Positions 1 through 64,000 of a DNA stretch of 64,000 nt are shown in pieces (positions within the stretch are counted from its first letter, which is position 1; each line of letters opens with the position of its first letter). A program made the position numbers and the translations under genes. Where the stretch lies: contig JBFKMV010000001.1 in assembly GCA_041629655.1 (NCBI GenBank), forward strand, positions 8,075 through 72,074. Reading direction: 5' to 3'. Origin of the DNA: Candidatus Polarisedimenticolaceae bacterium (lineage in GTDB: Bacteria; Acidobacteriota; Polarisedimenticolia; Polarisedimenticolales; Polarisedimenticolaceae). The notes beneath the pieces were generated by a model. The model was not told where the DNA came from, searched no databases, and saw nothing but the letters and a program-made list of their open reading frames with translations.

Positions 1-1214
1 ACGGCTACTACATCCTGGCCGACCTGCTCGAGATTCCGAACCTGGGGCAGCGGGGCCTGCAGTACCTGGGCTACCTGGTCAAGCGACGCGTGTTCCGGAT
101 CAAGGACGCCACGCCGCCCTACGTCGGTCCGGGAGAGCGGGCGTGGTTCGTGCTGTACTCGGTGTCCGCGTTCGTGTACCGGATGTTCATCTACGTCGGG
201 ATCATCCTGTTCGTGGCCGGCAAGTTCTTCGTGATCGGCGTGCTGCTGGCGATCTGGGCCGGGTCGAGCATGGTCGCGGTGCCGGTGTCCAAGGGGCTCA
301 AGTTCGTGATGTCGTCGCGCGAGCTGCGCGAGCGGCGGCCGCGGGCGATCCTGTTCTCGGGTGGCGCGATCCTCGCGGTGCTGTTGCTGATCTTCGGGCT
401 GCCGGTGCCGCACCGGACGCTGGCCGAGGGGGTGGTCTGGGTCCCGGAGGATGCCGTGGTGCGCGCCGCGGCGAGCGGCTTCGTCGTGCGCGTGGCGGCC
501 GAGCCGAACTCCCACGTGGAAGCCGGCCAGCTGCTGTTCGAGTGCGAGGACCCGTTGCTGCGCGCGCAGGCCGTGGCGTTGCGTGCGCGGCTGCGGGAGC
601 TGGAGAGCCGCTACGACCAGGCGCGGGCGACGGACCGCAGCGAGGCCCGGATCGTGGCCGAGGAGCGGGACAGCGTGGCCGAGGAGCTGCGACGCGCCGA
701 GGAGCGGCTGTCCGACCTCGCGATCCGGAGCCCGGCGACGGGCCGTTTCGTGCTCCCCAAGCCCGCCGACCTGCCGGGGCGCCACCTCAAGCAGGGCGAG
801 CTGCTGGCCTGGGTGCTGGACGTGGAGCGGCCGACGGTGCGCGTGGTGGTGCCGCAGTCCGGCGTGGACCTGGTGCGGCGCTCGACCCGCGGCGTCGAGG
901 TCCGGCTGGCGGAGCGGCTGGAGCGGGTGTTGCCGGCCGCGATCCGCCGCGAAGTGCCGGAGGCGGCCGAGCGGCTCCCCAGCACCACGCTCGGGAGCGC
1001 GGGCGGAGGCGAGATCGCGATCGACCCCTACGACGAGGGGCGGACCCGCACGTTCGAGAAGCTGTTCCAGTTCGATCTCGAGGTGACCCAGCCGCTCGAC
1101 CGCGTGTTCATCGGCGGCCGCGCCCACGTGCGCTTCGACCACGGCCTGGAGCCGCTCGGGCTGCGCTGGTACCGCGACGTGCGGCGGCTGCTGCTGCGGA
1201 GGTTCAATGTCTGA
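1..1214 (+). CDS. 3' part of a membrane protein with an HlyD-like periplasmic adaptor domain. Probably the M50-peptidase/HlyD fusion family. The 5' end lies outside the window.
   Basis: Frame 3 is open from base 3 (GYYILADLLEIPNLGQRG...) to the stop at 1214. Two hydrophobic helices are followed by a coiled-coil (RARLRELESRYDQARA) and a beta-rich tail, as in HlyD adaptors. The stop overlaps the next ATG (ATGTCTGA). Confidence 0.6.
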   Translation, partial: GYYILADLLEIPNLGQRGLQYLGYLVKRRVFRIKDATPPYVGPGERAWFVLYSVSAFVYRMFIYVGIILFVAGKFFVIGVLLAIWAGSSMVAVPVSKGLKFVMSSRELRERRPRAILFSGGAILAVLLLIFGLPVPHRTLAEGVVWVPEDAVVRAAASGFVVRVAAEPNSHVEAGQLLFECEDPLLRAQAVALRARLRELESRYDQARATDRSEARIVAEERDSVAEELRRAEERLSDLAIRSPATGRFVLPKPADLPGRHLKQGELLAWVLDVERPTVRVVVPQSGVDLVRRSTRGVEVRLAERLERVLPAAIRREVPEAAERLPSTTLGSAGGGEIAIDPYDEGRTRTFEKLFQFDLEVTQPLDRVFIGGRAHVRFDHGLEPLGLRWYRDVRRLLLRRFNV

Positions 1215-3198
1215 GGTCGGGGCCGGCCTGACCCGCGCGCGCGGCGCCTACCCGGAGCGCGGTGTGGACGAGGAGCGTGGCCTGGACCGGCTGGTGCGCG
1301 ACCTGCTGGGACAGCTCAAGCGGTTGCGGGGCGGGCGCGTCGCGCGGCACCGGCGGATCGTCGAGCTGGTCGAGGCCCACGGTTCGCGGTTCGCCGGCCT
1401 GAGCGACGAGGAGCTGGGCTGGCAGGCGCGCAGCCTGCGGCCCGAGCTGCGCGCGGGGGGGCTGACGCCGGCCCGCGTCGCCGAGTCGTTCGCGCTGGTG
1501 CGCGAGGTGGCCGGGCGACGGCTCGAGATGCGGCACTTCGACGTGCAGCTGATCGGCGGCTGGGTGCTGCTCAACGGGATGGTCGCCGAGATGGCGACCG
1601 GCGAGGGCAAGACGCTCACCGCGACCCTGCCCGCCTGCACGCTCGCGCTGGCCGGCGTGCCGGTGCACGTGATCACCGTCAACGACTACCTGGCCCGCCG
1701 CGACGCGGCGTGGATGGCGCCGGTCTACGAGGCGCTCGGTCTGAGCGTGGGCGTGGTGGCCCAGGGCATGGACCTGGAGCAGCGCCGCCAGGCCTACCGT
1801 TGCGACGTGACCTACTGCACGAACAAGGAGCTGGTGTTCGACTACCTGCGCGACCGGCTGGATCTGGGACGCCGGCCGGGACCGATCCGTTCGCGCCTGG
1901 AGCGGCTGGGCGGCAAGGCCGGCCGGGTCGAGCGGCTGCGACTGCGCGGCCTGTACTTCGCGATCGTCGACGAGGCGGACAGCGTACTGATCGACGAGGC
2001 GCGGACGCCGCTGATCATCTCCGGACCGGGCGACAACAGCTTCGAGGCCGAGGTCTACCGCCAGGCGCTCGAGCTGAGCGAGGGGCTCGAGTCGGGCCGC
2101 GACTACTACGTCGATTTCGCCAATCGCACCGTGGAGCTGCGCGAGGCCGCGGGCGAGCGGCTGGAGACGCTGGCCGAGCCGCTGCACGGGTTCTGGACCG
2201 GCAAGCGGCGCCGCGAGGAGCTGGTGCGGCTGGCGTTGACGGCGCGCCACCTGTTCCACCGCGACAAACACTACGTGGTCCGCGACGGCAAGGTGCAGAT
2301 CGTCGACGAGTACACCGGCCGCATCATGCCCGACCGCTCATGGGAGTACGGCCTGCACCAGCTGATCGAGACCAAGGAGCAATGCGACGTCACGACCCAG
2401 ACCGAGGTGCTGGGACGGATCAGCTACCAGAAGTTCTTCCGGCGCTACCTGGCGCTGTCGGGCATGACCGGCACCGCCCGCGAGGCCGCCGGCGAGCTGT
2501 GGTCGGTCTACCGGCTGGAGGTGGCGGCCGTGCCGACCAACAAGCCGATGCGTCGCCGCGATCACGGGCTCTCGGTCCACGCCACGCTCGACGACAAGTG
2601 GGCCGCCGTGGGGCGGCGGATCGAGAAGCTGACCACGGCCGGCCGCCCGGTGCTGGTCGGAACGCGCACCGTGGCGGCCTCGGAGCACCTGGCCGAGCTG
2701 CTCGCGGCGGCCGGTCTCGAGAGCCGCGTGCTGAACGCGCTCCAGGACCGGCACGAGGCCGAAATCGTCGCCGCCGCCGGACGGCGCGGCCAGATCACCG
2801 TCGCCACCAACATGGCCGGGCGGGGGACCGACATCAAGCTCGAATCCGGGATCGCCGAGCTGGGCGGACTGCACGTGATCGCCACCGAGCTGCACGACGC
2901 CGGCCGGATCGATCGCCAGCTGTTCGGCCGTTGCGGGCGGCAGGGCGACCCGGGCTCGTTCGAGGCGTTCGCGTCGCTGCAGGACGAGCTGCTGCGCGCG
3001 TATCCACGGCGGGTGCTGGGATTGCTTCCGCGACGCTGGGTCGGGACCGGGAGCCCGGCGGGTCGGCTGCTGGCGCGACTGCTGTTCCGTCGCGCGCAGC
3101 GCGCGGCCGAGCGCAGCCACTTCGCGATGCGCCGCGACCTGCTCAAGCTCGACGACTCGCTGGAGCGCGCGCTGGCCTTCGCCGGACGCGGGGAGTAG
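1207..3198 (+). CDS. Truncated SecA-like DEAD-motor ATPase (SecA paralogue lacking most of the C-terminal scaffold/wing/zinc-finger region)
   Basis: SecA signatures are present: [20 protein letters not shown] (Walker A), [46 protein letters not shown] and GRCGRQGDPG. The protein is 663 aa against 932 aa for the canonical SecA at 41984. It ends shortly after the first scaffold helix. Confidence 0.8.
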   Translation: MSEVGAGLTRARGAYPERGVDEERGLDRLVRDLLGQLKRLRGGRVARHRRIVELVEAHGSRFAGLSDEELGWQARSLRPELRAGGLTPARVAESFALVREVAGRRLEMRHFDVQLIGGWVLLNGMVAEMATGEGKTLTATLPACTLALAGVPVHVITVNDYLARRDAAWMAPVYEALGLSVGVVAQGMDLEQRRQAYRCDVTYCTNKELVFDYLRDRLDLGRRPGPIRSRLERLGGKAGRVERLRLRGLYFAIVDEADSVLIDEARTPLIISGPGDNSFEAEVYRQALELSEGLESGRDYYVDFANRTVELREAAGERLETLAEPLHGFWTGKRRREELVRLALTARHLFHRDKHYVVRDGKVQIVDEYTGRIMPDRSWEYGLHQLIETKEQCDVTTQTEVLGRISYQKFFRRYLALSGMTGTAREAAGELWSVYRLEVAAVPTNKPMRRRDHGLSVHATLDDKWAAVGRRIEKLTTAGRPVLVGTRTVAASEHLAELLAAAGLESRVLNALQDRHEAEIVAAAGRRGQITVATNMAGRGTDIKLESGIAELGGLHVIATELHDAGRIDRQLFGRCGRQGDPGSFEAFASLQDELLRAYPRRVLGLLPRRWVGTGSPAGRLLARLLFRRAQRAAERSHFAMRRDLLKLDDSLERALAFAGRGE

Positions 3199-3220
3199 CG
3201 CGACCTCGCCGCCCCGGCGA

Positions 3221-4096
3221 TCAGTAGTGCAGGTTCATGTTGGCCATCACGCGCTCCGGCGTGGACGGCCCCTGGTTGCCCGCGATCTCGAACGGCGCGC
3301 AGATCCCGGCGTAGCACAGGGTCGCGGTGGTGTGGTCGGTGCCGTGTTCCGCGAGCCAGTTGGCGTAGGAGCGCCCGACCGTCCCGAGCAGCGGGTTGGT
3401 CAGGTCCACCGTGGCCCGCGGGTCGGGTCCCCCGCCGTACCACACCCGGGCGTCGCCGCGGAAGGGCAGCGACGTCACGGTGCCGGCATTGTTGTCGAGC
3501 GCGATGCTGAAGTTCGTCGCGTCCAGGTCGTAGATCAGCCCGATCCGGCCCAGCCGCCGCGTGAGCTTACCCTGGCCGAGCAGCGCCAGGCGGTCCTCCA
3601 GCGCCAGCCGCGTGCGGCCGCACTCGCCGTAGTAGCGTCCGGTGGCAACGAGGATCGAGAGCGAGCGGAACCCGAGGCAGTTCTCGTTCGGGGTCCCGTC
3701 GAACGGCTGGTCGCCGGGATCGTTGGGATTCGGCGCGGTCCAGATCGCGCAGCCCTGCCAGTCGGGGTTGCAGTACAGATCGGAGTGGAACGTGGGCTGA
3801 CCCGCCAATCCCGAGTGGTTGTTGTAGGTCAGCAGGGTCTGGTCCCCGTTGGCCTTCTGATCGACGAACGAGAACAGCTCGTCGGTCCCGTCCTCGTAGA
3901 GGAACGCCGTCTGCGACGACTCGCGGATGTGCGCGCGCCCGTTGGTGTTCACCGGCAGGGGAGCGTTCCCTCCGCCCCCGAGCGAGCTTCCCGTGTCGTG
4001 GTCCTGGTCGTTGTCGGTGATCACCGGGTAGTCGGTGATGCACCCGAGACCCAGCGCGACGGCCACGCAAAAACAGAGATGGGCCAGCGTTCTCAT
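3221..4096 (-). CDS. Hypothetical lipoprotein
   Basis: Start chosen at MRTLAHLCFCVAVALGLGC (lipobox LGC) inside the 311-aa ORF. I recognise no family. Several Cys pairs suggest a secreted disulfide-bonded protein. Confidence 0.5.
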   Translation of the reverse strand: MRTLAHLCFCVAVALGLGCITDYPVITDNDQDHDTGSSLGGGGNAPLPVNTNGRAHIRESSQTAFLYEDGTDELFSFVDQKANGDQTLLTYNNHSGLAGQPTFHSDLYCNPDWQGCAIWTAPNPNDPGDQPFDGTPNENCLGFRSLSILVATGRYYGECGRTRLALEDRLALLGQGKLTRRLGRIGLIYDLDATNFSIALDNNAGTVTSLPFRGDARVWYGGGPDPRATVDLTNPLLGTVGRSYANWLAEHGTDHTTATLCYAGICAPFEIAGNQGPSTPERVMANMNLHY

Positions 4097-4244
4097 GAGC
4101 CCCCCTTTCGCTGCTGGATTGTCCCAAGAATACGCCCCCGGGTCGCCAGGGGTCAAGCGCGAACGGGCCGCTGCCGGCCTGCTCGGCGTCCGCTCGACGG
4201 ACGCACGGTGGGCAGGCCGGGCGGCCCTTGGGGGGTGGAGGGGG

Positions 4245-4562
4245 TCAGCCGCCGAGCTTCTTGACGTACTCGGCGACCGACTTGATCTGCTCGTGGGTCA
4301 GCTTGCCGTCGAACTTGGGCATCTTGCCCTTGCCCTCGAGGCTGACCTTCACGATGTCCTCTACCGAGGTCGCTTTTTGCCACTCGGCGTCGTTGAGGTT
4401 GGCCGAGCCCTTCGCCATCGCCTTGGCCACGCCGTCCTTGCCGTGGCACATCGCGCACTTCTTGTCGTAGAGCGCCTGGCCCTCGTCCTCGGCGAGCGCC
4501 GCCGGCGCGGCCGCGAGCGAGGCCAACAGCACCAACACCGCGATCCAGAACATCCGCTTCAT
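4245..4562 (-). CDS. Monohaem class I c-type cytochrome, secreted
   Basis: Signal peptide MKRMFWIAVLVLLASLAAAPAALA and a single CAMCH haem motif with a distal Met region (GKGKMPKF). GAGGAGG lies 5-7 nt before the ATG at 4562. Confidence 0.85.
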   Translation of the reverse strand: MKRMFWIAVLVLLASLAAAPAALAEDEGQALYDKKCAMCHGKDGVAKAMAKGSANLNDAEWQKATSVEDIVKVSLEGKGKMPKFDGKLTHEQIKSVAEYVKKLGG

Positions 4563-4642
4563 CTCGTCCTCCTCGGGTAGCACGGTCGGCCTGGGAGCGC
4601 GCGCACCGTGCAGGGTCTTCTTTCGAACCGATCCGGTCTCAA

Positions 4643-4658
4643 AGCAACGGCCGTGCCA
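4643..4658 (-). promoter_or_regulatory. Sigma-54 (-24/-12) promoter candidate for the cytochrome c gene at 4245-4562
   Basis: The minus strand reads TGGCACGGCCGTTGCT, a full match to TGGCAC-N5-TTGCW with correct GG-to-GC spacing. It is intergenic, about 80 nt upstream of the ATG. Confidence 0.55.
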
Positions 4659-4781
4659 CGGGGAGCGAATCGGGGCCGCGGCCGTGGCGTTTCACGCGGC
4701 CGGCGGCGTGTCCGCGCTGCGGTGGGGAATTTTCCGCGACAGCGGCGTAGGAATCCACATCAACGGCGCGCCGCCACGGGG

Positions 4782-5246
4782 TCAGTCCGCTGCACCCGTG
4801 CTGCGCACCGCCAGCACGGGGCACGGCGCATGCCGGATCACCCGCTCGGTGGTCGAGCCCATCAGCGCGTGGGAGATGAACCCCCGCCCGTGGGTCGCCA
4901 TCACGATCAGGTCGGCACCGCGCTTTTCGGCCAGCTGGACGATCTCGCGGTGCGGCGTTCCGGTCAGCAGCACGGGCTCGATCGGAACGCGGTCGCCGAG
5001 CTGCTCGCGGACCGCGCGCTCCAGCTCGCGGGTGGCGTGCTTCTTGTGGTTCTCCATGATCTCGACCGTGGAGATCCCATTGACCCCGGGAAACTCACCG
5101 ATGAACGGCGGCAGCCGCTCCTCGTCCACGTACAGGAAGAGGATCTTGGTGCCGAACTTCTCCGCCATCATCAGCGCGGGCTCGAACGCCTGCTTGGCCG
5201 TCTCGGAGAAATCCGTGGTGAGGAGGATGGTTTTGAACTCGTTCAT
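4782..5246 (-). CDS. Universal stress protein (UspA family)
   Basis: ILLTTDFSE...LIVMATHGRGFISHALMGSTTERVIRHAPCPVLAV is the typical USP ATP-binding fold signature. Confidence 0.85.
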   Translation of the reverse strand: MNEFKTILLTTDFSETAKQAFEPALMMAEKFGTKILFLYVDEERLPPFIGEFPGVNGISTVEIMENHKKHATRELERAVREQLGDRVPIEPVLLTGTPHREIVQLAEKRGADLIVMATHGRGFISHALMGSTTERVIRHAPCPVLAVRSTGAAD

Positions 5247-5325
5247 GGCTCCTCCCTTCCTCCGACAGTGTAGCGTGCATACGGTGTGCCAGTCACGCCC
5301 CCGAGGCGGCGGGACCGGCGGCCCG

Positions 5326-5341
5326 TGGCTCGAAACTTGCT
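5326..5341 (+). promoter_or_regulatory. Sigma-54 (-24/-12) promoter candidate for the cytochrome c gene at 5390
   Basis: TGGCTCGAAACTTGCT has correct spacing and lies about 50 nt upstream of the ATG. A GGAAGGAGG RBS follows. Confidence 0.5.
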
Positions 5342-5389
5342 CCGGAACGGGGCGGGGGCCGGCTGCGCGGCCCGGAAGGAGGCGTCATC

Positions 5390-5854
5390 ATGCGAAGCCT
5401 GGAATTCGTGGTCGGATGCGTCGGAGTCGCCCTGGTCGCGCTGGGGCTGGCGATGGCCAGCGTGCCGTCCGGTTCGACGGCCGTGCTCGCCCAGACCACG
5501 ATCGCGGCCGCCGGGCCCGTCGGGTCGGCGCCCGTGCCCGACAAGGCCAAGCGGACGTCCAATCCGGTGCCCGCCACGGCGGATTCGGTCGCGGAAGGCA
5601 AGACGATCTTCAGCAGCCAGTGCACGATGTGCCACGGCGTGCTCGGCAGCGGCAAGGGCGACCTCGTCGAGCGGCTCGAGCTGCAGATGCCCGACTTCAC
5701 CGATCCCGCGTACCAGCGGGCGCGGACCGACGGCGAGCTGTTCTGGGTCATCAGGAACGGGCACGAGGAGATGCCCTCGCAGGCGAAGCGCTTCGACGAT
5801 CGGACCTGGTGGAACGTCGTCAACTACATTCGCACCCTTGAGCGGAAGGACTGA
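5390..5854 (+). CDS. Monohaem c-type cytochrome, secreted or membrane-anchored
   Basis: N-terminal hydrophobic segment and a single CTMCH motif. GELFWVIRNGHEEMP supplies the Met-ligand region typical of class I cytochromes c. Confidence 0.8.
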   Translation: MRSLEFVVGCVGVALVALGLAMASVPSGSTAVLAQTTIAAAGPVGSAPVPDKAKRTSNPVPATADSVAEGKTIFSSQCTMCHGVLGSGKGDLVERLELQMPDFTDPAYQRARTDGELFWVIRNGHEEMPSQAKRFDDRTWWNVVNYIRTLERKD

Positions 5855-5956
5855 CCCGCGAGCCGGGCGGCGCAGGACGGTCCGCCGAGTCTGTGGCATG
5901 ATGGTCCGCCGCGACACGCGGCCGCGACGTTGAACCTCCTGACCGCCGGGTAGCCG

Positions 5957-7273
5957 ATGTCGGTTCCACTCGACCGAGAAACCGTACGCCGGATCATTGC
6001 CGAGCAGGCCGTCGACGTCCGTCACGCGTCGATCCGCGAGATGAACCGCGTGGTCAACGCGATCGAGCGCAAGCTCGACGTGCGGTTCATCCGGATGGAG
6101 TTCGGCATCCCGGGTCTGCCGCTGAGCCCGATCGCCATCGAGGCCGAGGCGGCGGCGCTTCGCGATCGCGGCCTGGGCCCGGTCTACGCCCCGTTCGACG
6201 GCGTTCCGGAGCTGAAGCAGGAGGCGGCGCGGTTCGTCAAGCTGTTCATGGACGTGGAGGTCCCGCCCGAGTGCTGCATCCCGACCGTCGGCGCGATGGA
6301 GGCCTGCTTCGCCGCGCTGGCGCTCGCCGGGCGCCTGCGACCCGAATCGCGGACGGTGCTGTGCCTCGAGCCGGGGTTTCCCGTGAACAAGACCCAGCTC
6401 CGGTTTCTGGACCTGCGCTGCGCCCAGATCGACTTCTACGACCATCGCGGCGAGCGGTTGCTGGAGGCCGTCGAGCGCCGGGCGCAGCAGGGCGACCTGT
6501 GCGGCATCCTGTGGTCGAGCCCGAACAACCCGAGCTGGATCATCCTCCGTGATCACGAGCTGCAAGGTCTGGGGCGGATCTGCGACGAGTACGACCTGCT
6601 GGCGATCGAGGACCTGGCCTACTTCGGCATGGACAGCCGCGCCGACTACTCGGCGCCGGGAGAGGCGCCGTACCAGCCGACCGTGCTGAGCTACACCCGC
6701 CGCGGGATCTGCATCATCAGCAGCTCCAAGATCTTCAGCTACGCCGGGCAGCGGATCGCCCTGGCGGTGCTGTCGCCGGAGCTGATGGAGGCCAGGGCCC
6801 CGAACCTGGAGCGGTACTACGGGACGCCACGGATCGGCCGGGCATGGGTGCCCGGAGTCCACTACCCGCTGGTCGCCTGCGTGCCGGAATCGCCGCAGCA
6901 CGGGCTGCTGGCGTTGCTGCGGGCCGCCAATGCCGGAGAGCGCAGCCTGTTCGAGCCGGCGCGCGAGTATGCCCGGCGCGCGCGGACGATGAAACGGCTG
7001 TTCATTGGCAACGGGTTCCGGCTGGTCTATGACAGCGATCTGGGTGAGCCGATCGCCGACGGGTTCTATTTCACCGTCGGCTACCCGGGTTTCGCCGACG
7101 GCGCCGATCTGCTGGGCGAGCTGCTGCACTACGGCGTCAGCGCGATCACGCTGGAGACGACCGGAAGCTGCCGCAGGGAAGGTCTCCGCGCCTGCGTGTC
7201 GATGACCGGGAACGAGCAGTTTCCGGTCCTCGAGCAGCGGCTGCGGCGGTTCCACGAGGACCACCCGGTCTAG
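5957..7273 (+). CDS. PLP-dependent aminotransferase (class I/II fold)
   Basis: 438-aa ORF with IISSSKIFSYAGQRIA (Schiff-base Lys context) and the general AAT-like layout. Confidence 0.7.
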   Translation: MSVPLDRETVRRIIAEQAVDVRHASIREMNRVVNAIERKLDVRFIRMEFGIPGLPLSPIAIEAEAAALRDRGLGPVYAPFDGVPELKQEAARFVKLFMDVEVPPECCIPTVGAMEACFAALALAGRLRPESRTVLCLEPGFPVNKTQLRFLDLRCAQIDFYDHRGERLLEAVERRAQQGDLCGILWSSPNNPSWIILRDHELQGLGRICDEYDLLAIEDLAYFGMDSRADYSAPGEAPYQPTVLSYTRRGICIISSSKIFSYAGQRIALAVLSPELMEARAPNLERYYGTPRIGRAWVPGVHYPLVACVPESPQHGLLALLRAANAGERSLFEPAREYARRARTMKRLFIGNGFRLVYDSDLGEPIADGFYFTVGYPGFADGADLLGELLHYGVSAITLETTGSCRREGLRACVSMTGNEQFPVLEQRLRRFHEDHPV

Positions 7274-7310
7274 AATGACCGCGGCCCCGCGGGATCGAGG
7301 AGGTGAGGGG

Positions 7311-8516
7311 ATGGTCTGCCGCCGGATCTGTGCATTGCTGACGCTGGCGCTCGTCGTCACCGCTTGCAGCGGCCCCGGGAGTCCGGAGGCGCCTCCGGTA
7401 GCCCAGGCCGTGAGCGAGATCGCGAGCCCCGCGGCCGCCGGAAGCGGCGAGCCGAATCTCACCGTCGGCGACGACGGGCGGTTGTACTTGAGCTGGATCG
7501 AGCCGTTCGACGACGGTCACGCCCTGCGCTTCGCGGTCCGCGAAGGAGCGGGTTGGAGCGCGCCGCGCACGATCGCGACCGGCCGGGACTGGTTCGTCAA
7601 CTGGGCCGACTTCCCCGCGCTGGCGGCGCTGGGCGACGGGACGCTGGCCGCGCACTGGCTGGCCAAGAGCGGACCCGGCACCTACGCCTACGACGTCTGG
7701 CTCGCCGTGTCGCGCGACGGGGGCGAGACGTGGAGCGAGCCGGTCCGGCCGCATGGCGACGGCACCCGGACCGAGCACGGGTTCGTGTCGCTGGTGCCGG
7801 CCGGGGACCGCTTCGGCGTGGCGTGGCTCGACGGGCGGGAGACGGCCGCGCAGCCACCGGGGCCGATGACGCTGCGCTACACCACGCTCGACCGCGAGGG
7901 CCGGGTGGGCCAGGAGCGCCTGATCGACGAGCGCGTCTGCGATTGCTGCCAGACGGAGGTGGTCCGGACCGCGGACGGCCTGGCCGCGTTCTTCCGCGAC
8001 CGTTCGACCGGGGAGATCCGGGACATCTACGTCGCCCTGGGCTCCGGCGACGACTGGTCCGAGTCGCGCGCCGTGCACGACGACGGCTGGAAGATCGCGG
8101 CCTGCCCGGTCAACGGGCCTGCGGCCGCGGCCTCCGGAGACGATCTCGCGGTCGCCTGGTTCACGGTTGCCGCGGGCGGCGAGGGCCAGGTCAAGCTGGC
8201 CTTCTCCGGGGACGGCGGCCGGAGCTTCGGTTCGCCGCTGCGCGTCGACGGCGGCAACCCGCTCGGACGCGTCGACCTCCTGCTGCACGACGACGGCTCG
8301 GCGCTGGTGAGCTGGCTCGAGCTGGGCGAGACGGCCGAGATCCGGGTCCGGCGGGTGGAGCCGTCGGGCGCGCTCGGTGAGCCGCGGGTCGCGGTGACGA
8401 CCAGCGGCGCGCGCTCGAGCGGCTTCCCGCGGCTGGCCCGGCTGGGCGGCGAGGTGTTCCTGGCCTGGACGGCGGCGGAAGAGCCCGCGCAGGTCAGGAC
8501 CGGCGTGCTGCGTTGA
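7311..8516 (+). CDS. BNR/Asp-box repeat (sialidase-fold) lipoprotein
   Basis: Lipoprotein signal MVCRRICALLTLALVVTAC. Asp-box SRDGGETW and a degenerate SGDGGRSF are present. The start inside the ORF was chosen at the signal peptide. Confidence 0.65.
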   Translation: MVCRRICALLTLALVVTACSGPGSPEAPPVAQAVSEIASPAAAGSGEPNLTVGDDGRLYLSWIEPFDDGHALRFAVREGAGWSAPRTIATGRDWFVNWADFPALAALGDGTLAAHWLAKSGPGTYAYDVWLAVSRDGGETWSEPVRPHGDGTRTEHGFVSLVPAGDRFGVAWLDGRETAAQPPGPMTLRYTTLDREGRVGQERLIDERVCDCCQTEVVRTADGLAAFFRDRSTGEIRDIYVALGSGDDWSESRAVHDDGWKIAACPVNGPAAAASGDDLAVAWFTVAAGGEGQVKLAFSGDGGRSFGSPLRVDGGNPLGRVDLLLHDDGSALVSWLELGETAEIRVRRVEPSGALGEPRVAVTTSGARSSGFPRLARLGGEVFLAWTAAEEPAQVRTGVLR

Positions 8517-10422
8517 CCGCGGCGCGGTCGTCCGCGCCGTCCGTCGCCGCCGCCTCGGCTTCCGGGCCGCCGCTGCCGTGCCCTTCCTGCGGGGCGGTAC
8601 GCCGCTCCGCCGCGCGGGCCGCGGGAGAGCGGCCGGTCAGCCACGCCGTATCCATCGGGTAGACCACCGGGTCGAAGACGACGAAGTACAGGTGCCAGAC
8701 CAGGATCGCCAGGCTGGCCAGCACCGCCTCGTAGAAGTGGATCGCGGTGGCGAGGTCGGTGATCCACTTCGGCAGCCAGCGCAGCACCAGGTTGTCGAAC
8801 CACAGCACGAAGCCGCTGATCGCCATCACGACGATGCCCCACATCAGCGCCAGGTACTCGAGCTTCTCGGGATACCCGAGCGTTCCCGTACGAGGGGGTT
8901 CCGGGCGGCGGCCGAAGAAGTACCGCACCCGCTCCACGAGCTCGTGGAGATCCTCCCGCCCGGGGCGCATCGCTGCGATACAGGCCCGGGCGCGGCGGTC
9001 CAGCGCCAGATGGAGCAGGTGGAACAGCAGCGCCGCCAGCATCACGATCGAGGCCCCGCGGTGCAGCCAGCCGCGTAGGCCCAGCGAGTCCTCCCAGGCC
9101 AGCACCGGCTGCGCCCACCGGGCCTCGGGGTACGTCAGCGCGAACCCGGTGTAGACCAGCACCACGAAGCTCACCATCAGGGTCGCGTGCGCGATGCGGA
9201 ACCCCGGCGACATCCGCTCGGCGGCGGTGGCATCGGCGGGAGGTCGCGTCGGGGGAGTGAGGACCTTGCGCCGCAGGTCGAGCAGGTTGTGCAGCAGCAT
9301 GCCGCCGACGGTCAGGTAGATCAACCACAGGTAGATCACGCGGACCCAGCGCACCGAGACGTGCTCCCCGTTGTCCGCGGTGAAGTGCACGGTGCCGATC
9401 GCGAAGCGTTGCCCGGCCCCGGGGTGGCACTGCCCGCACGTCGCGGCGAGATTGTCCTTGTGCGTGTGCGAGCGCGGGTCCGACGAGGGCAGCGTGTCGT
9501 GCACGCCGTGACACGACCCGCAGTGTGCCACGGTGAGCCTCCCGGAGCGGCCGGCCAGGCCGTGGTAGCTGTCCTGGTAGGCCGGCACCCTGTCCAGCGC
9601 CAGGTCGTACTTCTCGGCCAGCCTGAGGTCGCCGTGACAGCGACCGCAGGTCATCTTGGGGATGTTGGTGGCGTAGACGGGCGAGCCCTTTTCCCGCGGC
9701 GACACGATCCGGTGCTCGCCGTGACAGTCGGTGCACACGGGCGCCTCGCGCAGCCCGCGGGCCGAGGCGGTACCGTGGACGCTGCCGCGGTAGATCTCGG
9801 CGATCGATCCGTGACACGATCCGCAGGTCTCGGGAACGCGCTGGTGGAACACCGTCGAGCGCGGGTCGGAGGCCGGCTGGATCCCGTGGCTGCCGTGACA
9901 GTCGCTGCAGGTCGGCCCGGCGCCGCCCGCGGCGAGGAGCTGGCCGTGCACGCTCTTCAGGTACGCCTCGAGCGGCCGGACCAGCTTGATGCCGTAGCGC
10001 GCCACCTTCTCGGGGTCGGCGTGGCAGGAGCCGCAGGTCTCCGCCAGCCGCAACCCGTGGACCGGAGAGGCCTCGTCCGCCGCCGGCAGGACGGTGTGGA
10101 TCCCGCCGTGGCAGACCTGGCAGTCCGGTGCTTCCGCGGTGCCCTCGGCGCGCACCCGGCCGTGCACGCTGGCGCGATACTCCTCGACGATCCCGTCGTG
10201 GCAGGTCGCGCAGTCGACCTCGCCGGCCGTCTCGGCGTGCGGCACCTCGTCGGTTCCGGCGTGGCAATCGCCGCACTCGAGAAAGCCGTGCGCGCTGGCC
10301 TCGTAGCTCTCCGGTTCGAGCTCGTGGCAGTCGGCACAGGGTATCGCCTCGGCTGCGCGCGGCGGCGCGGCGGCGGCGCAGAGCAGCAACACCAGTAGCG
10401 TGACCCACGGAACGGCACGCAT
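8494..10422 (-). CDS. Multihaem cytochrome c (11 CXXCH) fused to a membrane dihaem cytochrome b domain (CbcL-like quinol oxidoreductase)
   Basis: Starts MRAVPWVTLLVLLLCAAAAPPRAAEA inside the artefactual 1370-aa ORF. It has 11 CXXCH motifs, followed by 4-5 TM helices with conserved His (IAHATL, FHLLHL, AIHFYE, WHLYF), as in FdnI/HydC-type cytochrome b. Confidence 0.85.
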   Translation of the reverse strand: MRAVPWVTLLVLLLCAAAAPPRAAEAIPCADCHELEPESYEASAHGFLECGDCHAGTDEVPHAETAGEVDCATCHDGIVEEYRASVHGRVRAEGTAEAPDCQVCHGGIHTVLPAADEASPVHGLRLAETCGSCHADPEKVARYGIKLVRPLEAYLKSVHGQLLAAGGAGPTCSDCHGSHGIQPASDPRSTVFHQRVPETCGSCHGSIAEIYRGSVHGTASARGLREAPVCTDCHGEHRIVSPREKGSPVYATNIPKMTCGRCHGDLRLAEKYDLALDRVPAYQDSYHGLAGRSGRLTVAHCGSCHGVHDTLPSSDPRSHTHKDNLAATCGQCHPGAGQRFAIGTVHFTADNGEHVSVRWVRVIYLWLIYLTVGGMLLHNLLDLRRKVLTPPTRPPADATAAERMSPGFRIAHATLMVSFVVLVYTGFALTYPEARWAQPVLAWEDSLGLRGWLHRGASIVMLAALLFHLLHLALDRRARACIAAMRPGREDLHELVERVRYFFGRRPEPPRTGTLGYPEKLEYLALMWGIVVMAISGFVLWFDNLVLRWLPKWITDLATAIHFYEAVLASLAILVWHLYFVVFDPVVYPMDTAWLTGRSPAARAAERRTAPQEGHGSGGPEAEAAATDGADDRAAVNAARRS

Positions 10423-10454
10423 CGGCGCTCTCCTTTCCGGCGGACCTCCAACGT

Positions 10455-10470
10455 AGCAGGCGCCGCGCCA
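10455..10470 (-). promoter_or_regulatory. Sigma-54-like promoter candidate for the 11-haem gene
   Basis: The minus strand reads TGGCGCGGCGCCTGCT. Spacing is correct, with one mismatch in the -12 box. An AAGGAG RBS lies between it and the ATG at 10422. Confidence 0.4.
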
Positions 10471-10547
10471 GCGACCTGTGGACAAAGCGCGTTGACAACT
10501 CGACCTGTCCGAAGTCCGCAGGCCTCGGGAGGGAGTCAGGTGTCGGA

Positions 10548-10563
10548 TGGCGCAGGTCTTGCT
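10548..10563 (+). promoter_or_regulatory. Sigma-54-like promoter candidate for the 19-haem gene
   Basis: TGGCGCAGGTCTTGCT has correct spacing. However, the predicted start site lies only about 5 nt before the ATG at 10579, giving a near-leaderless mRNA, so confidence is reduced. Confidence 0.35.
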
Positions 10564-10578
10564 GCCATCACCGTTCCC

Positions 10579-13386
10579 ATGACGACGCCACTGCGATCCG
10601 GGCCCGCCTCGCGCCGCGCCGGGAGATGGACAGCCGCGGTCTTGCTGCTGCTGTCGGTCCTCGCCCCCGCAGCCGCGCAGGAGAACGACGACTGCCTGAT
10701 GTGTCACGCCGACCCAGACCTCGTCGGCGAGCGCGCAGGGGCGGAGATCTCCGTTTACGTCGACGCGAAGGTCTACGCGGGTTCCGCGCACGCGGGCCTG
10801 GAATGCGTGATGTGCCACCAGGATCTCGCGGGCGAAGAGCTGCCGCACGGGGACGAGCCCGCGCGGGTGGACTGCTCGCCGTGCCACGACCGGCAGGCCG
10901 CCGAGCACGATCACAGCCTCCACGGCCGCGCGGCGCGGCGCGGCGACGAGCTGGCGCCGAGCTGCGCCACCTGCCACGGCACCCACGGCATCCGGTCCCA
11001 CAACGATCCGGGCTCGCCGACGGCCCTGCTGAACATTCCCCAGCTGTGCGGAAAATGTCACCACGAGGGCACCCCGGTCTCGCTGACCCACGAGATCCCG
11101 CAGGACCGCATCCTGGAGAACTACTCCGAGAGCATCCACGGGCAGGGCCTGTACGAGAAGGGGCTCATCGTCACCGCCGTCTGCACCTCCTGCCACACCT
11201 CGCACAACATCCTGCCCCATACCGAGAAGGACTCGAGCATCCACGCCGCCAACGTCGCGCGAACGTGCACCCAGTGCCACGGTCGGATCGAGGACGTGCA
11301 CCGCAAGGTCATCGAGGGGCGGCTGTGGGAGGAAGAGCCGCACAAGATCCCGGTCTGCGTCGACTGCCACTCCCCGCACAAGATCCGCCGCGTGTTCTAC
11401 CCGGCGGGCCTGGCCAACCAGGACTGCCTGAAGTGCCACGGGGACCCCGAGCTCGCCCTGGAACGGGACGGCGCGACGGTGTCGCTGTACGTGGACGGGG
11501 AGGTCTACGCGGCCACCGCGCACGCGACCGTCGGTTGCGCGCAGTGTCACACCGAGGTGCGGACGTCGCGCGAGCGACCCTGTGAGACGGTGACCGCGCC
11601 GGTCGATTGCAGCATCTGTCACGCCGAGCCGGTCAACGAGTTCTTCGGGAGCACCCACGGCACGCTGCTCGCCGCGGGCGACCACGATGCCCCCTCGTGC
11701 CAGGACTGCCACGCCCGGCACGCGACCCAGAAGAAGACCAATCCGACCTCGCCGACCTACCCGCGCAACGTGCCCGTGCTGTGCGCCAAGTGCCACCGCG
11801 TCGGCGAGCAGGCGGCGGTGCGGATCCACAGCGAGGTGCCGGACATCGTCCAGAGCTACCTCGACAGCATCCACGGCAAGGGGCTGATCCAGAGCGGTCT
11901 GGTGGTGACCGCGACCTGCGCCGACTGCCATTCGGCCCACGGCGAGCTGCCGCCGGACGATCCGCGGTCGACCGTCAACCCGGCCAACCTCAACCACACC
12001 TGCGGTACGTGCCACCGCGGGATCGAGGAGGTGTTCCGCTCGAGCATCCACGCCACCGGGACCCCGGGCGCGGGACGACACCTGCCGACCTGCGAGAACT
12101 GCCACTCCTCGCACACGATCAGCCGCACCGACGTGCCCGGGTTCCGGACGCTGATGATGGATCAGTGCGGCCGGTGTCACGAGACCGAGGCCGAGACGTT
12201 CTTCGACACCTTCCACGGCAAGGTGTCGCGGCTCGGCGCCGAGCGCGCGGCGAAGTGCTACGACTGCCACGGCACGCACAACATCCTGCCGGTCGAGAAC
12301 CCGGACTCGACGCTCAGCCGGTCCCACGTCGTCACCACCTGCGGGCAGTGCCACGACGCCGCGCACCGGCGTTTCGCCGGCTACCTGACCCACGCCACGC
12401 ACCACGACCCGGACAAGTACCCCTGGCTGTTCTGGACCTTCTGGGGCATGACGGCGCTGCTGGTCGGGACGCTGACCTTCGCGCTGATGCACACCCTGGC
12501 CTGGCTGCTGCGGCTGTGGCTCAACCGCGAGGAGTGGCGGGCGCACCGGGCCCACCGCTCGGGCAAGCTGGTGCGGCGCTTCACGCGGCTCCAGCGCGGC
12601 ATGCACATGACGATGCTGCTGAGCTTCTTCACCCTGGCGATCACCGGGATGACGCTAAAGTTCTCCTACATGGGCTGGGCGCAGGGCCTGTCGCGGGTGC
12701 TCGGCGGCTTCGAGGCCACGGGGTTCTTGCACCGGCTGGGGGCGGTGGTGCTGTTCGGGGTGTTCGTGGTGCACCTGGTCGACGTGCGGCGCAAGAAGCT
12801 CGCCGCCGGCCGGAGCTGGTGGGGCTTTCTGACCGGGCCGGACACGATCCTGTTCACGCGACGCGACCTGCGCGAGCTGTGGCAGTCGATCCGCTGGTTC
12901 GCGGGCGCCGGCCCGCGGCCGCGTTACGGGCGCTTCACCTACTGGGAGAAGTTCGACTACTTCGCCGTGCTGTGGGGCATCGTGGTGATCGGTTCGACCG
13001 GCCTGATCCTGTGGTTCCCCGAGCTGTTCACCCGGGTGCTGCCGGGCTGGTTCGTCAACGTGGCCACGATCATCCACAGCGACGAGGCGCTGCTGGCCGT
13101 CGCGTTCATCTTCACCGTGCACTTCTTCAACACGAACTTCCGCCCGGACAAGTTCCCGCTGGACACCGTGATCTTCACCGGCCGGGTCTCGCTCGAGGAG
13201 CTGCAGTACGACAAGCCGGACGAACACGCCGAGCTGCTGGCCTCCGGCGCGCTGGACCAGCACATCGTGCAGCCGCTGCCGCGGCCGGCCGAGCGCGCCG
13301 CGAAGACCTTCGCCTCGCTGGCCCTGGCGACCGGGCTGACCTTGATCGCGCTGATCGTCTACACGATGCTGATCGGCTACCGCTAG
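10579..13386 (+). CDS. Multihaem cytochrome c (19 CXXCH) fused to a membrane cytochrome b domain (CbcL-like, expanded)
   Basis: Signal peptide MTTPLRSGPASRRAGRWTAAVLLLLSVLAPAAAQ. It has 19 CXXCH motifs, followed by about 6 TM helices with conserved His (LMHTL, GMHMT, FLHRL, VVHLV, IIHSDE, TVHFF). Confidence 0.85.
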   Translation: MTTPLRSGPASRRAGRWTAAVLLLLSVLAPAAAQENDDCLMCHADPDLVGERAGAEISVYVDAKVYAGSAHAGLECVMCHQDLAGEELPHGDEPARVDCSPCHDRQAAEHDHSLHGRAARRGDELAPSCATCHGTHGIRSHNDPGSPTALLNIPQLCGKCHHEGTPVSLTHEIPQDRILENYSESIHGQGLYEKGLIVTAVCTSCHTSHNILPHTEKDSSIHAANVARTCTQCHGRIEDVHRKVIEGRLWEEEPHKIPVCVDCHSPHKIRRVFYPAGLANQDCLKCHGDPELALERDGATVSLYVDGEVYAATAHATVGCAQCHTEVRTSRERPCETVTAPVDCSICHAEPVNEFFGSTHGTLLAAGDHDAPSCQDCHARHATQKKTNPTSPTYPRNVPVLCAKCHRVGEQAAVRIHSEVPDIVQSYLDSIHGKGLIQSGLVVTATCADCHSAHGELPPDDPRSTVNPANLNHTCGTCHRGIEEVFRSSIHATGTPGAGRHLPTCENCHSSHTISRTDVPGFRTLMMDQCGRCHETEAETFFDTFHGKVSRLGAERAAKCYDCHGTHNILPVENPDSTLSRSHVVTTCGQCHDAAHRRFAGYLTHATHHDPDKYPWLFWTFWGMTALLVGTLTFALMHTLAWLLRLWLNREEWRAHRAHRSGKLVRRFTRLQRGMHMTMLLSFFTLAITGMTLKFSYMGWAQGLSRVLGGFEATGFLHRLGAVVLFGVFVVHLVDVRRKKLAAGRSWWGFLTGPDTILFTRRDLRELWQSIRWFAGAGPRPRYGRFTYWEKFDYFAVLWGIVVIGSTGLILWFPELFTRVLPGWFVNVATIIHSDEALLAVAFIFTVHFFNTNFRPDKFPLDTVIFTGRVSLEELQYDKPDEHAELLASGALDQHIVQPLPRPAERAAKTFASLALATGLTLIALIVYTMLIGYR

Positions 13387-13390
13387 CCCG

Positions 13391-14836
13391 TCAGGGCTGC
13401 AGCTGGCCCAGGATCTCCGGCTGTTCCTCCTCCATCGCCAGCAGGCTGTGGCAGGTGGAGCAGTCCTGGGAGATCGTCTCGCCGTCGGCGGTCGCGTGCT
13501 CGTCGTTGTGGCAGCGGAAGCAGCCGTCGAAGCTGGTGTGGCCGATGTGGTTGGGGTACGTGCCCCAGCCGATGTTCATCGTCGGGAACACGTTCCGGCA
13601 GTAGATGTCGCCCAGCACGCCCGCCGCCTCGGCGATCCGTGGTCCGTCGGAGCTTGCCAGCTCGGGGTAGTTCTCGCGGTAGAACGCCGTGATCCGCTCC
13701 GCGATCGCCTGCCGCGCCTCGTCATGCGACGCGTAGGACTCCTCGAGCGCCCGCAGGCCCTCGCGGCGGATGTAGGGCAGGGAGCGGTCGAGACGGCCCT
13801 CGGCGATCGCCTCGTCGATCGAGCGGTCGGGCAGCTTGTACACGTGGGTCGGCCGGTTGTGGCAGTCCACGCAGTCCATCTCGCGCCATTCCGGCTCCAC
13901 CTCGGGCGCGCCCGCCGCGCCCTGCTCCGCGGCCTGTCCGTTGGCCGCCCGTTGCGGGGGCAGCCAACGCTTGACCGTACCGTCCGGGAGCGTCAGCTCG
14001 ACCTCGTGGATCGTCTCGCGCGTCGCGTCGGCGCGGTAGCGGATACGGTTGGCCGGATCGACGTGCCAGTGGATGCCGTGGGACTTGCGTCCCTGGATCC
14101 CGCCCACCCGCAGCAGCAGCACCGACTTCAGCTCGGTGTTCTGCTCGTCCTCGGCGTAGTGGGTCAGCACCTTCAGCCGGTCGCCGACGAACTTGGTCGG
14201 CCAGTGGCACTGCTCGCAGGTCTCCCGCGCCGGCCGCAGGTTCTCGACCGGGGTCGGGATCGGCCGCGGGTAGAGATCGAAGGCCACGGCCACGACCTGC
14301 CAGGCGCCGGACAGCTTCGACTTGACGAACCAGTTCGCCCCGGGCCCGATGTGGCACTCGACGCACTTGACCCGCGCGTGGGGCGAGCTCTGGTAGGTCG
14401 TGAACTCGGGATCCATCACGGTGTGGCAGGCCTGCCCGCAGAACTCCGTCGAGTCCATCACCTCGACGCCCTTGTAGGTCGCGGTGGCCAGGATCACCAG
14501 GTTGACCCCCGACATGGCCAGGAACACCAGCACCGCCTTGCGGGTCGGCTTCCGGTTGAGGTCGACCACCGGGAACGTCGGGGCCGGCTCGCCGCGAGCC
14601 TCGGCGGCGCGTTCGCGGCGGCGCTCCCGCACGATGCCGACCGGGATCAGTGCCAGTCCGACCAGGAAGATCGCGGGCAGGATCAGGTAGGCCAGGATGC
14701 CGATGTAGGGGCCGCCCTCGTGGCCCACCAGTCCGATCGCGAACAGCGTCAGGATCAGCAGCGCGGCGGCCGTGGTGATCGCGGCGCCGACCAGGCTGAT
14801 CGCGTTCCGGGTCAACGCGATGAAGAACGTCCTCAT
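13391..14836 (-). CDS. Membrane-anchored NapC/NirT-related multihaem cytochrome (ImcH-like)
   Basis: Three N-terminal TM helices, then five CXXCH motifs (CVECH, CEQCH, CVDCH, CFRCH, CSTCH). One CX3CH (FCGQACH) sits at the position of the first NapC haem. Confidence 0.75.
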   Translation of the reverse strand: MRTFFIALTRNAISLVGAAITTAAALLILTLFAIGLVGHEGGPYIGILAYLILPAIFLVGLALIPVGIVRERRRERAAEARGEPAPTFPVVDLNRKPTRKAVLVFLAMSGVNLVILATATYKGVEVMDSTEFCGQACHTVMDPEFTTYQSSPHARVKCVECHIGPGANWFVKSKLSGAWQVVAVAFDLYPRPIPTPVENLRPARETCEQCHWPTKFVGDRLKVLTHYAEDEQNTELKSVLLLRVGGIQGRKSHGIHWHVDPANRIRYRADATRETIHEVELTLPDGTVKRWLPPQRAANGQAAEQGAAGAPEVEPEWREMDCVDCHNRPTHVYKLPDRSIDEAIAEGRLDRSLPYIRREGLRALEESYASHDEARQAIAERITAFYRENYPELASSDGPRIAEAAGVLGDIYCRNVFPTMNIGWGTYPNHIGHTSFDGCFRCHNDEHATADGETISQDCSTCHSLLAMEEEQPEILGQLQP

Positions 14837-14924
14837 GGCACCTCGCTCAGCCGGTTTTCGGGGGCGACCCCGTCCGGGGGAATCATGCTAGATGGAATCG
14901 CGCCGCGGCGCCCGTGGATCCGCT

Positions 14925-16145
14925 TCAGCTCCAGCGCAGCCCGAGTTGCTGGAGCATCGCGGCCAGCCCCTCGCCGGATGCCGGTAGGCACGGCAGCAAC
15001 CGCGCGGCATGGGCCTTGACCCAGTCGTTCGCCTCGGGCCCCGCCGCCGGCGGGCCCTCGAGACCCAGCAGGCGTTGCCATTCGGCGCGTCGTTCCGACT
15101 GGTAGATCTCGAACAGCTTCGGCGTGCCGTCGCGCCGCAGGGCGGACCCGATCCGGTCGGCGAGGTCCCACGCCTCGCGCAAGCCGACGTTCATGCTCTG
15201 CGCGCCCACCGGACCGGTCACGTGCGCGGCGTCGCCGGCCAGCCACACGTGGCCACTCCCGAACTGCTCGGCCAAGCGGCGCTCGAACCGCGTGTCGGTG
15301 GCCCAGAAGACCTCGGCCGGACGGGGCTCGAACCACGGGGCCCGGGAGCTGAGCAGCGTCTCCAGCGAGGAACCGCCCCGGTCCGGCGCCCGGTCCGGCT
15401 GCGGCGCCTCGCGCTCGACCTGGAAGCTCCAGCGCCCGCGAGCGCCGGCCATCGGCCACAGCACGTTCAGCATGTTCTCATGGAACACCACCCGCATCTC
15501 GCCGCCCAGGTCGAACGGTGCGCGGAACTCGAACACCGCGAAGCTCTCGGCGCCCCCGTGGTCCTCGAAGCGGGTGCCGAGGCTGCGCCGCGTGAACGAA
15601 TGATAACCGTCGGCGCCGATCAGGAACGAGCAGTTGCTCTCGAACCGCTTGTCGACGATCCACTCGGTGCGGGCGATCGGGTAGCCCAGCGACACCCGGT
15701 CGAGCCGCCCCAGCTCGCAGCCCACCCCGCCCTCGGCCCGCTCCTCGATCGCCAGCAGCTGGTGGTTCCACAGCACGCGTACCCCGCGCTCGCTCAGCCG
15801 TTCCTCGAGCTCTCCCTCCAGCTTGCTCTGCGGCAGCACCAGCACGAACGGGAAACGGCCGCCGAGCGGTTCCAGCTCGACGGCGGCCCGCTGGGTCTTG
15901 CCGTCGTAGAACCCGATCCGCGTGATCCGTTGCCCCTGCTCGACCAGCGGTTCCGCGAGCCCCAGCTCGTCGAGCATCGACAGCGTCGCGGGGTGCAGGG
16001 CCAGGGCGTAGCTGTGCGCCGAGCCGATCCAGTCGCGGTCGATGATCTGCACGGTGACGTCCTGCTCGGCCAGGCACAGCGCGGCGAACAGCCCCACCGG
16101 CCCCGCGCCCACGATCGTCACGTCGGTCTGGCGCTTCGGTTTCAT
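14925..16145 (-). CDS. FAD-dependent monooxygenase (UbiH/PHBH-like)
   Basis: N-terminal VTIVGAGPVGLFAALCLAE Rossmann motif and a later GDAAHVTGPVGAQSMN FAD-binding motif. Confidence 0.8.
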   Translation of the reverse strand: MKPKRQTDVTIVGAGPVGLFAALCLAEQDVTVQIIDRDWIGSAHSYALALHPATLSMLDELGLAEPLVEQGQRITRIGFYDGKTQRAAVELEPLGGRFPFVLVLPQSKLEGELEERLSERGVRVLWNHQLLAIEERAEGGVGCELGRLDRVSLGYPIARTEWIVDKRFESNCSFLIGADGYHSFTRRSLGTRFEDHGGAESFAVFEFRAPFDLGGEMRVVFHENMLNVLWPMAGARGRWSFQVEREAPQPDRAPDRGGSSLETLLSSRAPWFEPRPAEVFWATDTRFERRLAEQFGSGHVWLAGDAAHVTGPVGAQSMNVGLREAWDLADRIGSALRRDGTPKLFEIYQSERRAEWQRLLGLEGPPAAGPEANDWVKAHAARLLPCLPASGEGLAAMLQQLGLRWS

Positions 16146-16161
16146 GGTGTACTCCCCGGAC

Positions 16162-18186
16162 TCAGAAGGTGAGCCCCGCGCGGAGCGACACGATCTGACC
16201 CTTGTAGTCCAGGCCGTCGTTGCTGAACAGCACGGCGCCCAGCCCGTCCAGCCGGCGGCCCCCGTCGTCGTACTCGAAATCGCGGTAGTCGGCCCCGAAG
16301 TACAGGCCGTTCGGAAGGAGGTAGGTCAGACCCAGCTCCCAGTCGTCGTAGTCCTGCGCGATCACCTCGTCGTTGACCAGGCCGGAGGCGTCGCCGAACA
16401 GCAGGTTGTGGCCTTCGGACTCGGTCATCGTGTAGCGGGCGTGGATCTTCCACGCCTCGCTCCAGCGGTAGTTGAGGTAGGCCGAGAGCTGCGTGTTGTC
16501 GTTCTGGAACACGGAGTCGCCGTCGTCCGCCAGATTGAAGCCGGCGAGGTCGAACCGCACGCCGACGCGCGTGTCGATCTCCTGCTCGGCGTAACGCAGC
16601 ATGTAATCGACGTTCTCGTTGGCCTTGTGCCAGAACGCCACCGAGTGCGTGGTGCCCTCGGCGGTGCCGTCGTAGAACGAGCCGGGGCTGCGGAGGTCCG
16701 GGGCGTTGTTGTCGTGGTCGAAGTCGAGGTATCCCAGGTCGATCCGCATCTCGGGCTGCGGCAGGAATGCGGCGCGGATCCGGGTATGCGAGGTCTCCCG
16801 CGGGGCCACGGCGTTGAACGGCTGCGTGATGTCGCCGTTCTCGATGTCGGCGTTGAGGCGAAACCACTTCACCGGCCGCAGCGACAGGCCGAAGATCACG
16901 GTCTCGTCGTCGTCGGAGTCGAGCTCGGTGTCGCGCAACAATCCGCCGAAGCCGTTGCGGTCGAGCGTGCGGTCGATGGTGCGATAGCCGGCCCGCAGCG
17001 CCACCGTCCGCGCCGGGCGCGCTTCGACCAACGCGGTCAGCGTGCTCAGCTCGTAGTCGAGGCGGGTGTCCGAGGACGGCACCCCGTCGCCGTCGATGTC
17101 GTCCTCCAGGCCGTCGCCGTCGAGGTCGCGCGTAAGCACGCCGTCCAGCTCGCGGTCCAGGTTGCGGAACTGCAGGTGCAGGTCGACCGCCTCGACGAGC
17201 TTGACCGTCAGATCGACGTCGACCAGCATCGTGTCGCCCTCGGCCTCGGAGCGGCTGGATCCGCCGACAACCGAGAACGGGTCGCCGTTGAAATCGAGAC
17301 CCGTCGCGTCCAGCCCGACGCGGCTGTCGAGCTGCTCTTCGCCGAGCAGCGTACCGATCAGCGAGACCGCGAGGCGCACCCGCTTGCCGAGACCGGCGCC
17401 GACCCGGATCGTGGTCAGATCGACGTCCCCGTCGTCGCGCTGGAGCCAGTCGTAGGAGTCGAGTCGCGACAGCGCTCCGGCCTCGAGCCCGGCGTTGTCC
17501 TCGGTGATGTTCCGGAAACGGTTGTCGTAGCTGCGCCGGCTCTGGCGGAACAACAGGTTGACCGGCCCGACCTCGACCGTGGCGGCGACGCTGAACAGCT
17601 CGTGCTCGGCGTCGAGCGGCGTGTCCAGACGGAACAGGTTGCGCTCGACGTCCTTCATGAACAGGGAGTTGCCGGTGCGTTCCCCGCGCTGGTAGTTGAA
17701 CGAGAGTTGGACGCGCTCCGACGGAAAGGCCCGGAACGTCAGATCGGTCATCCGGCGCCGGGCGTCCCACGCCGCACCGTCCTCGTTGTTGACCAATCCG
17801 AACAGGTCGTACAGGTAGGCCTGCTGCCAGTGCGTCGCGCGTAGATCGTAGACGTTGCGCCGGCCGAGCTGGAACGAGCCGCGCCGGTAGGGATCTCCCA
17901 GGCCACTGAGCTCGAGCCGCGCGCGGTCGAGCAGCTTCGAGTCCAGGTCGCTCCAGTCGAGCTCCAGGTTGGCCAGCCGCACGCCCGAATCGAGACCGTC
18001 GAAATCCTCGTCGTACTTCCGCCGGCTCCCGTCGCGGTCCACGTCGCGATAGACCAGCTCGACCGAGCCGCTGGGGCTCCGCTTGTCCTCGTCCTCCGCG
18101 CGGACCCCGGAGTCGGCTCCGAGCAGCAGCCCGGCGAGGGCGAGACCGGTCAGGGCGAAACCGAGGCCAGGGTGTCTCGTCGTCAT
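16162..18186 (-). CDS. Large outer-membrane beta-barrel, MtrB/PioB-type partner of the decahaem cytochrome
   Basis: Signal peptide, 674 aa, alternating beta-strand pattern rich in D/N/Y/R, and a C-terminal ...LRAGLTF. It starts 3 nt after the stop of the decahaem gene. Confidence 0.7.
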   Translation of the reverse strand: MTTRHPGLGFALTGLALAGLLLGADSGVRAEDEDKRSPSGSVELVYRDVDRDGSRRKYDEDFDGLDSGVRLANLELDWSDLDSKLLDRARLELSGLGDPYRRGSFQLGRRNVYDLRATHWQQAYLYDLFGLVNNEDGAAWDARRRMTDLTFRAFPSERVQLSFNYQRGERTGNSLFMKDVERNLFRLDTPLDAEHELFSVAATVEVGPVNLLFRQSRRSYDNRFRNITEDNAGLEAGALSRLDSYDWLQRDDGDVDLTTIRVGAGLGKRVRLAVSLIGTLLGEEQLDSRVGLDATGLDFNGDPFSVVGGSSRSEAEGDTMLVDVDLTVKLVEAVDLHLQFRNLDRELDGVLTRDLDGDGLEDDIDGDGVPSSDTRLDYELSTLTALVEARPARTVALRAGYRTIDRTLDRNGFGGLLRDTELDSDDDETVIFGLSLRPVKWFRLNADIENGDITQPFNAVAPRETSHTRIRAAFLPQPEMRIDLGYLDFDHDNNAPDLRSPGSFYDGTAEGTTHSVAFWHKANENVDYMLRYAEQEIDTRVGVRFDLAGFNLADDGDSVFQNDNTQLSAYLNYRWSEAWKIHARYTMTESEGHNLLFGDASGLVNDEVIAQDYDDWELGLTYLLPNGLYFGADYRDFEYDDGGRRLDGLGAVLFSNDGLDYKGQIVSLRAGLTF

Positions 18187-18189
18187 CGG

Positions 18190-19032
18190 CTACTCCTCCA
18201 GGAAGAACGGGCTGGTGTTCGACCCGTGGATCGCGGTGTGACACGCGGTGCACTTCTCGTTCAAGAAGCGCGGCACGCTGTGCCAGCCCGGCGTGACGCT
18301 GGCGCTGTGGCACTGGTAGCACAGGTTGACCTGCGGCTCGTGCTTGAGCAGGTGGCGGTTCGGCGAGCCGTGGACCTCGTGGCACGCGGCGCAGCCGTCC
18401 ACGAACACGACGTCGTGCGAGTAGACGTAGGGCACTGCCTTGTCGAAGTGGCAGTCCCCACAGGTGTCCCGGAACAGCGACCGGTCGGTGCGCAGGGACT
18501 TGGTGGCGTGCGGGTTGTGACATTTCGCGCACTCGGCGATGGGGTGGCTACGGGGCAGGTCGAACTGGGCCGCGATGGCCTGGTGGCACCGCGAGCACAG
18601 CTCGCTGCCCTCGGCGCGCAGCAGCTTGTCGTGGCTGCCGTGCGGATCGTGGCAGTCGTTGCAGCCGACGTCGCCGAGCCTGTGGAGGCTCTGCATCGAG
18701 GAGAAATGAGCCTCCTGCTTGCGATGGCAGCTCAGGCAGGTCTCGGAGGCCTGCCGCGCCGACAACTCGCCGAAGCGGACGATCCTGGCGGGGTCACCGC
18801 CCTCCTCGACGTGTGCGGTGCCGGGTCCGTGGCAGCTCTCGCACCCTCGCTCCTCGTCCCAATACGGACTGCGGGCGTGGGGGGTACGCGCGAACGCGGC
18901 GGCAATCTCGTCGTGGCAGGCCGCGCACGTCTCGCTGCCGACGTATTCTTCCTCGGCACCGACCGGCGCCGCTAGGGGAACCGCGCAGCACAAGGCGACC
19001 AGCGGTAAAAGCCGTCGGAACATCCGGTGCAT
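18190..19032 (-). CDS. Periplasmic decahaem c-type cytochrome, MtrA/DmsE/PioA family
   Basis: Signal peptide MHRMFRRLLPLVALCCAVPLAAPVGA and exactly 10 CXXCH motifs in about 255 mature residues. A GGAGGAGG RBS precedes the ATG at 19032. An alternative ATG lies at 19023. Confidence 0.85.
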   Translation of the reverse strand: MHRMFRRLLPLVALCCAVPLAAPVGAEEEYVGSETCAACHDEIAAAFARTPHARSPYWDEERGCESCHGPGTAHVEEGGDPARIVRFGELSARQASETCLSCHRKQEAHFSSMQSLHRLGDVGCNDCHDPHGSHDKLLRAEGSELCSRCHQAIAAQFDLPRSHPIAECAKCHNPHATKSLRTDRSLFRDTCGDCHFDKAVPYVYSHDVVFVDGCAACHEVHGSPNRHLLKHEPQVNLCYQCHSASVTPGWHSVPRFLNEKCTACHTAIHGSNTSPFFLEE

Positions 19033-19087
19033 GACCTCCTCCGTGGCGACATCGGGCAGGACCGACCGCACCCGAACCGTAGCGCAA

Positions 19088-19096
19088 TTTATACCA
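19088..19096 (-). promoter_or_regulatory. Extended -10 sigma-70 promoter candidate for the decahaem/barrel operon
   Basis: The minus strand reads TGGTATAAA (TGn + TATAAA), about 55 nt upstream of the ATG. The same TGGTATAWW 9-mer recurs upstream of secA and EF-G. Confidence 0.3.
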
Positions 19097-19233
19097 GCGA
19101 CCCGTGGGAAACGGGGTCGCTCCATCGACAACGCGGACCCAATCGCTCCGAAACACGCCTGGCGCCGGGAATGCTACCGTATCCGACCCCGGCGGTGGAA
19201 GCCTCGCCGCGCGTCCGGGGGAGGAAGGGTGCG

Positions 19234-21153
19234 ATGGCCTCAGCGGCGAATCCGGGAGACACTGGCCAGGCGGCCACGGCGCAGTGGCAGGAGCGCCACG
19301 CCTCCAAGCTGGCCACGCTGGAGCAGGCCGTGCGCGCGATCCCGCCGGGCCGCTGCGTGATGATCGGGTCCGGGGCCGCCGAGCCCCACGCGCTGGTCGA
19401 GGCGATGGTGGAGCACGGCACCCACCTCGCCGACAACGACGTCGTGCACCTGCTGACGCTCGGGCCCGCGCCCTACGTGCGGCCCGGGATGGAGCGGCGC
19501 TTCCGCCACACCGCGTTCTTCATCGGCAAGAACGTGCGCGAGGCGGTCCAGGACGGCCGCGCCGACTTCATGCCGGTGTTCCTGTCCGAGATTCCGTCGC
19601 TGATCCGCTCGCGCCGCGTGCGGGTCGACGTGGCGATGATCCAGGTCAGCCCGCCGGACCGCCACGGCTACGTCAGCCTCGGCGTGGCCGTGGACGTGGT
19701 GCGCGCCGCGGTCGATTCCGCCGAGCTGATCCTGGCCGAGGTCAACCCGCGAATGCCCCGCACGCTGGGGGACTCGTTCGTCCACGTGGACCGGATCCGG
19801 TACCTGGTGCCCGTGGACTACGAGCTGCCCGAGCTGGATCCCAGCCCGCCGGACGAGGTCTCGGCCGAGATCGGGCGTCACGTGGCGAGCCTGATCCCCG
19901 ACGGCGCCACGATCCAGGCCGGGATCGGCGGCATCCCCAACGCGGTGATGGCCGCGCTGGCCGGGCGCAACGACCTCGGCGTCCACACCGAGATGTGCTC
20001 GGACGGCATGATGGAGCTGGTCGAGGCCGGCGTGATCAACGGCCGGCGCAAGACCTTGCTGCCGGGCAAGCTGGTGACCTCGTTCCTGATGGGCAGCCGC
20101 CGGCTCTACGACTGGGCCCACGACAACCCGGCGGTCGAGATGCGTCCCAGCGAGTTCACCAACGACCCCTTCACGGTGGCGCGCAACGACCACATGGTGG
20201 CCGTCAACTCCGCGCTGGCCGTCGACCTGACCGGGCAGGTCGCCGCCGACACGCTGATGGGGCGGTTCTTCTCGGGAATCGGCGGCCAGGTCGACTTCAT
20301 CCGCGGCGCCGCGCGCAGCCGCGGGGGCCGCGCGATCATCGCCCTGCCCTCGACGGCGCGGAACGGGACGGTGAGCCGGATCCGGCCGGTGCTCGAGGAG
20401 GGCGCGGGGGTCGTGACCAGCCGGGGCGACGTGCACGACGTGGTGACGGAATACGGCGTCGCCGACCTGTGGGGCAAGAACATCCGGCAGCGCGCGATGG
20501 CGCTGATCGAGATCGCGCATCCCGACTTCCGCGGCGAGCTGCTGGCGGCGGCCAAGGCGCGCCGGTTCGTGTTCCCCGACCAGGTCGCGCCGCGGGCCGT
20601 GTATCCCTGGGAGGAGGAGCGGCAGGTCGCCCTGGCCGACGGCACCCGGGTGACCGTGCGTCCGGTCCGGCTGACCGACGAGAAACCGCTCCAGGACCTG
20701 TTCTACCGGTTGTCCGACGAGTCGACCTACCGGCGCTTCATGGCCTTCAAGCGCGTGCATCCCCACGAGGACATGCAACGTCTGGTCTCGCTCGACTACC
20801 AGCAGAACATGGGGCTGGTGGTCTCGATCCGCGAGGGCGGGCGCGAGGAGATCCTGGCCATGGCGCGCTACGACGTCGACCCGGCAACCCAGCTGGCCGA
20901 CATCGCGTTCGTGGTGCGTGACGAGTGGCAGGGCCGGGGCATCGGGACGCTGCTGATGCGGCGGATGGGCGAGATCGCGCGCGCGCGTGGGCTGGCGGGG
21001 TTCACCGGCGACGTGCTGGTGACGAACAAGCCGATGCTGGCCGTGTTCCAGAACAGCGGCCTGGCGATCCGCATGGAGTTGCGCCAGGGCAGCTATCACC
21101 TGACGGCCACGTTCGAGGACGACCCCGAAGCCCGCGAGCAGCCCGAGGCCTGA
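19234..21153 (+). CDS. Acetyl-CoA hydrolase/transferase family domain fused to a C-terminal GNAT acetyltransferase domain
   Basis: The N-terminal 480 aa resemble the 4-hydroxybutyrate CoA-transferase/acetyl-CoA hydrolase family (GSGAAEPHAL, EMCSDG, GIGGQVDF). The C-terminus has the GNAT motif VRDEWQGRGIGTLLM. Start chosen at the ATG after GGAGGAAGG. Confidence 0.75.
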   Translation: MASAANPGDTGQAATAQWQERHASKLATLEQAVRAIPPGRCVMIGSGAAEPHALVEAMVEHGTHLADNDVVHLLTLGPAPYVRPGMERRFRHTAFFIGKNVREAVQDGRADFMPVFLSEIPSLIRSRRVRVDVAMIQVSPPDRHGYVSLGVAVDVVRAAVDSAELILAEVNPRMPRTLGDSFVHVDRIRYLVPVDYELPELDPSPPDEVSAEIGRHVASLIPDGATIQAGIGGIPNAVMAALAGRNDLGVHTEMCSDGMMELVEAGVINGRRKTLLPGKLVTSFLMGSRRLYDWAHDNPAVEMRPSEFTNDPFTVARNDHMVAVNSALAVDLTGQVAADTLMGRFFSGIGGQVDFIRGAARSRGGRAIIALPSTARNGTVSRIRPVLEEGAGVVTSRGDVHDVVTEYGVADLWGKNIRQRAMALIEIAHPDFRGELLAAAKARRFVFPDQVAPRAVYPWEEERQVALADGTRVTVRPVRLTDEKPLQDLFYRLSDESTYRRFMAFKRVHPHEDMQRLVSLDYQQNMGLVVSIREGGREEILAMARYDVDPATQLADIAFVVRDEWQGRGIGTLLMRRMGEIARARGLAGFTGDVLVTNKPMLAVFQNSGLAIRMELRQGSYHLTATFEDDPEAREQPEA

Positions 21154-21168
21154 GGCGCGCGTCGCGGG

Positions 21169-22626
21169 TCAGGCGCGGGGCTCGGGCGGCTTCAGCGGCA
21201 GCTCGAGGGCGACGACGGCGCCGCCGGTGTCGGCCGGGACCAGCCCGATCCAGCCGCCGTGGGCCTCGACGACCTGCCGGGCGATGGCCAGTCCCAGGCC
21301 GGTCCCGTAGTTGCGGGTGGTGAAGAACGGCTCGAACACGCGCTCCCGGATCTCGCCGGGGACGCCGGGCCCGTTATCGGCGACGGCCACGCGGCAGCGT
21401 CCGTCCTCGTTGCTCAACGAGACCTCGATGCGCCCCTTGCCGTCCATCGCCTGCGCCGCGTTAAGCAGCAGGTTCTGGAACACGTCCCGCAACTGCTCGG
21501 CGTCGGCCAGCACCTGCAGATCGTCGCCCGTGATCTCGACCTCCACGCCCCGCAGGCCGGGGTCGCGGCGCAGCAGCCGGGCGGTGTCCCGGATCAGCGC
21601 CGCGAGCTGCACCGGCGCCGGCTCCGGGCGCCGCGGCCGGGCGTAGCGCAGCAGGTCCTGGACCTTTTCGTTCAGTCCGTCGATCCGGCTCAGGATGCTC
21701 CCGATCACCTCCCGGTCGACGCTGTCTCCGGGCAGCCGCCCGCGGATGATCTGAAGCGCACCGGCGATGCCGGCCAGCGGGTTCTTGACCTCGTGGGCCA
21801 CCACCGCGGCGAGCTGACCCAGCTGGTGCAGCGCCTCGCGGTTGCGCAGCTCCTCCTCGATCTGCTTGCGCGCCGTGATGTCGCTGCGGATGGCCAGGTA
21901 CTGGTACGGCTTGCCGTCGGCGTCCAGGAACGGCACGATCGTCGTGTCGACCCAGTAGATCGTCCCGTCCTTGGCCCGGTTGCGGATCTCGCCGCGCCAG
22001 ACCCGGCCCTTGCCGATCGTTCCCCACAGGTCGCGGAAGAACGCCTTGGGGTGGTGCCCCGAGTTGACGATGCGATGGTCCTGCCCCAGCAGCTCCTCGC
22101 GCGGGTACTTGCTGATCTCGCAGAACTTGTCGTTGACGTAGTGGATGATGCCCTTGCGGTCGGTGATCGCCACGATCGCGGCCTGGTCGATGGCCTGCTT
22201 GATGTCCCGCAGGTCCTTCAGGGATTTCCGCAGCTCGTCCTCGACCTGGCGCTGCTCGGTCACGTCCTCGCCGGAGCTCAGGGTGCCGCTGATCCGGCCC
22301 TCGCCGTCGCGGAGCAGGGCGTTGTGCCAGGCGATCACGCGCTCGTCCCCGGACCGTGTCACGACGGGATTCTCGAACCTCTCGGCCAGCTGCTCCCGTC
22401 CCTCGATCAGCCCCCGATGCACCTCGCGAACCTGCTCCCGCAGCCGCTCCGGGACGAACTCCTCGATCCAGTCGCGGCCGATCAGCTCCTGCGGGGGGTA
22501 GCCCAGGACCTGGCCGCCCTTGCGGTTGATCAGCGAGATCCGGCCCCGGGCGTCCAGCGCCAGGATGATGACCTCGGCGATGTCCAGGAAGTCCTGCCCA
22601 TCGCGCAGGGGGGGAGAATCGGACAT
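21169..22626 (-). CDS. Cytoplasmic PAS-domain sensor histidine kinase (NtrB/AtoS-like)
   Basis: Two PAS domains, an H-box [12 protein letters not shown], an N-box ([10 protein letters not shown]) and G-boxes ([14 protein letters not shown]). No TM segment. Start at MSDSPPL chosen inside the ORF. Confidence 0.8.
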
Positions 22627-22718
22627 CCTCGTCGTGACTCCGCGGGTTTCGGGGGCTCGGGACCGTTCGATTCGCCATCCTAGCGGCGGCCCCGGGACCC
22701 TGCAAACCGCTCCGGGCG

Positions 22719-22734
22719 TGGAACGGTTCTTGCT
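22719..22734 (+). promoter_or_regulatory. Sigma-54 promoter candidate for the NtrC-family regulator gene
   Basis: TGGAACGGTTCTTGCT has correct spacing. It lies in the divergent kinase/regulator intergenic region, about 85 nt upstream of the ATG at 22817. Confidence 0.5.
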
Positions 22735-22816
22735 CGAACGGTCGGGAGAAACCCGCCGGACGGCCACGGGGCTGCTTGGCCCGCGCCCGGGCGGCCGGTA
22801 CCATGGGGTCGTGAAG

Positions 22817-24184
22817 ATGCGTCCGACCATCCTCGTCGTGGACGATGAGCAGCTGATCCGCTGGTCGCTCCGCGAGCGTCTGGACCAGGCCGGTTACCAC
22901 GTGCTGGAGGCGGAGACCGGGGCCCAGACCGCCGAGCGGCTGGAGGAGTGGATCGACCTGGTCCTGCTGGATTACAAGCTGCCCGACACCGACGGGCTGA
23001 AGCTGCTCAAGCAGATCAAGGACCGCGACCCGGACACGCTGGTGATCCTGATGACGGCCTACTCCTCGGTCGAGAACGCCGTCGAGGCGATCAAGCTCGG
23101 GGCCTACCACTACGTCAACAAGCCGTTCAATCTGGACGAGATGATGTTGATGGTCGAGAAGGCGCTGGAGACCACCCGGCTGCGCCGGGAGGTCAAGTCC
23201 CTGCGCGCCAGCCAGTCCGCGCCCTACGGCTTCGACAGCATCATCGGCGAATCCCGGGCGATGCGCTCGATCAAGACGCTGCTGCAGAAGATCGCCGGCA
23301 GCCCGGCCTCCACGGTGCTGCTGAACGGCGAGAGCGGCACCGGCAAGGACCTGGCGGCCAAGGTCCTGCACTACAACTCGGACCGCGCCGCCGGGCCGTT
23401 CATGAACATCACCTGCACCGCCCTGACGGAGACGCTGCTGGAGAGCGAGCTTTTCGGCCACGAGCGCGGGGCGTTCACCGACGCCAAGCAGCAGAAGAAG
23501 GGCCTGTTGGAGCTGGCGGACCGCGGCACGGTCTACCTGGACGAGATCGGCGAGATGCCGGCGATGCTCCAGGCCAAGCTGCTGCGGTTCCTCGAGGAGC
23601 GCGCGTTCAAGCGCGTCGGCGGGACCACCGACCTCTCGGTGGACGTGCGGGTCGTCGCCGCGACCAACCGCAACCTGGAGGAGGAGGTGCGCCAGGGCCG
23701 CTTCCGCGAGGACCTGTATTACAGGCTGAGCGTGCTGCCGGTCACGATGCCCGCGCTACGGGAGCGGACGGGCGACGTTCCGCTGATCGTCAACCACTAC
23801 GTGGACCAGTTCAACAAGGAGTTCCGCCGCAACGTGCAGGGCCTGTCGGACGGAGCCCTGACCCTGCTGGGCGCCCACTCGTGGCCGGGCAACGTCCGCG
23901 AGCTGCGCAACGCCGTCGAGCGGGCGATGCTGCTGGCCGAGGCCGACGTGCTGAGCGCCGAGGACTTCACGATGCTGGTCCCCGGGGGGCGCCTGGCCGA
24001 GGGCTTCCGGCTGCCTCCCGACGGGATCGACTTCGAGCAGCTCGAGCGCGAGCTGGTGGTCCAGGCGCTCGAGCGGTCCGGGGGCAACCAGACCCGGGCG
24101 GCCGCGCTGCTGGGCATGAATCGGGACCAGATCCGGTACCGGATCGAGAAGTTCTCGATCGGCAAGGCCAAGTCGGCCGACTAG
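22817..24184 (+). CDS. Sigma-54-dependent response regulator (NtrC family bacterial enhancer-binding protein)
   Basis: Receiver domain (ILVVDDE...[11 protein letters not shown]), an AAA+ domain with GESGTGKD, the GAFTDA sigma-54 contact loop and [10 protein letters not shown], plus a C-terminal Fis-type HTH. Confidence 0.9.
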
Positions 24185-24309
24185 CCCCGGATCGTCGCAA
24201 AACCGGGAATTCTCCCCCACGGGGAGGGAAATTTTCCCCGCCTCCGGCGAGCCGGTTCGGTCTCCCACCGGACCTTTCGACAAACCAAACGTCATTTGTC
24301 CCGCAAGCA

Positions 24310-24338
24310 GGGCGGTTGAGCGTCCGCCCGGCGTTTTT
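24310..24338 (+). terminator. Intrinsic terminator candidate downstream of the NtrC-like gene
   Basis: GGGCGG-ttgagcgt-CCGCCC hairpin followed by GGCGTTTTT. Confidence 0.4.
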
Positions 24339-24345
24339 CGCGTTC

Positions 24346-24361
24346 TGGCATTGGGGTTGCT
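24346..24361 (+). promoter_or_regulatory. Sigma-54 promoter candidate for the Rrf2 regulator gene
   Basis: TGGCATTGGGGTTGCT has correct spacing and lies about 45 nt upstream of the ATG at 24405. An AAAGGAGG RBS follows. Confidence 0.55.
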
Positions 24362-24404
24362 CTAGGAGATGATCCGACACGAGACCGGTAAAGGAGGTCC
24401 GACC

Positions 24405-24968
24405 ATGGCTCTCAAACTGACCCAGGCCGCCGACTACGCGATCCGCGCGATGCTGTACGTGGCCTCGTTCCCCGAAGGGCGCTCGGTGCTGCGCAGCGAG
24501 GTCGCCCGGGCGGAGCGGATCCCCGTCAGCTTCACCGCGAAGATCCTGCGCAGCCTGGTCCGGGCCGGGCTCCTGCGATCGACGCGCGGGGTTCACGGCG
24601 GCTTCACGCTGGCGCGGTCCGGGGCCGAGATCAACCTGCTGCAGGTCGTGGAGGCGATCGAGGGGCCGATCTCGCTCACCAACTGCGTCCCGGAGCCGGA
24701 CAATTGCGTCAATTCGAGCAACTGTCCCGCGAGCCAGATCTGGTGGCGCGTCCAGTCCGAGATGGTGCGCATCCTGGAAGAGGCGACGCTGGAGGCGCTG
24801 ATCTCCACCCCGCGCCGCAACGGGAGGGTGGAGTTCGGCAAGCAGCGCTCCGCCGTGGAGGAGCCGTCCGAGGGCGATGCGCCGGCGAGCACCGCCGCGC
24901 GCGACGATCAGCAGGCTGCCGACGACCGGCCGTGGCCGGTCAACCGCCGCGCGCTCTGCGTGGTCTGA
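24405..24968 (+). CDS. Rrf2-family transcriptional regulator with a three-Cys cluster (IscR/NsrR-like)
   Basis: MALKLTQAADYAIRAMLYVA...GVHGGFTLAR winged helix, and a Cys triad CVPEPDNCVNSSNC. Confidence 0.85.
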   Translation: MALKLTQAADYAIRAMLYVASFPEGRSVLRSEVARAERIPVSFTAKILRSLVRAGLLRSTRGVHGGFTLARSGAEINLLQVVEAIEGPISLTNCVPEPDNCVNSSNCPASQIWWRVQSEMVRILEEATLEALISTPRRNGRVEFGKQRSAVEEPSEGDAPASTAARDDQQAADDRPWPVNRRALCVV

Positions 24969-24979
24969 TCGCGCGTGAC

Positions 24980-25004
24980 GCGGCCCCGGGCGTCCCGGGG
25001 CCGC
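24980..25004. terminator. Perfect 11-bp GC hairpin between the convergent Rrf2 and TlpA genes
   Basis: GCGGCCCCGGG-cgt-CCCGGGGCCGC. There is no U-tract on either side, so it is only a possible bidirectional terminator. Confidence 0.3.
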
Positions 25005-25023
25005 GCCGCCGCCGCGGCTCGGC

Positions 25024-25815
25024 TCAGAGCCACCCTTCCAGCATCGCGTCGTTCAGCCGGGCGGGGTGCCCGCGCCACACCACCTTGCCGTCCTTGACCA
25101 CCGCGGCGGCCGGGATGCCGCTGACCGCGAAGTACGAGGAGGCGTCGCCGTTCTCCTTCGCGATCGGGTAGCTGACGTTGTTGCTCTTGATGAACTCCAT
25201 CACCTTCTCCTCGGTGGAGCCCTTGGAGAGCTTGGTCAGGCCGACCATCTGGAGTCCCTGGTCCTTGAACTTGTTGTAGACCGCCTCGAGCTTCGGAACC
25301 TCGCGCTTGCAGTGCGGGCACCATTCCTCCCAGAACACCACCAGCGTGGCCTTCCCGCTGCCGAGATCGACCTCGTCACCCTGGAACCACTGCTCGACGC
25401 CCAGGCTGGCCGGCGTATCCTTGCCGATCACGCTCAGCTCGGCCTGCAGCCGCGACGCCCGGCGGGCGGAGTTGGTGTCGCCGTAGTCCTTCATCAGCGC
25501 GGCGAGCTCGGTCTTGGCCTCGAGGAACTTGCCGTCGGCCACGAGCTTGTTGACCTGGCCGTACTTCTGGCTGGCGAGCCGTTCCCGCTCCGCCTCGCTG
25601 CGGCCGGCGACCTCGATCTGCTTCTCCAGCGCCGCGAACTTCTCGTTCATCTGCTTGGACAGGTCGCCGAACCCCTTCTGGATCGCCTGTTCGAGCGCCG
25701 CCACACGCTGTTCGAGCCGGGCGATCTCGGCGTCCTTGGAGTCCTTGGGGGCCGCCCAGACCAGCGTCAGGGCGCCGGCGATCAGGACGACGGTCAGAAT
25801 GCGAGCGACGGACAT
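25024..25815 (-). CDS. TlpA/ResA-like thiol-disulfide oxidoreductase with an N-terminal anchor and coiled-coil
   Basis: Thioredoxin fold with a WCPHC active site. N-terminal TM segment MSVARILTVVLIAGALTLVWA. Confidence 0.8.
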   Translation of the reverse strand: MSVARILTVVLIAGALTLVWAAPKDSKDAEIARLEQRVAALEQAIQKGFGDLSKQMNEKFAALEKQIEVAGRSEAERERLASQKYGQVNKLVADGKFLEAKTELAALMKDYGDTNSARRASRLQAELSVIGKDTPASLGVEQWFQGDEVDLGSGKATLVVFWEEWCPHCKREVPKLEAVYNKFKDQGLQMVGLTKLSKGSTEEKVMEFIKSNNVSYPIAKENGDASSYFAVSGIPAAAVVKDGKVVWRGHPARLNDAMLEGWL

Positions 25816-25861
25816 GGGTGGTGCCTCCGTTCCTGAGCGGCCGTCACGCCGGACCGCGTTT

Positions 25862-26143
25862 TCAGCGCGGCGGGCGCGGGGGGGCCGACGTTTTCAGTGC
25901 GAGCGCGTGTATCTCCCTACCGAACATCCCGGCGAGAGCCTGGTTGACCGCCCGGTGCTGCTCGAGCAACGTGCGGCCCTCGAACTCCCGCGAAACCAGG
26001 GTCACGTGATAGTGGCCGCCACCGGAGGTCGCCCCGCGGTGTCCGACGTGCCGGTCGCTCTCGTCACGAAGCTCGAGCACGAGCGGATCGAACCGCTCGC
26101 GCAGGATGCGCTCGATCTTGCGCCGGGTTGCCTCCACCTTCAC
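25862..26143 (-). CDS. BolA-family protein
   Basis: RILRERFDPLVLELRDESDRHVGHRG...HYHVTLVSREFEG...QHRAVNQAL. The start is uncertain: a GTG at 26143 was chosen, because the upstream part of the 165-aa ORF is Arg/Pro-rich. Confidence 0.6.
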   Translation of the reverse strand: MKVEATRRKIERILRERFDPLVLELRDESDRHVGHRGATSGGGHYHVTLVSREFEGRTLLEQHRAVNQALAGMFGREIHALALKTSAPPRPPR

Positions 26144-26370
26144 GTTACCCAGGATCCCGGATACTGTACGCTCAGACCCGCCGGGCGTCCACCTCCGGCC
26201 TGCCGGCGCCGGCGGGCGTCGTCCGGCCAAGTCCCTGTCTGGTCTCGATTTCTGCGGCTGGTAGAATCTCCGGGTGCCCCCCGGCTCCCGGCTTGCCTGA
26301 AACACGTCCGGAGGCCTCGCGTATTCGGACCCGCGGGGACGCGGGCGGGCCCCGCTCACAGGAGTCGCTG

Positions 26371-28137
26371 ATGAAGAAGTTCGTGGTGGGTTCCCTGGCG
26401 GTGATCGGCGCCCTGGCGCTGCTCGCGTTGTTCTTCGTCGCCGGGTTCGGCCTGCTGTCCCAACTGGCCAAGCCGCGCGTCCCCGGCAAGACGATCCTCG
26501 AGGCCAACTTCGAGAGCGCGCTGGTCGAGCACGCTCCCGAAACGCCGTTCGGCGATCTGCTCGAGGATCCGCCGGCCACGCTGCGGGACGTGGTCGAGGC
26601 GCTCGAGCGGGCGTCCGACGACGACCGGGTGGTCGCGCTGGTGGCGCGCGTCGGCGCCGCCCCGATCGGGCTGGCCCAGCTCCAGGAGATCCGCGACGCC
26701 GTGCTGCGCTTTCGCGAGTCGGGCAAGCCCGCCGTTGCCTACGCCGAGACGTTCGGCGAGTTCGGACCCGGCAACGGCGCCTACTACCTGGCCAGCGCCT
26801 TCGACGAGATCTACCTGCAGCCGTCCGGCGACATCGGGCTGACGGGCTTCCGCTACGAGAGCATGTTCCTGCGCGGGACCCTGGACAAGCTCGGGGTCAA
26901 GCCGCGCATGGACCAGCGCCACGAATACAAGAACGCGATGAACAGCCTGACCGAGAAGCGCTACACGCCCGCGCACCGCCAGGCGATGCAGTCGCTGCTG
27001 GACTCCCGGTTCTCGCAGATGGTGCGCGGTCTCGCCGAGGCCCGCGGGGTCGAGGAGGCGGAGATCCGCCAGTTGATCGATCGCGGGCCGTTCCTGGGCC
27101 AGGAGGCGGTGGATGCGGGACTGGTCACCGGCCTCAAGTATCGCGACGAGGTCTACGCCCGGGTCAGGGAGCAGGCGGGCGAGCGCGCGCGCCTGCTGTA
27201 CCTGTCGAAGTACCTCCAGCGCGCGGGCCGGCCCCACCAGCGCGGCGACACGATCGCGCTGATCTACGGCGTCGGCGCGGTGGTGCGCGGCGCGAGCGGC
27301 TACGACCCGCTGGTCGGCGAGAGCGCCATGGGCGCCGACACGGTCAGCGCCGCGTTCCGCCAGGCGATCGACGACGAGCGGGTCAAGGCGATCGTGTTCC
27401 GCGTCGACAGCCCCGGCGGCTCCTACGTGGCTTCCGACACGATCTGGCGCGAGACGGTCCGCGCGCGCGAGGCCGGCAAGCCGGTGATCGTCTCGATGGG
27501 CGAGCTGGCCGCCTCGGGCGGTTACTTCGTGTCGATGTCGGCGGACAAGATCGTGGCCCAGCCGGCCACGATCACCGGATCGATCGGCGTCTACGGCGGC
27601 AAGCTGCTGACCGCCGAGATGTGGGGCAAGATCGGGCTGAGCTACGACGGGGTGGCGTCGAGCCGCAACGCCTCGATGTGGTCGAGCCAGACCGACTACG
27701 GCCCGGACGAGTACCGGCGCTTCCAGGCCTTCCTGGACCGGGTCTACGAGGACTTCACGACCAAGGTGGCCGAGGGCCGAGGTCTGGAGCGCGACACGGT
27801 GCTCGAGATCGCCCGCGGCCGGGTCTGGACCGGCGAGCAGGCCCTGGAGCTGGGGCTGGTCGACGAGCTGGGAGGCTTCCCGGTCGCGATCCGCCTGGCC
27901 AGGGAGGCCGCCGGCATCGACCCCGAAGCGCGGATCCGGCTCAAGCTGCTGCCGCGGCCGCGCTCGACCTGGGAGCAGCTGTTCGGGGAGAAGCCGGACA
28001 GCAGCGAGGGTCGCAGCTTTGCCGCGCTGGGCCGGATGGTCCGTACGCTGCGACCGCTGGTCCGGGCCCTGGACGCCGCCACGCGGGACCCCGGCGCCGA
28101 CGTGCTGCGGTGGCCGGAAGCCGATCTGGCCGAGTGA
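26371..28137 (+). CDS. sppA: Signal peptide peptidase SppA, 67K (two-domain) type
   Basis: N-terminal TM segment and a duplicated ClpP/crotonase-like S49 domain (GELAASGGYFVSMSADKIVAQPATITGSIGV). Confidence 0.85.
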   Translation: MKKFVVGSLAVIGALALLALFFVAGFGLLSQLAKPRVPGKTILEANFESALVEHAPETPFGDLLEDPPATLRDVVEALERASDDDRVVALVARVGAAPIGLAQLQEIRDAVLRFRESGKPAVAYAETFGEFGPGNGAYYLASAFDEIYLQPSGDIGLTGFRYESMFLRGTLDKLGVKPRMDQRHEYKNAMNSLTEKRYTPAHRQAMQSLLDSRFSQMVRGLAEARGVEEAEIRQLIDRGPFLGQEAVDAGLVTGLKYRDEVYARVREQAGERARLLYLSKYLQRAGRPHQRGDTIALIYGVGAVVRGASGYDPLVGESAMGADTVSAAFRQAIDDERVKAIVFRVDSPGGSYVASDTIWRETVRAREAGKPVIVSMGELAASGGYFVSMSADKIVAQPATITGSIGVYGGKLLTAEMWGKIGLSYDGVASSRNASMWSSQTDYGPDEYRRFQAFLDRVYEDFTTKVAEGRGLERDTVLEIARGRVWTGEQALELGLVDELGGFPVAIRLAREAAGIDPEARIRLKLLPRPRSTWEQLFGEKPDSSEGRSFAALGRMVRTLRPLVRALDAATRDPGADVLRWPEADLAE

Positions 28138-28329
28138 CGCCGGCCCGCGCGTTTTGCGGCTGCCGCGTCCGCTAGATCTCCCCGGGAGGCCTTCCCGCCG
28201 CCCGCGCGCGGACGTACATTTTCCCCGTCGAGGATGCGGTCCGGCACCGCTTCCCCGCTTGCGAATGCCGGATCGAGGGGAGCCTGAGCTGGCGGCGGTT
28301 CCCCCCCCGCCGCCACCAAGAGGCCCACG

Positions 28330-28372
28330 GCCGGTGCGGGTCGCGCGACGCGAACCGCACCGGCTTTTTTTT
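28330..28372 (+). terminator. Intrinsic terminator
   Basis: 10-bp stem GCCGGTGCGG/CCGCACCGGC followed by eight T. It lies about 190 nt after the sppA stop and directly abuts the stop of the convergent gene. Confidence 0.6.
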
Positions 28373-28374
28373 GT

Positions 28375-29571
28375 TCAGTCGCGGTACAGCAGGAAGCGCT
28401 CGCGCAGCGCGCGGAACTGCTCGAGGCCGGGGCGCCACGTTGCTTCCAGCTCGTCGAGCGGAGCGCGCCCCTCCAGCATCTCGCGCAGCCCGCGCCGACC
28501 GAGCAGCAGGTCGATCGCGAGCCGCTCGGTCTCGAACTCGTACGCCTCGCGTCGCCAGTCGAACGCGTCGCGGTCGTGCCGCAACGCTTCCCGCAGCAGC
28601 GTGAGGTAGGTCGCGAAGGGCCGGAACGCCTCGCGACCGGCCGGGATGACCTGGACCCCGTGACAGACCCGGCCGCGGTGCTTCTGGAACATCGGCCGGA
28701 AGCTCGCCGCGCGGAACGCGGCGCCGGGCGGCGCCGCGGCGCGCAGCGCCTCGGTCAGCTCGCGGGGCCGGATCCAGGGTGCCCCGACCAGCTCGAACGG
28801 CACCGTCGTGCCCCGGCCCTCGGAGAGGTTGGTGCCCTCGACCAGGCATCCGCCGGGGTAGACCAGCGCCGTCGCCGGGGACGGCATGTTGGGTGACGGC
28901 GGCACCCAGGGCAGGCCCGTCTCGCCGAAGTGCATCGCGCGGCGCCAGCCGGTCATCGGCACCACGCGCAGGTCGCACCGTGCGCCGAACTCCGCGGCGA
29001 ACAGCCGGACCAGCTCGCCGACCGTCATCGCGTGGCGGACCGGCAGCGGGTACCAGCCGACGAACGAGGCCAGCTCCGGCTCCAGCACCGGGCCCTCGAC
29101 GGCCAACCCGCCGATCGGGTTCGGCCGGTCCAGCACCACCACCGGAAGCCCGGCCTCGCGGCACGCCTCCATCACGAACGCGATCGTGTACACGAAGGTG
29201 TAGTAGCGGGAGCCGACGTCCTGGAGGTCGCACAGCACCGCGTCGAGGCCCTCCAGGTGCTCGGGCCGCGGGCGCAGCGACGCGGCGTCGTGGCCGTACA
29301 GGCTGAACACCGGCAGCCCCGAGACCGCGTCCGCGCCGTGATCGACGGCCTCCATGTCCTGGGCCTCGCCGAACAGCCCGTGCTCGGGGGCCAGCAACCG
29401 GACCAGGCGGAGCCGCGGGTCGGCGACCAGGCGCTCGACGGCGTGATGCGCCCGGCGATCCACCGAGGCCGGATGGGCCAGCAGCGCGACCCGTGCGCCC
29501 GCGCGGAGACCGGCCAGCTCGGGACCGGCTTCGAGCAGCCGGTCGAGCCCGGTCCGGACCTTTCCGCTCAC
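28375..29571 (-). CDS. DUF1343 / NamZ-like exo-beta-N-acetylmuramidase family protein
   Basis: The 398-aa ORF shows the DUF1343 pattern (RVALLAHPASV, PEHG, DLQDVGSRYYTF, VVLDRPNP). Confidence 0.7.
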   Translation of the reverse strand: MSGKVRTGLDRLLEAGPELAGLRAGARVALLAHPASVDRRAHHAVERLVADPRLRLVRLLAPEHGLFGEAQDMEAVDHGADAVSGLPVFSLYGHDAASLRPRPEHLEGLDAVLCDLQDVGSRYYTFVYTIAFVMEACREAGLPVVVLDRPNPIGGLAVEGPVLEPELASFVGWYPLPVRHAMTVGELVRLFAAEFGARCDLRVVPMTGWRRAMHFGETGLPWVPPSPNMPSPATALVYPGGCLVEGTNLSEGRGTTVPFELVGAPWIRPRELTEALRAAAPPGAAFRAASFRPMFQKHRGRVCHGVQVIPAGREAFRPFATYLTLLREALRHDRDAFDWRREAYEFETERLAIDLLLGRRGLREMLEGRAPLDELEATWRPGLEQFRALRERFLLYRD

Positions 29572-29690
29572 CGGCCGGCCCCGCGTCGGCGGGCCGGGTC
29601 GTCCGCCCTCGGCAGCATCGAAACCTCCGGTCGGCGGCCGGTTACCCGGGCCACGGGCATCCGACGCCGACCGGCCGTATTGTAAATGCG

Positions 29691-31379
29691 ATGAGAGCCG
29701 AGCCCGCCCATCCGATCCGCCGGGTTCTCGTCCCGGCGATCCTGCTGGTGGCGTCGACCGCCGCCAGGGCCTCGTCCGAGTCGGCGGACGCCGAGGTCCC
29801 CGCGGCGCCCGCGCCCGAGGTCGCGGCCCGCGCCGCCGTCCCGGGCGACGCCGTGCTCGAGGCCAACGGCGCCGTGATCGGCGAGATCCTGATCCGCAGC
29901 GGCAACATCTTCGACCCCGAGCAGCCCGGCGAGGACAACCGGCTGTTCCGCGCGGCCAACCGCCTGCACCGCACCACGCGCCAGGGAGTGATCCGGCGCC
30001 TGCTGTTGTTCCGCAGCGGCGACCTGTTCTCGCGCCGGGTGCTCCAGGAATCGGAGCGGATCCTGCGCTCGACCAGCTACCTCTACGACGCCAGCATCGA
30101 GCCGGTGCGTTACGAGGACAACACGGTCGACGTCGAGGTCGTGACCCGGGACGTCTGGACGCTCCGCGTCGGGGTGGGCTTTTCGCGCAGCGGCGGCGAG
30201 AACTCGACGCGCTTCGGGGTCAAGGACTCCAATTTCCTGGGCACGGGCAAGGAGGTGCTGGTCCGGCGGACCTCCGACGTGGACCGCAGCTCCCTGACCT
30301 ACCGGTTCCGCGACCCCAACATCCGCGGTCATCGCGTCGAGCTGTTCCTGCAGTACTCCGACAACACCGACGGCAACACCAAGCAGTTCGGCCTGGGGCG
30401 GCCGTTCTACGCGCTCGACGCCCGCTGGGGCAGCGAGCTGGGCCTCGAGCAGGACGACCGCGTGGAGCCGCTCTACGACCGTGGCGAGATCTTCGACGAG
30501 TTCCGCCACCGCCGCGAGCACTATTCGTGGTACTACGGCGGCTCGGCGGGGCACGCCGGCCGGACGACGCGGCGCTGGAAGGCCGGGCTGGGATACCAAC
30601 GCGATCGCTACGCCGAGATTCCGGGGCGGACGATCGAGCCGCTCCCGCCGCCTCGCGAGCTGGTCTATCCGTGGCTCGGCGTGGAGTGGATCAAGGACGG
30701 TTTCATCGAGGCGCACGACCTGGACCGGATCCAGCGCACCGAGGATCTCAACCTCGGCCAGGAGCTGCGCGGCTGGGTCGGCTGGTCGACGACGACGCTG
30801 GGCGCCGACCGCGACCGCGCCCTGTTCGGCGTGTCGTATGCCGTCGGCGCCAGCCCGGCCGAGGGGCAGATCGTGCGGGGGCGGCTGCACGCCTCGGGCC
30901 GCTTCGCCGGCGGCCGCGGCGAGAACCTGCGCGTCGGCGGATCGGTGCAGTACTACCTGCGCGATTTCGGCCGGCACGTGTTCTTCGTCGAGGCCGGGGC
31001 CGACGCGGTGCGGCGGCTCGACCGCGAGAACCAGCTGCTGCTCGGCGGCGACACCGGCCTGCGCGGCTTTCCGCTCCGTTTCCTGCCCGGAGACCGCCGC
31101 CTGCTGCTCACGCTCGAGCAACGGTTCTACACCGACTGGCACGTGTTCCGGCTGCTGCACGTGGGCGCCGCGGTGTTCTTCGACGCCGGCCGCTCGTGGT
31201 TTGCCGGATCGCCGGACGGCGATGACCGGGTCTACAAGGATGTCGGCTTCGGCCTGCGGATCGGTTCCAGCCGCTCGGCGTCGGCGGCGATGGTGCATGT
31301 CGACGTGGCATTTCCGCTCAACGGCGACCGCTCGATCGAAAAGACGCAATTCCTGGTCACCACGCGCGAAACGTTCTAG
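29691..31379 (+). CDS. BamA/TamA-family (surface antigen D15) outer-membrane protein
   Basis: Signal peptide, a POTRA-like N-terminus, a beta-barrel with GGDTGLRGF and VHVDVAFPL motifs, and a terminal F. Confidence 0.7.
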   Translation: MRAEPAHPIRRVLVPAILLVASTAARASSESADAEVPAAPAPEVAARAAVPGDAVLEANGAVIGEILIRSGNIFDPEQPGEDNRLFRAANRLHRTTRQGVIRRLLLFRSGDLFSRRVLQESERILRSTSYLYDASIEPVRYEDNTVDVEVVTRDVWTLRVGVGFSRSGGENSTRFGVKDSNFLGTGKEVLVRRTSDVDRSSLTYRFRDPNIRGHRVELFLQYSDNTDGNTKQFGLGRPFYALDARWGSELGLEQDDRVEPLYDRGEIFDEFRHRREHYSWYYGGSAGHAGRTTRRWKAGLGYQRDRYAEIPGRTIEPLPPPRELVYPWLGVEWIKDGFIEAHDLDRIQRTEDLNLGQELRGWVGWSTTTLGADRDRALFGVSYAVGASPAEGQIVRGRLHASGRFAGGRGENLRVGGSVQYYLRDFGRHVFFVEAGADAVRRLDRENQLLLGGDTGLRGFPLRFLPGDRRLLLTLEQRFYTDWHVFRLLHVGAAVFFDAGRSWFAGSPDGDDRVYKDVGFGLRIGSSRSASAAMVHVDVAFPLNGDRSIEKTQFLVTTRETF

Positions 31380-31390
31380 GCTGGCACCCG

Positions 31391-31960
31391 ATGGTCTACA
31401 TCTGCCTCGACTGCGAGGCCTCCGGGCCGCTTCCGCCGCTGTACAACCTGTTGTCCATCGGGGCGACGGTGGTGCGTCCGCAGAGCAACCACCACGTGCT
31501 GGGCAACTCGTTCTACGTCGAGCTGAAGCCGGTCTTCGCGGGGTTCGACCGCGCGGCGATGGCCGTGTGCGGGCTGGATGCGGAGCGCCTGCGGCGCGAG
31601 GGCGAGGAGCCGGTCGAGGCGATGCGGCGGCTGACCGAGTGGGTGCGCCGCGAGAACTCCGGATCCGCCGAGACGCCGGTGTTCGTCGGGCACAACGCGG
31701 TCTTCGACTGGGCCTACATCGCTTACTACTACGCGCACTTCAAGCTCGACAATCCCTTCGGGTACAAGGGCATCGACACCAAGAGCCTGGCGATGGGCGT
31801 GCTGCGCGTTCCGTGGACGGCGACCTCGAAGGAGTCGCTGGCCGAGCTGCTGGCGCTGCCGCCGCAGGACCCGGCGCGCGTGCACCGCGCCGACTACGAC
31901 GCGTACTATCAGGCCATGATCCTGAAGGCGTTGCTGGACCGGCCCGCCTCCTCCGCGTGA
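31391..31960 (+). CDS. DEDDh 3'-5' exonuclease domain protein
   Basis: LDCEASG (Exo I), GHNAVFDW (Exo II) and HRADYDA (Exo III). Confidence 0.7.
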   Translation: MVYICLDCEASGPLPPLYNLLSIGATVVRPQSNHHVLGNSFYVELKPVFAGFDRAAMAVCGLDAERLRREGEEPVEAMRRLTEWVRRENSGSAETPVFVGHNAVFDWAYIAYYYAHFKLDNPFGYKGIDTKSLAMGVLRVPWTATSKESLAELLALPPQDPARVHRADYDAYYQAMILKALLDRPASSA

Positions 31961-31975
31961 GGCGGCGGCTGTGGC

Positions 31976-32004
31976 TTGACAGCCCCCCACGGCGGCGTTA
32001 GTCT
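31976..32004 (+). promoter_or_regulatory. Sigma-70 promoter candidate
   Basis: TTGACA-N17-TAGTCT, 60 nt upstream of the gamma-carbonic-anhydrase-like gene. Confidence 0.3.
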
Positions 32005-32063
32005 GGTCGGCTTTTTCAGTCCGATCGCCCCGGTTGCGTTCGGTTCGTCATCTCGGAGCAAGC

Positions 32064-32651
32064 ATGGCCACGCGCGGCACGCAACCCGGCAGGCCCGACG
32101 ATGCGGGTCGTCCCTACGCCACCCGACTCTCGCTCGACGAGTCGAGCTGGGTGGCGCCGAACGCCGTGCTGGTCGGGCGGGTCAGCCTGGGACCGCACGC
32201 ATCGGTGTGGTACGGCTGCGTGCTGCGCGGAGACCTCGAGCCGATCGAAGTCGGCGAAGCGACCAACGTCCAGGACCTCTCCACGCTCCACGTCGACGAG
32301 GGATGTCCGGTGCGGATCGGGCGGCGGGTCACGATCGGGCACCGCGCGGTGATCCACGGCTGCGTGGTCGAGGACCAGGCCGTGATCGGCATGGGGGCGG
32401 TCGTGTTGAGCGGCGCGCGGGTCGAGCGCGGAGCGCTGGTGGCGGCCGGCGCGGTGGTGCGCGAGGGGTTCACGGTGCCGGCCGGCGCCATCGCGGCCGG
32501 CGTGCCGGCCCGCGTGATCGGCAAGGTCGGCGAGAAGCTCGGGCAGCGCTTCGGCGACGGGGTCGACACCTACATCGCCAGCGCGCGGGCCTACCGTGAG
32601 GGTCGCGCCGGCGCGGGGCCGTACGGCGGCCCCCGCGGGGTCGAGCCGTGA
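32064..32651 (+). CDS. Gamma-class carbonic anhydrase / hexapeptide-repeat transferase family protein
   Basis: Left-handed beta-helix repeats: VWYGCVLRGD..., STLHVD..., IGHRAVIHGC and IGMGAVVL. Confidence 0.8.
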   Translation: MATRGTQPGRPDDAGRPYATRLSLDESSWVAPNAVLVGRVSLGPHASVWYGCVLRGDLEPIEVGEATNVQDLSTLHVDEGCPVRIGRRVTIGHRAVIHGCVVEDQAVIGMGAVVLSGARVERGALVAAGAVVREGFTVPAGAIAAGVPARVIGKVGEKLGQRFGDGVDTYIASARAYREGRAGAGPYGGPRGVEP

Positions 32652-33655
32652 TCGGGCCCGAGGGTCACGCGTTGTTCCGCCGGCTGCTCGGGCAGCGCGG
32701 ACCGTTCGTGCTGACGACGCACATCAACCCCGACGGGGACGCGATCGGCTCGATGATCGGGCTGGCGTGGTTCCTGCGCTCGCGGGGCGCCGCCGTGCGG
32801 ATGATCGCGCAGGATGCGGCTCCGCCCAACCTGAAGTTCCTCGAGAACGCCGACCTGGCGTCGGAGGCCTACGAGCCCGCGCAGCACGACGCGCCGCTGG
32901 CCGCGGCCGAGCGGGTGATCCTGCTCGACAACTCCGCGCCCGACCGGCTGGGGCGCATGGAGCAGCCGCTGCTGGGCGTGGCGTCCAAGACGCTCTGCAT
33001 CGACCACCATCCCACCCGCGGCACGCCGTGGGCCGAGAACATCCTCGACCGCTCGGCCTGCGCCACCGCGGCGATGGTCCACGAGCTGCTGGCCGAGGTG
33101 GGCTGGCAACCGGACCTGCCGGCGGCTCGGGCGCTGTACGTCGGGATCGCGACCGACACGGGCTTCTTCCGCTTCAACTCCACCAACGCGCAGGGCCATG
33201 CCATCGCGGCGCAGCTGCTGCAGCTGGGGGTCGAGCCGGCCCGCTGCTACCAGGAGATCTACGAGCGCAACTCGGTCGCCTACACGCGCCTGCTGGGGCG
33301 GGCGCTGGCCGACCTGCGCACGACGGACGACGGCTCGGTCGTGGCGGTGCGGATCACGCACGCGATGATCGACTCGTGCGGAGCACGCGGGGTCGACACC
33401 TCCGAGATGACGACGCCGTTGCTCGCGCTGGACGGCGTGTGGATCGCCTTGTTGTTTCGCGAGCTGCCGGGTCGGCGGGTCAAGGTCTCGCTGCGTTCCA
33501 AGGGCGACACGGACGTCCACCAGCTGGCGCTCGAGTTCGGCGGCGGCGGCCATCGCAACGCGTCCGGAATCGTGACCGACGGCAAGCTGGACGACGTGAT
33601 GCAGGAGGTCATGCGACGCGCCGCCGCGCTGGTCGCGGCCCGCCGCGGGGAGTGA
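32648..33655 (+). CDS. nrnA: DHH/DHHA1 phosphoesterase (NrnA-type oligoribonuclease/pAp phosphatase)
   Basis: THINPDGDAIGS, IDHHP and GGGHRNASG motifs. The GTG start overlaps the preceding stop (GTGA). Confidence 0.75.
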   Translation: MIGPEGHALFRRLLGQRGPFVLTTHINPDGDAIGSMIGLAWFLRSRGAAVRMIAQDAAPPNLKFLENADLASEAYEPAQHDAPLAAAERVILLDNSAPDRLGRMEQPLLGVASKTLCIDHHPTRGTPWAENILDRSACATAAMVHELLAEVGWQPDLPAARALYVGIATDTGFFRFNSTNAQGHAIAAQLLQLGVEPARCYQEIYERNSVAYTRLLGRALADLRTTDDGSVVAVRITHAMIDSCGARGVDTSEMTTPLLALDGVWIALLFRELPGRRVKVSLRSKGDTDVHQLALEFGGGGHRNASGIVTDGKLDDVMQEVMRRAAALVAARRGE

Positions 33656-33658
33656 TCG

Positions 33659-33904
33659 ATGAAGCTGCGCGTGCGCTTCTTCGCCTCGCTGACCGATCTG
33701 ACGGGTACGGTCAGCGAGGAGATCGAGATCGCCGAAGGCGCCGACGTCGCCCAGCTGTGGACGGCCCTGGCCGAGCGGCACGCCGGCCTGCGGGGCATGG
33801 ACTACCGGCCGATGGTCGCCTGCGACCGGGTCTACGCCAGCTGGAGCACTCCGCTGGCCGGAGTCGCCGAGGTGGCGTTCCTGCCGCCGGTCAGCGGCGG
33901 GTGA
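33659..33904 (+). CDS. moaD: MoaD/ThiS-family sulfur carrier
   Basis: 81 aa with a C-terminal GG, immediately upstream of moaE. Confidence 0.75.
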   Translation: MKLRVRFFASLTDLTGTVSEEIEIAEGADVAQLWTALAERHAGLRGMDYRPMVACDRVYASWSTPLAGVAEVAFLPPVSGG

Positions 33905-33915
33905 GGCGGCCGGCG

Positions 33916-34347
33916 ATGATCCGGCTGCAAACCGCACCGATCGAGACCGCCGAGCTGATCGCGGCCGTGCGCGGCGACGGCGACGGCGCGGTGGCGCTGT
34001 TCCTGGGCACGGTGCGGAACCTCAACCGCGAGCGCCGCGTGCTGTATCTCGAGTACCAGTCGTACGAGGGCATGGCCGAATCCGAGCTGGAGCGGATCGT
34101 GCACGAGGCGACCGGCAAGTTCACGATCTCGCGCGTCGCCGTGATCCACCGCACGGGACGGGTCGAGATCGGCGAGGCCTCGGTGGGCATCGCGGTCAGC
34201 GCGCCCCACCGCGCTCCGGCGCTCGAGGCCTGCCGGTTCGTGATCGACACCCTCAAGCGCACGGTGCCGATCTGGAAGCGCGAGCACTTCGAGGGCGGCG
34301 CGGTGTGGATCGAGGGGCCGGAGGGTCCGCCGCCGCCCGGTTCGTGA
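33916..34347 (+). CDS. moaE: Molybdopterin synthase catalytic subunit MoaE
   Basis: GAVALFLGTVRN...LEYQSYEGMAE...IWKREHF. The start was located inside the long out-of-context ORF 32596-34347. Confidence 0.8.
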   Translation: MIRLQTAPIETAELIAAVRGDGDGAVALFLGTVRNLNRERRVLYLEYQSYEGMAESELERIVHEATGKFTISRVAVIHRTGRVEIGEASVGIAVSAPHRAPALEACRFVIDTLKRTVPIWKREHFEGGAVWIEGPEGPPPPGS

Positions 34348-34357
34348 GCGCCCGCGG

Positions 34358-35164
34358 TCAGGCCAGGTCGATGTCCGCGAGCTCGGCCTCGTCGAGACCC
34401 AGGTAGTGTCCCAGCTCGTGGTACAGCGTGATCGCGATCTGCTCCTCGAGGTCCTCCGGATCCTCGGCTTGCCGCTCGAGGTTGCGCTGGAACAGGTAGA
34501 TCCGCGGCGGTAGCTCGCCGCCCGGCGAGAAGTGGGTCTGCTGGTCCAGGGCCACGCCGACGAACAGTCCCAGCAGGTCGGGACCCAGCGGCGGCTCGTC
34601 GGCCGTCAGGACCTCCAGCGGGGGCACCGGCTCGACGCTGACCGCCACGTCGTCGAGATGCCGCCGGAAGGTCTCCGGCAGGCGCGCGGCGGCGTCCTGC
34701 ACGCACCGCTCGAAGGCCTCGCGGGTCAGGCGCCGCGCCGGCGGGCAGCCCTCCGGATCCAGCTCGGCGGCGCGCGCCAATTCGCGGTCGGCGTGGTCCA
34801 GCTCGCCGCGCAGCTCGAGCACCAGCCCCAGCACCTCGTGCGCGAAGGCGAAGCCCTCGTCCGCCTCGACCGCCGCCCGCGCGTGGGGCAGCGCCTCGTC
34901 GGGCTTCACGACGTGGTAGAGCGCCAGGGCCAGGCGGGACCGGAACTCCGGGTCGTCGGGATCGGCGGCCACGGCCTGCCGGAGCGGCTCGACGGCGTCG
35001 CCGGCGCGGTCGAGGTCCAGCAGCGCGACCCCCTCGAGGAACCGCAGCACCGGGTCGTCACCGTCGTCCGCCTCGCGGATCAGGCGCAGTGCGTTCTCGG
35101 GATCGCCGCGGTCGAGCGCGTCGTAGGCCGCCTCGACGCGGTCGTACTCCTCGTCCTTGACCAT
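34358..35164 (-). CDS. TPR-repeat protein fused to a small zincin (HExxH, DUF1025-like) metallopeptidase domain
   Basis: N-terminal TPR-like repeats. The C-terminus has ITLYHELGHYLGLDE. Confidence 0.6.
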   Translation of the reverse strand: MVKDEEYDRVEAAYDALDRGDPENALRLIREADDGDDPVLRFLEGVALLDLDRAGDAVEPLRQAVAADPDDPEFRSRLALALYHVVKPDEALPHARAAVEADEGFAFAHEVLGLVLELRGELDHADRELARAAELDPEGCPPARRLTREAFERCVQDAAARLPETFRRHLDDVAVSVEPVPPLEVLTADEPPLGPDLLGLFVGVALDQQTHFSPGGELPPRIYLFQRNLERQAEDPEDLEEQIAITLYHELGHYLGLDEAELADIDLA

Positions 35165-35180
35165 GGCGAGAGTCTAGCGG

Positions 35181-35999
35181 TCACTCGGGCTCGCTCGCCA
35201 GGGAGTTGCGGAGCTCGATCAGCGCCCGCCGTTCGAGCTGTCGCACCCGCTCGCGGCTGATCCCGAGCCGGCGTCCGATCTGCCGCAACGTCATCGGCTC
35301 CTGCCCGTTGAACCCGAACCGCAGCAGCAGGACCTCGAGCTGCTTGGCGTTCAACGCGCCCATCAGCCCGTGCAGGTGCCGGCCCAGATCGCGCCGGATC
35401 GCGGCGTCCTGGGGACCCGGCATGTCGCTGGCCACCAGCGCGTCGCGCAACGGCCGGGTTCCCCCGGGCAGCGAGCTCTCCTCGATCGAGATCGGGCTCT
35501 GGCCGATCCGCAGCAAGCGGGCCACGTCGGCCCGGGACCGCCCCGTCTCTGCCGCCAGCTCGTCGGCGGTGGGGTCGCGGAGGTGCCGCCGCCGCCAGGC
35601 CCGCCGGGCCTCGTTGAGGTGCCGCAGCTGCTCCTGGCGGTAGCGTGGGATGCGAACCGCGCCGGACTGCTCCTCCAGCGCCTTGAGGATCGACTTCCGG
35701 ATCCACCAGTCGGCGTAGGTCACGAACTTGACCTTCCGCGAGGGCTGGTAGCGCAGCGAGGCCTCGACGAGCCCGAGGTTGCCGGCCGACAGCAGCTCGT
35801 CGAAGGGCAGCCCGCATCCGCTGAAGCGGCGGGCGACGTGGGGGACGTAGGCCAGCGCCTTCCGGATCCAACGCGAGCGGGACGAGGCCGAGCTCGGTTC
35901 TTCGGTCTGCAACTGCCTGGCCATCGGCCTCCCTTCGAGCACAGACGCGCGGGAACCGGAAACCGCCGGATCGGACGAGGCATTCCCGGCGTTCTTCAT
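35181..35999 (-). CDS. Sigma-70 family RNA polymerase sigma factor (regions 2-4, RpoS/group-3-like)
   Basis: GNLGLVEASLRYQPSRKVKFVTYADWWIRKSILKAL (region 2), IPRYRQEQ (region 3) and TLRQIGRRLGISRERVRQLERRAL (region 4.2). The start is uncertain (35999 or 35924). Confidence 0.8.
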   Translation of the reverse strand: MKNAGNASSDPAVSGSRASVLEGRPMARQLQTEEPSSASSRSRWIRKALAYVPHVARRFSGCGLPFDELLSAGNLGLVEASLRYQPSRKVKFVTYADWWIRKSILKALEEQSGAVRIPRYRQEQLRHLNEARRAWRRRHLRDPTADELAAETGRSRADVARLLRIGQSPISIEESSLPGGTRPLRDALVASDMPGPQDAAIRRDLGRHLHGLMGALNAKQLEVLLLRFGFNGQEPMTLRQIGRRLGISRERVRQLERRALIELRNSLASEPE

Positions 36000-36129
36000 T
36001 GAGTCACCACCGGGTACGTGTTAACCTCGGCGGTTCGACGGCCGCGGGCCGGCCCTCGGTCCCTTTGCCGATCGGCGCCCGACGCGAGGCCCGACCCGTC
36101 CGGACCCCGATCGACGACGAGCGAGCACC

Positions 36130-37935
36130 ATGGCGGAGCGGACGCGCGACGACATCCGGAACCTGGCGATCATCGCGCACGTGGACCACGGCAAGACCAC
36201 CCTGGTCGACGCCCTGCTGTGGCAGAGCCGGCTGCTCGCCGAGAGCGACGGCGCCGCCGGCGATCTCGCCTCGCGAGTCGACCTGGAACGCGAGAAGGCG
36301 ATCAACGTGATGCCGCCGCTTGTCTCGTTCGAGTACCGCGGCACGCGCTTCAACATCCTCGATGCGCCCGGCCAGGCCGACCCCGGCGACCGGGCCCAGC
36401 GCGTGTTCCGCATGGCGGACGGGGTGGTGCTGATCGTCGACGCCTGCGAGGGGCCCGCGCCTCCGACCCGGTTCGCGCTGCGCAAGGCGCTCGAGGCCGG
36501 CCTGGCCCCGCTGGTGGTGCTGAACAAGATCGACCTGCCGGGCAGTCGCCCGGCGGAGGTGCTCGAAGAGATCCGCGAGACGTTCATCGATCTCGATGCT
36601 AGCGAGGCCCAGCAGCGCTTTCCAATCTTCTTCTGCAACGCGCTCCAGGGCCTGTACCGCGCCGACCCGCAGCAGGCCGAGCAGCCCCTGGTCGGGCTGC
36701 TGGAACACTTGCGCGAGACCGTCCCCCCGCCGGCTTACGACGACGAGGCGCCGTTGCAGCTGCTGATCTGTAGCCGCAGCTACGACGACTTCCTCGGGCG
36801 GCTGGCGATCGGCCGGGTGTTCCACGGCTCGCTCACCCGGGGCGCGCGCGTGAGCCATTGCCGGCTGGACGGCGACGCCGTGCCGGCCCGGGTGGCGGGA
36901 ATCTACGGCCACGACGGCCTGCGCCGGGTGGAGCTGGAGCGGGCCGGGCCGGGCGACATCGTCGAGATCAACGGCGTGGAGCAGCTCCAGATCGGGGAGA
37001 CGCTGAGCGACCCCGAGGACCCGCGTCCGCTACCCCCGATCCGGGTCGGCGAGCCCGTCATCTCGGTCCTGCTCGGCGTCAACGATTCGCCGATGGCCAG
37101 CCTCGACGGCGAGCACGTCTCGGCCGACAAGCTGCGCGAGCGCCTGTGGACCGAGATCCTGACCAACGTGACGATCCGCGTCGAGGAGACCGAATCCTCG
37201 GACACCTTCCGCCTGGCCGCCCGCGGCGAGCTGCAGATCGCGATCCTGCTCGAGATGATGCGCCGCGAGGGATTCGAGATGTCGGTCGGCCGCCCTGCGG
37301 CGGACACCCGCCGCGGCGAGGACGGGGACCTGGTGCCGATGGAACGGCTGGTGCTCGACCTCCCCGAGCAGCTCGGTAGCATCGTCGCGCACCGCGTCGA
37401 GGCGCGCGGCGGCCGGCTGGGCCGGATGGTCAACCACGGCACGGGTCGCGTACGGATGGAGTACCGCATCCCGGCGCTGGGCCTGATCGGCTTCCGCTCC
37501 GAATTCCTCAGCGACACGCGCGGGACCGGGATCATGAGTCACGAGTTCGACGGCTGGGCGCCGTCCACGGGTGAGGTCCCGGGCCGCAGCACCGGCGTGC
37601 TGGTGGCCGACCGGCCCGGACGGTGCACGGTCCACGCGATCGACCACCTGCAGCACCGCGGGACGTTGTTCGTCGCGCCGGGGGACCAGGTCTATGCGGG
37701 AATGATCGTGGGCGAGAACTCGCGCGCCAACGATCTCGAGGTCAACATCACCAAGCTCCGCCCGACCGGCGCGGCGCCCGGGGGGCGGGAGGTGCGGTTG
37801 ATCCCGCCCCGGACGATGAGTCTCGAGCAGGCGCTGGCCTTCCTGCGCGACGACGAGATCGCCGAGGTCACGCCGCGCGCGCTGCGCCTGCGCAAACGGG
37901 TGCTCGGGTCCGCCTCCCGCCCCGGCCCGGTCTGA
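36130..37935 (+). CDS. BipA/TypA-family translational GTPase paralogue with substituted switch residues
   Basis: G1 AHVDHGKTT and G4 NKID are intact, and the BipA C-terminal domain is present (LIGFRSEF, PPRTMSLEQAL). Switch II reads DAPGQADPG rather than DTPGHADFG. Switch I reads EKAINV rather than ERGITI. Confidence 0.75.
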   Translation: MAERTRDDIRNLAIIAHVDHGKTTLVDALLWQSRLLAESDGAAGDLASRVDLEREKAINVMPPLVSFEYRGTRFNILDAPGQADPGDRAQRVFRMADGVVLIVDACEGPAPPTRFALRKALEAGLAPLVVLNKIDLPGSRPAEVLEEIRETFIDLDASEAQQRFPIFFCNALQGLYRADPQQAEQPLVGLLEHLRETVPPPAYDDEAPLQLLICSRSYDDFLGRLAIGRVFHGSLTRGARVSHCRLDGDAVPARVAGIYGHDGLRRVELERAGPGDIVEINGVEQLQIGETLSDPEDPRPLPPIRVGEPVISVLLGVNDSPMASLDGEHVSADKLRERLWTEILTNVTIRVEETESSDTFRLAARGELQIAILLEMMRREGFEMSVGRPAADTRRGEDGDLVPMERLVLDLPEQLGSIVAHRVEARGGRLGRMVNHGTGRVRMEYRIPALGLIGFRSEFLSDTRGTGIMSHEFDGWAPSTGEVPGRSTGVLVADRPGRCTVHAIDHLQHRGTLFVAPGDQVYAGMIVGENSRANDLEVNITKLRPTGAAPGGREVRLIPPRTMSLEQALAFLRDDEIAEVTPRALRLRKRVLGSASRPGPV

Positions 37936-37992
37936 CCCGGCCCGCGGCCACGTTGTTTGGCCGGCCCCCGGAGCGGTGGTAGATTGCGGAGC

Positions 37993-39561
37993 ATGAACGG
38001 ATCGGTCCTGACCTGGCTGGCCGCAGGGGGCGCGCTGCTGCTCGGCGCGGCCCTGGGCTGGTTCCTGAACAACCGCTTCGGCCGCCGGAGCCTGGAAGCG
38101 GCCCGCGCGCGATCGGAAGAGGTGGTCCGGAACGCGGAGCGCGCCGCGGACAAGGTGCGGCGCGCCAAGGTGCTCGAGGCCCGCCAGGAGATCCTGCAGC
38201 AGAAGAACCGCGCCGACCGCGATTTCCGCAACCGCAAGCGTCAGCTTCAGAAACGCGACCGCGACATCAAGGCCGCGCGGCGGGCGCTCGAGGAGGCCGA
38301 GACCGCGCTCCAGGCCCGCAACCAGGAGCTCGAGCGGGCGCAGCAAACGCTCGACGGCCGCGACAAACAGCTCGAGGAGCAGCACCAGGAGGTGGAGCGG
38401 CTGATCGCCGAGCAGAACAGCCGGCTGGAGAAGGTCGCGGCGATGACCCAGGACGAGGCGCGCCGCCAGCTGCTCGACAACCTCAAGGCCAAGACCCGCT
38501 ACGAGGCCGCCGGGATGATCAAGGAGATCAAGGACGAGGCCCAGCGCAACGCCGAGGCCGAGGCGGTCAAGATCATCGCCCTGGCCGTGGAGCGCGCGGC
38601 GTCGGACTTCAGCGCGGAGCGGACGATCAGCCAGTTCGCGTTGCCGCAGGGCAGCGACCTCAAGGGCCGGATCATCGGCCAGGAGGGCAAGAACATCCGC
38701 GCCTTCGAGAAGGCCACCGGCATCCAGCTGCTGCTCGACGAGGACAGCAACTCCGTCACGCTGTCCGGCTACAACCCGATCGGGCGCGAGCTGGCCCGCC
38801 GCGTGCTGGAGACCCTGGTCAAGGACGGCAACATCCACCCGCGCCGGATCGACGAGCTGACGCGGCGCAACCGCCGCCGGCTCGAAGAGGAGATGCGGCA
38901 GGCGGGCCAGGAAGCGCTCAAGGAGCTCGGCCTCAAGGGCATGCACCCGGAGATGACCAAGCTGCTGGGCCGGCTGAGATACCGCACCTCGTATGGCCAG
39001 AACGTGCTGCAGCACTCCAAGGAGGTCGCCTACCTGACCGGCATGATGGCCGCCGAGCTGAGGCTCGACGAGAGCCTGGCCCGGCGCGCCGGCCTGCTCC
39101 ACGACATCGGCAAGGCGATCGACTACGAGCGCGAGGGGACCCACCCCGAGATCGGCGCCGAGGTCGGCCAGAAGTACGGCGAGGACGAGGTGGTCGTCAA
39201 CGCGATCGCCTCGCACCACGAGGACTGCGAGTACACCTCGCCGATCTCGGTCCTGGTCTCGGCGGCCGACTCGCTGTCCGGCGCCCGCCCCGGCGCGCGA
39301 CGCAAGAGCGTGGCCGAGTACATCAAGCGGATCGAGCGGCTGGAGGACCTGGCCAACTCGATGGACGGCGTCGAGCAGTCCTACGCGCTTCACGCCGGCC
39401 GCGAGATCCGGGTCATCGCGCGCTCGAAGATCCTGGACGACGCCCGGGTGGAGCTGCTGGCGACCGACCTGGCCTCGCGGATCCAGTCCGAGATGGACTA
39501 CCCGGGCAAGATCAAGATCACGGTCATCCGCGAGACACGGGCCGTCGAATACGCCCGCTGA
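37993..39561 (+). CDS. rny: Ribonuclease Y
   Basis: N-terminal TM segment, a long coiled-coil, a KH domain (GRIIGQEGKNIRAFE) and an HD domain (HSKEVA...LLHDIGK). Confidence 0.9.
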   Translation: MNGSVLTWLAAGGALLLGAALGWFLNNRFGRRSLEAARARSEEVVRNAERAADKVRRAKVLEARQEILQQKNRADRDFRNRKRQLQKRDRDIKAARRALEEAETALQARNQELERAQQTLDGRDKQLEEQHQEVERLIAEQNSRLEKVAAMTQDEARRQLLDNLKAKTRYEAAGMIKEIKDEAQRNAEAEAVKIIALAVERAASDFSAERTISQFALPQGSDLKGRIIGQEGKNIRAFEKATGIQLLLDEDSNSVTLSGYNPIGRELARRVLETLVKDGNIHPRRIDELTRRNRRRLEEEMRQAGQEALKELGLKGMHPEMTKLLGRLRYRTSYGQNVLQHSKEVAYLTGMMAAELRLDESLARRAGLLHDIGKAIDYEREGTHPEIGAEVGQKYGEDEVVVNAIASHHEDCEYTSPISVLVSAADSLSGARPGARRKSVAEYIKRIERLEDLANSMDGVEQSYALHAGREIRVIARSKILDDARVELLATDLASRIQSEMDYPGKIKITVIRETRAVEYAR

Positions 39562-39680
39562 GCCCGCCTCCGGACCGTCCGGGTCCGGTCCGCCGCTTGG
39601 AGAGCGCCCGCCACGGATGGTAGAGTGACCGTCCATCCCGGCTCCCGGAGCGCGGACGCTCCCGGCTAAACGAGGCGCCC

Positions 39681-40871
39681 ATGACCAAGGAACTTTTGAG
39701 CCCCAGGAACATCGAGTACATCGAGCGGGCGCGCGAGGTCGCCGAGACCGCGATGCGCCCCGTCGCGGCCAAGTACGACCAGGAGCAGGCCTACCCGTGG
39801 GAGGTCCAGCAGGCGATCAAGGACGCCGGCCTGAGCGGCGTGTGGATCCCCGAGGAGTACGGCGGCGAGGGCGGCGGCGTGCTCAATCTGTGCCTGGTGA
39901 TCGAGCAGTTCTCCCGCGCCTGCGGGGGGATGGGAGTCGCCTACGCGGTCAACGCCCTCGGCTCGTTCCCGATCCTGGTCGGCGGCACCGAGGAGCAGCG
40001 GCGGCGCTGGCTGCCCCAGATCGCCTCGGGCGACACGCTGATCGCGTTCGGGTTGTCCGAGAAAGACGCCGGCTCTGACGCCGGATCGATGCAGACCACG
40101 GCCGAGCTCGACGGCGAGCACTACGTGATCAACGGGCTCAAGAAGTGGAACACCGGCGGCGCCGTCGCCGGGCTGAACACGATCTTCGCGGTGACCCAGC
40201 CCGGACGGGGTGCCCGCGGCATCTCCGGGATCGTCGTCGAGGCCGGCACGCCGGGCTACAAGGTCGGCAAGCACGAGGACAAGATGGGGATCCGCTGCGT
40301 GCCGGTGGTCGAGCTGCACCTCGACAACTGCCGGGTGCCGCGCGACAACCTGCTCGGCGGATCGGAGGGCCTCGGGTTCAAACACGCCATGATGACCCTC
40401 GACCGGGCCCGGCCGGGCGTGGCGGCCCAGGCGCTCGGGCTGGCCCAGGGCGCGTTCGAGCTGGCGGTCGAGTACACGGGCGCCCGACAGCAGTTCGGGC
40501 AGTCGATCAGCTCGTTCCAGGGCATCCAGTGGATGCTGGCCGACATGGCGACCGAGATCGAGGCGGCGCGGCACCTGGTCTACACCGCGGCGCGGGCCGC
40601 GGACGCCGGAGTCAAGAACCTGACCAAGCTGTCGGCGATGTGCAAGCTCAAGGCGACCGACGTCGCCATGAAGGTCACCACCGACGCGGTCCAGCTGTTC
40701 GGCGGCTACGGCTACGTCAAGGACTACCCGATCGAGAAGTACATGCGCGACGCCAAGATCACGCAGATCTACGAGGGCACCAACCAGATCCAGCGGCTGG
40801 TGATCGCGCGCAACATCCTGCGCGAGGCCGCCGGGGCGGCGGCGCGAAAGGAGAAGGTCTCGGCCGAGTAG
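39681..40871 (+). CDS. Acyl-CoA dehydrogenase (short/medium-chain type)
   Basis: GLSEKDAGSDAGSM, GLKKWNTGG and YEGTNQIQRLVIAR motifs. Confidence 0.85.
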   Translation: MTKELLSPRNIEYIERAREVAETAMRPVAAKYDQEQAYPWEVQQAIKDAGLSGVWIPEEYGGEGGGVLNLCLVIEQFSRACGGMGVAYAVNALGSFPILVGGTEEQRRRWLPQIASGDTLIAFGLSEKDAGSDAGSMQTTAELDGEHYVINGLKKWNTGGAVAGLNTIFAVTQPGRGARGISGIVVEAGTPGYKVGKHEDKMGIRCVPVVELHLDNCRVPRDNLLGGSEGLGFKHAMMTLDRARPGVAAQALGLAQGAFELAVEYTGARQQFGQSISSFQGIQWMLADMATEIEAARHLVYTAARAADAGVKNLTKLSAMCKLKATDVAMKVTTDAVQLFGGYGYVKDYPIEKYMRDAKITQIYEGTNQIQRLVIARNILREAAGAAARKEKVSAE

Positions 40872-41010
40872 CCCGGCGGGCGCCAGAAAGGCATTCCCGA
40901 TGCCGCCCCACGTCAGCATGACGTCCACACGGGGACACTGTGTGGCGCCGGGAGGACGCGGGGAGCCCCGCGCCGGGCCGAATTTGATGGTTTTTGAAAG
41001 CTTCCTGCCC

Positions 41011-41026
41011 TGGCATCGGGCTTGCT
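41011..41026 (+). promoter_or_regulatory. Sigma-54 promoter candidate driving a short terminator-bounded transcript
   Basis: TGGCATCGGGCTTGCT has correct spacing and sits in a locally AT-richer intergenic stretch. Dyads ACGTCAgcaTGACGT (40910-40924) and CCACAC-N9-GTGTGG (40925-40945) lie 65-100 nt upstream, where an enhancer site would be expected. Confidence 0.55.
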
Positions 41027-41036
41027 TTTCTCCGAG

Positions 41037-41127
41037 GCGCGACATGACCTCCTCCTGGTCAGTGTCCAGCCCCCTCCAGGCCTGATGGTCTTGCCCCCCC
41101 GCTGGCCTGGAGGGGGCTGACTTTTTT
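41037..41127 (+). ncRNA. Candidate sigma-54-dependent small RNA (about 90 nt) with an anti-Shine-Dalgarno 5' tail
   Basis: The 5' end is predicted 12 nt after the -12 GC. A single-stranded GCGCGACAUGACCUCCUCCUGGUC is followed by a perfect 16-bp terminator hairpin with a C-rich loop and a U6 tail. No credible ORF is present. Confidence 0.45.
41067..41127 (+). terminator. Intrinsic terminator
   Basis: CAGCCCCCTCCAGGCC ... GGCCTGGAGGGGGCTG (16 perfect bp, 21-nt loop) followed by ACTTTTTT. Confidence 0.65.
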
Positions 41128-41198
41128 CAGGGCGTTTTTCAGCCCGCTCCCCGCTCCTTCCGGCCCCCTGTGTCTTGACAGCCCCGCGGACCGGGACC

Positions 41199-41876
41199 AT
41201 GGTCACGGGGGCTGAACCGATGCAGACGACCCCGGCGGACCTGAGCGATGCGATGCTGGACGCGGCCGTGGAGCTGTTGGGGCGCTCCGGCGGCAGCGGG
41301 ATGGTCCGGGTGCAGGGGGTCAGCATGCTGCCGATGCTGCGCCCCGGCCAGCGCCTGGCCGTCGAGTTCTCGCCGGCGCGGCTCGGTGCGGGCGACCTGC
41401 TGCTGTTCCGGCAGGGTGCCGAGCTGGTCGTGCACCGGCTGCTCGGCCGCGGCGGCGGCGCGCGCGGCCCGTCGTACTACCGCACGCGCGGCGACGGCGT
41501 GCCGCGGCTCGATCCCCCGGTGGATCCCGCCAACGTCGTCGGCCGCGTGACGGCCGTCGAGCAGCCGGCCGGCTGGCGCGACGTCCGCGGTCGGCCGGCG
41601 CGGCTCTACGGACGCTGCCTGGCCTGGCACGACCGGTTCTGGTCGCTGGTCCAGCACGGGGCCTCGCGGCTCGATCCGGCGCTGGAACGGATCCACTGGC
41701 GGCTGCGGCTGCGGCCGCGCGTCGCCGCGCTGGACCGCGGGCTGCTGTACGCCGCGCACCGGCTGCTGTTCGCGGCGTTCCACCGGCGGATTCCGGAACC
41801 GCCGGGCCTTGCGGCGCTCGCGGGACCCGACGCCGGCGAGCCCCGCACGGGGACCGGTCCCGCGGCCTCGCGCTGA
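41199..41876 (+). CDS. S26-family signal peptidase, SipW/archaeal (Ser-His) type, with a C-terminal extension
   Basis: GVSMLPML (nucleophile Ser), VVHRLLG (His in place of the bacterial Lys) and RTRGDG. The start is uncertain (41199 or 41220). Confidence 0.6.
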   Translation: MVTGAEPMQTTPADLSDAMLDAAVELLGRSGGSGMVRVQGVSMLPMLRPGQRLAVEFSPARLGAGDLLLFRQGAELVVHRLLGRGGGARGPSYYRTRGDGVPRLDPPVDPANVVGRVTAVEQPAGWRDVRGRPARLYGRCLAWHDRFWSLVQHGASRLDPALERIHWRLRLRPRVAALDRGLLYAAHRLLFAAFHRRIPEPPGLAALAGPDAGEPRTGTGPAASR

Positions 41877-41908
41877 TCCGTGGCGGTTTCGCGCGGGGTG
41901 CGCGAGGC

Positions 41909-41917
41909 TGGTATATT
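41909..41917 (+). promoter_or_regulatory. Extended -10 promoter candidate for secA
   Basis: TGGTATATT, 67 nt upstream of the secA ATG. Confidence 0.3.
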
Positions 41918-41919
41918 GA

Positions 41920-46341
<4,422 letters not shown>

Positions 46342-46348
46342 ACGCCGC

Positions 46349-46876
46349 TCAGGCGTCGCCGCCGCGGACCGGGGGATCCACGGGGGCCGGCAGCAGCTCG
46401 ATCCGGCGCGAGCCCTCGCCGGCGTCGTAGAAGCGGACCGTGATCGCGTCGCGCTTGTGGTACGGGGGCAGCTTCTCGCCCCACTCGACGACCACCACGG
46501 CGCCGCTGGCGAGGATCTCCTCCAGGCCCAGCGAGGCGAAGTCCTCGGGGTCGTCCAGGCGGTAGAGATCGATGTGGAACAGCTCGAGCCGCCCGCCGAG
46601 GTACTCCTGGACCAGCGTGAACGAGGGCGAGTTGACGTCCTCGGGCGCCACGCCGAGACCGGCGGCGAGGCCGCGCGTGAATGCCGTCTTGCCCATGCCG
46701 AGGTCGCCGTCGAGCAGGATCAGCTCGCCGCCCCGGAGCCGTTGGGCCAGGCTGCGGCCCATCTCGACCGTTTCCTCCTCGCTCAGCGAGTAGACCGTGT
46801 TGCGGGCCTGCGGCTCGTTGGCCGCGGCGCGCGCGCGCGCGCGGTCGGACGAGCTGGTGCGGCGCGTGTCTTCCAT
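46349..46876 (-). CDS. tsaE: tRNA t6A biosynthesis ATPase TsaE
   Basis: LLDGDLGMGKTAFTRG, SPSFTLVQEY and HIDLYRL. Confidence 0.85.
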   Translation of the reverse strand: MEDTRRTSSSDRARARAAANEPQARNTVYSLSEEETVEMGRSLAQRLRGGELILLDGDLGMGKTAFTRGLAAGLGVAPEDVNSPSFTLVQEYLGGRLELFHIDLYRLDDPEDFASLGLEEILASGAVVVVEWGEKLPPYHKRDAITVRFYDAGEGSRRIELLPAPVDPPVRGGDA

Positions 46877-46881
46877 CCGGT

Positions 46882-48450
46882 TCACTCCGGCCCGACGAGC
46901 GAGGCCAGGACCAAAGGTAGTGTCTCGAGCAGGTCGGACGCAATCAGCCCCTCCTGGCCGCGTTCGGCGGCCGCTCGGTCGCCCGCCGCGCCGTGGGCGT
47001 AGACGGCGAGCCGGGCCGCGTCCCAGGGTTTCAGGCCGCGCGCCAGCAGGCTGCCGACGATCCCGGTCAGCACGTCGCCGGTGCCGCCCGTGGCCATGCC
47101 GGGGTTCCCGCTCGAGTTCACCGCGACGCGGCCCGAGGGCGCCGCCACCACCGTGCGGTGCCCCTTGAGCACGACGACGGCCCGCGTCGCCCGGGCGAGC
47201 TTGCGCGCGGCGGCGATGCGATCGCGCTGGACGGCGCGGGTACCGCGATCGAGCAGCCGGGCGGCCTCGCCGGGGTGCGGGGTCAGCACCAGCGGGCGGC
47301 GGGTCGCGGCCAGTCGCTCGATCGCCCGGGCACCGCCGGCGGCGAACGCGTTGAGCCCGTCGGCGTCCACCACCGCCGCGACGGTGCCGCGCCGGACGAT
47401 CGCCATCACCGCCTGGCGCGTCTCCGCCGCGGTGCCGAGGCCGGGCCCGATCGCCAGAGCGTCGCGCGAGTCGATCAGCCGCAACGCCGGGGCGATCGAT
47501 TTGCGGCCGAGCGCCCCCGCCGTCGTCTCGGGCAGCGCCTCGACCATCATCTCGGCCTGCTGCGCGGCGACGATCGCCTGCGCGCCGGCCGGTGTCGCCA
47601 CCGTGACCAGGCCGATCCCGGACCGTAACGCCCCGCGCGCCAGCAGCACGGCGGCGCCGCTCTTGCCCCTCGAGCCGGCGACCGCCAGCAGGTGCCCGTA
47701 GCTGCCCTTGTGCGTGTCGGCGCCGCGGGGCCGCAACAGGCCGGCCAGATCGCCGGGCTCCGTCCATTCCACGCGCGGCCGCTCGGCGCGCACGGCCTCG
47801 TCCGGGATGTCGATCGGCACCACCGTGACGATTCCGGCGCGATCCACCGCCGGGCCGGAGACCAGCGCCAGCTTCGGGCGGCACAGGGTGTACGTCCGCT
47901 CGGCACGCAGCACCCCACCCTCGACCTTGCCGCTGTCGGCGTCGAGCCCGGAGGGCAGATCGACCGCGACCACCGTGGCGTCGCGTCCGGCGAGGTGCTC
48001 GATCACGGTGCGCGCCAGGCCGCGCGCCCCTCCCCGCACGCCGGTGCCCAGGATCGCGTCCACGATCACGGGATTGCCGGACCACCGCGCACGGGCCTCG
48101 CCCCAGGCCGACGCGTCGGGCACCTCCTGCACCGCGACGCCGGCCTGGCGGGCCGCATCCAGGTTGACCGCGGCATCTCCGGAGAGCTGCCCGGCCCGGG
48201 CCAGCAGCAACACCGCCGGTCGCAGCCCGCGCTCGTGCAGGTGGCGGGCCGCGACCAGGCCGTCGCCGCCGTTGTTGCCCTTGCCGCACAGCACCACGAC
48301 CCCGCGGCGTTCGAGGTCCGGATAGTGCTCGAGCAACCGCTCGGCGACGCCGCGTCCGGCCGCCTCCATCAGGCCGAGGCTCGGGATGCCGAGCGTCTCG
48401 ATGGCGCGGCGATCCACGTTGCGCATCTGTTCGGCGGTCAGCACTTCCAT
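46882..48450 (-). CDS. nnr: Bifunctional NAD(P)H-hydrate repair enzyme (epimerase + ADP-dependent dehydratase)
   Basis: The N-terminal YjeF_N domain has GKGNNGGDG. The C-terminal carbohydrate-kinase domain has GPGLG and GTGDVLTG. Confidence 0.9.
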   Translation of the reverse strand: MEVLTAEQMRNVDRRAIETLGIPSLGLMEAAGRGVAERLLEHYPDLERRGVVVLCGKGNNGGDGLVAARHLHERGLRPAVLLLARAGQLSGDAAVNLDAARQAGVAVQEVPDASAWGEARARWSGNPVIVDAILGTGVRGGARGLARTVIEHLAGRDATVVAVDLPSGLDADSGKVEGGVLRAERTYTLCRPKLALVSGPAVDRAGIVTVVPIDIPDEAVRAERPRVEWTEPGDLAGLLRPRGADTHKGSYGHLLAVAGSRGKSGAAVLLARGALRSGIGLVTVATPAGAQAIVAAQQAEMMVEALPETTAGALGRKSIAPALRLIDSRDALAIGPGLGTAAETRQAVMAIVRRGTVAAVVDADGLNAFAAGGARAIERLAATRRPLVLTPHPGEAARLLDRGTRAVQRDRIAAARKLARATRAVVVLKGHRTVVAAPSGRVAVNSSGNPGMATGGTGDVLTGIVGSLLARGLKPWDAARLAVYAHGAAGDRAAAERGQEGLIASDLLETLPLVLASLVGPE

Positions 48451-48485
48451 CGGAAAGCTCCGCGTCGCTTGCGGCCGGAGTGCGG

Positions 48486-48512
48486 ATTATGACATCGAAT
48501 CGGTGTCATAAT
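48486..48512. promoter_or_regulatory. Back-to-back divergent extended -10 elements forming a perfect 9-bp inverted repeat
   Basis: ATTATGACA-tcgaatcgg-TGTCATAAT. Each arm reads TGTCATAAT (TGn + CATAAT) facing outward, toward nnr/tsaE on the left and aroC on the right. It could alternatively be an operator. Confidence 0.4.
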
Positions 48513-48547
48513 CGTGAGGCAACCGGTCCCCGAACGAGGAGCTCGAG

Positions 48548-49726
48548 ATGCCGCTACGGTTCTTGACTGCGGGCGAGTCGCACGGCCCGGCGCTGACCGT
48601 GATCGTCGAGGGGCTGCCCGCCGGCATTCCCGTGGACCGGGAGCGCGTCGACCGCGAGCTGCGCCGACGGATGGGCGGCCACGGGCGGGGCGGGCGGATG
48701 AAGATCGAGCGGGACGCGGTGGAGATCCTGGGCGGGCTGCGCTTCGGCCGCACGCTGGGCTCGCCGGTCTCGCTGGTCATCCGGAACCGGGACTTCACCA
48801 ACTGGACCGAGGCGATGGACCCCGAACGGGCGCCGGACGACCCGGACCGCGCGCGCGTGGTCACGCGACCGCGCCCCGGGCACGCCGACCTGGCCGGGGC
48901 GCTCAAGTACGGGACCCACGATGCACGGGACATCCTCGAGCGATCGAGCGCGCGGGAAACCGCGGCGCGCACCGCCGCCGGCGCCCTGGCGCGCTGCCTG
49001 CTCGAGGCCTGCGGGATCGAGGTCACCAGCCGGACCCTGGCGGTGGGCGGCGTCAGCGCCCCGGAGGAGCCGGGCCAGGGCGAGTTCGACGCGTTGCTCG
49101 CGCTGCCCGACGACGCACCGATGCGCTGCACGGACCCCGAGCTGACCCGGGCGATGATCGAGGAGGTCGACCGGGCGCGCCAGGCGCGGGACAGCGTCGG
49201 GGGCGTGTTCGAGGTGCTGGCGCGCGGCGTGCCGCCGGGGCTCGGCAGCCACGTGCACTGGGATCGCCGGCTGGACGGCCGCCTGGGCGGCGCGCTGATG
49301 TCGATCCAGGCCGTCAAGGCGGTCAGCGTGGGGGAGGGCATCGAGGCCGTCGAGCGGTTCGGAAGCGTGCACCACGACCCGATCCACTACGACGCGCAGA
49401 CCCGCCGCTTCACCCGTCCCAGCAACCGCGCCGGGGGTGTCGAGGGCGGGATGTCCAACGGCGAGCCGGTCCGCGTCCGCGGCTTCCTCAAGCCGCTGGC
49501 CACGCTGCCGAAGCCGCTGCCTTCCACGGACCTGGTGGACAAGGCGCCGTTCGAGGCCACGCGCGAGCGGACGGACACCATTCCGATCGTGGCGGCGGGC
49601 GTCGTCGGCGAGGCGATGGTCGCGCTGGTGCTCGCGGACGAGTTGTTGATCAAGTTCGGGGGCGACCGGCTGGAGGAGACGCTGCGCAACCTGCGCGGCT
49701 ACCTGGAGGCCCTGCGCGGGTTCTGA
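48548..49726 (+). CDS. aroC: Chorismate synthase
   Basis: FLTAGESHGPAL, RPGHAD and SARETAARTAAG. Confidence 0.95.
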   Translation: MPLRFLTAGESHGPALTVIVEGLPAGIPVDRERVDRELRRRMGGHGRGGRMKIERDAVEILGGLRFGRTLGSPVSLVIRNRDFTNWTEAMDPERAPDDPDRARVVTRPRPGHADLAGALKYGTHDARDILERSSARETAARTAAGALARCLLEACGIEVTSRTLAVGGVSAPEEPGQGEFDALLALPDDAPMRCTDPELTRAMIEEVDRARQARDSVGGVFEVLARGVPPGLGSHVHWDRRLDGRLGGALMSIQAVKAVSVGEGIEAVERFGSVHHDPIHYDAQTRRFTRPSNRAGGVEGGMSNGEPVRVRGFLKPLATLPKPLPSTDLVDKAPFEATRERTDTIPIVAAGVVGEAMVALVLADELLIKFGGDRLEETLRNLRGYLEALRGF

Positions 49727-49755
49727 GACGGGGCGGGGCGCGCCGTCGTCGGTGC

Positions 49756-49789
49756 AAAAAAAACCGGGGCGGTGGCAAGCCACCGCCCC
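49756..49789 (-). terminator. Intrinsic terminator (minus strand)
   Basis: The minus strand reads GGGGCGGUGG-CUUG-CCACCGCCCC-GG-UUUUUUUU. On the plus strand there is no U-tract after the hairpin. Confidence 0.65.
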
Positions 49790-50283
49790 CTCCGGCCTCC
49801 GGTTACTCTCGCGAGCGAGAGGTGGGCAACCGGCCGCCGATGGAGCCGCCCGATCGCCCGAATTGTTTCCCCCCCGGTCATCGGGCGTTCGTGCGGTTCC
49901 CGAAAACATGGAACCCCTGTCGGGGTGACCCGGAATCTACGACGGGCGCGAAGAGGTGTAAAGCTTGGAGACAGGACGAAAAAAGACTTTTCGAGGACCG
50001 ATCGTGTCAGGCCTCGGGCCCTGGTCGCTCTCCCCGGTGAAAAACCACCCAAGCACGGGTCAAGACTCCAGCGGTGGGCTGATTGAGAACCCCGACCACC
50101 GAGGTGGCCCGGGTGTAAGGAGGGAGGAACCGATCCTCGCGGACCGGTTCGGAAGCATCGAGGTCGGGTCGCAATCCGCCGGGGAGAGCGAGCAGGGCCC
50201 GAAACGATGGCTGGCCTGGATTCAAATTCCCCCTCATCTCGAACGAGCCCGGACATACCGGGCGCTGTTGTCCGTGCCTGGCC
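49756..50283 (-). ncRNA. Large (about 530 nt) highly structured RNA candidate of unknown class
   Basis: It is bounded by a TTGACA-N18-TAGGGT promoter and an intrinsic terminator. The only ORFs across it are the 76-aa ORF 50007-50237 and the long antisense ORF 49699-51063, neither with a recognisable signature, and GC content is locally lower. A 22-bp long-range helix (50179-50200 with 50016-50037, one mismatch) is extended by a 6-bp outer helix. Several hairpins have GNRA loops, and one has a G-U pair, only when read on the minus strand. Confidence 0.4.
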
Positions 50284-50288
50284 GAGAC

Positions 50289-50318
50289 ACCCTACCCCCG
50301 GTCCAGAAGGATTGTCAA
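50289..50318 (-). promoter_or_regulatory. Sigma-70 promoter candidate for the large RNA
   Basis: Minus strand TTGACA (50318-50313), an 18-nt spacer, then TAGGGT (50294-50289). Confidence 0.4.
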
Positions 50319-50392
50319 GGGCAAAGTACAATATGTCGGCGCCGCTATGTCGGCGGCCCCAGGATGTAGTGGTGCCGTCCCGGAAGGTCGAT

Positions 50393-51724
50393 ATGGGCTC
50401 CGCGACGCTGGAAATCACCGCGCTGGCCGCCGGGGGACGGGGGGTGGCCCGGCGCGAGGGCCGCGTCTGGCTGGTCGAGGGCGGTCTCCCGGGAGACCGC
50501 CTGGTCGCCGAGCCGGTCCGGCAGCGCCCGCGGCTGGTCGAGGCCCGCGCGACGCGGGTGCTCCGGCCGGGCCCCGAGCGGCGAGACCCGCCGTGCCCGG
50601 TCCAGGAGCGCTGCGGGGGATGCCCGTGGATGCCGCTCGCGGAGCCCGCGCAGCGGACCTGGAAGCGGCGCCTGGTCGAGGACGCCCTGGCGCGCATCGG
50701 CGGCCTGAAGGGAGTGCCCGTGGAGCAGCCCGTGCCGTCCCCGCACCCTTTCGCGTACCGCAACAAGGTCGAATTCTCGCTCGGTCGCGACGAGTCCGGC
50801 CGCCGGGTGCTCGGGCTGCACGGCCGGCCGTCGGGGATCGTGGACGTGCCGTCCTGCGCGGTCCAGCACGCTTCGGCCGACGCGGTGCTGGCGAGCTGCC
50901 GCGAATTGCTGTCGGGCCCGGACGCGCCGCGCGACCCCTGGCTCGACGACCCCCGCGTCGAGCCCCGGATCGTGATCCGCAGGTCCGAGACCACGGGAGA
51001 GCTGCTGGTGGCGTTCCGGGGTGGCCTCGAGCCGTTCCCCGCCGCGCGAGCGATCGCGCGCACCCTGACGGCGCGTCACCCGGAGCTGGTCGGCGTGGTG
51101 CGGCTGGTGGCTTCCGCCGGCCGCCGGGGCGGGACGCGCACGCGGCGCCTGGCGGGACGCGGGTGGCTCGCCGAGACGCTCGGTGGCACCGCGTTCCGAT
51201 TGCCGGCGGCGACGTTCTTCCAGATCAACACCCGGGCCGCCGAGCGACTGGTGGAGCTGGTCCGCGAACTGGCGGGGCCCGTGACCGGCCGGCGCGTGCT
51301 CGACCTGTACGCGGGCGTCGGGGTGTTCGGCCTGGCGCTGGCCCGCACCGGCGCCCGGGTGCGACTCTGCGAGGCCGACGCCGACGCGCTGCGCTGCGCC
51401 GCGCGCGCCGCCACGGACGCCGGGCTCGAGGTCGAGCTGCTGCGGGCGGACGTGGGGGAGTTCCTCCGCCGCGACGAGGGCGGAAAAGCCCCGGAGCTGC
51501 TGCTCGCCAACCCTCCGCGCACCGGGTTCGGGCGCGGCGTGGGCACCGCGGTGGCGCGCCTCGCCGCGCGCCGGATCGTGATCGTGTCGTGTGACCCGGC
51601 GACGCTGGCGCGAGACCTGGGACGACTGGTCGGACGCGGCTACGCGGTGCGGCGGGTGGTCCCGGTCGACCTGTTTCCACAGACGCCGCACGTCGAGACC
51701 GTGGTGCGGCTCGACCGCGCCTGA
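50393..51724 (+). CDS. TRAM/RumA-type 23S rRNA (uracil-5)-methyltransferase family protein
   Basis: A TRAM-like N-terminus, an Fe-S Cys cluster CPVQERCGGCPWM, a SAM motif VLDLYAGVGVFG, and NPPRTG with the catalytic SCDP. Confidence 0.8.
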   Translation: MGSATLEITALAAGGRGVARREGRVWLVEGGLPGDRLVAEPVRQRPRLVEARATRVLRPGPERRDPPCPVQERCGGCPWMPLAEPAQRTWKRRLVEDALARIGGLKGVPVEQPVPSPHPFAYRNKVEFSLGRDESGRRVLGLHGRPSGIVDVPSCAVQHASADAVLASCRELLSGPDAPRDPWLDDPRVEPRIVIRRSETTGELLVAFRGGLEPFPAARAIARTLTARHPELVGVVRLVASAGRRGGTRTRRLAGRGWLAETLGGTAFRLPAATFFQINTRAAERLVELVRELAGPVTGRRVLDLYAGVGVFGLALARTGARVRLCEADADALRCAARAATDAGLEVELLRADVGEFLRRDEGGKAPELLLANPPRTGFGRGVGTAVARLAARRIVIVSCDPATLARDLGRLVGRGYAVRRVVPVDLFPQTPHVETVVRLDRA

Positions 51725-51731
51725 GGAGCCC

Positions 51732-52796
51732 TCAGGGCAGCGGCCCGCCGGCCACCGCCGCGAGCAGGCTCTCCGTGGCGAGGGTGCGGTTGATGTTGAA
51801 CCGCAGGTCGCTTCGGATCCGCTCGATCGAGCGGACGACGGCGGCGGCCCGCGCGGCGCCGAGCGCGCGGCCGATGCCGTCGAGCCGCTCCGCCAGCTCG
51901 GGATCGATCGCCGAGTCGCCGGGCAACCCGCAGGCGACCCGCGCGGCGTCGCGCAACGCCTCCTCGACCAGGTCGAGCCCTTCCAGGAAGTCTGCCTCGG
52001 TCTTGCCGCTGACGGGAGCCACCAGATCGGACAGCCGCGCCAGGGCCAGCGGGGAGCGCGCCAGCCGCTCCAGCCCCTGGACGATCTCCGCGCGGCGCTC
52101 GCGCAACGCCTCGACGTCCAGGCTCAGCGCGCGGCCCGGCCGTCCGCCGGACAGGCTGGCCCGGGCCACCGCCTCGCCGCGCGACATCCCGCGTGCCTCG
52201 AGCTCGCGCGCCAGCTCCACCGCGGGCAGCGGCCCGAGCCGCACCGCGTAGCAGCGCGAGCGCACGGTGGGCAGCAGCAGGTGCGGCCGGGCCGCCAGCA
52301 GCATCAGGAACGTCCGGCCCGGGGGCTCCTCCAGCGTCTTGAGCAGCGCGTTCTGCGCCGCCAGGTTCATCCGGTCGGCGGGGTCGACCAGGAACACGCG
52401 GCACGAGGCCTGCCGCGGCGTGAAGCCCGCATGCTCGATCAGCGCGCGGATCTGCACCACCCGGATCTGCGTGCTGAGCTCCTTGTTGCTCAGCGCCTCG
52501 AGCTCCTGCTCCTCCGACAGGTCGCCCATCGGGACCGGCGGCTTGTCGATCTTGCGCGAGACCCGGCGCACCACCAGCAGGTCCGGGTGCGCGTGGTTCT
52601 CGACGAGTTTCCGCGCCACGGCCGGGTCGTCCGCGTCCCGGCACAACAGCTCGGTGGCCAGCGCGCGGGCCAGCGTGCGCTTGCCCACCCCGTGCGGTCC
52701 CTGGAACAGCAGCGCGTGGTGCAGCCGGCCCCGCTCCAGCGAGCGCCCGAGCTGCTCCACCGCGCGACGGTGGCCGATGAGGCCCTCGAAGCTCAC
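51732..52796 (-). CDS. holB: DNA polymerase III delta-prime subunit
   Basis: HALLFQGPHGVGKRTLA and LKTLEEPP. The GTG start overlaps the tmk stop. Confidence 0.85.
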   Translation of the reverse strand: MSFEGLIGHRRAVEQLGRSLERGRLHHALLFQGPHGVGKRTLARALATELLCRDADDPAVARKLVENHAHPDLLVVRRVSRKIDKPPVPMGDLSEEQELEALSNKELSTQIRVVQIRALIEHAGFTPRQASCRVFLVDPADRMNLAAQNALLKTLEEPPGRTFLMLLAARPHLLLPTVRSRCYAVRLGPLPAVELARELEARGMSRGEAVARASLSGGRPGRALSLDVEALRERRAEIVQGLERLARSPLALARLSDLVAPVSGKTEADFLEGLDLVEEALRDAARVACGLPGDSAIDPELAERLDGIGRALGAARAAAVVRSIERIRSDLRFNINRTLATESLLAAVAGGPLP

Positions 52797-53491
52797 GGCC
52801 CCGCGTCCCCGCCCAGCGCCGGCAGCAGGTCCGCCAGGGCCTCGGTGACGCGGCCGGCCACGGCGTCCTCGGACCCGCCCGACTCGACGACCCGGAAGCG
52901 CTGCGGCTCGCGGCGCGCCAGCGTGAGATAACCCTCGCGCACCCGGCGGTGGAACGACAGCGGCTCGGCCTCGAAACGGCCCTCGGCGTCAACGGTGCCG
53001 CGCTCGCGGTTCCGCTCGCGGGCGCGGCGGAGCGCGTCCGCCGGCTCGAGATCGAACAGCACGGTCCGGTCGGGCCGCAGGTCCAGCGGGGGATCGGCGT
53101 GCAGCCGCTCGATCAGCGCCGGATCGAGACCCCGGGCGTACCCCTGGTAGGCCAGCGTGGCGTCCAGGTAGCGGTCGCACAGCACCACCGAGCCGGCGCG
53201 CAGCGCCGGGATCACGACCTGCTCCAGGTGCTGCGCGCGGTCGGCGACGTAGAGCAGCAGCTCGGCCAACGGCGTCGGCCCGTGGCCCGTGCGCGCCAGC
53301 AACAGCGAGCGTAGCCGCTCGCCGAGCGGCGTCCCCCCGGGCTCCTGGGTCACGACCGGCGGGGCCCCGGCCCGGCGCAGCGCCGACGCGATCCGGCGCA
53401 GCTGCGTGGTCTTGCCCGAGCCCTCGATGCCCTCGAAGGTCAAGAACAGCCCGCCCCCGGACCGCCGGCCGGGATCCCGCGGCGCGTTCAT
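52793..53491 (-). CDS. tmk: Thymidylate kinase
   Basis: FLTFEGIEGSGKTTQ and DRY motifs. Confidence 0.9.
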   Translation of the reverse strand: MNAPRDPGRRSGGGLFLTFEGIEGSGKTTQLRRIASALRRAGAPPVVTQEPGGTPLGERLRSLLLARTGHGPTPLAELLLYVADRAQHLEQVVIPALRAGSVVLCDRYLDATLAYQGYARGLDPALIERLHADPPLDLRPDRTVLFDLEPADALRRARERNRERGTVDAEGRFEAEPLSFHRRVREGYLTLARREPQRFRVVESGGSEDAVAGRVTEALADLLPALGGDAGP

Positions 53492-54429
53492 CCGGCGCGG
53501 ATCGGCTGGTTGTGGAAGAACGCCGTCGCCGCCGCGATGTCGCGCGCGATCTGATCGGCGAGCTCTCCGATGCCGTTGAACTTCATCTCGTCGCGCAGGC
53601 GGCCGAGGAACCGCACCGCGATCCGTTTCCGCAGCAGGTTGCCCTCGAAGTCCAGCAGATGGGTCTCGACGGTCAGCGCGTCGCGGCCGAAGGTCGGCCG
53701 CACGCCGACGTTGGTCACCGAGGCGTGGCGGGCGCCGAGCACCGTCGTCTCGGTGATGTACACGCCGCCACCCGGAAGCAGCTCGTTGTCCACGGCGAGG
53801 TTGGCCGTCGGGCAGCGCAGCTCGCGACCCCGTCCGTCGCCCCGGACCACCTCGCCGGTCAGCTCGAACGGCCGCCCGAGCAAAAGCTGCGCCCGCTCCA
53901 CGTCGCCGTCGCTCACGGCCGCACGGACCCGCGAGGAGGAGACCGGCTCACCGTCCACCAGCTCCGGCGCGACCGCGTCGACGTCGAAGCCCAGCTCGCG
54001 CCCGATGCGCTGCAGCAGCGGCAGATCGCCGCTCCGCCCGTGCCCGAAGCGGAAGTTCTCGCCGACCCGCAGCTCGGCCAGCGCCACGCCGCGGCGCCCG
54101 AGCTCGCCAAAGAACTCCTCGCCGGACAGCGCGGCCAGCCGGGCGTCGAAGGGCAGGATCAACACCGCGTCCAGGCCGAGCGCTTCCAGGTGGTCGAGCT
54201 TCTGGCCGCGCGTCATCAACAGCGGTGGCCGGCGCTCCGGGGCGACGATCGCCAGCGGGTGCGGCTCGAAGGTGATCAGCAGCGACCGCAGCGCCCGATC
54301 CCGCGAGCGCTCGAGCACGCCACGGAGGATCTTCTGATGGCCGCGATGGACCCCGTCGTAGTTGCCCACCGTCGCGACCACCGGGCGCGCTTGTCCGGGA
54401 TACGTGCCGAGTCCGTTGTAGACGTGCAT
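53488..54429 (-). CDS. ribF: Bifunctional riboflavin kinase / FAD synthetase
   Basis: VGNYDGVHRGHQ, GENFRFG, PTANL and E..LLDF motifs. Confidence 0.9.
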   Translation of the reverse strand: MHVYNGLGTYPGQARPVVATVGNYDGVHRGHQKILRGVLERSRDRALRSLLITFEPHPLAIVAPERRPPLLMTRGQKLDHLEALGLDAVLILPFDARLAALSGEEFFGELGRRGVALAELRVGENFRFGHGRSGDLPLLQRIGRELGFDVDAVAPELVDGEPVSSSRVRAAVSDGDVERAQLLLGRPFELTGEVVRGDGRGRELRCPTANLAVDNELLPGGGVYITETTVLGARHASVTNVGVRPTFGRDALTVETHLLDFEGNLLRKRIAVRFLGRLRDEMKFNGIGELADQIARDIAAATAFFHNQPIRAG

Positions 54430-54438
54430 CCGGTTTCC

Positions 54439-54933
54439 TCAGGCCGGAAGCAGGCCGAGCGCGAGCAGCAGCAGCAGCAGCAGGCCCGCATACGCTCCGG
54501 CCACGAGGTCGTCGGCCATGATACCCGACCCCCCGGGCAGCGCCTCGAGTCGCCGCGCCGGAAACGGTTTCGTGATGTCGAACACGCGGAACAGCAAGAA
54601 GGCGAGCGCCAGCACGGTCAGGTCGCCGGGCACGATCGCGATCGCGACCAGCTGACCGGCGACCTCGTCGATCACCACCGCCCCGGGATCCCGCGCCCCG
54701 AGCTGCCGCGCGGCCTCGCCGGCGGACCAGAACCCGATTGCGGTGCAGACCAGGCAGGCCGCGATCAGCGCCGGCCGGCCGGCGGGCAGCAGCGCCCAGC
54801 CGATCGCGACGCCGGCCAGCGACCCGAACGTTCCCGGAGCGACCGGGGCCCGGCCGATGCCGAAGCACGTCCCGATCGAGAGCTTCAGCCGCGCCAGGCC
54901 GCGGGCCGCCTCAGGCGGGGCCAAGGATCCCAC
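54439..54933 (-). CDS. pgpA: Phosphatidylglycerophosphatase A
   Basis: GIGRAPVAPGTFGSL, FRVFDITKPFP and MADDLVAG. The start overlaps the rimO 3' end by 23 nt. Confidence 0.8.
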   Translation of the reverse strand: MGSLAPPEAARGLARLKLSIGTCFGIGRAPVAPGTFGSLAGVAIGWALLPAGRPALIAACLVCTAIGFWSAGEAARQLGARDPGAVVIDEVAGQLVAIAIVPGDLTVLALAFLLFRVFDITKPFPARRLEALPGGSGIMADDLVAGAYAGLLLLLLLALGLLPA

Positions 54934-56374
54934 CCACCAGGTCGTAGCCCGCGGTATCGGTCAGCTCCACGCGCACGAACCGGCCGGGCTCCGCGACCCC
55001 GTCGTTGATCAGCACCTGGCCGTCCACGTCGAGCGCCTGGGTGCTCATGCGCCCCACCAGCAGGTGCTCGGTCTCGGGGTGCGGTCCCTCGACCAGCACC
55101 TCGACCTCGCGGCCGATCAGCGCGGCGTTGCGCTCCCGCACGATGCGTTGCTGGGACTCCATCAGCGCAGCGTGCCGTTGCCGCTTGACCTCCGCCGGAA
55201 CGTCGTCGGCGAGGTCGAAGGCGTGGGTCCGCTCCTCGTGCGAGTACGTGAACACCCCGAGGTGGTCGAAGCGCGCGGCCTCGACGAAATCGACCAGCGC
55301 GCGGAACTCCCGCTCGGTCTCACCGGGGAACCCGACGATCAGCGTCGAGCGCATCGCGACCCCGGGCATCGCGTCGCGGAAGCGCCGGAGCAGCTCGAGG
55401 TGCGACTCGGCGGAGCCGCCGCGCCGCATCCGCCGCAGCGTGTCGGGGTGCGCGTGCTGGAGCGGCAGGTCGACGTACTTGACCACGCGCGGCAGGCGGG
55501 CCATCGCATCGATCAACGACGCCGTGACCGTGTTCGGGTACAGGTAGTGCAGGCGGATCCAGCGCAGGCCCTCGATCTCGTCGAGTCCGGCCAGCAGCCT
55601 GGCCGGCCCGTCGGCCAAGCCGAGGTCGCGTCCGAAGTGGCTCGAGTCCTGGGCGATCAGGTTGATCTCGCGCACGCCGGAGCGGACCAGCGCCGCGGCC
55701 TCGCGCAGGATGCTGCCGAGGCGGCGCGAGCGGAACTTCCCGCGGAAGCTCGGGATGGCGCAGAACGCGCAGGTGTGGTCGCAGCCCTCGGCGATCTTGA
55801 TGTAGGCCGACCAGGGAGGCGTGGCCAGCCGGCGCGGGGCGCGATCGTCGTACAGGTAGGTCGAGGCGCCCCACGGGGGGCTGGTCGAGGCCACGGCCGC
55901 GGGGGCCACGCGGCGCGCGGCCCCGGGCCGGGCCGGCAGCACGACCAGGCCGCCCGCCGGCGTCGCGGCGCCGGGGGGCGTCTCCCGCGCCGCGTCCAGG
56001 CCGACGCCGCTGACGATCGCGTGCAACTCGTCCAGTCCGATGAACGCGTCGACCTCGGGCAGGTCGGCGCGCAGCTCCGCCGGATAACGCTGGACCATGC
56101 AGCCGGCGACGACGAGCCGCTTCAGCCGGCCCTCGCGCTTCAGCTCCGCCGCCTCCAGGATCGTCTGGATCGACTCCTCGCGCGCCGCCTCGATGAACGA
56201 GCAGGTGTTGACGACGATCACGTCGGCCTCGGCCGGGTCGCGCACGAAGGTCGCGCCGGCGCGGTCCAGGTGACCCATCATCACCTCGCTGTCGACCAGG
56301 TTCTTGGCGCAGCCGAGACTGATCACCCCGACGCGCACCCGGGTTCCGCGGGCCGGCGGCGCGGCGGTGGTCAT
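54911..56374 (-). CDS. rimO: Ribosomal protein S12 methylthiotransferase RimO
   Basis: VISLGCAKN and NTCSF (N-terminal cluster), [10 protein letters not shown] (radical SAM) and a TRAM C-terminus. The ATG overlaps the asnS stop (ATGA). A Pro/Ala-rich insert of about 45 residues separates the N-terminal and radical-SAM domains. Confidence 0.85.
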
Positions 56375-57699
56375 GGGTACAGCCGGTGGATCTGGCGCGG
56401 GTAGGGGATCGCCTCCCTGAGGTGCGGGATCCCGCAGATCCAGGTCACGAAGCGCTCGATGCCCATGCCGAAGCCGGCGTGCGGGACGGTGCCGTAGCGC
56501 CGGATGTCGAGGTACCACTGGAACGCCTCGACCGGAAGACCGTGCTCCTTGATCCGCGACAGCAGCAGGTCGTGGTCGTGGATGCGCTGCGAGCCGCCGA
56601 TGATCTCGCCGTAGCCCTCGGGCGCCAGCACGTCGACGCACAGCGCCTTGCCGGGGTCGTCGGCGGCGGGCTGCATGTAGAACGCCTTGATCTCGGCGGG
56701 CCAGTGCGTGACCATCACCGGCCGGTCGAACTCGCCGGTCAGGACCGTCTCGTCGAACCCGCCGAAGTCGCTGCCGCGCGTGAACGGCGGCGCGCCGGCC
56801 TCCCGCATGCGCGCCTGCGAGGCGGGTCGCAGCAGGATCTCCGCCGCCTGGTCGTAGGTCAACCGCGGGAACGGCGGGACGACCGACGCGAGCCGTGCCG
56901 TGTCGCGCTTTAGGAAGGCCAGCTCGTCCTTGCAGCGGTCCAGGCAGCGCGCCACCAGGTAGCTGACGAACTCCTCGGCCAGCTCCAGCAGGCCGGGCAG
57001 CTCCAAAAACGCCACCTCGGGCTCGATCATCCAGAACTCGGTCAGGTGGCGGCGCGTCTTCGACTTCTCGGCGCGGAAGGTCGGACCGAAGCAGTACACC
57101 TTCCCGAACGCCATGCAGGCGGGCTCCAGGTACAGCTGGCCCGACTGGGTCAGGTAGGCCTTGTCGTCGAAGTAGTCGGTCTCGAACAGCGTCGTGGTGC
57201 CCTCGCATGCCGCCGGGGTCAGCACCGGCGAGTCGATCAGCACGAACCGCCGCTCGTAGAAGAAGTCCCGGCACGCCTGCACCACCTCGTGGCGCACCTT
57301 GAGCACCGCCAGCGGGGTCCGCGAGCGCAGGTACAGGTGGCGCTTGTCGAACAGGAACTCGACGCCGTGGTCCTTGGGCTGGATCGGGTATTCCTCGGCC
57401 TCGTGGATCACGTCCAGCGCCTCGATGCCGAGCTCGTAGCCGCCCGGGGCGCGCTCGTCCGCGCGCACGGTGCCGGTCACGGCGAGCGACGACTCGAGCG
57501 GGACGCGGTCGCAGCGCTCGAACAGCTCGGCGGGCACGTTCTTGACGAACGCCACGCACTGCAACAGGCCGCTGCCGTCACGCAGCACGAGGAACTTGAT
57601 CTTGCCCGAGGACCGCTTCTGGTACAGCCAGCCCTTGACGACGACCCGTTCCCCGACGTGTCCGCCCAGCTCGTCGATGTAGACGAAATCGCGGGACAT
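56371..57699 (-). CDS. asnS: Asparagine--tRNA ligase
   Basis: OB-fold N-terminus and class II motifs [21 protein letters not shown] and GFGMGIERF. Confidence 0.85.
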
Positions 57700-57706
57700 G
57701 CCGGCG

Positions 57707-59800
57707 TCAGCTGGCTTCCTGCTTGCGCTTCTGGTACTCGGCGATGATCTTCTCGCGCACGCTTGCAGGCGCCTCGTCGTAGTGGTCGAACTCCATCGTG
57801 TAGGAGCCGCGATCCGAGGTCAGCGACTTCAGCGTCGAGGCGTAGTCCAGCATCTCGGCCAGCGGCACCTGGGCCTTGATCACCTGGTCTCCGCCGACCG
57901 CCTCCATGCCCTGCGGCTTGCCGCGGCGCGAGGACAGGTCGCCCATGATGTCGCCCATGTTCTCCTCGGGTGCGGTGATCTCGACCTGCATGATCGGCTC
58001 GAGGATCGTCGGCCGCGCCTTGTCCATCGCGCCCTGGAAGGCCAGCGAGCCGGCGATCTTGAACGCCATCTCGGAGGAGTCGACGCTGTGGAACTTGCCG
58101 TCGACCAGCGTGACCTTGAAGTCGATCACCGGGCAGCCGGACAGCCAGCCGCGCTCGGCCGCCTCCGCGATCCCCTTCTGCACCGCCGGCCGGTAGTTCT
58201 GCGGGATCGAGCCGCCGAAGATCTTGTCCTCGAACTCGAACCCGCCGCCGCGCGGCAGCGGCTCCATGTGGATCACGCACACGCCGAACTGCCCGCGTCC
58301 GCCGGATTGTTTCTTGTGCTTGCCCTCGACGTTCTCGACCTTGCGGGTGATCGTCTCGAGGTAGGGCACCTTCGGCAGTTTGAGGATCGCATCGACGCCG
58401 AACTTGCGCTTCATCCGCGACAGCGCGACCTCGACGTGGACCTGGCCGGTGCCCGAGACCAGCAGCTCGCCGGTCTGCGGGTCGCGCCCGACCTTGAGCA
58501 CCGGGTCCTCCTCGGTCAGCCGGTGCAGCGCCTGCGAGATCTTCTCCTCGTCGCCCTTCGACTTCGGCTCGACGGCGAACGAGATCGCCGGCGGCCGGAA
58601 CTCCACGGACTTGTACTGGATCGGGTGCGCCGGGTCGGCCAGCGTGTCGCCGGTGTGGGTCTCCTTGAGCTTGGCCACCACGCCCAGGTCGCCGGCGCGG
58701 ATCTCGCCGATCGCCTCGAGCTGCTTGCCCTGGAGCAGCGAGATGCCGCCCATCCGCTCGGACGTCTCGTGCTGCACGTTGACCACCGAGCTGTCGCTCT
58801 TGAGCACTCCGCTCTGCACGCGGAACAGCGACAACCGCCCGGCGTAGGGGTCGGCGACGGTCTTGAACACCAGCGCCGAGACCGGCTCGGTCGTGGCCAC
58901 CTTGCGCACGACCTCGTCGTCCTTGCCCGGGACGGTGCCGCGGATCTCGCCGCGCCAGTCCGGGGCCGGGACCAGGTCGGCGACCGCATCCAGCAGCGGC
59001 TGCACGCCGATCACGCGCGAGGCGGCGGCGCAGAACACCGGGAAGATCTTGCGTCGCGCCACGGCCTTGCGCAGGCCCGCGGCCAGCTCCTCGGCGCCCA
59101 GCTCCCCGGCCTCGAAAAACTTCTCCATCAGCGCGTCGTCGGTCTCGGCGATCATCTCCACCAGTGCGGATCGCGCCTCGGCGGCGCGCTCGGCCAGGTC
59201 CCCCGGGACGTCCTCCTCGGCGGGCTGGCCGGAGGCGTCGGTGGCGAAGCGGACCGCCTTCATGCGGATCAGGTCGACGACGCCGGCGAAGTCCTTCTCC
59301 TCACCGATCGGGATCTGCAGCGGAACCGCCTCGCGGCCGAAGCGCTCCTGGATCGCCGCGAGACAGCGGTCGAACGAGGCGCGCTCGCGGTCGAGCTTGT
59401 TGATCGCGAACATCACCGGCAGCCCGAACCCGGCGGCGTAGTTGAAGGCCCGGTTGGTCACGACCTCGACCCCGGCGACCCCTTCGATCAGCAGCAGCGC
59501 CGCGTCGGCGACCGACAGGGCCGACTTGGCGTCGGCGGCGAAGGCGGCATAGCCGGGCGTGTCCAGCAGGTTGATCTTGCGGTTGTTCCACTCCAGGTGC
59601 GCCAGCGCCATCTGGAGCGAGATCTTCCGCTCGATCTCCTCCTCGTCGTAGTCGGTGATCGAGGTCCCGTCGTCCACGCTACCCAGCCGGTTGGTCGCCC
59701 CGGAGAGGAACAACATCGCCGAGGCCAGCGTGGTCTTGCCGCAGTCGCCGTGGCCGACCAGCGCGACGTTCCGGATGTCCGCGGTGTCGTAAACCTTCAT
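57707..59800 (-). CDS. Elongation factor G paralogue (EF-G2-like)
   Basis: [13 protein letters not shown] and five-domain EF-G length (697 aa). Switch II reads DTPGYAAF (Tyr in place of the catalytic His). Switch I reads ERKISL. Confidence 0.8.
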
Positions 59801-59861
59801 CGGGCGCTCCTTACGCGCGTTTCGAGGTTTCTGGTGTCCCGGGGTGCCGGAAGAAAGCGGG

Positions 59862-59870
59862 AATATACCA
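59862..59870 (-). promoter_or_regulatory. Extended -10 promoter candidate for the EF-G...holB operon
   Basis: The minus strand reads TGGTATATT, about 60 nt upstream of the ATG. A TAAGGAG RBS follows. Confidence 0.3.
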
Positions 59871-59978
59871 TAGCGGCGCGGCCGGCGCGGGCGCGCGCGC
59901 GGCGCCTTTTCGACGCTTTCGACTCCGTTTCGGCGCCCGCCCCCGACACCGCCCACGGCCCGGATTTTCGGCGCTTTC

Positions 59979-60007
59979 TTGACCGGGGCGGGGCCCGGAC
60001 CTAGGTT
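59979..60007 (+). promoter_or_regulatory. Sigma-70 promoter candidate
   Basis: TTGACC-N17-TAGGTT, 43 nt upstream of the ATG at 60050. Confidence 0.3.
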
Positions 60008-60049
60008 TTGAGGGTGCCGCCGGGGGATCCATGTGGAGGGCGAGCTTCG

Positions 60050-60661
60050 ATGCTCGAAGCGACCAACCTGCTCGTCACCTGCCCGTCCTGTCGGGCGCTG
60101 TACCGTCACGCCGCCGCCGCGGCCGGAGCGGACCGCGCGCGCTGCTCGCGCTGTAGCTCGGTGTTCCTGCTGACCGGCTCGGTGGGCGCGTCGTATCGCG
60201 TCGTCGACGCGGCCGCGCTGCCCGTCCCACGCCCCGGGATCCCGCACCACGGGCCGGGCGCACCGCTGGGGATCGGGATGGACGACCCGTCGCTGGCCGA
60301 GCAGCTCGAGCGCGCCGGACGCACCTCCGGTCCCGGCGCGGAGCGACGCCCGATGACGTACCGGGTGCTGGCCGACGAGGAGCCGGAACACGCCTCGGCC
60401 CGGACGGCGGCGCCCGGCGTCGCGGACGAGGTCGTGGCGGCGGAGAGCCCCGCGGAGGCGACCCCGGCCCCGGTCCGGGCGCGACACGGCGCGCTCGCCA
60501 GGGGTACGATCACCCTGTGCTGTATCGGGCTCGGCGCAGCCGCGGGCTACCTGACGGCGTCCGATCTGGCGGGTGACTTCCGGGTCGGGGCGGCGATCGG
60601 CGGCGCGGCCGGCCTGGTCCTGGCCTGGGGGTGGCTGCGATGGATGTCCCGCAACACCTAG
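60050..60661 (+). CDS. Zinc-ribbon (MJ0042-type) protein with C-terminal TM helices
   Basis: CPSC...N17...CSRC at the N-terminus, an acidic low-complexity linker, and two C-terminal hydrophobic helices. Confidence 0.5.
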   Translation: MLEATNLLVTCPSCRALYRHAAAAAGADRARCSRCSSVFLLTGSVGASYRVVDAAALPVPRPGIPHHGPGAPLGIGMDDPSLAEQLERAGRTSGPGAERRPMTYRVLADEEPEHASARTAAPGVADEVVAAESPAEATPAPVRARHGALARGTITLCCIGLGAAAGYLTASDLAGDFRVGAAIGGAAGLVLAWGWLRWMSRNT

Positions 60662-61788
60662 CGGGATCGAGTCAACCGGTCGAGGTTCCCGAAGCCGAAT
60701 CCTGTCCGCGTTGCGGGACCCCCTGGGGGCACCTCCCATCGGTCGAGGTGGGGGCTCTCGGCACCGCCTCGATCCGGCGCTGCATCCGCTGCGGCGCGCG
60801 CGCCACCACCGGGACCGAAAAGCTGCGCTGGGCGTTCAACTGCAATCGCTGCGGCCTGCCGTTCCTGGACGACGAGCCGCTGGCGCAGACCGAGCAGCGC
60901 TGCCTCGACTGCCGCGGCGACGAGCAGCCCGCAGCGGTGACGGAGCCCGAGTTGGCGGTTGCCACCGAGGCGGAGTTTCGCGCGGCGCTCGCCGCCACGT
61001 GGCGCTTCGTCGGGGCTCCCGCGCTGACCGCGTATCTCGACCGGCTGGTGCAGCGGGTCGCGCGGCGCGTGCCGGGGGCGCCGGACGATCCCCGGGTGGT
61101 GGTGATCCAGGACTGGGCGGTGCGACGCCTGGGCCTGCCGTCGGGGACCGTGCTGCTCAGCGTCGGGGCGCTGGGGTTCCTCGAGGACGAGGCGGAGCTG
61201 GTGTTCGTGCTGGCGCACGAGCTGGCTCACGCGGCGTCGGGGGATGCCGCCGAGCGCCTGGCCCGGCTCGGGTTCCAGAGCGTGGCGCGCGAGGACTCGG
61301 ACCCCGAGGTCGCGGCGTGGGTCCGGGCGGCCGAGGACCTGGCGCGGATGGGCTACGGCTGGCAGCGCGAGCGCGAGGCCGACGCGCGCGCGATCGAGGC
61401 GCTGCTGGCGATGAACTACGACCCCGGCTCGGTGCTGCGGTACTTCGAGCGGCTCCAGGAGGGGATCGAGGCCGGCAACGTGAACCTCGCCGAGCTGGCC
61501 ACCTCCCACCCGACGCCGCTCGAGCGCGCGCGGCGCGTCGAGAGCGCGGTCCGCGCGGCCGGCGGCGCTGCCGCGGTGCTGCGGGTCAACCGCGAGGTGT
61601 ACCGGCGCGTGGCCGGCCGTCGTCTGCTGGAGGCCGAGCTGGACCGCTCCGAGCTGGGACAGCGCTCGGAGCACGACGCCGACGGCTCGCGGCTGCGACG
61701 CGCCCTGCGCCGGCTGGGCTGGGCCGCGCTCGGCGTGGGCACCCTGGCGCTGCTGATCCTGCTGGTCGGCTGGCTGCTCTCGCGCTGA
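60631..61788 (+). CDS. M48-family zinc metallopeptidase with two N-terminal zinc ribbons and a C-terminal TM anchor
   Basis: CPRC/CIRC and CNRC/CLDC pairs, an HELAH active site, downstream EREAD, and the TM segment LGWAALGVGTLALLILLVGWLL. Confidence 0.7.
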   Translation: MAAMDVPQHLAGSSQPVEVPEAESCPRCGTPWGHLPSVEVGALGTASIRRCIRCGARATTGTEKLRWAFNCNRCGLPFLDDEPLAQTEQRCLDCRGDEQPAAVTEPELAVATEAEFRAALAATWRFVGAPALTAYLDRLVQRVARRVPGAPDDPRVVVIQDWAVRRLGLPSGTVLLSVGALGFLEDEAELVFVLAHELAHAASGDAAERLARLGFQSVAREDSDPEVAAWVRAAEDLARMGYGWQREREADARAIEALLAMNYDPGSVLRYFERLQEGIEAGNVNLAELATSHPTPLERARRVESAVRAAGGAAAVLRVNREVYRRVAGRRLLEAELDRSELGQRSEHDADGSRLRRALRRLGWAALGVGTLALLILLVGWLLSR

Positions 61789-61854
61789 AGCTCGCCCCGC
61801 CCGCGCTAGCATGGACGGCGCGCCGGGGTGTGGTGGCGCGGCGGGCGAGCGAGC

Positions 61855-62901
61855 GTGAGGATCGACGACTACGACTACGAGCTTCCGGGCGAGCTGATCG
61901 CCCAGGCCCCGCTGCCCGACCGGGACGCCTCGCGGCTGATGCTGCTGGAGCGGGAGCACGGCGGCCTCGAGCACCGCCGCTTCGCCGAGCTGCCGCGGCT
62001 GCTCGACCCCGGGGACCTGCTGGTGCTCAACGATACCCGCGTGCTTCCGGCGCGCCTGCTCGGGCGCAAGCCCGGCGGCGGCGGCATCGAGGTGTTCCTG
62101 CTCGAGCGGGACGCGGCCACGGCCGGAGAGGCGTGGGAGTGCCTGCTCCGGGCCTCGCGCAAGCCGCCCCGCGGCTCGCGGATCCGGTTCGAGGAACAGC
62201 TGACCGCGGAGGTGCTCGAGCGGCGCGACGACCGCTGGCTGATGCGGTTCGAGCATCCCGCCGGGGACCCCGCGGCGGCGCTCCGCCGGATCGGGCGGAT
62301 GCCGCTTCCCCCGTACATCCGCCGCCGGCCCGACGACGCGCGGGATGCCGAGGACCGGCTGCGCTACCAGACCGTGTTCGGCCGCGCGCCGGGCGCGGTG
62401 GCGGCGCCCACCGCCGGACTCCACTTCACCGAGCGCAGCTTCGCGGCGCTGCGCGAGCGCGGGGTGCGGCTGGGGTTCCTGACGCTGCACGTCGGGCTGG
62501 GAACGTTCCTCCCGGTCCGGGTCGAGCGGGTGGAGGACCACGTGATGCACGAGGAACGGTTCGTGTTGCCCGCGGCGACCGCCGAGGCGCTGGCCGAAAC
62601 CCGGCGCGGCGGGGGACGCGTCGTGGCCGTCGGCACGACCGTGGTGCGCACGCTCGAGCATCAGGCCCGCCCGGACGGCACGGTGGAGCCGGGGGCCGGC
62701 CGCTCGGGACTCTACATCCGCCCCGGACACCGGTTCCGCGTCGTGGACGCGTTGCTGACCAACTTCCACCTTCCGCGCTCGACGCTGCTGCTGCTGGTCA
62801 GCGCGTTCGCCGGACGCGAGGCCGTGCTCGCGGCCTACCGCGAGGCGGTGCGGGAGCGCTATCGCTTCTACTCGTATGGCGATGCGATGCTGATCCGCTG
62901 A
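61855..62901 (+). CDS. queA: S-adenosylmethionine:tRNA ribosyltransferase-isomerase
   Basis: DYDYELPGELIAQAP, AAPTAGLHFT, VGTT and YRFYSYGDAMLI. A GTG start was chosen. Confidence 0.9.
   Translation: MRIDDYDYELPGELIAQAPLPDRDASRLMLLEREHGGLEHRRFAELPRLLDPGDLLVLNDTRVLPARLLGRKPGGGGIEVFLLERDAATAGEAWECLLRASRKPPRGSRIRFEEQLTAEVLERRDDRWLMRFEHPAGDPAAALRRIGRMPLPPYIRRRPDDARDAEDRLRYQTVFGRAPGAVAAPTAGLHFTERSFAALRERGVRLGFLTLHVGLGTFLPVRVERVEDHVMHEERFVLPAATAEALAETRRGGGRVVAVGTTVVRTLEHQARPDGTVEPGAGRSGLYIRPGHRFRVVDALLTNFHLPRSTLLLLVSAFAGREAVLAAYREAVRERYRFYSYGDAMLIR

Positions 62902-64000
<1,099 letters not shown>

What the first reader, a model, noticed from the sequence alone, without database searches (positions are those of the whole stretch)
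1..3198. Truncated SecA-like ATPase translationally coupled to an HlyD/M50-type membrane protein, in addition to a canonical secA
The 663-aa protein keeps every motor motif of SecA (Walker A/B, PPXD region, NBD2 arginine finger region). It stops just after the first scaffold helix, so it lacks the wing domain, the IRA1 two-helix finger region and the zinc-binding tail. Its N-terminus has a roughly 90-aa extension.

Its ATG overlaps the stop of the upstream HlyD-like membrane protein (ATGTCTGA), which argues for stoichiometric co-production. A full-length SecA sits at 41984.

A SecA motor paired with a periplasmic adaptor/peptidase rather than SecYEG suggests a dedicated, poorly characterised export or processing machine. 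The rest of the locus lies upstream of the window.
Basis: partly seen in the sequence, partly recalled or inferred. Interest (0 to 1): 0.6.

Follow-up and report, generated by a model that had tools for sequence, protein, structure and literature searches.

The report
Short SecA motor of giant-protein exporter
The short SecA gene is real and intact, and is the ATPase of a widely conserved TolC-linked gene set with no ABC transporter (described in 2015, function unknown) that here and in many other bacteria sits beside a roughly 8,000-residue 'LEPR-XLL' protein it probably exports.

Summary
Window 1207-3198 encodes an intact 663-aa SecA paralogue. It has a full DEAD motor and a PPXD, and ends after the long scaffold helix. 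Its ATG overlaps the stop of a PqqD-M50-HlyD fusion by 8 nt. A canonical 932-aa SecA lies at 41984. Only the '90-aa N-extension' is wrong: it is about 23-30 aa.

This is not a pseudogene. Homologues number in the thousands, mostly exactly 663 aa, with all motor motifs invariant.

The gene order DUF3467, GAF-HlyD, M50-HlyD, short SecA, small HlyD (sometimes TolC-type OEP) recurs across phyla. Kamneva et al. described this gene row in 2015, function unknown.

- About half of the loci lie directly downstream of a giant gene. Five full ORFs of 7,974-8,696 aa carry the N-terminal LEPR-XLL motif.
- In this genome the giant gene is split by an assembly gap (contigs C127 and C1). OEP and small HlyD lie on C127.
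- In 201 Acidobacteriota genomes, LEPR-XLL occurs in 4 of 5 carriers of the system and in 0 of 196 others.
- The M50 module resembles RiPP leader peptidases that carry a leader-binding domain.

Export of the giant, with leader cleavage, is inferred and not shown.

The parts
1..1214 (+). C-terminal 403 aa of a 715-aa PqqD(RRE)-M50 protease-HlyD adaptor fusion. The gene starts 934 bases upstream of the window, at contig C1:7141 = L001:7141.
   Evidence: Pfam PqqD 1e-6 (over cut-off), HlyD_D23, weak Peptidase_M50. NCBIfam daptide_HExxH intramembrane metalloprotease 2e-49 over the full profile (below equivalog cut-off). H210, E211, H214, N304, N306 and D312 invariant in 38 sequences (P307 in at least 90%); the AF2 model (pLDDT 83) has an N-terminal beta-sheet plus helices, a multi-helix membrane domain with a beta-hairpin, and a C-terminal half matching MexA/AcrA/MacA (E 1e-11).
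1207..1214 (+). 8-nt overlap ATGTCTGA: start codon of the short SecA lies inside the last codons and stop of the M50-HlyD gene.
   Evidence: sequence; an ATG or GTG at exactly this position in 55 of 79 loci from many phyla. Another 8 loci have a 1- or 4-nt overlap.
1207..3198 (+). Short SecA paralogue, 663 aa: NBD1, PPXD, NBD2 and the long scaffold helix. No wing domain, IRA1/two-helix finger or zinc tail. Family-specific N-terminal YPER motif and C-terminal LAFSGRGE tail.
   Evidence: 8,000 scored homologues; the best 120 are 57-97% identical (the 97% hit is the near-identical cluster; the rest 57-71%), mostly exactly 663 aa.
41984..44782 (+). Canonical housekeeping SecA, 932 aa. It serves as a comparator and is not part of the system.
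   Evidence: SecA_DEAD, PPXD, P-loop_SecA, SecA_SW, SEC-C; 41% identical to the short SecA.

Best explanation
The 663-aa protein is the cytoplasmic ATPase of a conserved, ABC-less, TolC-linked envelope machine dedicated to giant 'LEPR-XLL' proteins.

In this genome the full set is:
- an OEP channel and a small periplasmic HlyD adaptor, on contig C127;
- divergent from them, a giant RTX-repeat protein of roughly 8,000 aa, whose gene is broken by an assembly gap between C127 and C1;
- then DUF3467, GAF-HlyD, PqqD-M50-HlyD and the short SecA in one string.

Proposed mechanism (inferred):
1. The basic N-terminal leader of the giant, ending in LEPRLLLSGD, is bound by the PqqD-type leader-recognition domain of the M50-HlyD protein.
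2. The short SecA keeps the polypeptide clamp (PPXD and NBD2) but has lost the SecY-inserting two-helix finger. It docks on the cytoplasmic faces of M50-HlyD and GAF-HlyD and feeds the unfolded chain N to C into the inner-membrane complex.
3. The site-2-type metalloprotease removes the leader.
4. The chain leaves through the adaptor/OEP duct, and calcium-driven folding of the RTX repeats outside helps pull it out.
5. The GAF domain gates the machine in response to a small ligand.
For: SHOWN:
- Intact motor with all motifs invariant, and a distinct orthologous group: 58-70% identity across phyla against 41% to the genome's own SecA.
- Gene order conserved. In 80 species loci fetched by M50-HlyD, short SecA is present in 76, GAF-HlyD in 74 (the other 6 are cut by contig ends) and small HlyD in 63.
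- The overlap start is conserved in 55 of 79 loci.
- A giant + strand ORF ends just upstream in 33 of 67 loci that have enough flank.
- Of 8 loci extended by 20 kb, five give full ORFs of 7,974-8,696 aa whose N-termini hold LE(A/P)LEPRxLLSAD. Three of the five were scanned with NCBIfam and all three match LEPR-8K over its cut-off. Two further frames were still open at more than 9,190 aa. One (L056) read 5,377 aa with no motif seen.
- G000 itself has the LEPR N-terminal fragment on C127 (37 bits against a cut-off of 17), divergent from OEP and small HlyD. Both giant fragments are colinear with one 8,409-aa orthologue.
- In 201 Acidobacteriota genomes, LEPR-8K is found in 4 of the 5 genomes that carry the orthologous system and in 0 of 196 others, Fisher p = 8e-8.
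- No ABC ATPase lies within 10 kb in 81 of 84 loci.
- The N-terminal half of M50-HlyD is homologous to RiPP leader peptidases that bear a PqqD/RRE domain. The active-site motifs are invariant. The C-terminal half is a MexA/MacA-like adaptor with an alpha-hairpin.

FROM PAPERS:
- The related motif RRLxxExLExRxLLA was proposed as an export signal in planctomycetes (Studholme 2004, as cited in PMC8567305).
- In Chl. chlorochromatii a recently acquired secA is co-expressed with two LEPRxLL giants that reach the partner cell (bioRxiv 10.64898/2026.03.19.712371). The type of that secA was not checked.
Against: - There is no experiment on any member.
- The 2015 paper reports that in M. extorquens AM1 only the GAF gene was clearly expressed in exponential phase.
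- Only about half of the loci have the giant gene adjacent.
- The short SecA lacks the two-helix finger, which both current models of SecA-driven translocation use.
- No protein-conducting channel has been identified, and an M50 membrane domain is not known to conduct proteins.
- The giants carry RTX repeats, which in classical type I secretion go with a C-terminal signal and C-first export.
- The Pfam M50 hit is below threshold for this protein (18 against 27.2 bits).
- The role of DUF3467 is unknown, and the SecB-like idea failed.
- Relatives of the GAF-HlyD/M50-HlyD pair exist without any SecA, so the pair may act without this motor.
Confidence: 0.6

Rival explanations
1. Leader handling only. 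The giant is exported C-terminus first by a classical ABC type I system encoded elsewhere. The SecA/M50/GAF set only holds, unfolds or cleaves its N-terminal LEPR leader to anchor or release the protein, in the manner of LapG/LapD control of LapA.
For: [quoted passage not shown]
- G000 encodes several ABC exporters with partial HlyB similarity.
- A GAF sensor domain suggests regulated release.
- GAF-HlyD/M50-HlyD pairs exist without SecA.
Against: - No HlyB equivalog is over cut-off in G000 (best 392 bits against 725).
- 81 of 84 loci have no ABC gene within 10 kb, while three adaptors and often an OEP are encoded in the set itself.
- A complete duct without its own energiser would be unusual.
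Confidence: 0.17
2. A maturation and export system for a small ribosomal peptide (RiPP-like). The giant gene is a neighbour for other reasons.
For: - PqqD/RRE domain and similarity to the daptide and YydH/LiaK leader peptidases.
- A radical SAM gene lies in 5 of 84 loci.
- Small ORFs lie upstream in one locus.
Against: - No conserved small precursor family emerged from clustering all flanking ORFs. The only conserved small protein, DUF3467, has a highly conserved folded core, unlike a RiPP precursor.
- LEPR-XLL proteins co-occur with the system genome by genome.
- A processive SecA motor is not needed for a short peptide.
Confidence: 0.07
3. An accessory SecA2-type ATPase that still works with SecYEG to export a subset of proteins. 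The neighbouring genes would be unrelated in mechanism.
For: - Best sequence matches are SecA and SecA2 structures.
- The 2015 tree places the clade next to actinobacterial SecA2.
Against: - It scores below all SecA2 equivalog cut-offs.
- It lacks the two-helix finger and wing that contact SecY.
- The overlap with the M50-HlyD gene is conserved across phyla.
- The family has its own N- and C-terminal motifs.
Confidence: 0.06
4. A decaying duplicate of secA with no function.
For: It is C-terminally shorter than the canonical SecA.
Against: - The best 120 of 8,000 scored homologues are mostly exactly 663 aa.
- 131 invariant columns in 27 sequences, including every motor motif.
- Conserved synteny.
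Confidence: 0.01

Closest known systems
'Secondary SecA_DEAD domain protein' loci of Kamneva, Poudel and Ward 2015 (PMC4452313), e.g. M. extorquens AM1 META1p2402-2399
   Same: The same gene row: a SecA_DEAD protein without wing/scaffold, a GAF-HlyD protein, a Peptidase_M50 protein, a HlyD/Biotin_lipoyl protein and sometimes an OEP. The authors also proposed the SecA domain as the ATPase replacing the ABC transporter.
   Different: [quoted passage not shown] It does not mention DUF3467, PqqD, a cargo or giant proteins. It left the biological role 'completely unknown'.
Type I secretion systems for RTX proteins and giant adhesins (HlyB-HlyD-TolC; LapBCE with LapA)
   Same: HlyD-type adaptors plus a TolC-type OEP. 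The cargo is rich in RTX calcium-binding repeats. The machine is encoded next to a very large substrate.
   Different: There is no ABC transporter. The energiser is a SecA paralogue. There are three different adaptors, two of them fused to cytoplasmic or membrane modules. The conserved cargo motif is N-terminal, not C-terminal.
Peptidase-containing ABC transporters (PCAT) for bacteriocins
   Same: In the proposed mechanism, an N-terminal leader is recognised and cleaved by a protease built into the exporter, which works with a HlyD adaptor in diderms.
   Different: The protease here is an M50 intramembrane metalloprotease with a PqqD/RRE domain, not a C39 cysteine peptidase. The motor is SecA-like, not ABC. 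The cargo is about 8,000 aa, not a peptide.
RRE-bearing RiPP intramembrane metalloproteases (NCBIfam daptide_HExxH NF041824; YydH/LiaK NF058609)
   Same: The N-terminal 400 aa align over the whole daptide_HExxH profile (2e-49), with HExxH and a PqqD-like domain.
   Different: The score is below the equivalog cut-off (169 against 300 bits). The protein is fused to a periplasmic adaptor. No RiPP precursor was found.
Accessory SecA2 of Actinobacteria and Firmicutes, and the E. coli SecA-N68 fragment
   Same: A second SecA in one genome. The motor core is retained. N68 shows that a SecA lacking its C-terminal helical domains is a stable protein (PMC5603524 abstract).
   Different: SecA2 proteins keep the scaffold, wing and finger, and act with SecYEG or SecY2. 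This protein ends after the long scaffold helix and is tied to an M50-HlyD gene.
Omnitrophota and Actinobacteriota giant proteins with embedded SecA_DEAD and PPXD domains lacking scaffold and wing (bioRxiv 10.1101/2023.11.21.568195)
   Same: A wing-less SecA motor is associated with giant proteins, and the authors propose it acts in the giant's own export.
   Different: There the motor is a domain inside the giant protein. Here it is a separate 663-aa protein in an adaptor/protease operon.

Membership tests
Housekeeping SecA (NCBIfam PRK12904 / TIGR00963) | DEAD motor (NBD1 and NBD2 with Walker A/B and arginine finger) and PPXD | tested here: met
Housekeeping SecA (NCBIfam PRK12904 / TIGR00963) | Helical wing domain, IRA1/two-helix finger and C-terminal zinc/SecB-binding tail; score over the equivalog cut-off | tested here: not met
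   No SecA_SW or SEC-C hit. The alignment ends at about canonical residue 691 of 932. 630 bits against cut-off 814, and 620 against 800.
Accessory SecA2 (TIGR04221, TIGR03714, TIGR04397, NF012136) | Score over the equivalog cut-off of any SecA2 model | tested here: not met
   482 against 725, 486 against 930, 560 against 1085, 415 against 1100.
Secondary SecA_DEAD locus (Kamneva et al. 2015) | SecA_DEAD protein without wing/scaffold, co-encoded with GAF-HlyD and Peptidase_M50 proteins | tested here: met
   compared with the paper's description.
Secondary SecA_DEAD locus (Kamneva et al. 2015) | HlyD/Biotin_lipoyl small adaptor and, in some loci, an OEP protein | tested here: met
   Orthologues lie on contig C127:11384-13427: 59% identity (OEP) and 68% (small adaptor) to the adjacent genes of L002. 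They are not adjacent to the SecA in this assembly.
Type I secretion system | ABC transporter as inner-membrane energiser | tested here: not met
   No ABC ATPase ORF within 10 kb in 81 of 84 loci. No HlyB equivalog over cut-off in G000.
Type I secretion system | Membrane fusion protein and TolC-type outer membrane factor | tested here: met
Type I secretion system | C-terminal secretion signal on the substrate | not tested
   The C-terminal 120 aa of the giants are poorly conserved. No signal predictor was available.
Site-2 protease / Peptidase M50 | HExxH and NxxPxxxxDG-type motifs in membrane helices | tested here: met
   HELGH at 210-214 and FNGNPLLRFDGY at 303-314. H210, E211, H214, N304, N306 and D312 are invariant in 38 sequences (P307 in at least 90%).
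Site-2 protease / Peptidase M50 | Pfam PF02163 score over gathering threshold | tested here: not met
   18.0 against 27.2 bits. A distant relative (L094) reaches 29 bits.
PqqD / RiPP recognition element | Pfam PF05402 over threshold, and a winged-helix-like beta-sheet plus helices | tested here: met
   29.2 against 23.4 bits, residues 37-100. The AF2 model has strands 24-50 and helices 52-97. Leader binding itself was not tested.
LEPR-XLL domain protein (NCBIfam NF012209 LEPR-8K) | N-terminal 24-residue LEPRxLL motif over cut-off on a very large protein | tested here: met
   G000 C127:9058-9120, 37.1 bits against 17, at the start of an ORF open for at least 3,083 aa. Three extended orthologues score 27-35 bits.
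SecB-like chaperone (idea for DUF3467) | SecB fold | tested here: not met
   The AF2 model (pLDDT 81) is beta-beta-beta-alpha. Foldseek against the PDB gave no hit with E below 0.1 and no SecB among the 50 listed.

The most novel reading that the evidence does not exclude
This is one copy of a new class of diderm protein secretion system. A SecY-independent, wing-less SecA motor and an RRE-site-2-protease-adaptor fusion replace the ABC transporter of type I secretion. The system reads an N-terminal LEPRxLLSAD leader and threads proteins of 8,000-15,000 residues N to C through a three-adaptor/TolC duct, possibly while they are still being translated.
Probability: 0.45. Interest if true: 0.9.

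Novelty: new member of a known kind. Interest (0 to 1): 0.68.

Why it matters
How bacteria export proteins of 8,000 or more residues that have no Sec signal peptide and no cognate ABC exporter is an open question. [quoted passage not shown] The ties are adjacency, genome-by-genome co-occurrence and domain logic. That yields a directly testable hypothesis in cultured carriers.

It would also show a SecA motor working without SecYEG and without its two-helix finger, which bears on the debate over how SecA moves polypeptides.

Tried and rejected
- **DUF3467 as a SecB-like chaperone.** The AF2 model was good enough (pLDDT 81), but Foldseek found nothing significant and no SecB. Rejected; its role remains unknown.
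- **Pseudogene or decay.** Rejected by length and motif conservation.
- **The Chem Rev 2021 T1SS review as prior art for M50/SecA.** Its mentions are irrelevant.
- **Promoter and terminator scan of the operon.** Nothing above shuffles, so uninformative at 71% G+C.
- **Pfam Planc_extracel (PF07595) on the leaders.** One of the two leaders scanned (L068's) gave only a sub-threshold hit (14.7 against 25.5 bits); the window genome's own leader gave none. The link to the planctomycete motif therefore rests on resemblance.
- **Foldseek of the whole M50-HlyD model.** It returned only adaptor matches. The protease module was not separately searched.
- **Complex prediction of the pair.** Not possible with the tools, which accept single chains only.
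Full report
**1. Observation**

Window 1207-3198 (+) is an open 663-aa frame starting at ATG.
- Pfam finds SecA_DEAD (7e-106), the preprotein cross-linking domain (4e-27) and the NBD2 P-loop domain (1.5e-49). It finds no wing/scaffold and no SEC-C domain.
- Every NCBIfam SecA and SecA2 model matches, but all fall below their cut-offs.
- Against the window's own canonical SecA (41984-44782, 932 aa, with SecA_SW from residue 645 and a SEC-C zinc motif), the short protein is 41% identical over its residues 50-650, which correspond to canonical 27-678.
- It therefore retains the long scaffold helix and stops. It has no wing domain, IRA1/two-helix finger or zinc tail.
- It also lacks the roughly 45-residue insertion in NBD2 that the canonical copy has.
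- The N-terminal extension is about 23-30 residues, not about 90.
- The sequence ttcaATGTCTGAggt confirms the 8-nt overlap with the upstream gene.

**2. The locus**

The window is C1:8075-72074 of a 320-contig assembly. The 8 kb upstream (L001) carries, on the same strand:
- the C-terminal 1,516 aa of an RTX-repeat protein, cut by the contig start;
- a DUF3467 protein (probable ATG at L001:4851, 112 aa);
- a 631-aa protein with a cytoplasmic GAF domain, one membrane helix and a HlyD domain;
- a 715-aa PqqD + M50 (HELGH) + HlyD fusion;
- the short SecA.

After the SecA a convergent, unrelated gene follows.

Orthologues of the OEP and small HlyD genes, which follow the SecA in the closest relatives, lie on contig C127. 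C127 also holds, divergent from them, an ORF that starts MPRKYGRFF...VLFEALEPRLLLSGD and stays open for 3,083 aa to the contig end.
- That fragment is colinear with residues 2-2800 of the 8,409-aa orthologue of a Polarisedimenticolia genome.
- The C1 fragment is colinear with residues 6983-8363 of the same orthologue, at 47% identity.

The simplest reading is one giant gene of roughly 8,000 codons, broken by the assembler in its repeats. In that case the complete system is contiguous in the organism. This join is inferred, not shown.

**3. Conservation**
- The short SecA has at least 8,000 scored homologues. The best 120 are 57-97% identical (the 97% hit is the near-identical cluster; the rest 57-71%) and mostly exactly 663 aa.
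- The M50-HlyD fusion behaves the same way, at 715 aa.
They span Acidobacteriota, Omnitrophota, Nitrospira, Rokubacteria, Methylomirabilia, Myxococcota, Desulfobacterota and alpha-, beta- and gamma-proteobacteria, including cultured strains.
- In the 80 loci kept, short SecA follows in 76. Two of the four exceptions are cut by contig ends.
- GAF-HlyD precedes in 74; the other six are cut at the 5' end.
- A small HlyD is present in 63, DUF3467 in 32 and a SapC-family protein in 13.
- An ATG or GTG sits at the same 8-nt overlap position in 55 of 79 loci.
- The C-terminal RRFNV of the fusion is conserved. Translational coupling is thus a family trait.
- The SecA family has its own conserved ends, G(F/A)YPER..E..LDR at the N-terminus and LAFSGRGE at the C-terminus. 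It has 131 invariant columns, including all motor motifs.

The pseudogene reading is rejected.

**4. Cargo**
- Clustering all other ORFs of the 84 loci gave, as the largest family, a giant + strand ORF that ends just upstream of DUF3467/SapC/GAF-HlyD (26 loci).
- Counted by position, 33 of 67 loci with enough flank have such an ORF. Most run off the 10-kb flank.
- Extending eight loci by 20 kb gave five full ORFs of 7,974-8,696 aa, two still open at more than 9,190 aa, and one (L056) that read only 5,377 aa with no LEPR motif seen.
- The five full ORFs share LE(A/P)LEPRxLLSAD after a basic stretch of 20-100 residues.
- NCBIfam LEPR-8K ('LEPR-XLL domain') matches over its cut-off in the three that were scanned.

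Independent test: in an even sample of 201 Acidobacteriota genomes,
- orthologues of the fusion (E below 1e-200) occur in five, each with the short SecA next to it;
- LEPR-8K occurs over cut-off in four genomes, all among those five, and in none of the other 196. Fisher p = 8e-8;
- the fifth carrier is a 500-contig assembly.

One carrier has a second LEPR ORF of 14,970 aa, 40 kb away.

**5. Components**
- *M50-HlyD.* Residues 18-410 align over the whole NCBIfam profile for the daptide intramembrane metalloprotease (2e-49, below the equivalog cut-off), and more weakly to the YydH/LiaK epipeptide protease. PqqD passes Pfam's threshold. H210, E211, H214, N304, N306 and D312 are invariant in 38 sequences, and P307 is conserved in at least 90%.
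- *Its AF2 model* (pLDDT 83) shows an N-terminal sheet-plus-helices domain, about eight membrane helices with a beta-hairpin, a last membrane helix, and then a periplasmic adaptor with an alpha-hairpin of two 26-residue helices. The adaptor matches MexA, AcrA and MacA at E 1e-11.
- *GAF-HlyD* has one hydrophobic segment, at 363-387.
- *The giant's leader* has no hydrophobic Sec-type core.
- *DUF3467* models as beta-beta-beta-alpha with no significant structural neighbour.
- *ABC ATPases* are absent from 81 of 84 loci. G000 has no HlyB equivalog.

**6. Relatives without SecA**

Twenty-two of the 201 Acidobacteriota genomes have a distant (25-30% identical) fusion. In all seven regions fetched, it is paired with a GAF-HlyD gene but has no SecA within 20 kb. 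In the one locus annotated with Pfam, no other ATPase gene of the system is present. None of those genomes has a LEPR hit.

The adaptor pair is thus the older core. The short SecA, small adaptor and DUF3467 go with the LEPR giants.

**7. Mechanism**

Shown:
- the parts and their conservation;
- their genomic coupling to LEPR-XLL giants;
- the absence of an ABC partner;
- intact catalytic motifs in both the ATPase and the protease.

Inferred, from the known roles of RRE domains, site-2 proteases, SecA's clamp and tripartite adaptors:
- the leader is bound by the PqqD domain;
- the chain is driven N to C by the short SecA, docked through its own N- and C-terminal motifs;
- the leader is cut by M50;
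- the chain exits through the adaptor/OEP duct;
- the GAF domain gates the process.

An N-terminal signal with a processive motor would let export begin before an 8,000-codon message is fully translated. A C-terminal T1SS signal cannot do that. This rationale is speculation.

**8. Prior knowledge**
- Kamneva, Poudel and Ward (PMC4452313) described the gene row in 2015 and proposed the SecA domain as the ATPase and the M50 protein as the membrane part. They left the role unknown. They mention neither DUF3467, PqqD, giants nor Acidobacteria.
- The motif RRLxxExLExRxLLA was proposed as an export signal in R. baltica (Studholme 2004, seen only as cited in PMC8567305).
- A 2026 preprint shows that two LEPRxLL giants of Chl. 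chlorochromatii reach the partner cell. It states they lack known transport signals and lists a recently acquired secA as co-expressed. I could not check that this secA is of the short type.
- A 2023 preprint reports wing-less SecA domains embedded in Omnitrophota giants.
- My paper searches found no publication linking the gene row to LEPR-XLL proteins.
- After I had reached this reading, a look-up showed that earlier agents of this scan reached the same one on at least 18 other genomes. That is agreement, not independent evidence.

**9. Verdict**

The locus is a new (acidobacterial) member of a gene row known since 2015 and never studied experimentally. The link to giant LEPR-XLL cargo is well supported by genomics. 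The export mechanism is a hypothesis.

Noticed in passing
window 3221-4156 (-): A 311-aa ORF convergent on the short SecA, with the two stop codons 22 bases apart. It has a lipoprotein-like signal (…ALGLGC) and no Pfam or NCBIfam match.
   Followed up: partly
G000 contig C127:1-9249 (-) and C127:11384-13427 (+): N-terminal 3,083 aa of the LEPR-XLL giant, divergent from the OEP and small HlyD genes. The giant gene is split by an assembly gap between C127 and the start of C1.
   Followed up: yes
L093-L099 (seven other Acidobacteriota genomes): Distant (25-30% identical) GAF-HlyD + M50-HlyD gene pairs with no SecA within 20 kb. The one locus annotated with Pfam (L094) also has no other ATPase of the system, and none of these genomes has a LEPR-XLL protein. 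How this two-gene module is energised, and what it handles, is unknown.
   Followed up: partly
L037:6763-7707, L069:16741-17748 and three more loci: A radical SAM gene recurs in 5 of 84 loci. A family-less protein of about 280 aa recurs in 7 loci and is fused once to a DUF3467 domain (L037:3403-4521). This hints at modification chemistry in a subset of the systems.
   Followed up: partly
G160:C66:65565-65627 (= genome of L005): A second LEPR-XLL ORF of 14,970 aa, about 40 kb from the system. One machine may serve several giants.
   Followed up: no
G101:C1:1210034-1211569 and 2565059-2566678: A same-family genome that lacks the system has two SecA-like frames (942 and 836 aa). This is a different kind of second SecA in Acidobacteriota.
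   Followed up: no
L045, L066, L074: In three loci the SecA-like gene after M50-HlyD is only 33-38% identical to the short SecA, and the small HlyD gene is inverted. This may be a divergent subtype.
   Followed up: no
L053, L057, L058, L077, L078, L083, L084 and others: A SapC-family protein (Pfam 7e-74) takes various positions in 13 loci: between the giant and GAF-HlyD, or between M50-HlyD and SecA. Chl. chlorochromatii also has sapC next to its LEPRxLL giants, according to the 2026 preprint.
   Followed up: partly

Follow-up and report, generated by a model that had tools for sequence, protein, structure and literature searches.

Predicted sigma-54 promoters at cytochrome, regulator, stress-protein and small RNA genes in an Acidobacteriota genome

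Results

Cytochrome genes of the window

The window, the 64-kb stretch of DNA analysed here, comes from the genome of an uncultured acidobacterium with a G+C content of 71%; its related genomes are those of the cultured subdivision-22 strain Mor1 and of Polarisedimenticolia. Promoters of the -24/-12 type were scored with a matrix that is our own approximate rendering of the published sigma-54 consensus. The first such site, TGGCACGGCCGTTGCT (4643..4658, minus strand; score 15.7; +1 at about 4632), precedes by a 70-nt leader the gene for a monohaem cytochrome c of 105 aa (4245..4562, minus strand) with a signal peptide, one CXXCH and a Pfam Cytochrome_CBB3 match at 3.9e-16. A dyad-like element, GGGGAATTTTCCG (4724..4736), lies 66-78 nt upstream of this promoter and is, with low confidence, a candidate activator site; elsewhere in the window, elements like it occur only at 24205-24238.

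The neighbouring gene, usp (4782..5246, minus strand), encodes a universal stress protein of 154 aa (Pfam Usp, 2.8e-33), and its predicted promoter, CTGGCACACCGTATGCA (5276..5292, minus strand; score 15.2; +1 at about 5265), is one strong site beyond the seven of the original prediction. From this +1 to the ATG there are 19 nt, ribosome-binding site included. Back to back with it, with 34 bp between the two -24 elements, stands TGGCTCGAAACTTGCT (5326..5341, plus strand; score 17.8; +1 at about 5352), which is followed after a 38-nt leader by a second monohaem cytochrome c gene (5390..5854, plus strand; 154 aa); the transcription unit may take in the two genes downstream on the same strand, one aminotransferase-like and one with BNR repeats. 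At a distant Usp homologue (L088), too, a sigma-54 site is present, 69 nt upstream, and a distant contig carries a divergent Rrf2/Usp pair with a sigma-54 site at each gene.

Two CbcL-like fusion genes are arranged divergently: cbcL1 (8494..10422, minus strand), with 11 CXXCH motifs and a C-terminal b-type cytochrome (Ni_hydr_CYTB) domain, its product being identical to the 642-aa protein P0241, and cbcL2 (10579..13386, plus strand), with 19 CXXCH motifs and a b-type cytochrome domain. All seven 16-mers originally put forward as promoters are present on the strands and at the positions given for them, and six are strong matches; the seventh, TGGCGCGGCGCCTGCT (10455..10470, minus strand), located 33 nt before the start of cbcL1, has CTGCT and scores 8.3, in the same range as matches in the coding DNA of the window, and is thus at noise. 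Better sites, with scores of 10.6-14.7, are found upstream of cbcL1 in four relatives (L098, L099, L100 and L007), and sigma-54-like sites occur on both strands of the divergent pair in 4/4 relatives with that arrangement. Among 74 more distant CbcL2 loci, an upstream site scores at least 12 in five and at least 10 in eight.

The site facing cbcL2, TGGCGCAGGTCTTGCT (10548..10563, plus strand; score 14.9; +1 at about 10574), is intergenic, as had been stated of all seven, only if the gene starts at ATG 10579. Were translation to begin at an in-frame GTG at 10540, the site would fall inside the gene and would not be its promoter. The GTG has a strong ribosome-binding site, GGGAGGGAG, 5 nt upstream, whereas the ATG has none and would be left with a leader of just 5 nt. 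We nevertheless consider the GTG start unlikely: the 935 aa read from the ATG fit the orthologues (936-942 aa), a very short predicted leader recurs in L098, and the relatives have sigma-54-like sites upstream of cbcL2 as well, two of them (L100 and L007) with an identical GGTCTTGCT half.

No sigma-54 promoter was found for the decahaem-porin-monooxygenase-NapC/NirT string (19032 down to 13391, minus strand), nor a match in the orthologous spacer at the decahaem gene of a close relative (L092). The proposal that respiratory cytochrome expression is largely enhancer-dependent was overstated, since sigma-54 promoters are predicted at four of the seven cytochrome genes and this operon is without one. 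A look-alike upstream of the decahaem gene, TGGTATAAATTGC (19097-19081, minus strand), has a spacing wrong by 2 and stands outside the set; it reads better as a putative extended -10 box of the sigma-70 type, TGGTATAAAT.

A kinase/NtrC/Rrf2 cluster and the question of a common controller

Assignments of the monohaem cytochromes, CbcL-like proteins, NtrC-type activator and Rrf2 regulator agree with Pfam and CXXCH counts, and rpoN, as noted before, is not in the window. The cluster begins with a gene on the minus strand (21169..22626) for a soluble PAS-PAS histidine kinase assigned by Pfam, 485 aa here and likewise in the gene calls of sister MAGs, the PAS domains of which show NifL-like and FixL-like similarity below curated cut-offs. 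On the plus strand, TGGAACGGTTCTTGCT (22719..22734; score 17.6; +1 at about 22745) is the predicted promoter, with a 72-nt leader, of the gene for an NtrC-family enhancer-binding response regulator (22817..24184), composed according to Pfam of REC, AAA+ sigma-54 interaction (1.1e-66) and HTH_8 domains. The sigma-54 contact loop of this activator reads GAFTDA, not GAFTGA.

The ntrC transcript terminates at a terminator-like hairpin with a T-run (24310..24339, plus strand), immediately ahead of the predicted promoter of rrf2, TGGCATTGGGGTTGCT (24346..24361, plus strand; +1 at about 24372), which has a 33-nt leader with AAGGAGG. Amid a diverged spacer, L091 and L092 preserve the TGGCAT-N5-TTGCTC of this promoter without change. 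Two dyad-like elements separated by 21 bp, GGGAATTCTCCC and GGGAAATTTTCCC (24205..24238), precede the rrf2 promoter by 108-141 nt; these candidate activator sites are kept with the same spacing in L092, where the rest of the spacer cannot be aligned. The Rrf2-family regulator (24405..24968, plus strand), identified by Pfam and motif, carries a C-X7-C-X5-C motif that is probably an Fe-S cluster site.

It had been proposed that the kinase/NtrC pair (21169-24184) is a candidate controller; read as one local switch, it would activate all of these promoters, its own included, in a single positively autoregulated respiratory regulon. The autoregulatory loop is compatible with the sigma-54 site before the activator gene, which is kept in three relatives (TGGTAC-N5-TTGCT in L091 and L092, GGGTAC-N5-TTGCA in L093). 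Also in keeping with a single switch are the position of rrf2 directly downstream with a conserved dyad pair at enhancer distance, the similar element upstream of the 4245 cytochrome promoter, the occurrence of kinase/NtrC pairs directly upstream of cbcL genes in some Gemmatimonadota loci, and the resemblance, albeit below curated cut-offs, of the kinase PAS domains to redox- or O2-sensing ones. However, a comparison of the promoters of the window found no upstream dyad or motif common to all, and a single PAS-kinase/NtrC controller is for that reason not supported. The usp and cytochrome promoters, back to back, leave no shared enhancer spacer, the promoter of the small RNA described below has conserved dyads of its own, and the activator itself has the variant contact loop. 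One close relative has the kinase/activator/rrf2 cluster and the cbcL pair on one contig but ~63 kb apart, so that proximity in the window is weak evidence for one local controller. A single switch for the whole set is thus doubtful.

Since the upstream sequences differ between promoters, we infer that the set would need more than one activator. One candidate activator system would be the locally encoded pair of soluble PAS-PAS kinase and NtrC-type regulator; it would probably act at three promoters, its own and those of rrf2 and the 4245 cytochrome gene, to which a GGGAAnnTTCCC-like element appears to be common.

A conserved small RNA

The last site, TGGCATCGGGCTTGCT (41011..41026, plus strand), found by both the strict pattern and the matrix and kept in L094-L097 with scores of 15.4-15.9, is the predicted promoter of an sRNA of ~90 nt (41037..41127, plus strand). 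In the RNA a 5' hairpin is followed by the terminator, a G+C-rich hairpin of 16 bp that has C7 in its loop and U6 as its tail; the whole folds at -53 kcal/mol (z = -6.2), and the terminator was also recovered by a terminator scan. The 5' hairpin is invariant across orthologues, and its loop, UCCUCCU, contains an anti-Shine-Dalgarno motif (CCUCCUCC). RNA and promoter recur in five genomes with the gene order preserved, cultured strain Mor1 among them, and the aligned locus is variable from -10 to -2, conservation restarting exactly at the predicted +1. The structure has 97% pairing and four compensatory pairs, and compensatory changes are seen in the terminator stem. Three dyads, GCCA-N4-GGC, CGTCA-N3-TGACG and GGCAC..GCG(T/C)C (40876..40950), 60-135 nt upstream of the promoter, form a candidate enhancer; they are unique within the window and, unlike the stretch that separates them from the promoter, kept in the five genomes. 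There was no match to an Rfam family. The sRNA is a conserved, previously uncatalogued candidate, and is the best part of the finding.

Its position leaves room for another reading, that of a cis-acting 5' leader or attenuator of the S24-like peptidase-secA operon: in 5/5 genomes the S24-like gene, with secA behind it, begins 21-93 nt downstream of the element on the same strand, and the distance from U-tract to called start is only 21-27 nt in L094 and L095. We judge this quite improbable. The terminator is very strong, with its 16 G+C-rich pairs, U6 and compensatory changes; beyond it there is no conserved sequence and no evident alternative antiterminator pairing; a perfect TTGACA stands 3' of it in the window; and an enhancer-dependent promoter on the essential secA would be odd. 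As a free sRNA, the molecule would act in trans, its two C-rich loops pairing with G-rich ribosome-binding sites and so repressing translation.

Significance of the promoter set

Matches to the strict pattern TGG-N8-TTGCT number 6 in the 64-kb window against 0.82 expected, and six or more were reached in 0/100 shuffles. The best 7 matrix matches (score >=14.2) are all intergenic, within the ~8% of the 64 kb that is non-coding, and each faces a neighbouring gene start or RNA 5' end, with leaders of 5-72 nt as counted from the predicted +1. No match of that strength (>=14.2) lies in the ~59 kb of coding sequence, and dinucleotide-shuffled intergenic DNA gave an expectation of 0.08, the observed count being reached in 0/200 shuffles. 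The claim that the match criterion discriminates did not hold: the looser TGG-N9-TGCT that admits the 10470-10455 site has 27 matches in the window, mostly coding. Compared with one another, the sites have unrelated flanks beyond the motif itself and hence do not derive from a repeat, and a simple scan found no sigma-70 consensus promoter in their spacers. Conservation in related Acidobacteriota backs five promoters, those of rrf2, ntrC, cbcL1, cbcL2 and the sRNA.

That chance or the base composition of a 71% G+C genome produced these matches, and that they do not work as promoters, is hardly credible, for although the loose matches and the seventh site, indistinguishable from those in coding DNA, would fit such an origin, no shuffle attained the observed counts, the strong matches are all intergenic and correctly oriented, and the motif is kept in diverged orthologous spacers. 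The statistics and the conservation in relatives indicate that the sites are very probably genuine sigma-54 promoters, and it is likely that seven strong and one weak predicted RpoN (sigma-54) -24/-12 promoters serve the transcription units described. Each would place RNA polymerase-sigma-54 in a closed complex, which would open only via ATP hydrolysis by an upstream-bound AAA+ enhancer-binding protein. Such a set before respiratory cytochrome genes, two regulators, a stress gene and an sRNA appears unusually dense, and looks real.

Comparison with known systems

In Geobacter, bc-type cytochromes are an established case of sigma-54 control: the cbcBA operon has a sigma-54 promoter and requires the activator BccR, the activator gene is divergent from and adjoins cbcBA, and cbcL is reported as constitutive (bioRxiv 10.1101/2021.04.15.440034). 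This precedent means that redox-tuned respiratory cytochromes can be enhancer-dependent. As in G. sulfurreducens, the window has sigma-54 promoters predicted before genes for b-type/multihaem c-type quinol oxidoreductases, and an activator of REC-AAA+-HTH architecture; in contrast to it, CbcL-like fusion genes bear the promoters, the candidate activator gene is 12 kb away (~63 kb in the relative), and the host phylum is Acidobacteriota.

With classical NtrC/AtoC/ZraR systems the activator shares the REC, sigma-54 interaction and Fis-type HTH domains, a kinase gene next door and a sigma-54 promoter at the regulator's own gene. Unlike them, it reaches no NCBIfam equivalog cut-off (AtoC scores best, 470 bits vs 714), its kinase is soluble with two PAS domains, and its contact loop is GAFTDA, as in 91 of its 120 closest homologues.

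Sigma-54-dependent sRNAs include Qrr of Vibrio (activated by LuxO), enterobacterial GlmY (GlrR) and Pseudomonas CrcZ (CbrB), and to our knowledge these families are all proteobacterial. The window's sRNA resembles them as a short terminated RNA behind a -24/-12 promoter with candidate activator sites upstream, but has no sequence or structure relationship to them and no Rfam match, is not adjacent to an activator gene, and has a host in the Acidobacteriota.

In its anti-Shine-Dalgarno and C-rich hairpin loops (CCUCCUCC, C7) it is like alpha-proteobacterial ar14/NfeR1 ('cuckoo') and Xanthomonas sX13, although in Rfam it scores 16.9 bits against a gathering score of 58.8 for ar14, and 11.6 bits against one of 50 for sX13. 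For ar14 members the anti-Shine-Dalgarno loop motif is the presumed mode of action, and the NfeR1 promoter lacks a sigma-54 signature (PMC10746234). The ar14 RNAs have three hairpins with CCUCCUCCC in each, whereas the RNA of the window has two hairpins and one such motif.

Probable sigma-54 promoters in the window

GG and GC dinucleotides placed exactly 10 nt apart in a TGGCAC-N5-TTGCW-like context occur at seven sites in the window, with scores of 14.2-17.8 against a weight matrix that is our approximate rendering of the published consensus mrNrYTGGCACG-N4-TTGCWNNw. These seven are the top matrix matches and all are intergenic, with none in coding DNA, the non-coding fraction being about 8% of the sequence; in shuffled intergenic DNA, 0.08 matches would be expected at the same threshold. 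Each is oriented toward the start of a neighbouring gene or the 5' end of an RNA, with leaders of 5-72 nt from the predicted +1, and the small RNA described below begins at its own predicted +1. The next match scores 13.0, and lower-scoring ones are mostly in coding DNA. The strict pattern TGG-N8-TTGCT occurs six times in the window against 0.82 expected, a count reached by 0 of 100 dinucleotide-preserving shuffles. Flanking sequences are unrelated and nothing beyond the motif is held in common, which rules out that the sites are copies of a repeat element.

The original prediction had listed seven sigma-54 16-mers (4658-4643 and 10470-10455 on the minus strand; 5326, 10548, 22719, 24346 and 41011 on the plus strand), all of which we found in place and in the orientation assigned to them. 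Six are among the seven best matrix matches; the remaining one, at 10470-10455, scores 8.3, which is at noise level, and with its CTGCT it fits only the looser pattern TGG-N9-TGCT, for which there are 27 matches in the window, the majority inside genes. A strong site had been overlooked: CTGGCACACCGTATGCA at 5292-5276 (minus strand), whose predicted +1 is 19 nt ahead of the usp ATG. The usp and cytochrome c promoters (5276-5341) stand back to back, their -24 elements just 34 bp apart, so that an enhancer of either must sit in the transcribed region of the other.

The window has a G+C content of 71%, which makes raw ORF lists unreliable, and the gene map was therefore built from third-position G+C, Pfam matches and gene calls made independently on sister assemblies. 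It places the starts of the two cytochrome c genes at 4562 (minus strand) and 5390, of usp at 5246 (minus), of the divergent cbcL1 and cbcL2 at 10422 (minus) and 10579, of the kinase at 22626 (minus), of the NtrC-type activator at 22817 and of rrf2 at 24405. The products of cbcL1 (8494-10422) and cbcL2 (10579-13386) are CbcL-type by domain make-up, a periplasmic multihaem c domain being fused to a HydC/FdnI-type dihaem b membrane domain; Pfam matches are to Cytochrome_C7 and c3 plus Ni_hydr_CYTB, and CXXCH motifs number 11 and 19, respectively. A Pfam search of the window agreed with the original prediction that rpoN is absent from it; the presence of rpoN in the genome is indirectly implied by the PF00158 domain of the activator.

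Conservation of the promoters in relatives

Both promoter elements are kept in diverged orthologous spacers upstream of rrf2, ntrC, the small RNA gene, cbcL1 and cbcL2. The order kinase (minus), activator (plus), rrf2 (plus) is retained in two related loci, L091 and L092, with activators 83% and 78% identical to that of the window; the rrf2 promoter, TGGCAT-N5-TTGCTC, is invariant in both although the spacer is barely alignable, and scores 15.0-15.7. The ntrC promoter reads TGGTAC-N5-TTGCT in these two loci and GGGTAC-N5-TTGCA in a third, L093. MAFFT alignments of the kinase-ntrC and cbcL spacers were abandoned because the sequences are too diverged, and promoters there were located by matrix scan instead.

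The divergent cbcL1/cbcL2 arrangement is found in four relatives (loci L098, L099, L100 and L007) with proteins 61-67% identical, and in all four the spacer has sigma-54-like sites on both strands, scoring 10.6-14.7; the GGTCTTGCT half is common to the window, L100 and L007. With sites present in the relatives, a predicted sigma-54 promoter for cbcL1 is supported, though the copy in the window is degenerate. For cbcL2, we think it unlikely that the gene starts at GTG 10540, which would place the 10548 site inside the gene; that codon has a good ribosome-binding site, and the ATG at 10579 leaves a leader of 5 nt. We also scanned 74 CbcL2 loci of more distant origin, drawn from several phyla; upstream of cbcL2, scores of at least 12 were seen in only 5 and of at least 10 in 8, which indicates that the sigma-54 feature is lineage-restricted and not universal.

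Only four loci, all distant, came out of a metagenome scan with Usp as its anchor, and one of them, L088, was informative: this contig has a divergent Rrf2/Usp pair with a sigma-54 site ahead of each (15.6 and 13.3). In L088 (6215-7450) these strong sigma-54-like sites read ATGGCACGTCTCGTGCA and CTGGCACATGCCGTGCT, an echo of the rrf2 and usp promoters of the window.

A conserved putative small RNA with a predicted sigma-54 promoter

The promoter at 41011-41026 has a predicted +1 at 41037 and would give a transcript of about 90 nt (41037-41127, plus strand) composed of two elements, with a fold of -53 kcal/mol (z = -6.2). The loop of the 5' hairpin is UCCUCCU, part of CCUCCUCC; the terminator hairpin has a G+C-rich stem of 16 bp and a C7 loop, and a U6 run comes after it. 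The synteny ACAD-[RNA]-S24-like peptidase-SecA recurs in four further genomes, the complete Mor1 genome included, and the promoter is present in 4/4 of these, scoring 15.4-15.9. The alignment shows a conserved stretch from -26 to -11, a variable one from -10 to -2 and renewed conservation at the predicted +1, which is indirect evidence for a transcription start there. No change is seen in the 5' hairpin. In the terminator stem, compensatory pairs number four and 97% of cells are paired, as against 30-50% in slid controls. The element has, then, its own predicted promoter, an intrinsic terminator and conservation of both sequence and structure.

Sigma-54-dependent sRNAs are known from Proteobacteria, among them Qrr, GlmY and CrcZ; our literature search on sigma-54-linked small RNAs in Acidobacteria found nothing relevant. 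Searches of Rfam at the gathering threshold and at E<=10 gave no family for the sRNA, only sub-threshold noise. A covariance model of the sRNA (R1) found a single copy per genome locus, and no further copies, in the 1.7 Mb of locus sequence searched; the locus of protein P0237, which is non-syntenic, has no sRNA. Small RNAs with anti-Shine-Dalgarno loops are already known, for example ar14/NfeR1 (PMC10746234). The Rfam family ar14 (RF02344)/cuckoo differs in having three hairpins, each with an unpaired CCUCCUCCC, whereas the window sRNA has two hairpins and one CCUCCUCC; the ar14 covariance model gives it 16.9 bits against a gathering score of 58.8, so that it is not a member, and the model of sX13, like ar14 an sRNA with C-rich loops, is far below threshold. 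The sRNA apparently belongs to an undescribed family.

This RNA is predicted to act in trans by base pairing. The segment CAUGACCUCCUCC (41043-41055) is perfectly complementary over 13 nt to GGAGGAGGUCAUG (19030-19042), a stretch that takes in the ribosome-binding site of the decahaem cytochrome gene together with its start codon, and the 13-mer has no other exact occurrence in the window; in L092 the decahaem start region retains only the generic GGAGGAGG part of the match. The decahaem start region is a weak candidate for a target of the sRNA. More broadly, we tentatively suggest, as a serious possibility short of being likely, that the sRNA founds an undescribed sigma-54-dependent family of the Acidobacteriota, in which the CCUCCUCC anti-Shine-Dalgarno loop and the C7 loop repress G-rich ribosome-binding sites, possibly those of multihaem cytochromes. 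If this is true, the sRNA would be the post-transcriptional arm of an enhancer-dependent respiratory/redox regulon.

The element always lies on the same strand as the S24-like gene and 21-93 nt upstream of it, an arrangement that would also suit a cis-acting leader of that gene, and this keeps such a role in consideration, though we rate it as quite improbable beside a trans-acting RNA. A small peptide encoded by the 13-codon ORF from ATG 41044 is unlikely, as a ribosome-binding site is absent and the length is not kept in Mor1. In the ORF region, every third position is invariant over 30 nt.

Candidate activators and enhancers, and the extent of the proposed regulon

The sole enhancer-binding protein in the window (22817-24184, plus strand) has a REC-AAA+-HTH architecture, with PF00158 matched at 1.1e-66, and is encoded beside a soluble PAS-PAS kinase (21169-22626, minus strand). 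Its sigma-54 contact loop is GAFTDA, not the canonical GAFTGA; the 120 closest homologues divide into 91 with GAFTDA, 28 with GAFTGA and one with GAFTSA, and on these counts GAFTDA is a natural variant. No membrane segment is evident in the kinase, whose PAS domains show sub-threshold matches to the NCBIfam models for NifL (an FAD redox sensor) and FixL (a haem O2 sensor), features which hint that a cytoplasmic redox or oxygen signal may be sensed.

Conserved dyads were recognised upstream of the sRNA and rrf2 promoters only. Three dyad-like elements between about -135 and -60 upstream of the sRNA promoter are conserved in 5/5 genomes, unlike the promoter-proximal DNA, and do not occur elsewhere in the window; they look like a private candidate enhancer. 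Upstream of the rrf2 promoter, by 108-141 nt, is a pair of GGGAAnnTTCCC-like dyads, 21 bp apart and kept in L092, and the 4658 promoter has a similar element 66-78 nt ahead of it; a terminator-like hairpin stands between ntrC and the rrf2 promoter. No enhancer common to all promoters was found by searching for exact inverted repeats and the patterns CGTCA-N3-TGRCG, TGCCA-N4-GGCA and GGAA-N2-TTCC. The activator gene is separated from the cbcL genes by 12 kb in the window, and on the contig of a close relative about 63 kb lies between the regulator cluster and the cbcL pair. Given this separation and the lack of a motif shared by all promoters, several activators probably serve the promoter set. 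Of the controller role proposed in the original prediction for the kinase/NtrC pair, what stands is that the pair is a reasonable candidate for regulating its own promoter, rrf2 and one cytochrome; with no motif common to all promoters, a master-controller role is unsupported.

A related claim, that expression of respiratory cytochromes is largely enhancer-dependent, holds in part: sigma-54 promoters precede four of the seven cytochrome genes, but the decahaem-porin-monooxygenase-NapC/NirT string (19032 down to 13391, minus strand) is without one, no site having been found there in the window or in the orthologous spacer of L092. A look-alike at 19097-19081 (minus strand), previously rejected as a sigma-54 site, is not counted in the set here either; it reads TGGTATAAATTGC, more like an extended -10 box. 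This look-alike, TGGTATAAAT, resembles a sigma-70-type box of that kind ahead of the string. A simple scan of the relevant spacers gave no sigma-70 consensus promoter, a negative result that carries little weight in an acidobacterium.

That a bc-type respiratory cytochrome can be under sigma-54 control is established in Geobacter, where cbcBA requires BccR and is preceded by a sigma-54 promoter, cbcL being constitutive (bioRxiv 10.1101/2021.04.15.440034). The Geobacter-type activator is divergently adjacent to its operon, whereas in the window 12 kb separates the activator gene from the two cbcL genes. The Acidobacteriota are abundant but have hardly been explored genetically, and their control of respiration and extracellular electron transfer is poorly understood. 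The locus provides a testable sketch of a regulon, with sigma-54 promoters on CbcL-type quinol oxidoreductases, small cytochromes, a stress protein, an Fe-S-type Rrf2 and a response regulator, extending the BccR-cbcBA precedent to another phylum. It also provides a new sRNA that has good support, whose promoter is defined and which has a predicted 5' end, a structure and a candidate enhancer; as this sRNA is present in the cultured Mor1, for which a complete genome is available (CP011806), it is open to study by Northern blots, 5'-end mapping and rpoN genetics.

Relatives of the window and further gene content

The window is matched by MAGs such as GCA_041591975.1, and its closest named relatives, all Acidobacteriota, are "Acidobacteria bacterium Mor1" (subdivision 22) and members of the Polarisedimenticolaceae/Polarisedimenticolia. 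A tRNA scan of the window found none. Two SecA-type genes are present, at 1207-3198 and 41984-44782; one is a full-length secA (932 aa) and the other a shorter paralogue (663 aa), which has no Pfam match to the wing/scaffold or SEC-C domains and adjoins an HlyD-like gene.

The triad of cbcL1, cbcL2 and a NapC/NirT-like gene (8494-14836) recurs with shuffled gene order and 52-67% identity in loci L007-L086, from MAGs labelled Acidobacteriota, Gemmatimonadota, Woeseiaceae/Gammaproteobacteria, Zixiibacteriota, Ignavibacteria and Bacteroidetes. Recurrence across these phyla at such identity suggests that the triad may be a laterally mobile respiratory module. The neighbourhood of cbcL1 in L098 and L099 (about 12500-21900) is unlike that of the window, a monohaem cytochrome c gene following an rnf operon and a large pyruvate:ferredoxin-oxidoreductase-like gene beside cbcL1. 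In two of the triad loci, L025 and L027, a kinase/NtrC pair is found directly upstream of the cytochrome triad.

Follow-up and report, generated by a model that had tools for sequence, protein, structure and literature searches.

Within the window, a 64 kb stretch of DNA from a relative of strain Mor1 (subdivision 22) in the Acidobacteriota, a block of six genes (A-F, positions 8494-19032) encodes 45 CXXCH motifs and one CX3CH motif in its translations. Do these genes together form a pathway of extracellular electron transfer (EET), and if so, in which direction would the electrons run? The initial annotation had read the block as such a pathway, composed of two multihaem-cytochrome b fusions of CbcL architecture, an ImcH-like cytochrome, an FAD monooxygenase, an MtrB-type barrel and an MtrA/DmsE-type decahaem cytochrome, with two monohaem cytochromes nearby. 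Its motif count was reproduced, and the assignments are upheld by the analysis described here, that of the barrel in part.

The gene map, based on GC3 frame analysis and translation, divides the block into the three transcription units A, B and F-E-D-C (Table 1). A and B are divergent on opposite strands, while B and C converge. A mechanical 1370-aa open reading frame (8494-12606) was rejected as a high-GC artefact, in which gene A is continued into the antisense strand of B. The intergenic gaps within F-E-D-C are 3, 16 and 88 nt and terminator prediction found none on this strand; the four genes appear spaced like one operon, with C as its downstream member. The 3-nt spacing between the decahaem and barrel genes was read as described before, as the TAG of F, CCG and the ATG of E. 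In the whole 64 kb, CXXCH motifs in a coding-like frame are confined to the genes of the block and the two monohaem cytochrome genes, with no further multihaem gene beyond the block, so that their clustering is not due to chance. As the GC content of the region (~0.70) equals that of the housekeeping surroundings and mobility genes are absent from it, the earlier term island does not apply in the sense of horizontal transfer.

Table 1. Genes of the block and its surroundings, in window coordinates.
Gene or product	Position	Strand	Features
Monohaem class-I cytochrome c	4245-4583	-	signal peptide; Cytochrome_CBB3 4.6e-16
Universal stress protein (Usp)	4782-5246	-	Usp 2.8e-33
Monohaem class-I cytochrome c	5390-5854	+	signal peptide; Cytochrome_CBB3 1.9e-13
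A	8494-10422	-	642 aa; 11 CXXCH and cytochrome b domain
B	10579-13386	+	935 aa; 19 CXXCH and cytochrome b domain; start codon uncertain
C	13391-14836	-	481 aa; 3 TM; one CX3CH, 5 CXXCH
D	14925-16145	-	406 aa; FAD_binding_3
E	16162-18186	-	674 aa; barrel
F	18190-19032	-	280 aa; 10 CXXCH
PAS-domain histidine kinase (HK)	21169-22626	-	PAS, HisKA, HATPase_c; start uncertain, longest ORF to 22830
NtrC-type sigma-54-dependent response regulator (RR)	22817-24184	+	Response_reg, Sigma54_activat 1e-66, HTH_8
Rrf2-family regulator	24405-24968	+	Rrf2 2.3e-34; CX7CX5C cluster-binding motif

F carries a Sec signal peptide without a lipobox. It aligns over its full length with the DmsE family model TIGR03508 at 191.1 bits, 1.1 bits short of the cut-off of 192.2, scores 198.7 with the GSU2203 family model (cut-off 325), and aligns with the MtrA subunit in the solved Mtr complex (PDB 6r2q_A, 1.8e-25). 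Together with its ten haem motifs, this identifies F as a periplasmic decahaem c-type cytochrome of the MtrA/MtoA/DmsE superfamily. E has a signal peptide, is free of cysteine and ends in a phenylalanine. By sequence it matched neither the profiles PF11854 and TIGR03509 nor any entry of the PDB. The AF2 model of E is a 26-strand barrel (pLDDT 84, pTM 0.75) with MtrB (6r2q_B, TM 0.69/0.71) as its top PDB fold match; the 22-strand TonB-dependent receptors among the fold matches listed reach a TMq of at most 0.46 against the model. Three of the 18 members of the E family pass the PF11854 gathering score, as do distant profile hits. Fold match and transitive homology, rather than E's own HMM score, hence indicate that E is a divergent MtrB/PioB-like outer-membrane sheath; the MtrB-type reading of the barrel stands in this form, although E itself misses the MtrB/PioB models.

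In 18 other loci a homologue of F with 49-69% identity is encoded directly upstream of a barrel, and in all six with gene calls the gap between the two genes is only a few nucleotides. Where records are named, these loci belong to Acidobacteriota. A large, non-homologous 9-haem protein occupies the mtrC position in L004 and L008, a CymA-like tetrahaem cytochrome, a different quinol dehydrogenase, is linked to the pair in L016, and in L002, L007 and L024 the decahaem gene is immediately preceded by one for a monohaem class-I cytochrome. No MtrC/OmcA-type gene is present in the 64 kb, in agreement with the initial annotation; the gene for an extracellular partner could lie beyond this stretch. 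The lack of an MtrC-type partner had been considered unusual, which does not hold, as pairs without MtrC are the norm for MtoAB/PioAB systems and typical of Fe(II) oxidisers. Catalytic subunits of nitrite, sulfite or DMSO reductases, named beforehand as a sign of ordinary periplasmic respiration, adjoin none of ~25 related loci, which leaves the EET reading standing.

At the inner membrane, C matches the profiles Cytochrom_NNT (2e-10) and NrfH (4e-14), and its CX3CH motif (residues 133-138) lies just past TM3. Its residues D128, H138, K174, Q180 and Y189 correspond, at a constant offset of +1, to E127, H137, K173, Q179 and Y188 of the published ImcH, with the Gln, Lys and Tyr kept. Compared with OCR-derived sequences, C is 42% identical to ImcH of G. 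sulfurreducens over 247 aa and 61% identical to the A. dehalogenans homologue over 272 aa. These features identify C as a genuine ImcH-family inner-membrane multihaem cytochrome, with a predicted function as menaquinol:cytochrome c oxidoreductase. Of the 8,000 word-sharing candidates scored in a search for its family, 7,987 were hits, the best 120 having 60-69% identity to C, and in L011 and L012 a C homologue stands alone amid housekeeping genes. Because the family is very large, highly conserved and solitary in these two loci, C may be a general quinol dehydrogenase.

A and B share 33% identity. A scores 56.7 bits with Ni_hydr_CYTB (gathering score 30.1) and has five predicted TM helices and histidines at positions 412, 468, 471, 562 and 577. 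B stays under the gathering score of the same model (21.9 bits), matches the FdnI model (2.4e-8), has six predicted TM helices and His676, His718, His732, His833 and His848, and holds an internal 8-haem duplication (42% identity). Orthologues occur in L013 (65% identity for A, 73% for B) and L027 (57% and 69%). The sizes and haem counts of both proteins fall inside the range published for CbcL/MtrH/MtoC (416-1034 aa, 3-23 CXXCH; PMC6295460), and the cytochrome b domain with its conserved histidines is present. Judged from their sequences, A and B are paralogous fusions of CbcL/MtoC/MtrH architecture, with a periplasmic multihaem c part and a dihaem cytochrome b membrane domain.

F-E and D/C/A/B are modules conserved independently of each other, which the locus places side by side. 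C/B/A beside F-E occurs only in this genome and the near-identical L001; 12 other loci whose sequence continues downstream of the barrel gene do not show it. The modules lie about 47 kb apart in the closest relative genome and are separate in L013/L026, while L027 contains D-C-A-B with no F-E within 10 kb. Compared with Mor1 and L007, whose Usp ... AcCoA-hydrolase-HK-RR-Rrf2-AhpC-BolA synteny is otherwise conserved, F-E is moreover inverted.

D matches FAD_binding_3 (7e-49), carries the motifs GXGXXG-13, DG-179 and GD-304 and no signal peptide, and has phenol and polyketide hydroxylases as its closest solved relatives, which identifies it as a cytoplasmic group-A FAD-dependent aromatic monooxygenase. 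This enzyme class is O2-dependent. Orthologues of D, 51-57% identical where DNA was available, have imcH and cbcL-like genes as neighbours in L027 and the JGI 3300056388 contig, as D has in the window; next to F-E, D is found in the window and in L026, there two genes downstream of the barrel. Across these four genomes D is a conserved partner of both modules and not a passenger. Hydroxylation of the ring of a quinone or redox shuttle of the pathway is the leading guess for its role.

The two monohaem cytochromes are candidate periplasmic carriers. A perfect TGGCAC-N5-TTGC motif (4644-4658, minus strand) is located about 60-80 nt upstream of the first gene, and sigma-54-like sites are found at the second (5326-5340, plus strand), at the Usp gene (5277-5291, minus strand) and at the Rrf2 gene (24346-24360, plus strand). 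Usp, HK, RR and Rrf2 genes flank one or the other module in different genomes. In L027 a Usp gene separates the cbcL-like genes, and the gene keeps its syntenic position in L006 and L007. An HK homologue neighbours the decahaem-barrel pair in L006, L007, L015, L016 and L026; RR homologues are found in the same five loci and in L027, adjoining either the pair or the imcH genes. An Rrf2 homologue is the neighbour of D or C in L026 and L027 and is encoded close to the pair in L006, L007 and L016.

With a probability of roughly 0.65, the genes of the locus code for the membrane-spanning components of an EET pathway. F would thread through E as an MtoAB/PioAB-like two-component outer-membrane wire without an MtrC-type cap. 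C and A/B would link the menaquinone pool to the periplasm by electron exchange, probably covering different redox-potential windows as in Geobacter. Electrons would reach F through the 11 and 19 haems in the long periplasmic domains of A and B, through the two monohaem cytochromes, or through both. Expression would be controlled by the PAS kinase and sigma-54 regulator together with Rrf2. Given that the system serves EET, outward flow is slightly favoured. The only known role of ImcH is that of a low-potential quinol oxidase; the pathway may nevertheless work in both directions. With outward flow, the exposed end of F would hand electrons to respiratory acceptors that are soluble or colloidal, such as chelated Fe(III) or humic quinones.

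The same machinery could also work inwards, in Fe(II) oxidation or electron uptake of the MtoAB/PioAB type, with F oxidising extracellular Fe(II) or reduced humics and the electrons passing through MtoD-like monohaems and CbcL/MtoC-type proteins to the quinone pool or a terminal oxidase. The cap-less layout is like that of MtoAB/PioAB, Fe(II) oxidisers carry MtoC, of the CbcL family, in their mto clusters, the monohaem gene upstream of the decahaem gene in relatives resembles MtoD (that of L024 encodes a protein 50% identical to the 5390 gene product), and the O2-dependent class of D suggests an oxic or microoxic lifestyle. However, Fe(III) reducers are so far the only reported source of ImcH homologues, and the haems of ImcH titrate between -350 and -150 mV, which would make Fe(II)-driven quinone reduction via C uphill. 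The 9-haem protein of L004 and L008 gives a reducer-like layout, the L013/L026 genome has an [NiFe] hydrogenase and Rnf beside cytochromes, suggesting anaerobic metabolism, and carbon-fixation and oxidase genes were not found in the window. Inward flow is hence conceivable but doubtful.

A coincidental neighbourhood, brought about by local rearrangement, appears unlikely. F-E would then be a conduit with partners elsewhere, and D/C/A/B a general menaquinol-oxidising set for ordinary periplasmic respiration or redox homeostasis. The inversion of F-E, the separation of the modules in other genomes and the size of the C family with its solitary members are in line with this explanation, while the ties of D to both modules, the regulator types (sigma-54 RR, HK, Rrf2) accompanying both and the operon-like spacing of C downstream of F-E-D argue against it. 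Furthermore, no alternative periplasmic reductase adjoins C/A/B at any locus seen, and the CymA-like protein of L016 indicates that linkage of the pair to a quinol dehydrogenase is selected. A DmsEF-like conduit, feeding an extracellular or periplasmic reductase (of DMSO, iodate or similar) rather than minerals or humics, is very improbable: F fits the DmsE family model best and DmsEF is made of the same two parts (PMC9732548), but molybdopterin/Fe-S reductase subunits are absent from the 64 kb and from the surroundings of all 18 related pairs.

In comparison with known systems, F-E has the same gene order and 3-nt spacing as mtoAB/pioAB. The description of the locus as an unusual hybrid stands only in part. 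The CbcL-family genes mtoC and mtrH have been found inside mtoAB/mtrAB clusters (Shi et al. 2012; Zhong & Shi 2018, PMC6295460), and ImcH and CbcL of D. acetexigens, which are electrode-induced, have consecutive accessions and are probably encoded by adjacent genes (PMC12133095). The 2018 survey, however, reported 'no mtrAB/mtoAB ... adjacent to imcH'. While the kinds of components were already known, their grouping here, above all the imcH-type gene in the same string as the barrel pair, is absent from that survey.

The genes between positions 8494 and 19032 were resolved by third-position GC together with translation; at ~70% G+C, the window leaves mechanical ORF lists full of spurious frames. 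A 1370-aa ORF at 8494-12606 was rejected as an artefact in which the frame of A runs on into the antisense of B. The block comprises two multihaem-c/cytochrome-b fusions (A and B), an ImcH-like cytochrome (C), an FAD monooxygenase (D), an outer-membrane barrel (E) and a decahaem cytochrome (F). In agreement with the initial annotation, A, B, C and F together carry 45 CXXCH motifs (11+19+5+10), with one additional CX3CH in C, and the stop codon of F is separated by 3 nt from the ATG of E. Over the whole 64 kb, the only haem-motif coding frames outside this six-gene block are those of the monohaem cytochromes at 4245 and 5390. A and B are transcribed divergently, and B runs towards C, which divides the block into three transcription units. 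In the minus-strand unit F-E-D-C, successive genes are separated by 3, 16 and 88 nt, with no terminator predicted on this strand.

Genes of the conduit locus and sigma-54-like sites near its cytochrome and regulator genes (window coordinates)
Feature	Position	Strand	Description
A, multihaem-c/cytochrome-b fusion	8494-10422	-	642 aa, 11 CXXCH
B, multihaem-c/cytochrome-b fusion	10579-13386	+	935 aa, 19 CXXCH
C, ImcH-like cytochrome	13391-14836	-	481 aa, 5 CXXCH and one CX3CH
D, FAD monooxygenase	14925-16145	-	406 aa
E, barrel	16162-18186	-	674 aa
F, decahaem cytochrome	18190-19032	-	280 aa, 10 CXXCH
Sigma-54-like site, monohaem cytochrome at 4245	4644-4658	-	upstream, intergenic
Sigma-54-like site, Usp	5277-5291	-	upstream, intergenic
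Sigma-54-like site, monohaem cytochrome at 5390	5326-5340	+	upstream, intergenic
Sigma-54-like site, Rrf2	24346-24360	+	upstream, intergenic

Within about 20 kb the window gathers the F-E pair, the ImcH/CbcL-type genes, D and regulators; the remainder consists of housekeeping genes, and an Rfam search of the whole window gave no match. An island acquired by horizontal transfer is ruled out by the even GC content, the lack of mobility genes and the flanking synteny conserved with strain Mor1. The locus is chromosomal and ancestral, not transferred. Two SecA genes were observed elsewhere in the window (1207-3198(+) and 41984-44782(+)). One is a full-length protein of 932 aa with Wing/Scaffold and SEC-C domains, and the other a shorter paralogue of 663 aa that has neither and overlaps the end of an HlyD-like membrane-fusion gene (90-1214), an arrangement that resembles a SecA2-type accessory system.

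F is an MtrA/DmsE-type decahaem cytochrome, as had been proposed. Beyond its ten haem motifs, it has an N-terminal hydrophobic signal and no lipobox, and residues 63-272, holding haem motifs 2-10, match the MtrA chain of the Mtr complex structure (6r2q_A) at 1.8e-25. The curated cut-off of the DmsE family was narrowly missed, TIGR03508 scoring 191.1 bits over profile positions 1-257 of 258 and thus 1.1 bits short of the required 192.2.

The initial assignment of E to the MtrB/PioB barrels fails literally when E alone is compared with the family models, but it is upheld by the predicted fold and by relatives that match PF11854. Neither PF11854 nor TIGR03509, the MtrB/PioB HMMs, matched E itself at E<=1, and PDB sequence searches with E, either as a single sequence or as an 18-sequence profile, gave no meaningful match. 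Just 18 relatives were returned by a word-indexed search of 5.8 billion proteins, and 590 by a profile search with the E family against 1.84 billion representatives. PF11854 is matched by three of the 18 close relatives, and its gathering score is passed by five of the ten distant relatives scanned (P0040, P0052, P0054, P0063 and P0153). The AlphaFold2 model of E, built from 18 sequences (pLDDT 84, pTM 0.75), shows 26 strands after merging one broken strand. Its closest PDB fold is MtrB (6r2q_B, TM 0.69/0.71), followed among the fold matches listed by TonB-dependent receptors with <=0.46, query-length-normalised; the resemblance to MtrB was recovered by fold search and not by PDB sequence search. 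E also has a signal peptide, zero cysteine and a C-terminal Phe. By transitivity and predicted fold, we conclude that E represents a divergent branch of the MtrB/PioB superfamily, with membership at the superfamily level. Barrels of this type are probably missed by HMM-based iron-gene annotation that uses the tested MtrB/PioB models, so that such conduits may be under-counted in metagenomes. One of the distant relatives, P0153 (941 aa), joins class-I cytochrome c domains at its N-terminus to a barrel of the MtrB_PioB type (PF11854, 33 bits); this fused cytochrome-porin is built on the large 26-strand family and is not of the Cyc2 type.

The F-E pair is conserved. Genome, metagenome and exact-protein look-ups gathered 18 further loci in which a decahaem gene (49-69% identical to F) lies directly upstream of a barrel gene (36-55% identical to E), with a gap of 3-5 nt in the six loci with gene calls. 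All named records among them belong to Acidobacteriota, including the isolate 'Acidobacteria bacterium Mor1' (subdivision 22). The window, Mor1 and the MAG locus L007 have in common the order Usp, pair, AcCoA hydrolase, kinase, sigma-54 regulator, Rrf2, AhpC, BolA and S49 peptidase, with further genes around the pair. Within this otherwise collinear block, F-E (16162-19032 in the window) is inverted relative to L006/L007 (9141-12025). The stretch from Usp to the pair measures ~11 kb in the window, where it holds a cytochrome c, an aminotransferase, a BNR lipoprotein and A, B, C and D, and ~4.7 kb of unrelated genes in Mor1.

The accessories of the pair vary among loci, which fits the modular picture of an MtrAB core plus variable accessories (Baker et al. 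2022, PMC8805035). The pair is accompanied by an 8-haem protein in L015, by a CymA-like tetrahaem NapC/NirT protein in L016 and by a monohaem cytochrome c in L002, L007 and L024. A search for further CXXCH-bearing coding ORFs found no MtrC/OmcA-type gene in the 64 kb. In two related loci, L004 (6077-9097) and L008 (5833-8853), the mtrC position directly upstream of the pair is occupied by a secreted protein of 1006 aa with CarboxypepD_reg-like N-terminal domains and 9 CXXCH motifs within residues 450-820. It shows no MtrC/OmcA homology by Pfam, has no homologue in the window, and is a candidate non-canonical surface cytochrome. A periplasmic-reductase function was considered and rejected, as no catalytic subunit is present in about 25 loci. 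Two surroundings of the pair were observed in addition: an IS110 transposase follows the barrel gene of L016, and in L026 genes for the ferrous-iron transporter FeoA/FeoB and for an iron repressor of the DtxR type (11739-14861) lie just downstream of F-E-lyase-D-Rrf2, which is an iron-related neighbourhood.

On the inner-membrane side, the ImcH family (Levar 2014) is defined by three N-terminal TM helices, an atypical CX3CH, 5-9 CXXCH motifs and NapC/NirT homology (Zhong & Shi 2018, PMC6295460). C has TM helices at residues 19-37, 51-69 and 101-119, the CX3CH motif CGQACH at 133-138, followed by its five CXXCH motifs, and homology to NapC/NirT and NrfH (Cytochrom_NNT, 2e-10). The conserved residues His137, Gln179, Lys173, Tyr188 and Glu127 of Geobacter sulfurreducens ImcH (Pimenta et al., bioRxiv 10.1101/2023.05.03.539133) have counterparts in H138, Q180, K174, Y189 and D128, at a constant offset of +1 and with Asp replacing Glu. 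Identity is 42% over 247 aa with the G. sulfurreducens protein and 61% over 272 aa with the homologue of A. dehalogenans (Anaeromyxobacter), both values being approximate because the two reference sequences were OCR-read from the supplement of Pimenta et al. The signature, the conserved residues and the alignable sequence make C a member of the ImcH family with six haem sites, which substantiates its first description as ImcH-like. The family is large: in the word-indexed search 7,987 of the 8,000 candidates scored were matches, the best 120 being 60-69% identical to C.

A and B are paralogues with 33% identity reaching through the membrane domain. In both, a signal peptide precedes a long multihaem domain and a cytochrome b domain of the FdnI/HydC type, which scores 56.7 bits with Ni_hydr_CYTB in A (gathering score 30.1) and 2.4e-8 with FdnI in B, where Ni_hydr_CYTB stays below its gathering score. 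A hydropathy scan gives 5 TM helices for A and 6 for B, and the two proteins share the His pattern for b haems (one each in TM1 and TM2, and two in TM4 with a spacing of 15 residues). The CbcL/MtrH/MtoC family combines a periplasmic domain of 3-23 CXXCH with an HydC/FdnI-type dihaem cytochrome b in 416-1034 aa (PMC6295460). With 642 and 935 aa and 11 and 19 haem motifs, A and B fall inside this range, and by architecture, size and haem number they are assigned to this class, so that the CbcL architecture initially ascribed to them holds. The 8 additional haems of B relative to A result from an internal tandem duplication of an 8-haem module (residues ~31-282 and ~283-530, 42% identity, with nearly equal CXXCH spacings). 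The start codon of B is uncertain, since NCBI and JGI call longer products.

The annotation of D as an FAD monooxygenase is borne out by all three group-A fingerprints (GAGPVG-13, DGYHS-179 and GDAAH-304) and an FAD_binding_3 score of 7e-49, and D lies below every NCBIfam equivalog cut-off. Judged by its sequence, D is a cytoplasmic, single-component group-A flavin aromatic monooxygenase of about 400 aa. Its gene recurs with both modules of the locus: two genomes link it to F-E and three to imcH/cbcL. The closest relative genome, represented by one 207-kb JGI contig, has C, B and A arranged exactly as in the window, and F-E is absent from that place (L013). About 47 kb off on the same contig (L026), the order is kinase, HDAC and AcCoA hydrolase, then F, E, lyase, D and Rrf2. 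Another locus (L027) carries D, C, Rrf2, an A-like gene, Usp, kinase, sigma-54 regulator and a B-like gene on one strand, and an 8.2-kb JGI contig (3300056388) has the order D, C, A-like, (B-like), D being followed by a gap of 3 nt and C by an overlap of 4 nt. The regulator types beside the F-E module and the imcH/cbcL module are the same. C does not adjoin the barrel in any of the 12 other loci whose sequence extends downstream of that gene.

The titles and abstracts listed in a search of open-access papers contained nothing relevant on a flavin monooxygenase linked to ImcH. The EET locus of Listeria monocytogenes, described by Light et al. in 2018, reportedly comprises Ndh2, DmkA/B, EetAB and PplA and uses a dedicated demethylmenaquinone. 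It offers a precedent for an electron transfer locus with its own cytoplasmic flavoenzyme and quinone-biosynthesis genes, and this analogy lies behind our guess on D; the proteins are unrelated, however, the envelope is Gram-positive, and the connection to D is an idea only. By this analogy, D could be an integral, previously unrecognised part of an acidobacterial ImcH/CbcL/MtrAB-type system, hydroxylating a quinone ring or a soluble redox shuttle to give the system its own dedicated carrier, and the 19-haem, membrane-anchored B could then wire the inner membrane to the decahaem without soluble carriers. We regard this scenario as rather unlikely.

A sigma-54-dependent response regulator adjoins the conduit in the window and in six related loci, and the Rrf2 protein of the window is of the Fe-S type (CX7CX5C). 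Sigma-54-type matches (TGGCAC-N5-TTGC, <=1 mismatch) occur 7 times in the window against 3.1 expected, a number reached in 5 of 100 shuffles. Five of these sites are located in short intergenic gaps, each upstream of and co-oriented with a gene. The site at 10548-10562(+), 17 nt before the ATG of B, is doubtful because of the uncertain start codon. Upstream of F a sigma-54 promoter was rejected, TGGTATAAATTGC at 19097-19085 (-) having a GG-GC spacing of 8 and not 10. This AT-rich element (19085-19097, minus strand), ~55-65 nt before the start of F in an intergenic region of otherwise 70% GC, may be an extended -10 promoter for F-E-D-C. No sigma-70 consensus was found in 8000-19600, and terminator-like sites there are at chance level. 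Beside the pair of a more distant relative (L016, 4408-7538) we observed a histidine kinase with a protoglobin domain together with a sigma-54 regulator and Rrf2. The regulator set of the window thus recurs there with an added haem-based gas-sensor domain, which hints at O2 or redox control.

With the parts identified, and their conservation and linkage demonstrated, a path for electrons can be proposed. C and A/B would connect the menaquinone pool to periplasmic haems, the bridge to F being provided either by the 11- and 19-haem domains of A/B or by the monohaem cytochromes, and F would be enclosed by E in the manner of 6r2q. Regulation of the set may fall to the kinase/sigma-54 regulator and the Fe-S-type Rrf2.

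The direction of flow along this path was initially considered not to be readable from the sequence, and we agree. Three points can be listed each way. Electron uptake, with electrons flowing inward, is favoured by the absence of MtrC, the MtoD-like monohaem cytochromes nearby and the assignment of D to an O2-dependent enzyme class. In favour of outward flow, ImcH is known only from Fe(III) reducers (PMC6295460), its haems have very low potentials (bioRxiv 10.1101/2023.05.03.539133), and the mtrC position is occupied by a large multihaem protein in some relatives. Provided that the system performs extracellular electron transfer, we favour outward flow, with a probability of about 0.6.

Little is known of how Acidobacteriota can respire, although they rank with the most abundant bacteria of soils and sediments. 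The locus brings together a complete candidate route that leads from the quinone pool to the cell surface, and strain Mor1, a cultured relative of the lineage, would allow the outer-membrane pair to be tested. Candidate accessory or regulatory parts of electron export or uptake are the flavin monooxygenase, which recurs, and the neighbouring sigma-54, Rrf2 and Usp genes. All parts of the locus come from known classes; worth following are the linkage to ImcH, the barrel family that escapes the HMMs and the monooxygenase that recurs.

Judged from sequence and modelled fold, the locus is an MtoAB-like conduit whose family is divergent and acidobacterial, in one gene cluster with ImcH, a pair of CbcL-type paralogues and a flavin monooxygenase that is conserved. 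It thereby joins Geobacter-type ImcH/CbcL with an outer-membrane pair of the Shewanella/iron-oxidiser type, a combination that the initial annotation called unusual. This was overstated for the CbcL-type genes, since their relatives mtoC and mtrH are established inside mtoAB/mtrAB clusters (PMC6295460), and for the missing MtrC, since MtrC-less pairs define MtoAB and PioAB (PMC8805035). It stands for imcH, which a 2018 survey found adjacent to no mtrAB/mtoAB (PMC6295460). Porin-multihaem clusters are now being reported in other Acidobacteriota classes (bioRxiv 10.64898/2026.05.27.727921).

The closest known systems are MtoAB(-MtoC-MtoD/CymA) of Sideroxydans, Gallionella and Dechloromonas and PioAB of Rhodopseudomonas palustris, which likewise have a decahaem gene immediately followed by a 26-strand barrel gene, no MtrC-type surface cytochrome, and, within the cluster or close by, genes for monohaem c-type cytochromes and for MtoC, an inner-membrane cytochrome of the CbcL family. 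The present locus differs in that E lies beyond the MtrB/PioB HMMs, F just under the DmsE-family cut-off and the host in the phylum Acidobacteriota; it adds an ImcH-type gene, a flavin monooxygenase and two paralogues of the CbcL type with 11 and 19 haems, and its ImcH points to reduction rather than Fe(II) oxidation. With Shewanella MtrCAB (6r2q) it shares the homology of F to MtrA, the fold of E, for which MtrB is nearest (TM about 0.7), and the A-then-B gene order, but MtrC is missing and E and MtrB are about 14% identical. The Group 5 MtrCAB clusters of Acidobacteriia/Bryobacterales contain MtrC and a tetrahaem gene with 'no putative inner membrane quinone oxidoreductases' nearby (Baker et al. 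2022, PMC8805035), whereas the present locus has three.

The inner-membrane part is closest to that of Geobacter sulfurreducens. C has the ImcH signature and its 42% identity to ImcH (GSU3259) covers the N-terminal 250 aa, although the latter has 7 haem motifs compared with 6 in C. A and B combine a multihaem c domain with an FdnI/HydC-type cytochrome b as does CbcL (GSU0274), with which they were compared by architecture and which has 9 haems instead of 11 and 19. In Desulfuromonas acetexigens, ImcH and CbcL, both induced on electrodes, have consecutive accession numbers (PMC12133095), so their genes are probably adjacent; likewise, imcH adjoins cbcL-like genes in L027 and in JGI 3300056388. 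Whereas Geobacter couples ImcH/CbcL to Pcc/Ext porin-cytochrome complexes, the acidobacterial locus couples them to an MtrAB-type pair.

Follow-up and report, generated by a model that had tools for sequence, protein, structure and literature searches.

The 64,000-nucleotide stretch of DNA analysed here (the window), whose host is probably a marine-sediment member of the Acidobacteriota related to Ca. Polarisedimenticolia, encodes on its forward strand (positions 10579–13386) a fusion of a 19-haem cytochrome c and a cytochrome b. Judging from its sequence, this protein is likely to be an intact member of the CbcL/MtrH/MtoC family that works in the inner membrane as a quinol/quinone:cytochrome c oxidoreductase; its 19-haem form is already catalogued. 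Zhong & Shi (2018) found that the homologues of CbcL, MtrH and MtoC carry 3–23 CX2CH motifs, and Table S2 lists more than 15 19-haem proteins with the motif spacing described below, such as Caldithrix abyssi Cabys_319, Gemmatimonadetes bacterium MAF27600.1 and Solibacteraceae SbA3 (PMC6295460). The original prediction had contrasted the protein with the 9-haem CbcL as a novelty, a claim that does not survive this comparison: the protein is a further member of the 19-haem form catalogued in 2018 and not a new type of system.

Translation from the ATG at position 10579 to the stop codon at 13384–13386 yields a product of 935 amino acids, whereas the publicly annotated gene has an alternative start, a GTG at position 10540, which gives 948 amino acids. 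Residues 1–33 (10579–10677, forward strand) read as a signal peptide with an RR-containing n-region, a hydrophobic core (peak at residues 14–32) and the sequence AAAQ. Residues 39–588 hold 19 CXXCH motifs, which account for 38 of the 39 cysteines of the protein; neither CX3-4CH nor CXXCK motifs were found in it. Six transmembrane (TM) helices are predicted in the C-terminal third and also appear in the AlphaFold2 model. A single polypeptide with 19 CXXCH motifs ahead of a roughly 6-helix b-type domain, as originally described, is therefore what the 935-aa reading frame, the motif count and the helix prediction all bear out.

The distances between successive motifs (37, 23, 30, 28, 45, 28, 30, 23 / 37, 24, 30, 28, 45, 28, 30, 25 / 30, 28) repeat every eight motifs, so that the repeat is real and its period is 8 haems. 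Self-alignment of residues 31–274 with residues 275–521 showed 42% identity (E = 3e-70). An internal duplication in which the series beginning with CLMCH restarts at CLKCH had been proposed earlier; the restart is upheld by this identity and by the repeated spacing, but the repeating unit comprises 8 haems and not 9–10. Read from its motifs, the c-type domain is an array of 8 + 8 + 3 haems made by internal duplication, with module 1 in residues 34–274 (haems 1–8; 10678–11400), module 2 in residues 275–521 (haems 9–16; 11401–12141) and a membrane-proximal tri-haem unit in residues 522–600 (haems 17–19; 12142–12378), all on the forward strand. The 25/30/28 spacing of the tri-haem unit is common to the 11-haem and the MtoC-type 9-haem relatives. 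The neighbouring gene on the reverse strand (8494–10422) encodes a paralogous c/b fusion of 642 amino acids with 11 CXXCH motifs, which is of the 8 + 3 type, is colinear with residues 305–869 of the 19-haem protein and is predicted to contain five TM helices; this agrees with the divergent 11-haem neighbour noted previously. The two genes are separated by 156 bp (10423–10578), in which no sigma-70-like or terminator-like sites were found.

In the c-type domain, 19 histidines outside the CXXCH motifs are kept at a level of at least 90%, in addition to the three histidines of YLTHATHHD, an invariant motif that follows the last c-haem and precedes the first TM helix (12382–12408, forward strand) and that is one of two peptides picked computationally as the most conserved. 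Exactly 19 further conserved histidines would be enough for bis-His ligation of all 19 c-haems.

The membrane part of the protein (residues 615–935; 12421–13383, forward strand) is a six-TM, FdnI-like di-haem cytochrome b domain. It scores 21.9 bits against Pfam PF01292, below the cut-off of 30.1, whereas the 11-haem paralogue is above the cut-off with 56.7 bits. A phmmer search of PDB with the single 19-haem sequence found no match to the b domain, and FdnI, the cytochrome b556 subunit of Escherichia coli formate dehydrogenase-N (PDB 1KQF chain C), was reached only with the profile of the b-domain family (E = 1.7e-10). In that alignment all four haem-ligating histidines of FdnI (H18, H57, H155 and H169) correspond to H676, H718, H833 and H848 of the window protein, the candidate haem b ligands. 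The original prediction had been made dependent on a conserved haem-ligating His pattern in this domain, and the pattern is present, the four positions being invariant in 48 homologues and across both the 19-haem and the 11-haem paralogue types. FdnI (1kqf_C) was also the top Foldseek match of the AlphaFold2 model (E = 2.3e-4, probability 1.00, TM-score 0.78 on the target), sharing the fold of TM helices 1–4. FdnI differs in being a subunit of its own (217 aa) that an Fe-S protein feeds with electrons, whereas here the chain of c-haems is fused to the b domain, which has one extra helix before the core and one after it. It also has two additional invariant histidines, H638 and H732, that the two-haem scheme of FdnI does not explain and that could bind a third b haem.

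A long reading frame of this kind could also arise from a frameshift or a mis-assembly that fused separate genes for a cytochrome c and a cytochrome b, a concern voiced along with the original prediction. We consider this exceedingly improbable. There are at least 120 full-length homologues from many assemblies (61–73% identity), 65 of the 80 best related genomes encode exactly 19 motifs with the same spacing, and the identical 948-aa product occurs in at least six separate NCBI MAG assemblies. Moreover, unitigs from four runs (three studies) tile the gene, including the c/b junction at approximately 12250–12490, without indels. No support for the artefact was found; distant stand-alone b domains with 0–2 haems do exist, and some of them may be fragments. 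Recurrence in many assemblies, together with the indel-free unitigs, refutes the artefact for practical purposes.

By its domain organization (an exported N-terminal domain with multiple CX2CH motifs and a six-TM, FdnI-like C-terminal domain that retains the b-haem His ligands) the intact fusion belongs to the CbcL/MtrH/MtoC family. Its b domain is 35–44% identical (E = 1e-52 to 1e-71) to those of 9-haem representatives with CbcL-type or MtoC-type spacing, so that homology to the named CbcL and MtoC proteins is supported by proxy, through representatives that share their motif spacing. The 19-motif homologues in Table S2 (906–957 aa, six TM helices, spacing of 37,23,30,28,45,28,30,23,37,23/24,30,28,45,28,29/30,25,30,28) show no architectural difference from the window protein, which joins them as another member known from sequence alone. 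CbcL of Geobacter sulfurreducens (GSU0274) likewise combines a periplasmic bis-His multihaem c-type domain with a six-helix, HydC/FdnI-like di-haem b domain; however, it has 9 haems with a spacing of 23,25,23,24,29,28,43,28, and with 19 motifs the window protein falls outside Geobacter CbcL sensu stricto, which has nine c-haems. All nine haems of CbcL are bis-His ligated, and it reduces the soluble carrier PpcA (PMC9129911); CbcL is the only family member known to take part in the reduction of low-potential extracellular acceptors and to have PpcA as its partner. The ORFs called in the window include no recognizable gene for a PpcA-like triheme cytochrome. The MtoC/MtrH proteins of Gallionella, Dechloromonas and Rhodoferax belong to the same family and have an identical spacing of the last haems (25,30,28), but they carry 9 haems, and MtoC is a proposed quinone reductase of Fe(II) oxidizers. 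In the Hmc complex of sulfate reducers, HmcA, with 16 haems, is likewise a periplasmic cytochrome very rich in haem and is coupled to a cytochrome b in the membrane, although it is soluble and forms a subunit of its own within a complex of several subunits. An HmcA-like assignment was rejected, the sequence matches being weak and partial.

Downstream, and convergent with the 19-haem gene at a distance of 4 bp, lies a reverse-strand gene (13391–14836) for an ImcH-type inner-membrane cytochrome of 481 amino acids. As in the ImcH family (three TM helices, an atypical CX3CH and then 5–9 CX2CH motifs), it has three N-terminal TM helices (peaks near residues 19, 51 and 101), a CX3CH motif (CGQACH) at residue 133 and CX2CH motifs at residues 158, 207, 322, 439 and 459, a pattern also seen in Table S3 entries, for instance Gemmatimonas SM23_52. 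Beyond it, on the same strand, lie genes for an FAD-dependent monooxygenase (14925–16145; PF01494, UbiH/aromatic hydroxylase-like), a putative outer-membrane beta-barrel protein of 674 amino acids with a signal peptide (16162–18186) and an MtrA/DmsE-like periplasmic decahaem cytochrome with 10 CXXCH motifs (18190–19131), whose true start is probably a Met near 19032. The decahaem protein scores 190.6 bits against TIGR03508 (DmsE family), just under the cut-off of 192.2. The barrel was assigned to no family of Pfam or NCBIfam: a match to MtrB_PioB was absent even at E = 5, and Porin_4 and OMP_b-brl matched weakly. The barrel and decahaem genes are located 3–6 kb from the 19-haem gene, as are two genes for small exported monohaem cytochromes c, which might serve as soluble carriers. 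No Rfam families were found in the window.

The signal peptide exports the N-terminal 600 residues. The b domain would be the site of quinol oxidation (or of quinone reduction), and electrons would cross the membrane via the two b haems and then pass along the chain of c-haems to or from periplasmic partners. In this host the likely partners would be the MtrA-like decahaem protein and the beta-barrel, and the 11-haem paralogue and the ImcH-type cytochrome may serve as parallel entry points, much as several inner-membrane cytochromes are used at different potentials in Geobacter. The placement of the host is based on SecA, which is 71–74% identical to entries from Ca. Polarisedimenticolaceae and Acidobacteriia. 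Cytochrome/beta-barrel clusters in the MAGs of marine Acidobacteriota have been proposed to function in metal reduction (PMC8528874).

The electrons might instead flow inwards, with the protein acting as an MtoC-like quinone reductase that delivers electrons from Fe(II), reduced sulfur minerals or other cells to the quinone pool through the barrel/decahaem conduit. The combination of a decahaem cytochrome and a barrel with no MtrC-like surface cytochrome in the window is an MtoAB/PioAB-type layout, and the membrane-proximal spacing of 25/30/28 is that of MtoC/MtrH and not of Geobacter CbcL. The genes for MtoC/MtrH are often found beside mtoAB or mtrAB; the barrel encoded here is not recognizably MtrB or MtoB. 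In the 2018 survey, oxidizing and reducing members of the family could not be told apart by any feature of their sequences, whereas the ImcH family, represented by the adjoining gene, has so far been implicated only in quinol oxidation (PMC6295460). Related marine Acidobacteriota and Thermoanaerobaculum have been discussed as metal reducers (PMC8528874), and neither Cyc2 nor carbon-fixation genes were seen in the window. On this evidence we regard inward electron flow as possible, if rather unlikely.

The 19-haem form is present in at least several hundred species-level genomes, whose carriers include such marine-sediment groups as Woeseiaceae, Thermoanaerobaculia/Polarisedimenticolia and Gemmatimonadota, and it is unusually conserved across phyla (48–67% identity to the genome relatives). 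It is usually accompanied by a shorter paralogue and often by an ImcH-type protein. In contrast, an MtrA-like gene is found within 10 kb in only 6 of the 80 relatives, which argues against a link to an outer-membrane conduit as a conserved feature of the family, although only 36 of these 80 loci have 8 kb on both sides and, with so many loci cut by contig ends, the absence of an MtrA-like gene is weakly supported. The genes that do surround the 19-haem gene in the relatives mostly encode other large periplasmic multihaem cytochromes, cytochromes b/b6 and Fe-S proteins. Such neighbourhoods, and the 74 of 80 relatives in which no MtrA-like gene lies within 10 kb, would fit a function outside extracellular electron transfer, as a hub or buffer for electrons in the periplasm that connects the quinone pool with soluble reductases or oxidases there; octahaem tetrathionate reductases, for example, are also encoded by marine Acidobacteriota (PMC8528874). 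However, the window itself has a barrel and a decahaem gene close by, the counts of absence are weakened by the truncated loci, and CbcL, the only characterized relative, serves extracellular acceptors (PMC9129911). A hub of this kind is therefore an unlikely reading.

At the other extreme, the 19 haems might form one rigid, membrane-anchored wire that starts at the quinol site, spans most of the periplasm and contacts the outer-membrane decahaem cytochrome with no need for a soluble carrier. The c-type domain has a haem density of approximately 30 residues per haem and would be bis-His ligated throughout, parts of the chain are similar in sequence to the linear wires NrfB and MtrA, and there is similarity to the c7 'nanowire' triheme domain. 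The 10 haems of MtrA span about 80 Å, and on that geometry nineteen haems in line would reach roughly 150 Å. Chains of 21, 22 and 23 haems occur among the relatives beside those of 19, and such repeated, independent growth suggests that length itself may be selected. On the other hand, the 16 haems of HmcA show that a long chain can also pack compactly. The AlphaFold2 model of the full protein, built from a 48-sequence alignment (pLDDT 64.6, pTM 0.45), is confident only in the b domain; the pTM value makes the global geometry of the modelled haem chain unreliable, and a Foldseek search with the full model found no significant match, wire-like or otherwise, for the c-type domain. Further points against a wire are the two exported monohaem cytochromes c encoded nearby, the lack of a nearby MtrA-like gene in most relatives and the transfer of electrons from CbcL to a soluble carrier (PMC9129911). 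Taken together, a rigid wire seems quite unlikely.

Of the steps in extracellular electron transfer, the one carried out by quinol dehydrogenases of the inner membrane is understood least, and the 19-haem form of this oxidoreductase is known from sequence to be widespread in abundant marine-sediment groups. A chain that did bridge the periplasm would alter the accepted picture, which is based on shuttles: electrons would pass from the quinone pool to the cell surface through one continuous protein conductor, without a carrier that diffuses, and the lengthening of the chain from 11 to 19, 21, 22 and 23 haems would amount to tuning to the width of the periplasm. For now, the protein adds to a known catalogue and does not represent a new kind of system. 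The conservation of the 19-haem protein across phyla, its usual association with a shorter paralogue and the frequent presence of an ImcH-type protein suggest that the three genes make up a conserved multi-entry module between the quinone pool and the periplasm.

The 19-haem c/b fusion gene (10579–13386, plus strand) is an open frame from an ATG and encodes 935 aa; the longest ORF starts at 10492, and public gene calls use a GTG start at 10540, giving 948 aa. A motif scan found 19 CXXCH motifs (residues 39–588) and no variant haem motifs in the product, and 38 of its 39 cysteines lie inside CXXCH motifs, a pattern that is not due to chance. An N-terminal signal peptide is present, and the final third holds six hydrophobic helices (~617–644, 675–693, 716–734, 795–813, 828–846 and 914–932), the loops predicted to be cytoplasmic being strongly positive.

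We found no frameshift or assembly join. At least 120 full-length homologues (895–1050 aa, 61–73% identity), drawn from many independent assemblies, were recovered by protein search. In at least six NCBI assemblies a contig encodes an identical 948-aa protein with the same two neighbours. Unitigs of four metagenome runs, which belong to three studies, together tile the gene across its c/b junction and are free of indels. DNA of the window turns up in metagenomes of marine and sediment origin. When one genome per species was scanned, at least 597 genomes had a relative; in the best 80 of these, motif spacing is near-invariant and the motif count is 19 in 65, 21 in eight and 23 in four, the other three having 18, 20 and 20 motifs and including truncated ORFs. 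The fusion is thus real, intact and widespread, and not an artefact.

The motifs are spaced 37,23,30,28,45,28,30,23 / 37,24,30,28,45,28,30,25 / 30,28, and residues 31–274 align with residues 275–521 (42% identity, E 3e-70). Because of these repeats, the layout, as read from the sequence, is two 8-haem modules followed by a tri-haem unit and the membrane domain. The internal duplication proposed in the original prediction is therefore upheld, with a unit of eight haems; the 9–10 haems first assigned to it were a miscount. Exactly 19 non-motif histidines are kept at ≥90% in the c-domain, which would fit bis-His ligation of all 19 haems; in CbcL, each of the nine haems has been measured as bis-His (PMC9129911). 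The motif YLTHATHHD just before the first helix is invariant, its three histidines being conserved beyond the 19. Of the solved structures, PDB 28pb chain A, a recently deposited 278-aa 'Cytochrome c', alone has significant sequence similarity to residues 37–163, where the 8-haem module starts (E 2.4e-8, profile 7e-12).

Among the best 80 relatives, insertions of two or four haems in the first module produce chains of 21 haems (loci L004, L005, L009, L010, L014, L029, L057 and L074) and 23 haems (L023, L028, L050 and L055), and one representative from the b-domain search, P0143, has 22 haems in two complete 11-haem units. Such repeated, differently built lengthening hints at recurrent selection on chain length.

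CbcL/MtrH/MtoC homologues have been surveyed by Zhong and Shi (Front Microbiol 2018; PMC6295460): they span 15 phyla, 416–1034 aa and 3–23 CX2CH motifs, mostly have six TM helices, conserve the b-haem histidines, and their genes are frequently linked to mtrAB/mtoAB. Table S2 of that survey includes 11-motif proteins, one 23-motif protein and more than 15 proteins with 19 motifs in a spacing identical to that found here (e.g. Caldithrix abyssi Cabys_319, a Gemmatimonadetes MAG, Solibacteraceae, Ignavibacteria, Marinilabiliales and Syntrophaceae). The contrast first drawn between nine haems in CbcL and 19 in this protein is therefore true but not new, and the protein is another member of a catalogued, uncharacterised subclass. 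Its last-haem spacing (25,30,28) is that of MtoC/MtrH, not of Geobacter CbcL. In an exhaustive b-domain search, 371 clusters (50% identity) scored E < 1e-30; 98 representatives have 0 to 22 motifs (modes 9 and 11), some low counts possibly being fragments, and those with CbcL-type or MtoC-type spacing share 35–44% identity with the b domain studied here.

The predicted divergent paralogue (8494–10422, minus strand; 642 aa) indeed has 11 CXXCH motifs and the same C-terminal cytochrome b domain, which scores 56.7 bits against PF01292 (cut-off 30.1 bits), versus 21.9 bits for the 19-haem protein. It is colinear with residues 305–869 of the latter (33% identity, E 1e-92); the 19-haem protein therefore corresponds to the 11-haem architecture plus one more N-terminal 8-haem module. 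A second c/b fusion, usually with 11 or nine haems, lies within 10 kb in 42 of the 80 related loci (best 80 of at least 597), and in 21 of the 36 with 8 kb on both sides. Its orientation varies: what is conserved is the association, not the divergent arrangement.

AlphaFold2 modelled the 19-haem protein with an overall pLDDT of 64.6 and pTM of 0.45, the membrane domain reaching 75–88. The top structural match was FdnI of Escherichia coli formate dehydrogenase-N (1kqf_C; E 2.3e-4, probability 1.00, TM 0.78 on target). The original reading of this gene as a c/b fusion, with 19 CXXCH motifs ahead of a b-type domain of about six helices, is correct. A profile built from 29 b domains, with both paralogue types represented, also matched FdnI (E 1.7e-10), placing its ligands His18, His57, His155 and His169 on H676, H718, H833 and H848. 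Since these four do not vary among 48 close homologues or between the two paralogue types, the haem-ligating pattern is in place. Sequence and fold together establish domain structure, cofactor-binding residues and topology. Two more invariant histidines lie outside the FdnI scheme: the extra first helix carries H638, and TM2 carries H732, 14 residues past H718 (H833 and H848 in TM4 are 15 apart). The profile matched a cytochrome b6 region weakly (E 0.018), with H718 and H732 both on b6 histidines. H638 and H732 could belong to the quinone site, bind a third haem or mean that the cytoplasmic-side haem is ligated differently.

Downstream, on the minus strand, lie an ImcH-type gene (13391–14836; 481 aa, in which three TM helices, a CX3CH at residue 133 and five CX2CH motifs give the pattern listed for ImcH in Table S3), a FAD-dependent monooxygenase (14925–16145; PF01494, UbiH/aromatic-hydroxylase-like), a 674-aa putative beta-barrel (16162–18186) with no MtrB_PioB match, and an MtrA/DmsE-like decahaem gene (18190–19131; 10 CXXCH, 190.6 bits, cut-off 192.2). 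The ImcH-type gene is 1.3 kb from, and co-oriented with, the barrel–decahaem pair (13391–19131); the 2018 survey found no mtrAB/mtoAB genes adjacent to imcH (PMC6295460). Within 10 kb of the 19-haem gene, an ImcH-type gene occurs in 19 and an MtrA-like gene in only six of the best 80 of at least 597 loci. The monooxygenase, between the barrel and ImcH-type genes, possibly acts in quinone modification; it is near the 19-haem gene in none of these 80 relatives. Recurring neighbours of 19-haem genes in relatives (e.g. L004:5419-6906, L004:7649-9823, L011:9200-10588, L017:4866-6818) include a cytochrome b/b6-type gene (13 loci), NapC-like-anchored cytochromes with 17–21 haems (nine), and cytochromes with 12–16 (10) or eight haems (seven). 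Next to the cytochrome cluster, with a single gene in between (acetyl-CoA hydrolase/transferase, 19027–21153), a divergent pair (21169–24184) encodes a PAS-domain histidine kinase and a sigma-54-dependent response regulator, which are possible regulators.

The remainder of the window holds chromosomal housekeeping genes. The SecA-like and SecA regions (90–3198 and 41984–44782, plus strand) comprise a shorter SecA-like gene (663 aa, without wing/scaffold or SEC-C domain) after an HlyD-like gene, and a full-length SecA (932 aa). SecA shares 71–74% identity with entries named Ca. Polarisedimenticolaceae and Acidobacteriia. In an EF-G-like ORF (57707–60739, minus strand) the GTPase domain begins at residue 321 of 1010, reflecting either an over-called start in a high-GC frame or a long N-terminal extension.

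The original prediction proposed that the 19-haem chain might act as a wire across much of the periplasm, with no need for a soluble shuttle. MtrA extends ~8 Å per haem and 19 haems in line would reach ~150 Å, so that a bridge is physically plausible, but we consider it unlikely: CbcL uses a soluble partner, the global shape of the model is unreliable, and two monohaem class-I cytochromes c (4245–4583, minus strand; 5390–5854, plus strand, the latter with a signal peptide) are encoded 3–6 kb from the c/b fusion genes. These are candidate soluble periplasmic carriers, similar to what has been proposed for MtoD.

The protein is best supported as an inner-membrane oxidoreductase that would connect the quinone pool with the 19-haem periplasmic chain by way of two b haems, with electrons passing between this chain and periplasmic or outer-membrane cytochromes; quinone chemistry, partners and direction are extrapolated from the family. 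Inward flow is possible, given the MtoC-like membrane-proximal haems and a conduit without MtrC (none of the window's called ORFs encodes an MtrC-like surface cytochrome). Marine Acidobacteriota MAGs have been reported to carry multihaem cytochrome/beta-barrel clusters syntenic with those of the metal reducer Thermoanaerobaculum (PMC8528874). Because of the ImcH neighbour and the proposals for related Acidobacteriota, outward flow, in which quinol oxidation would serve metal reduction, is favoured.
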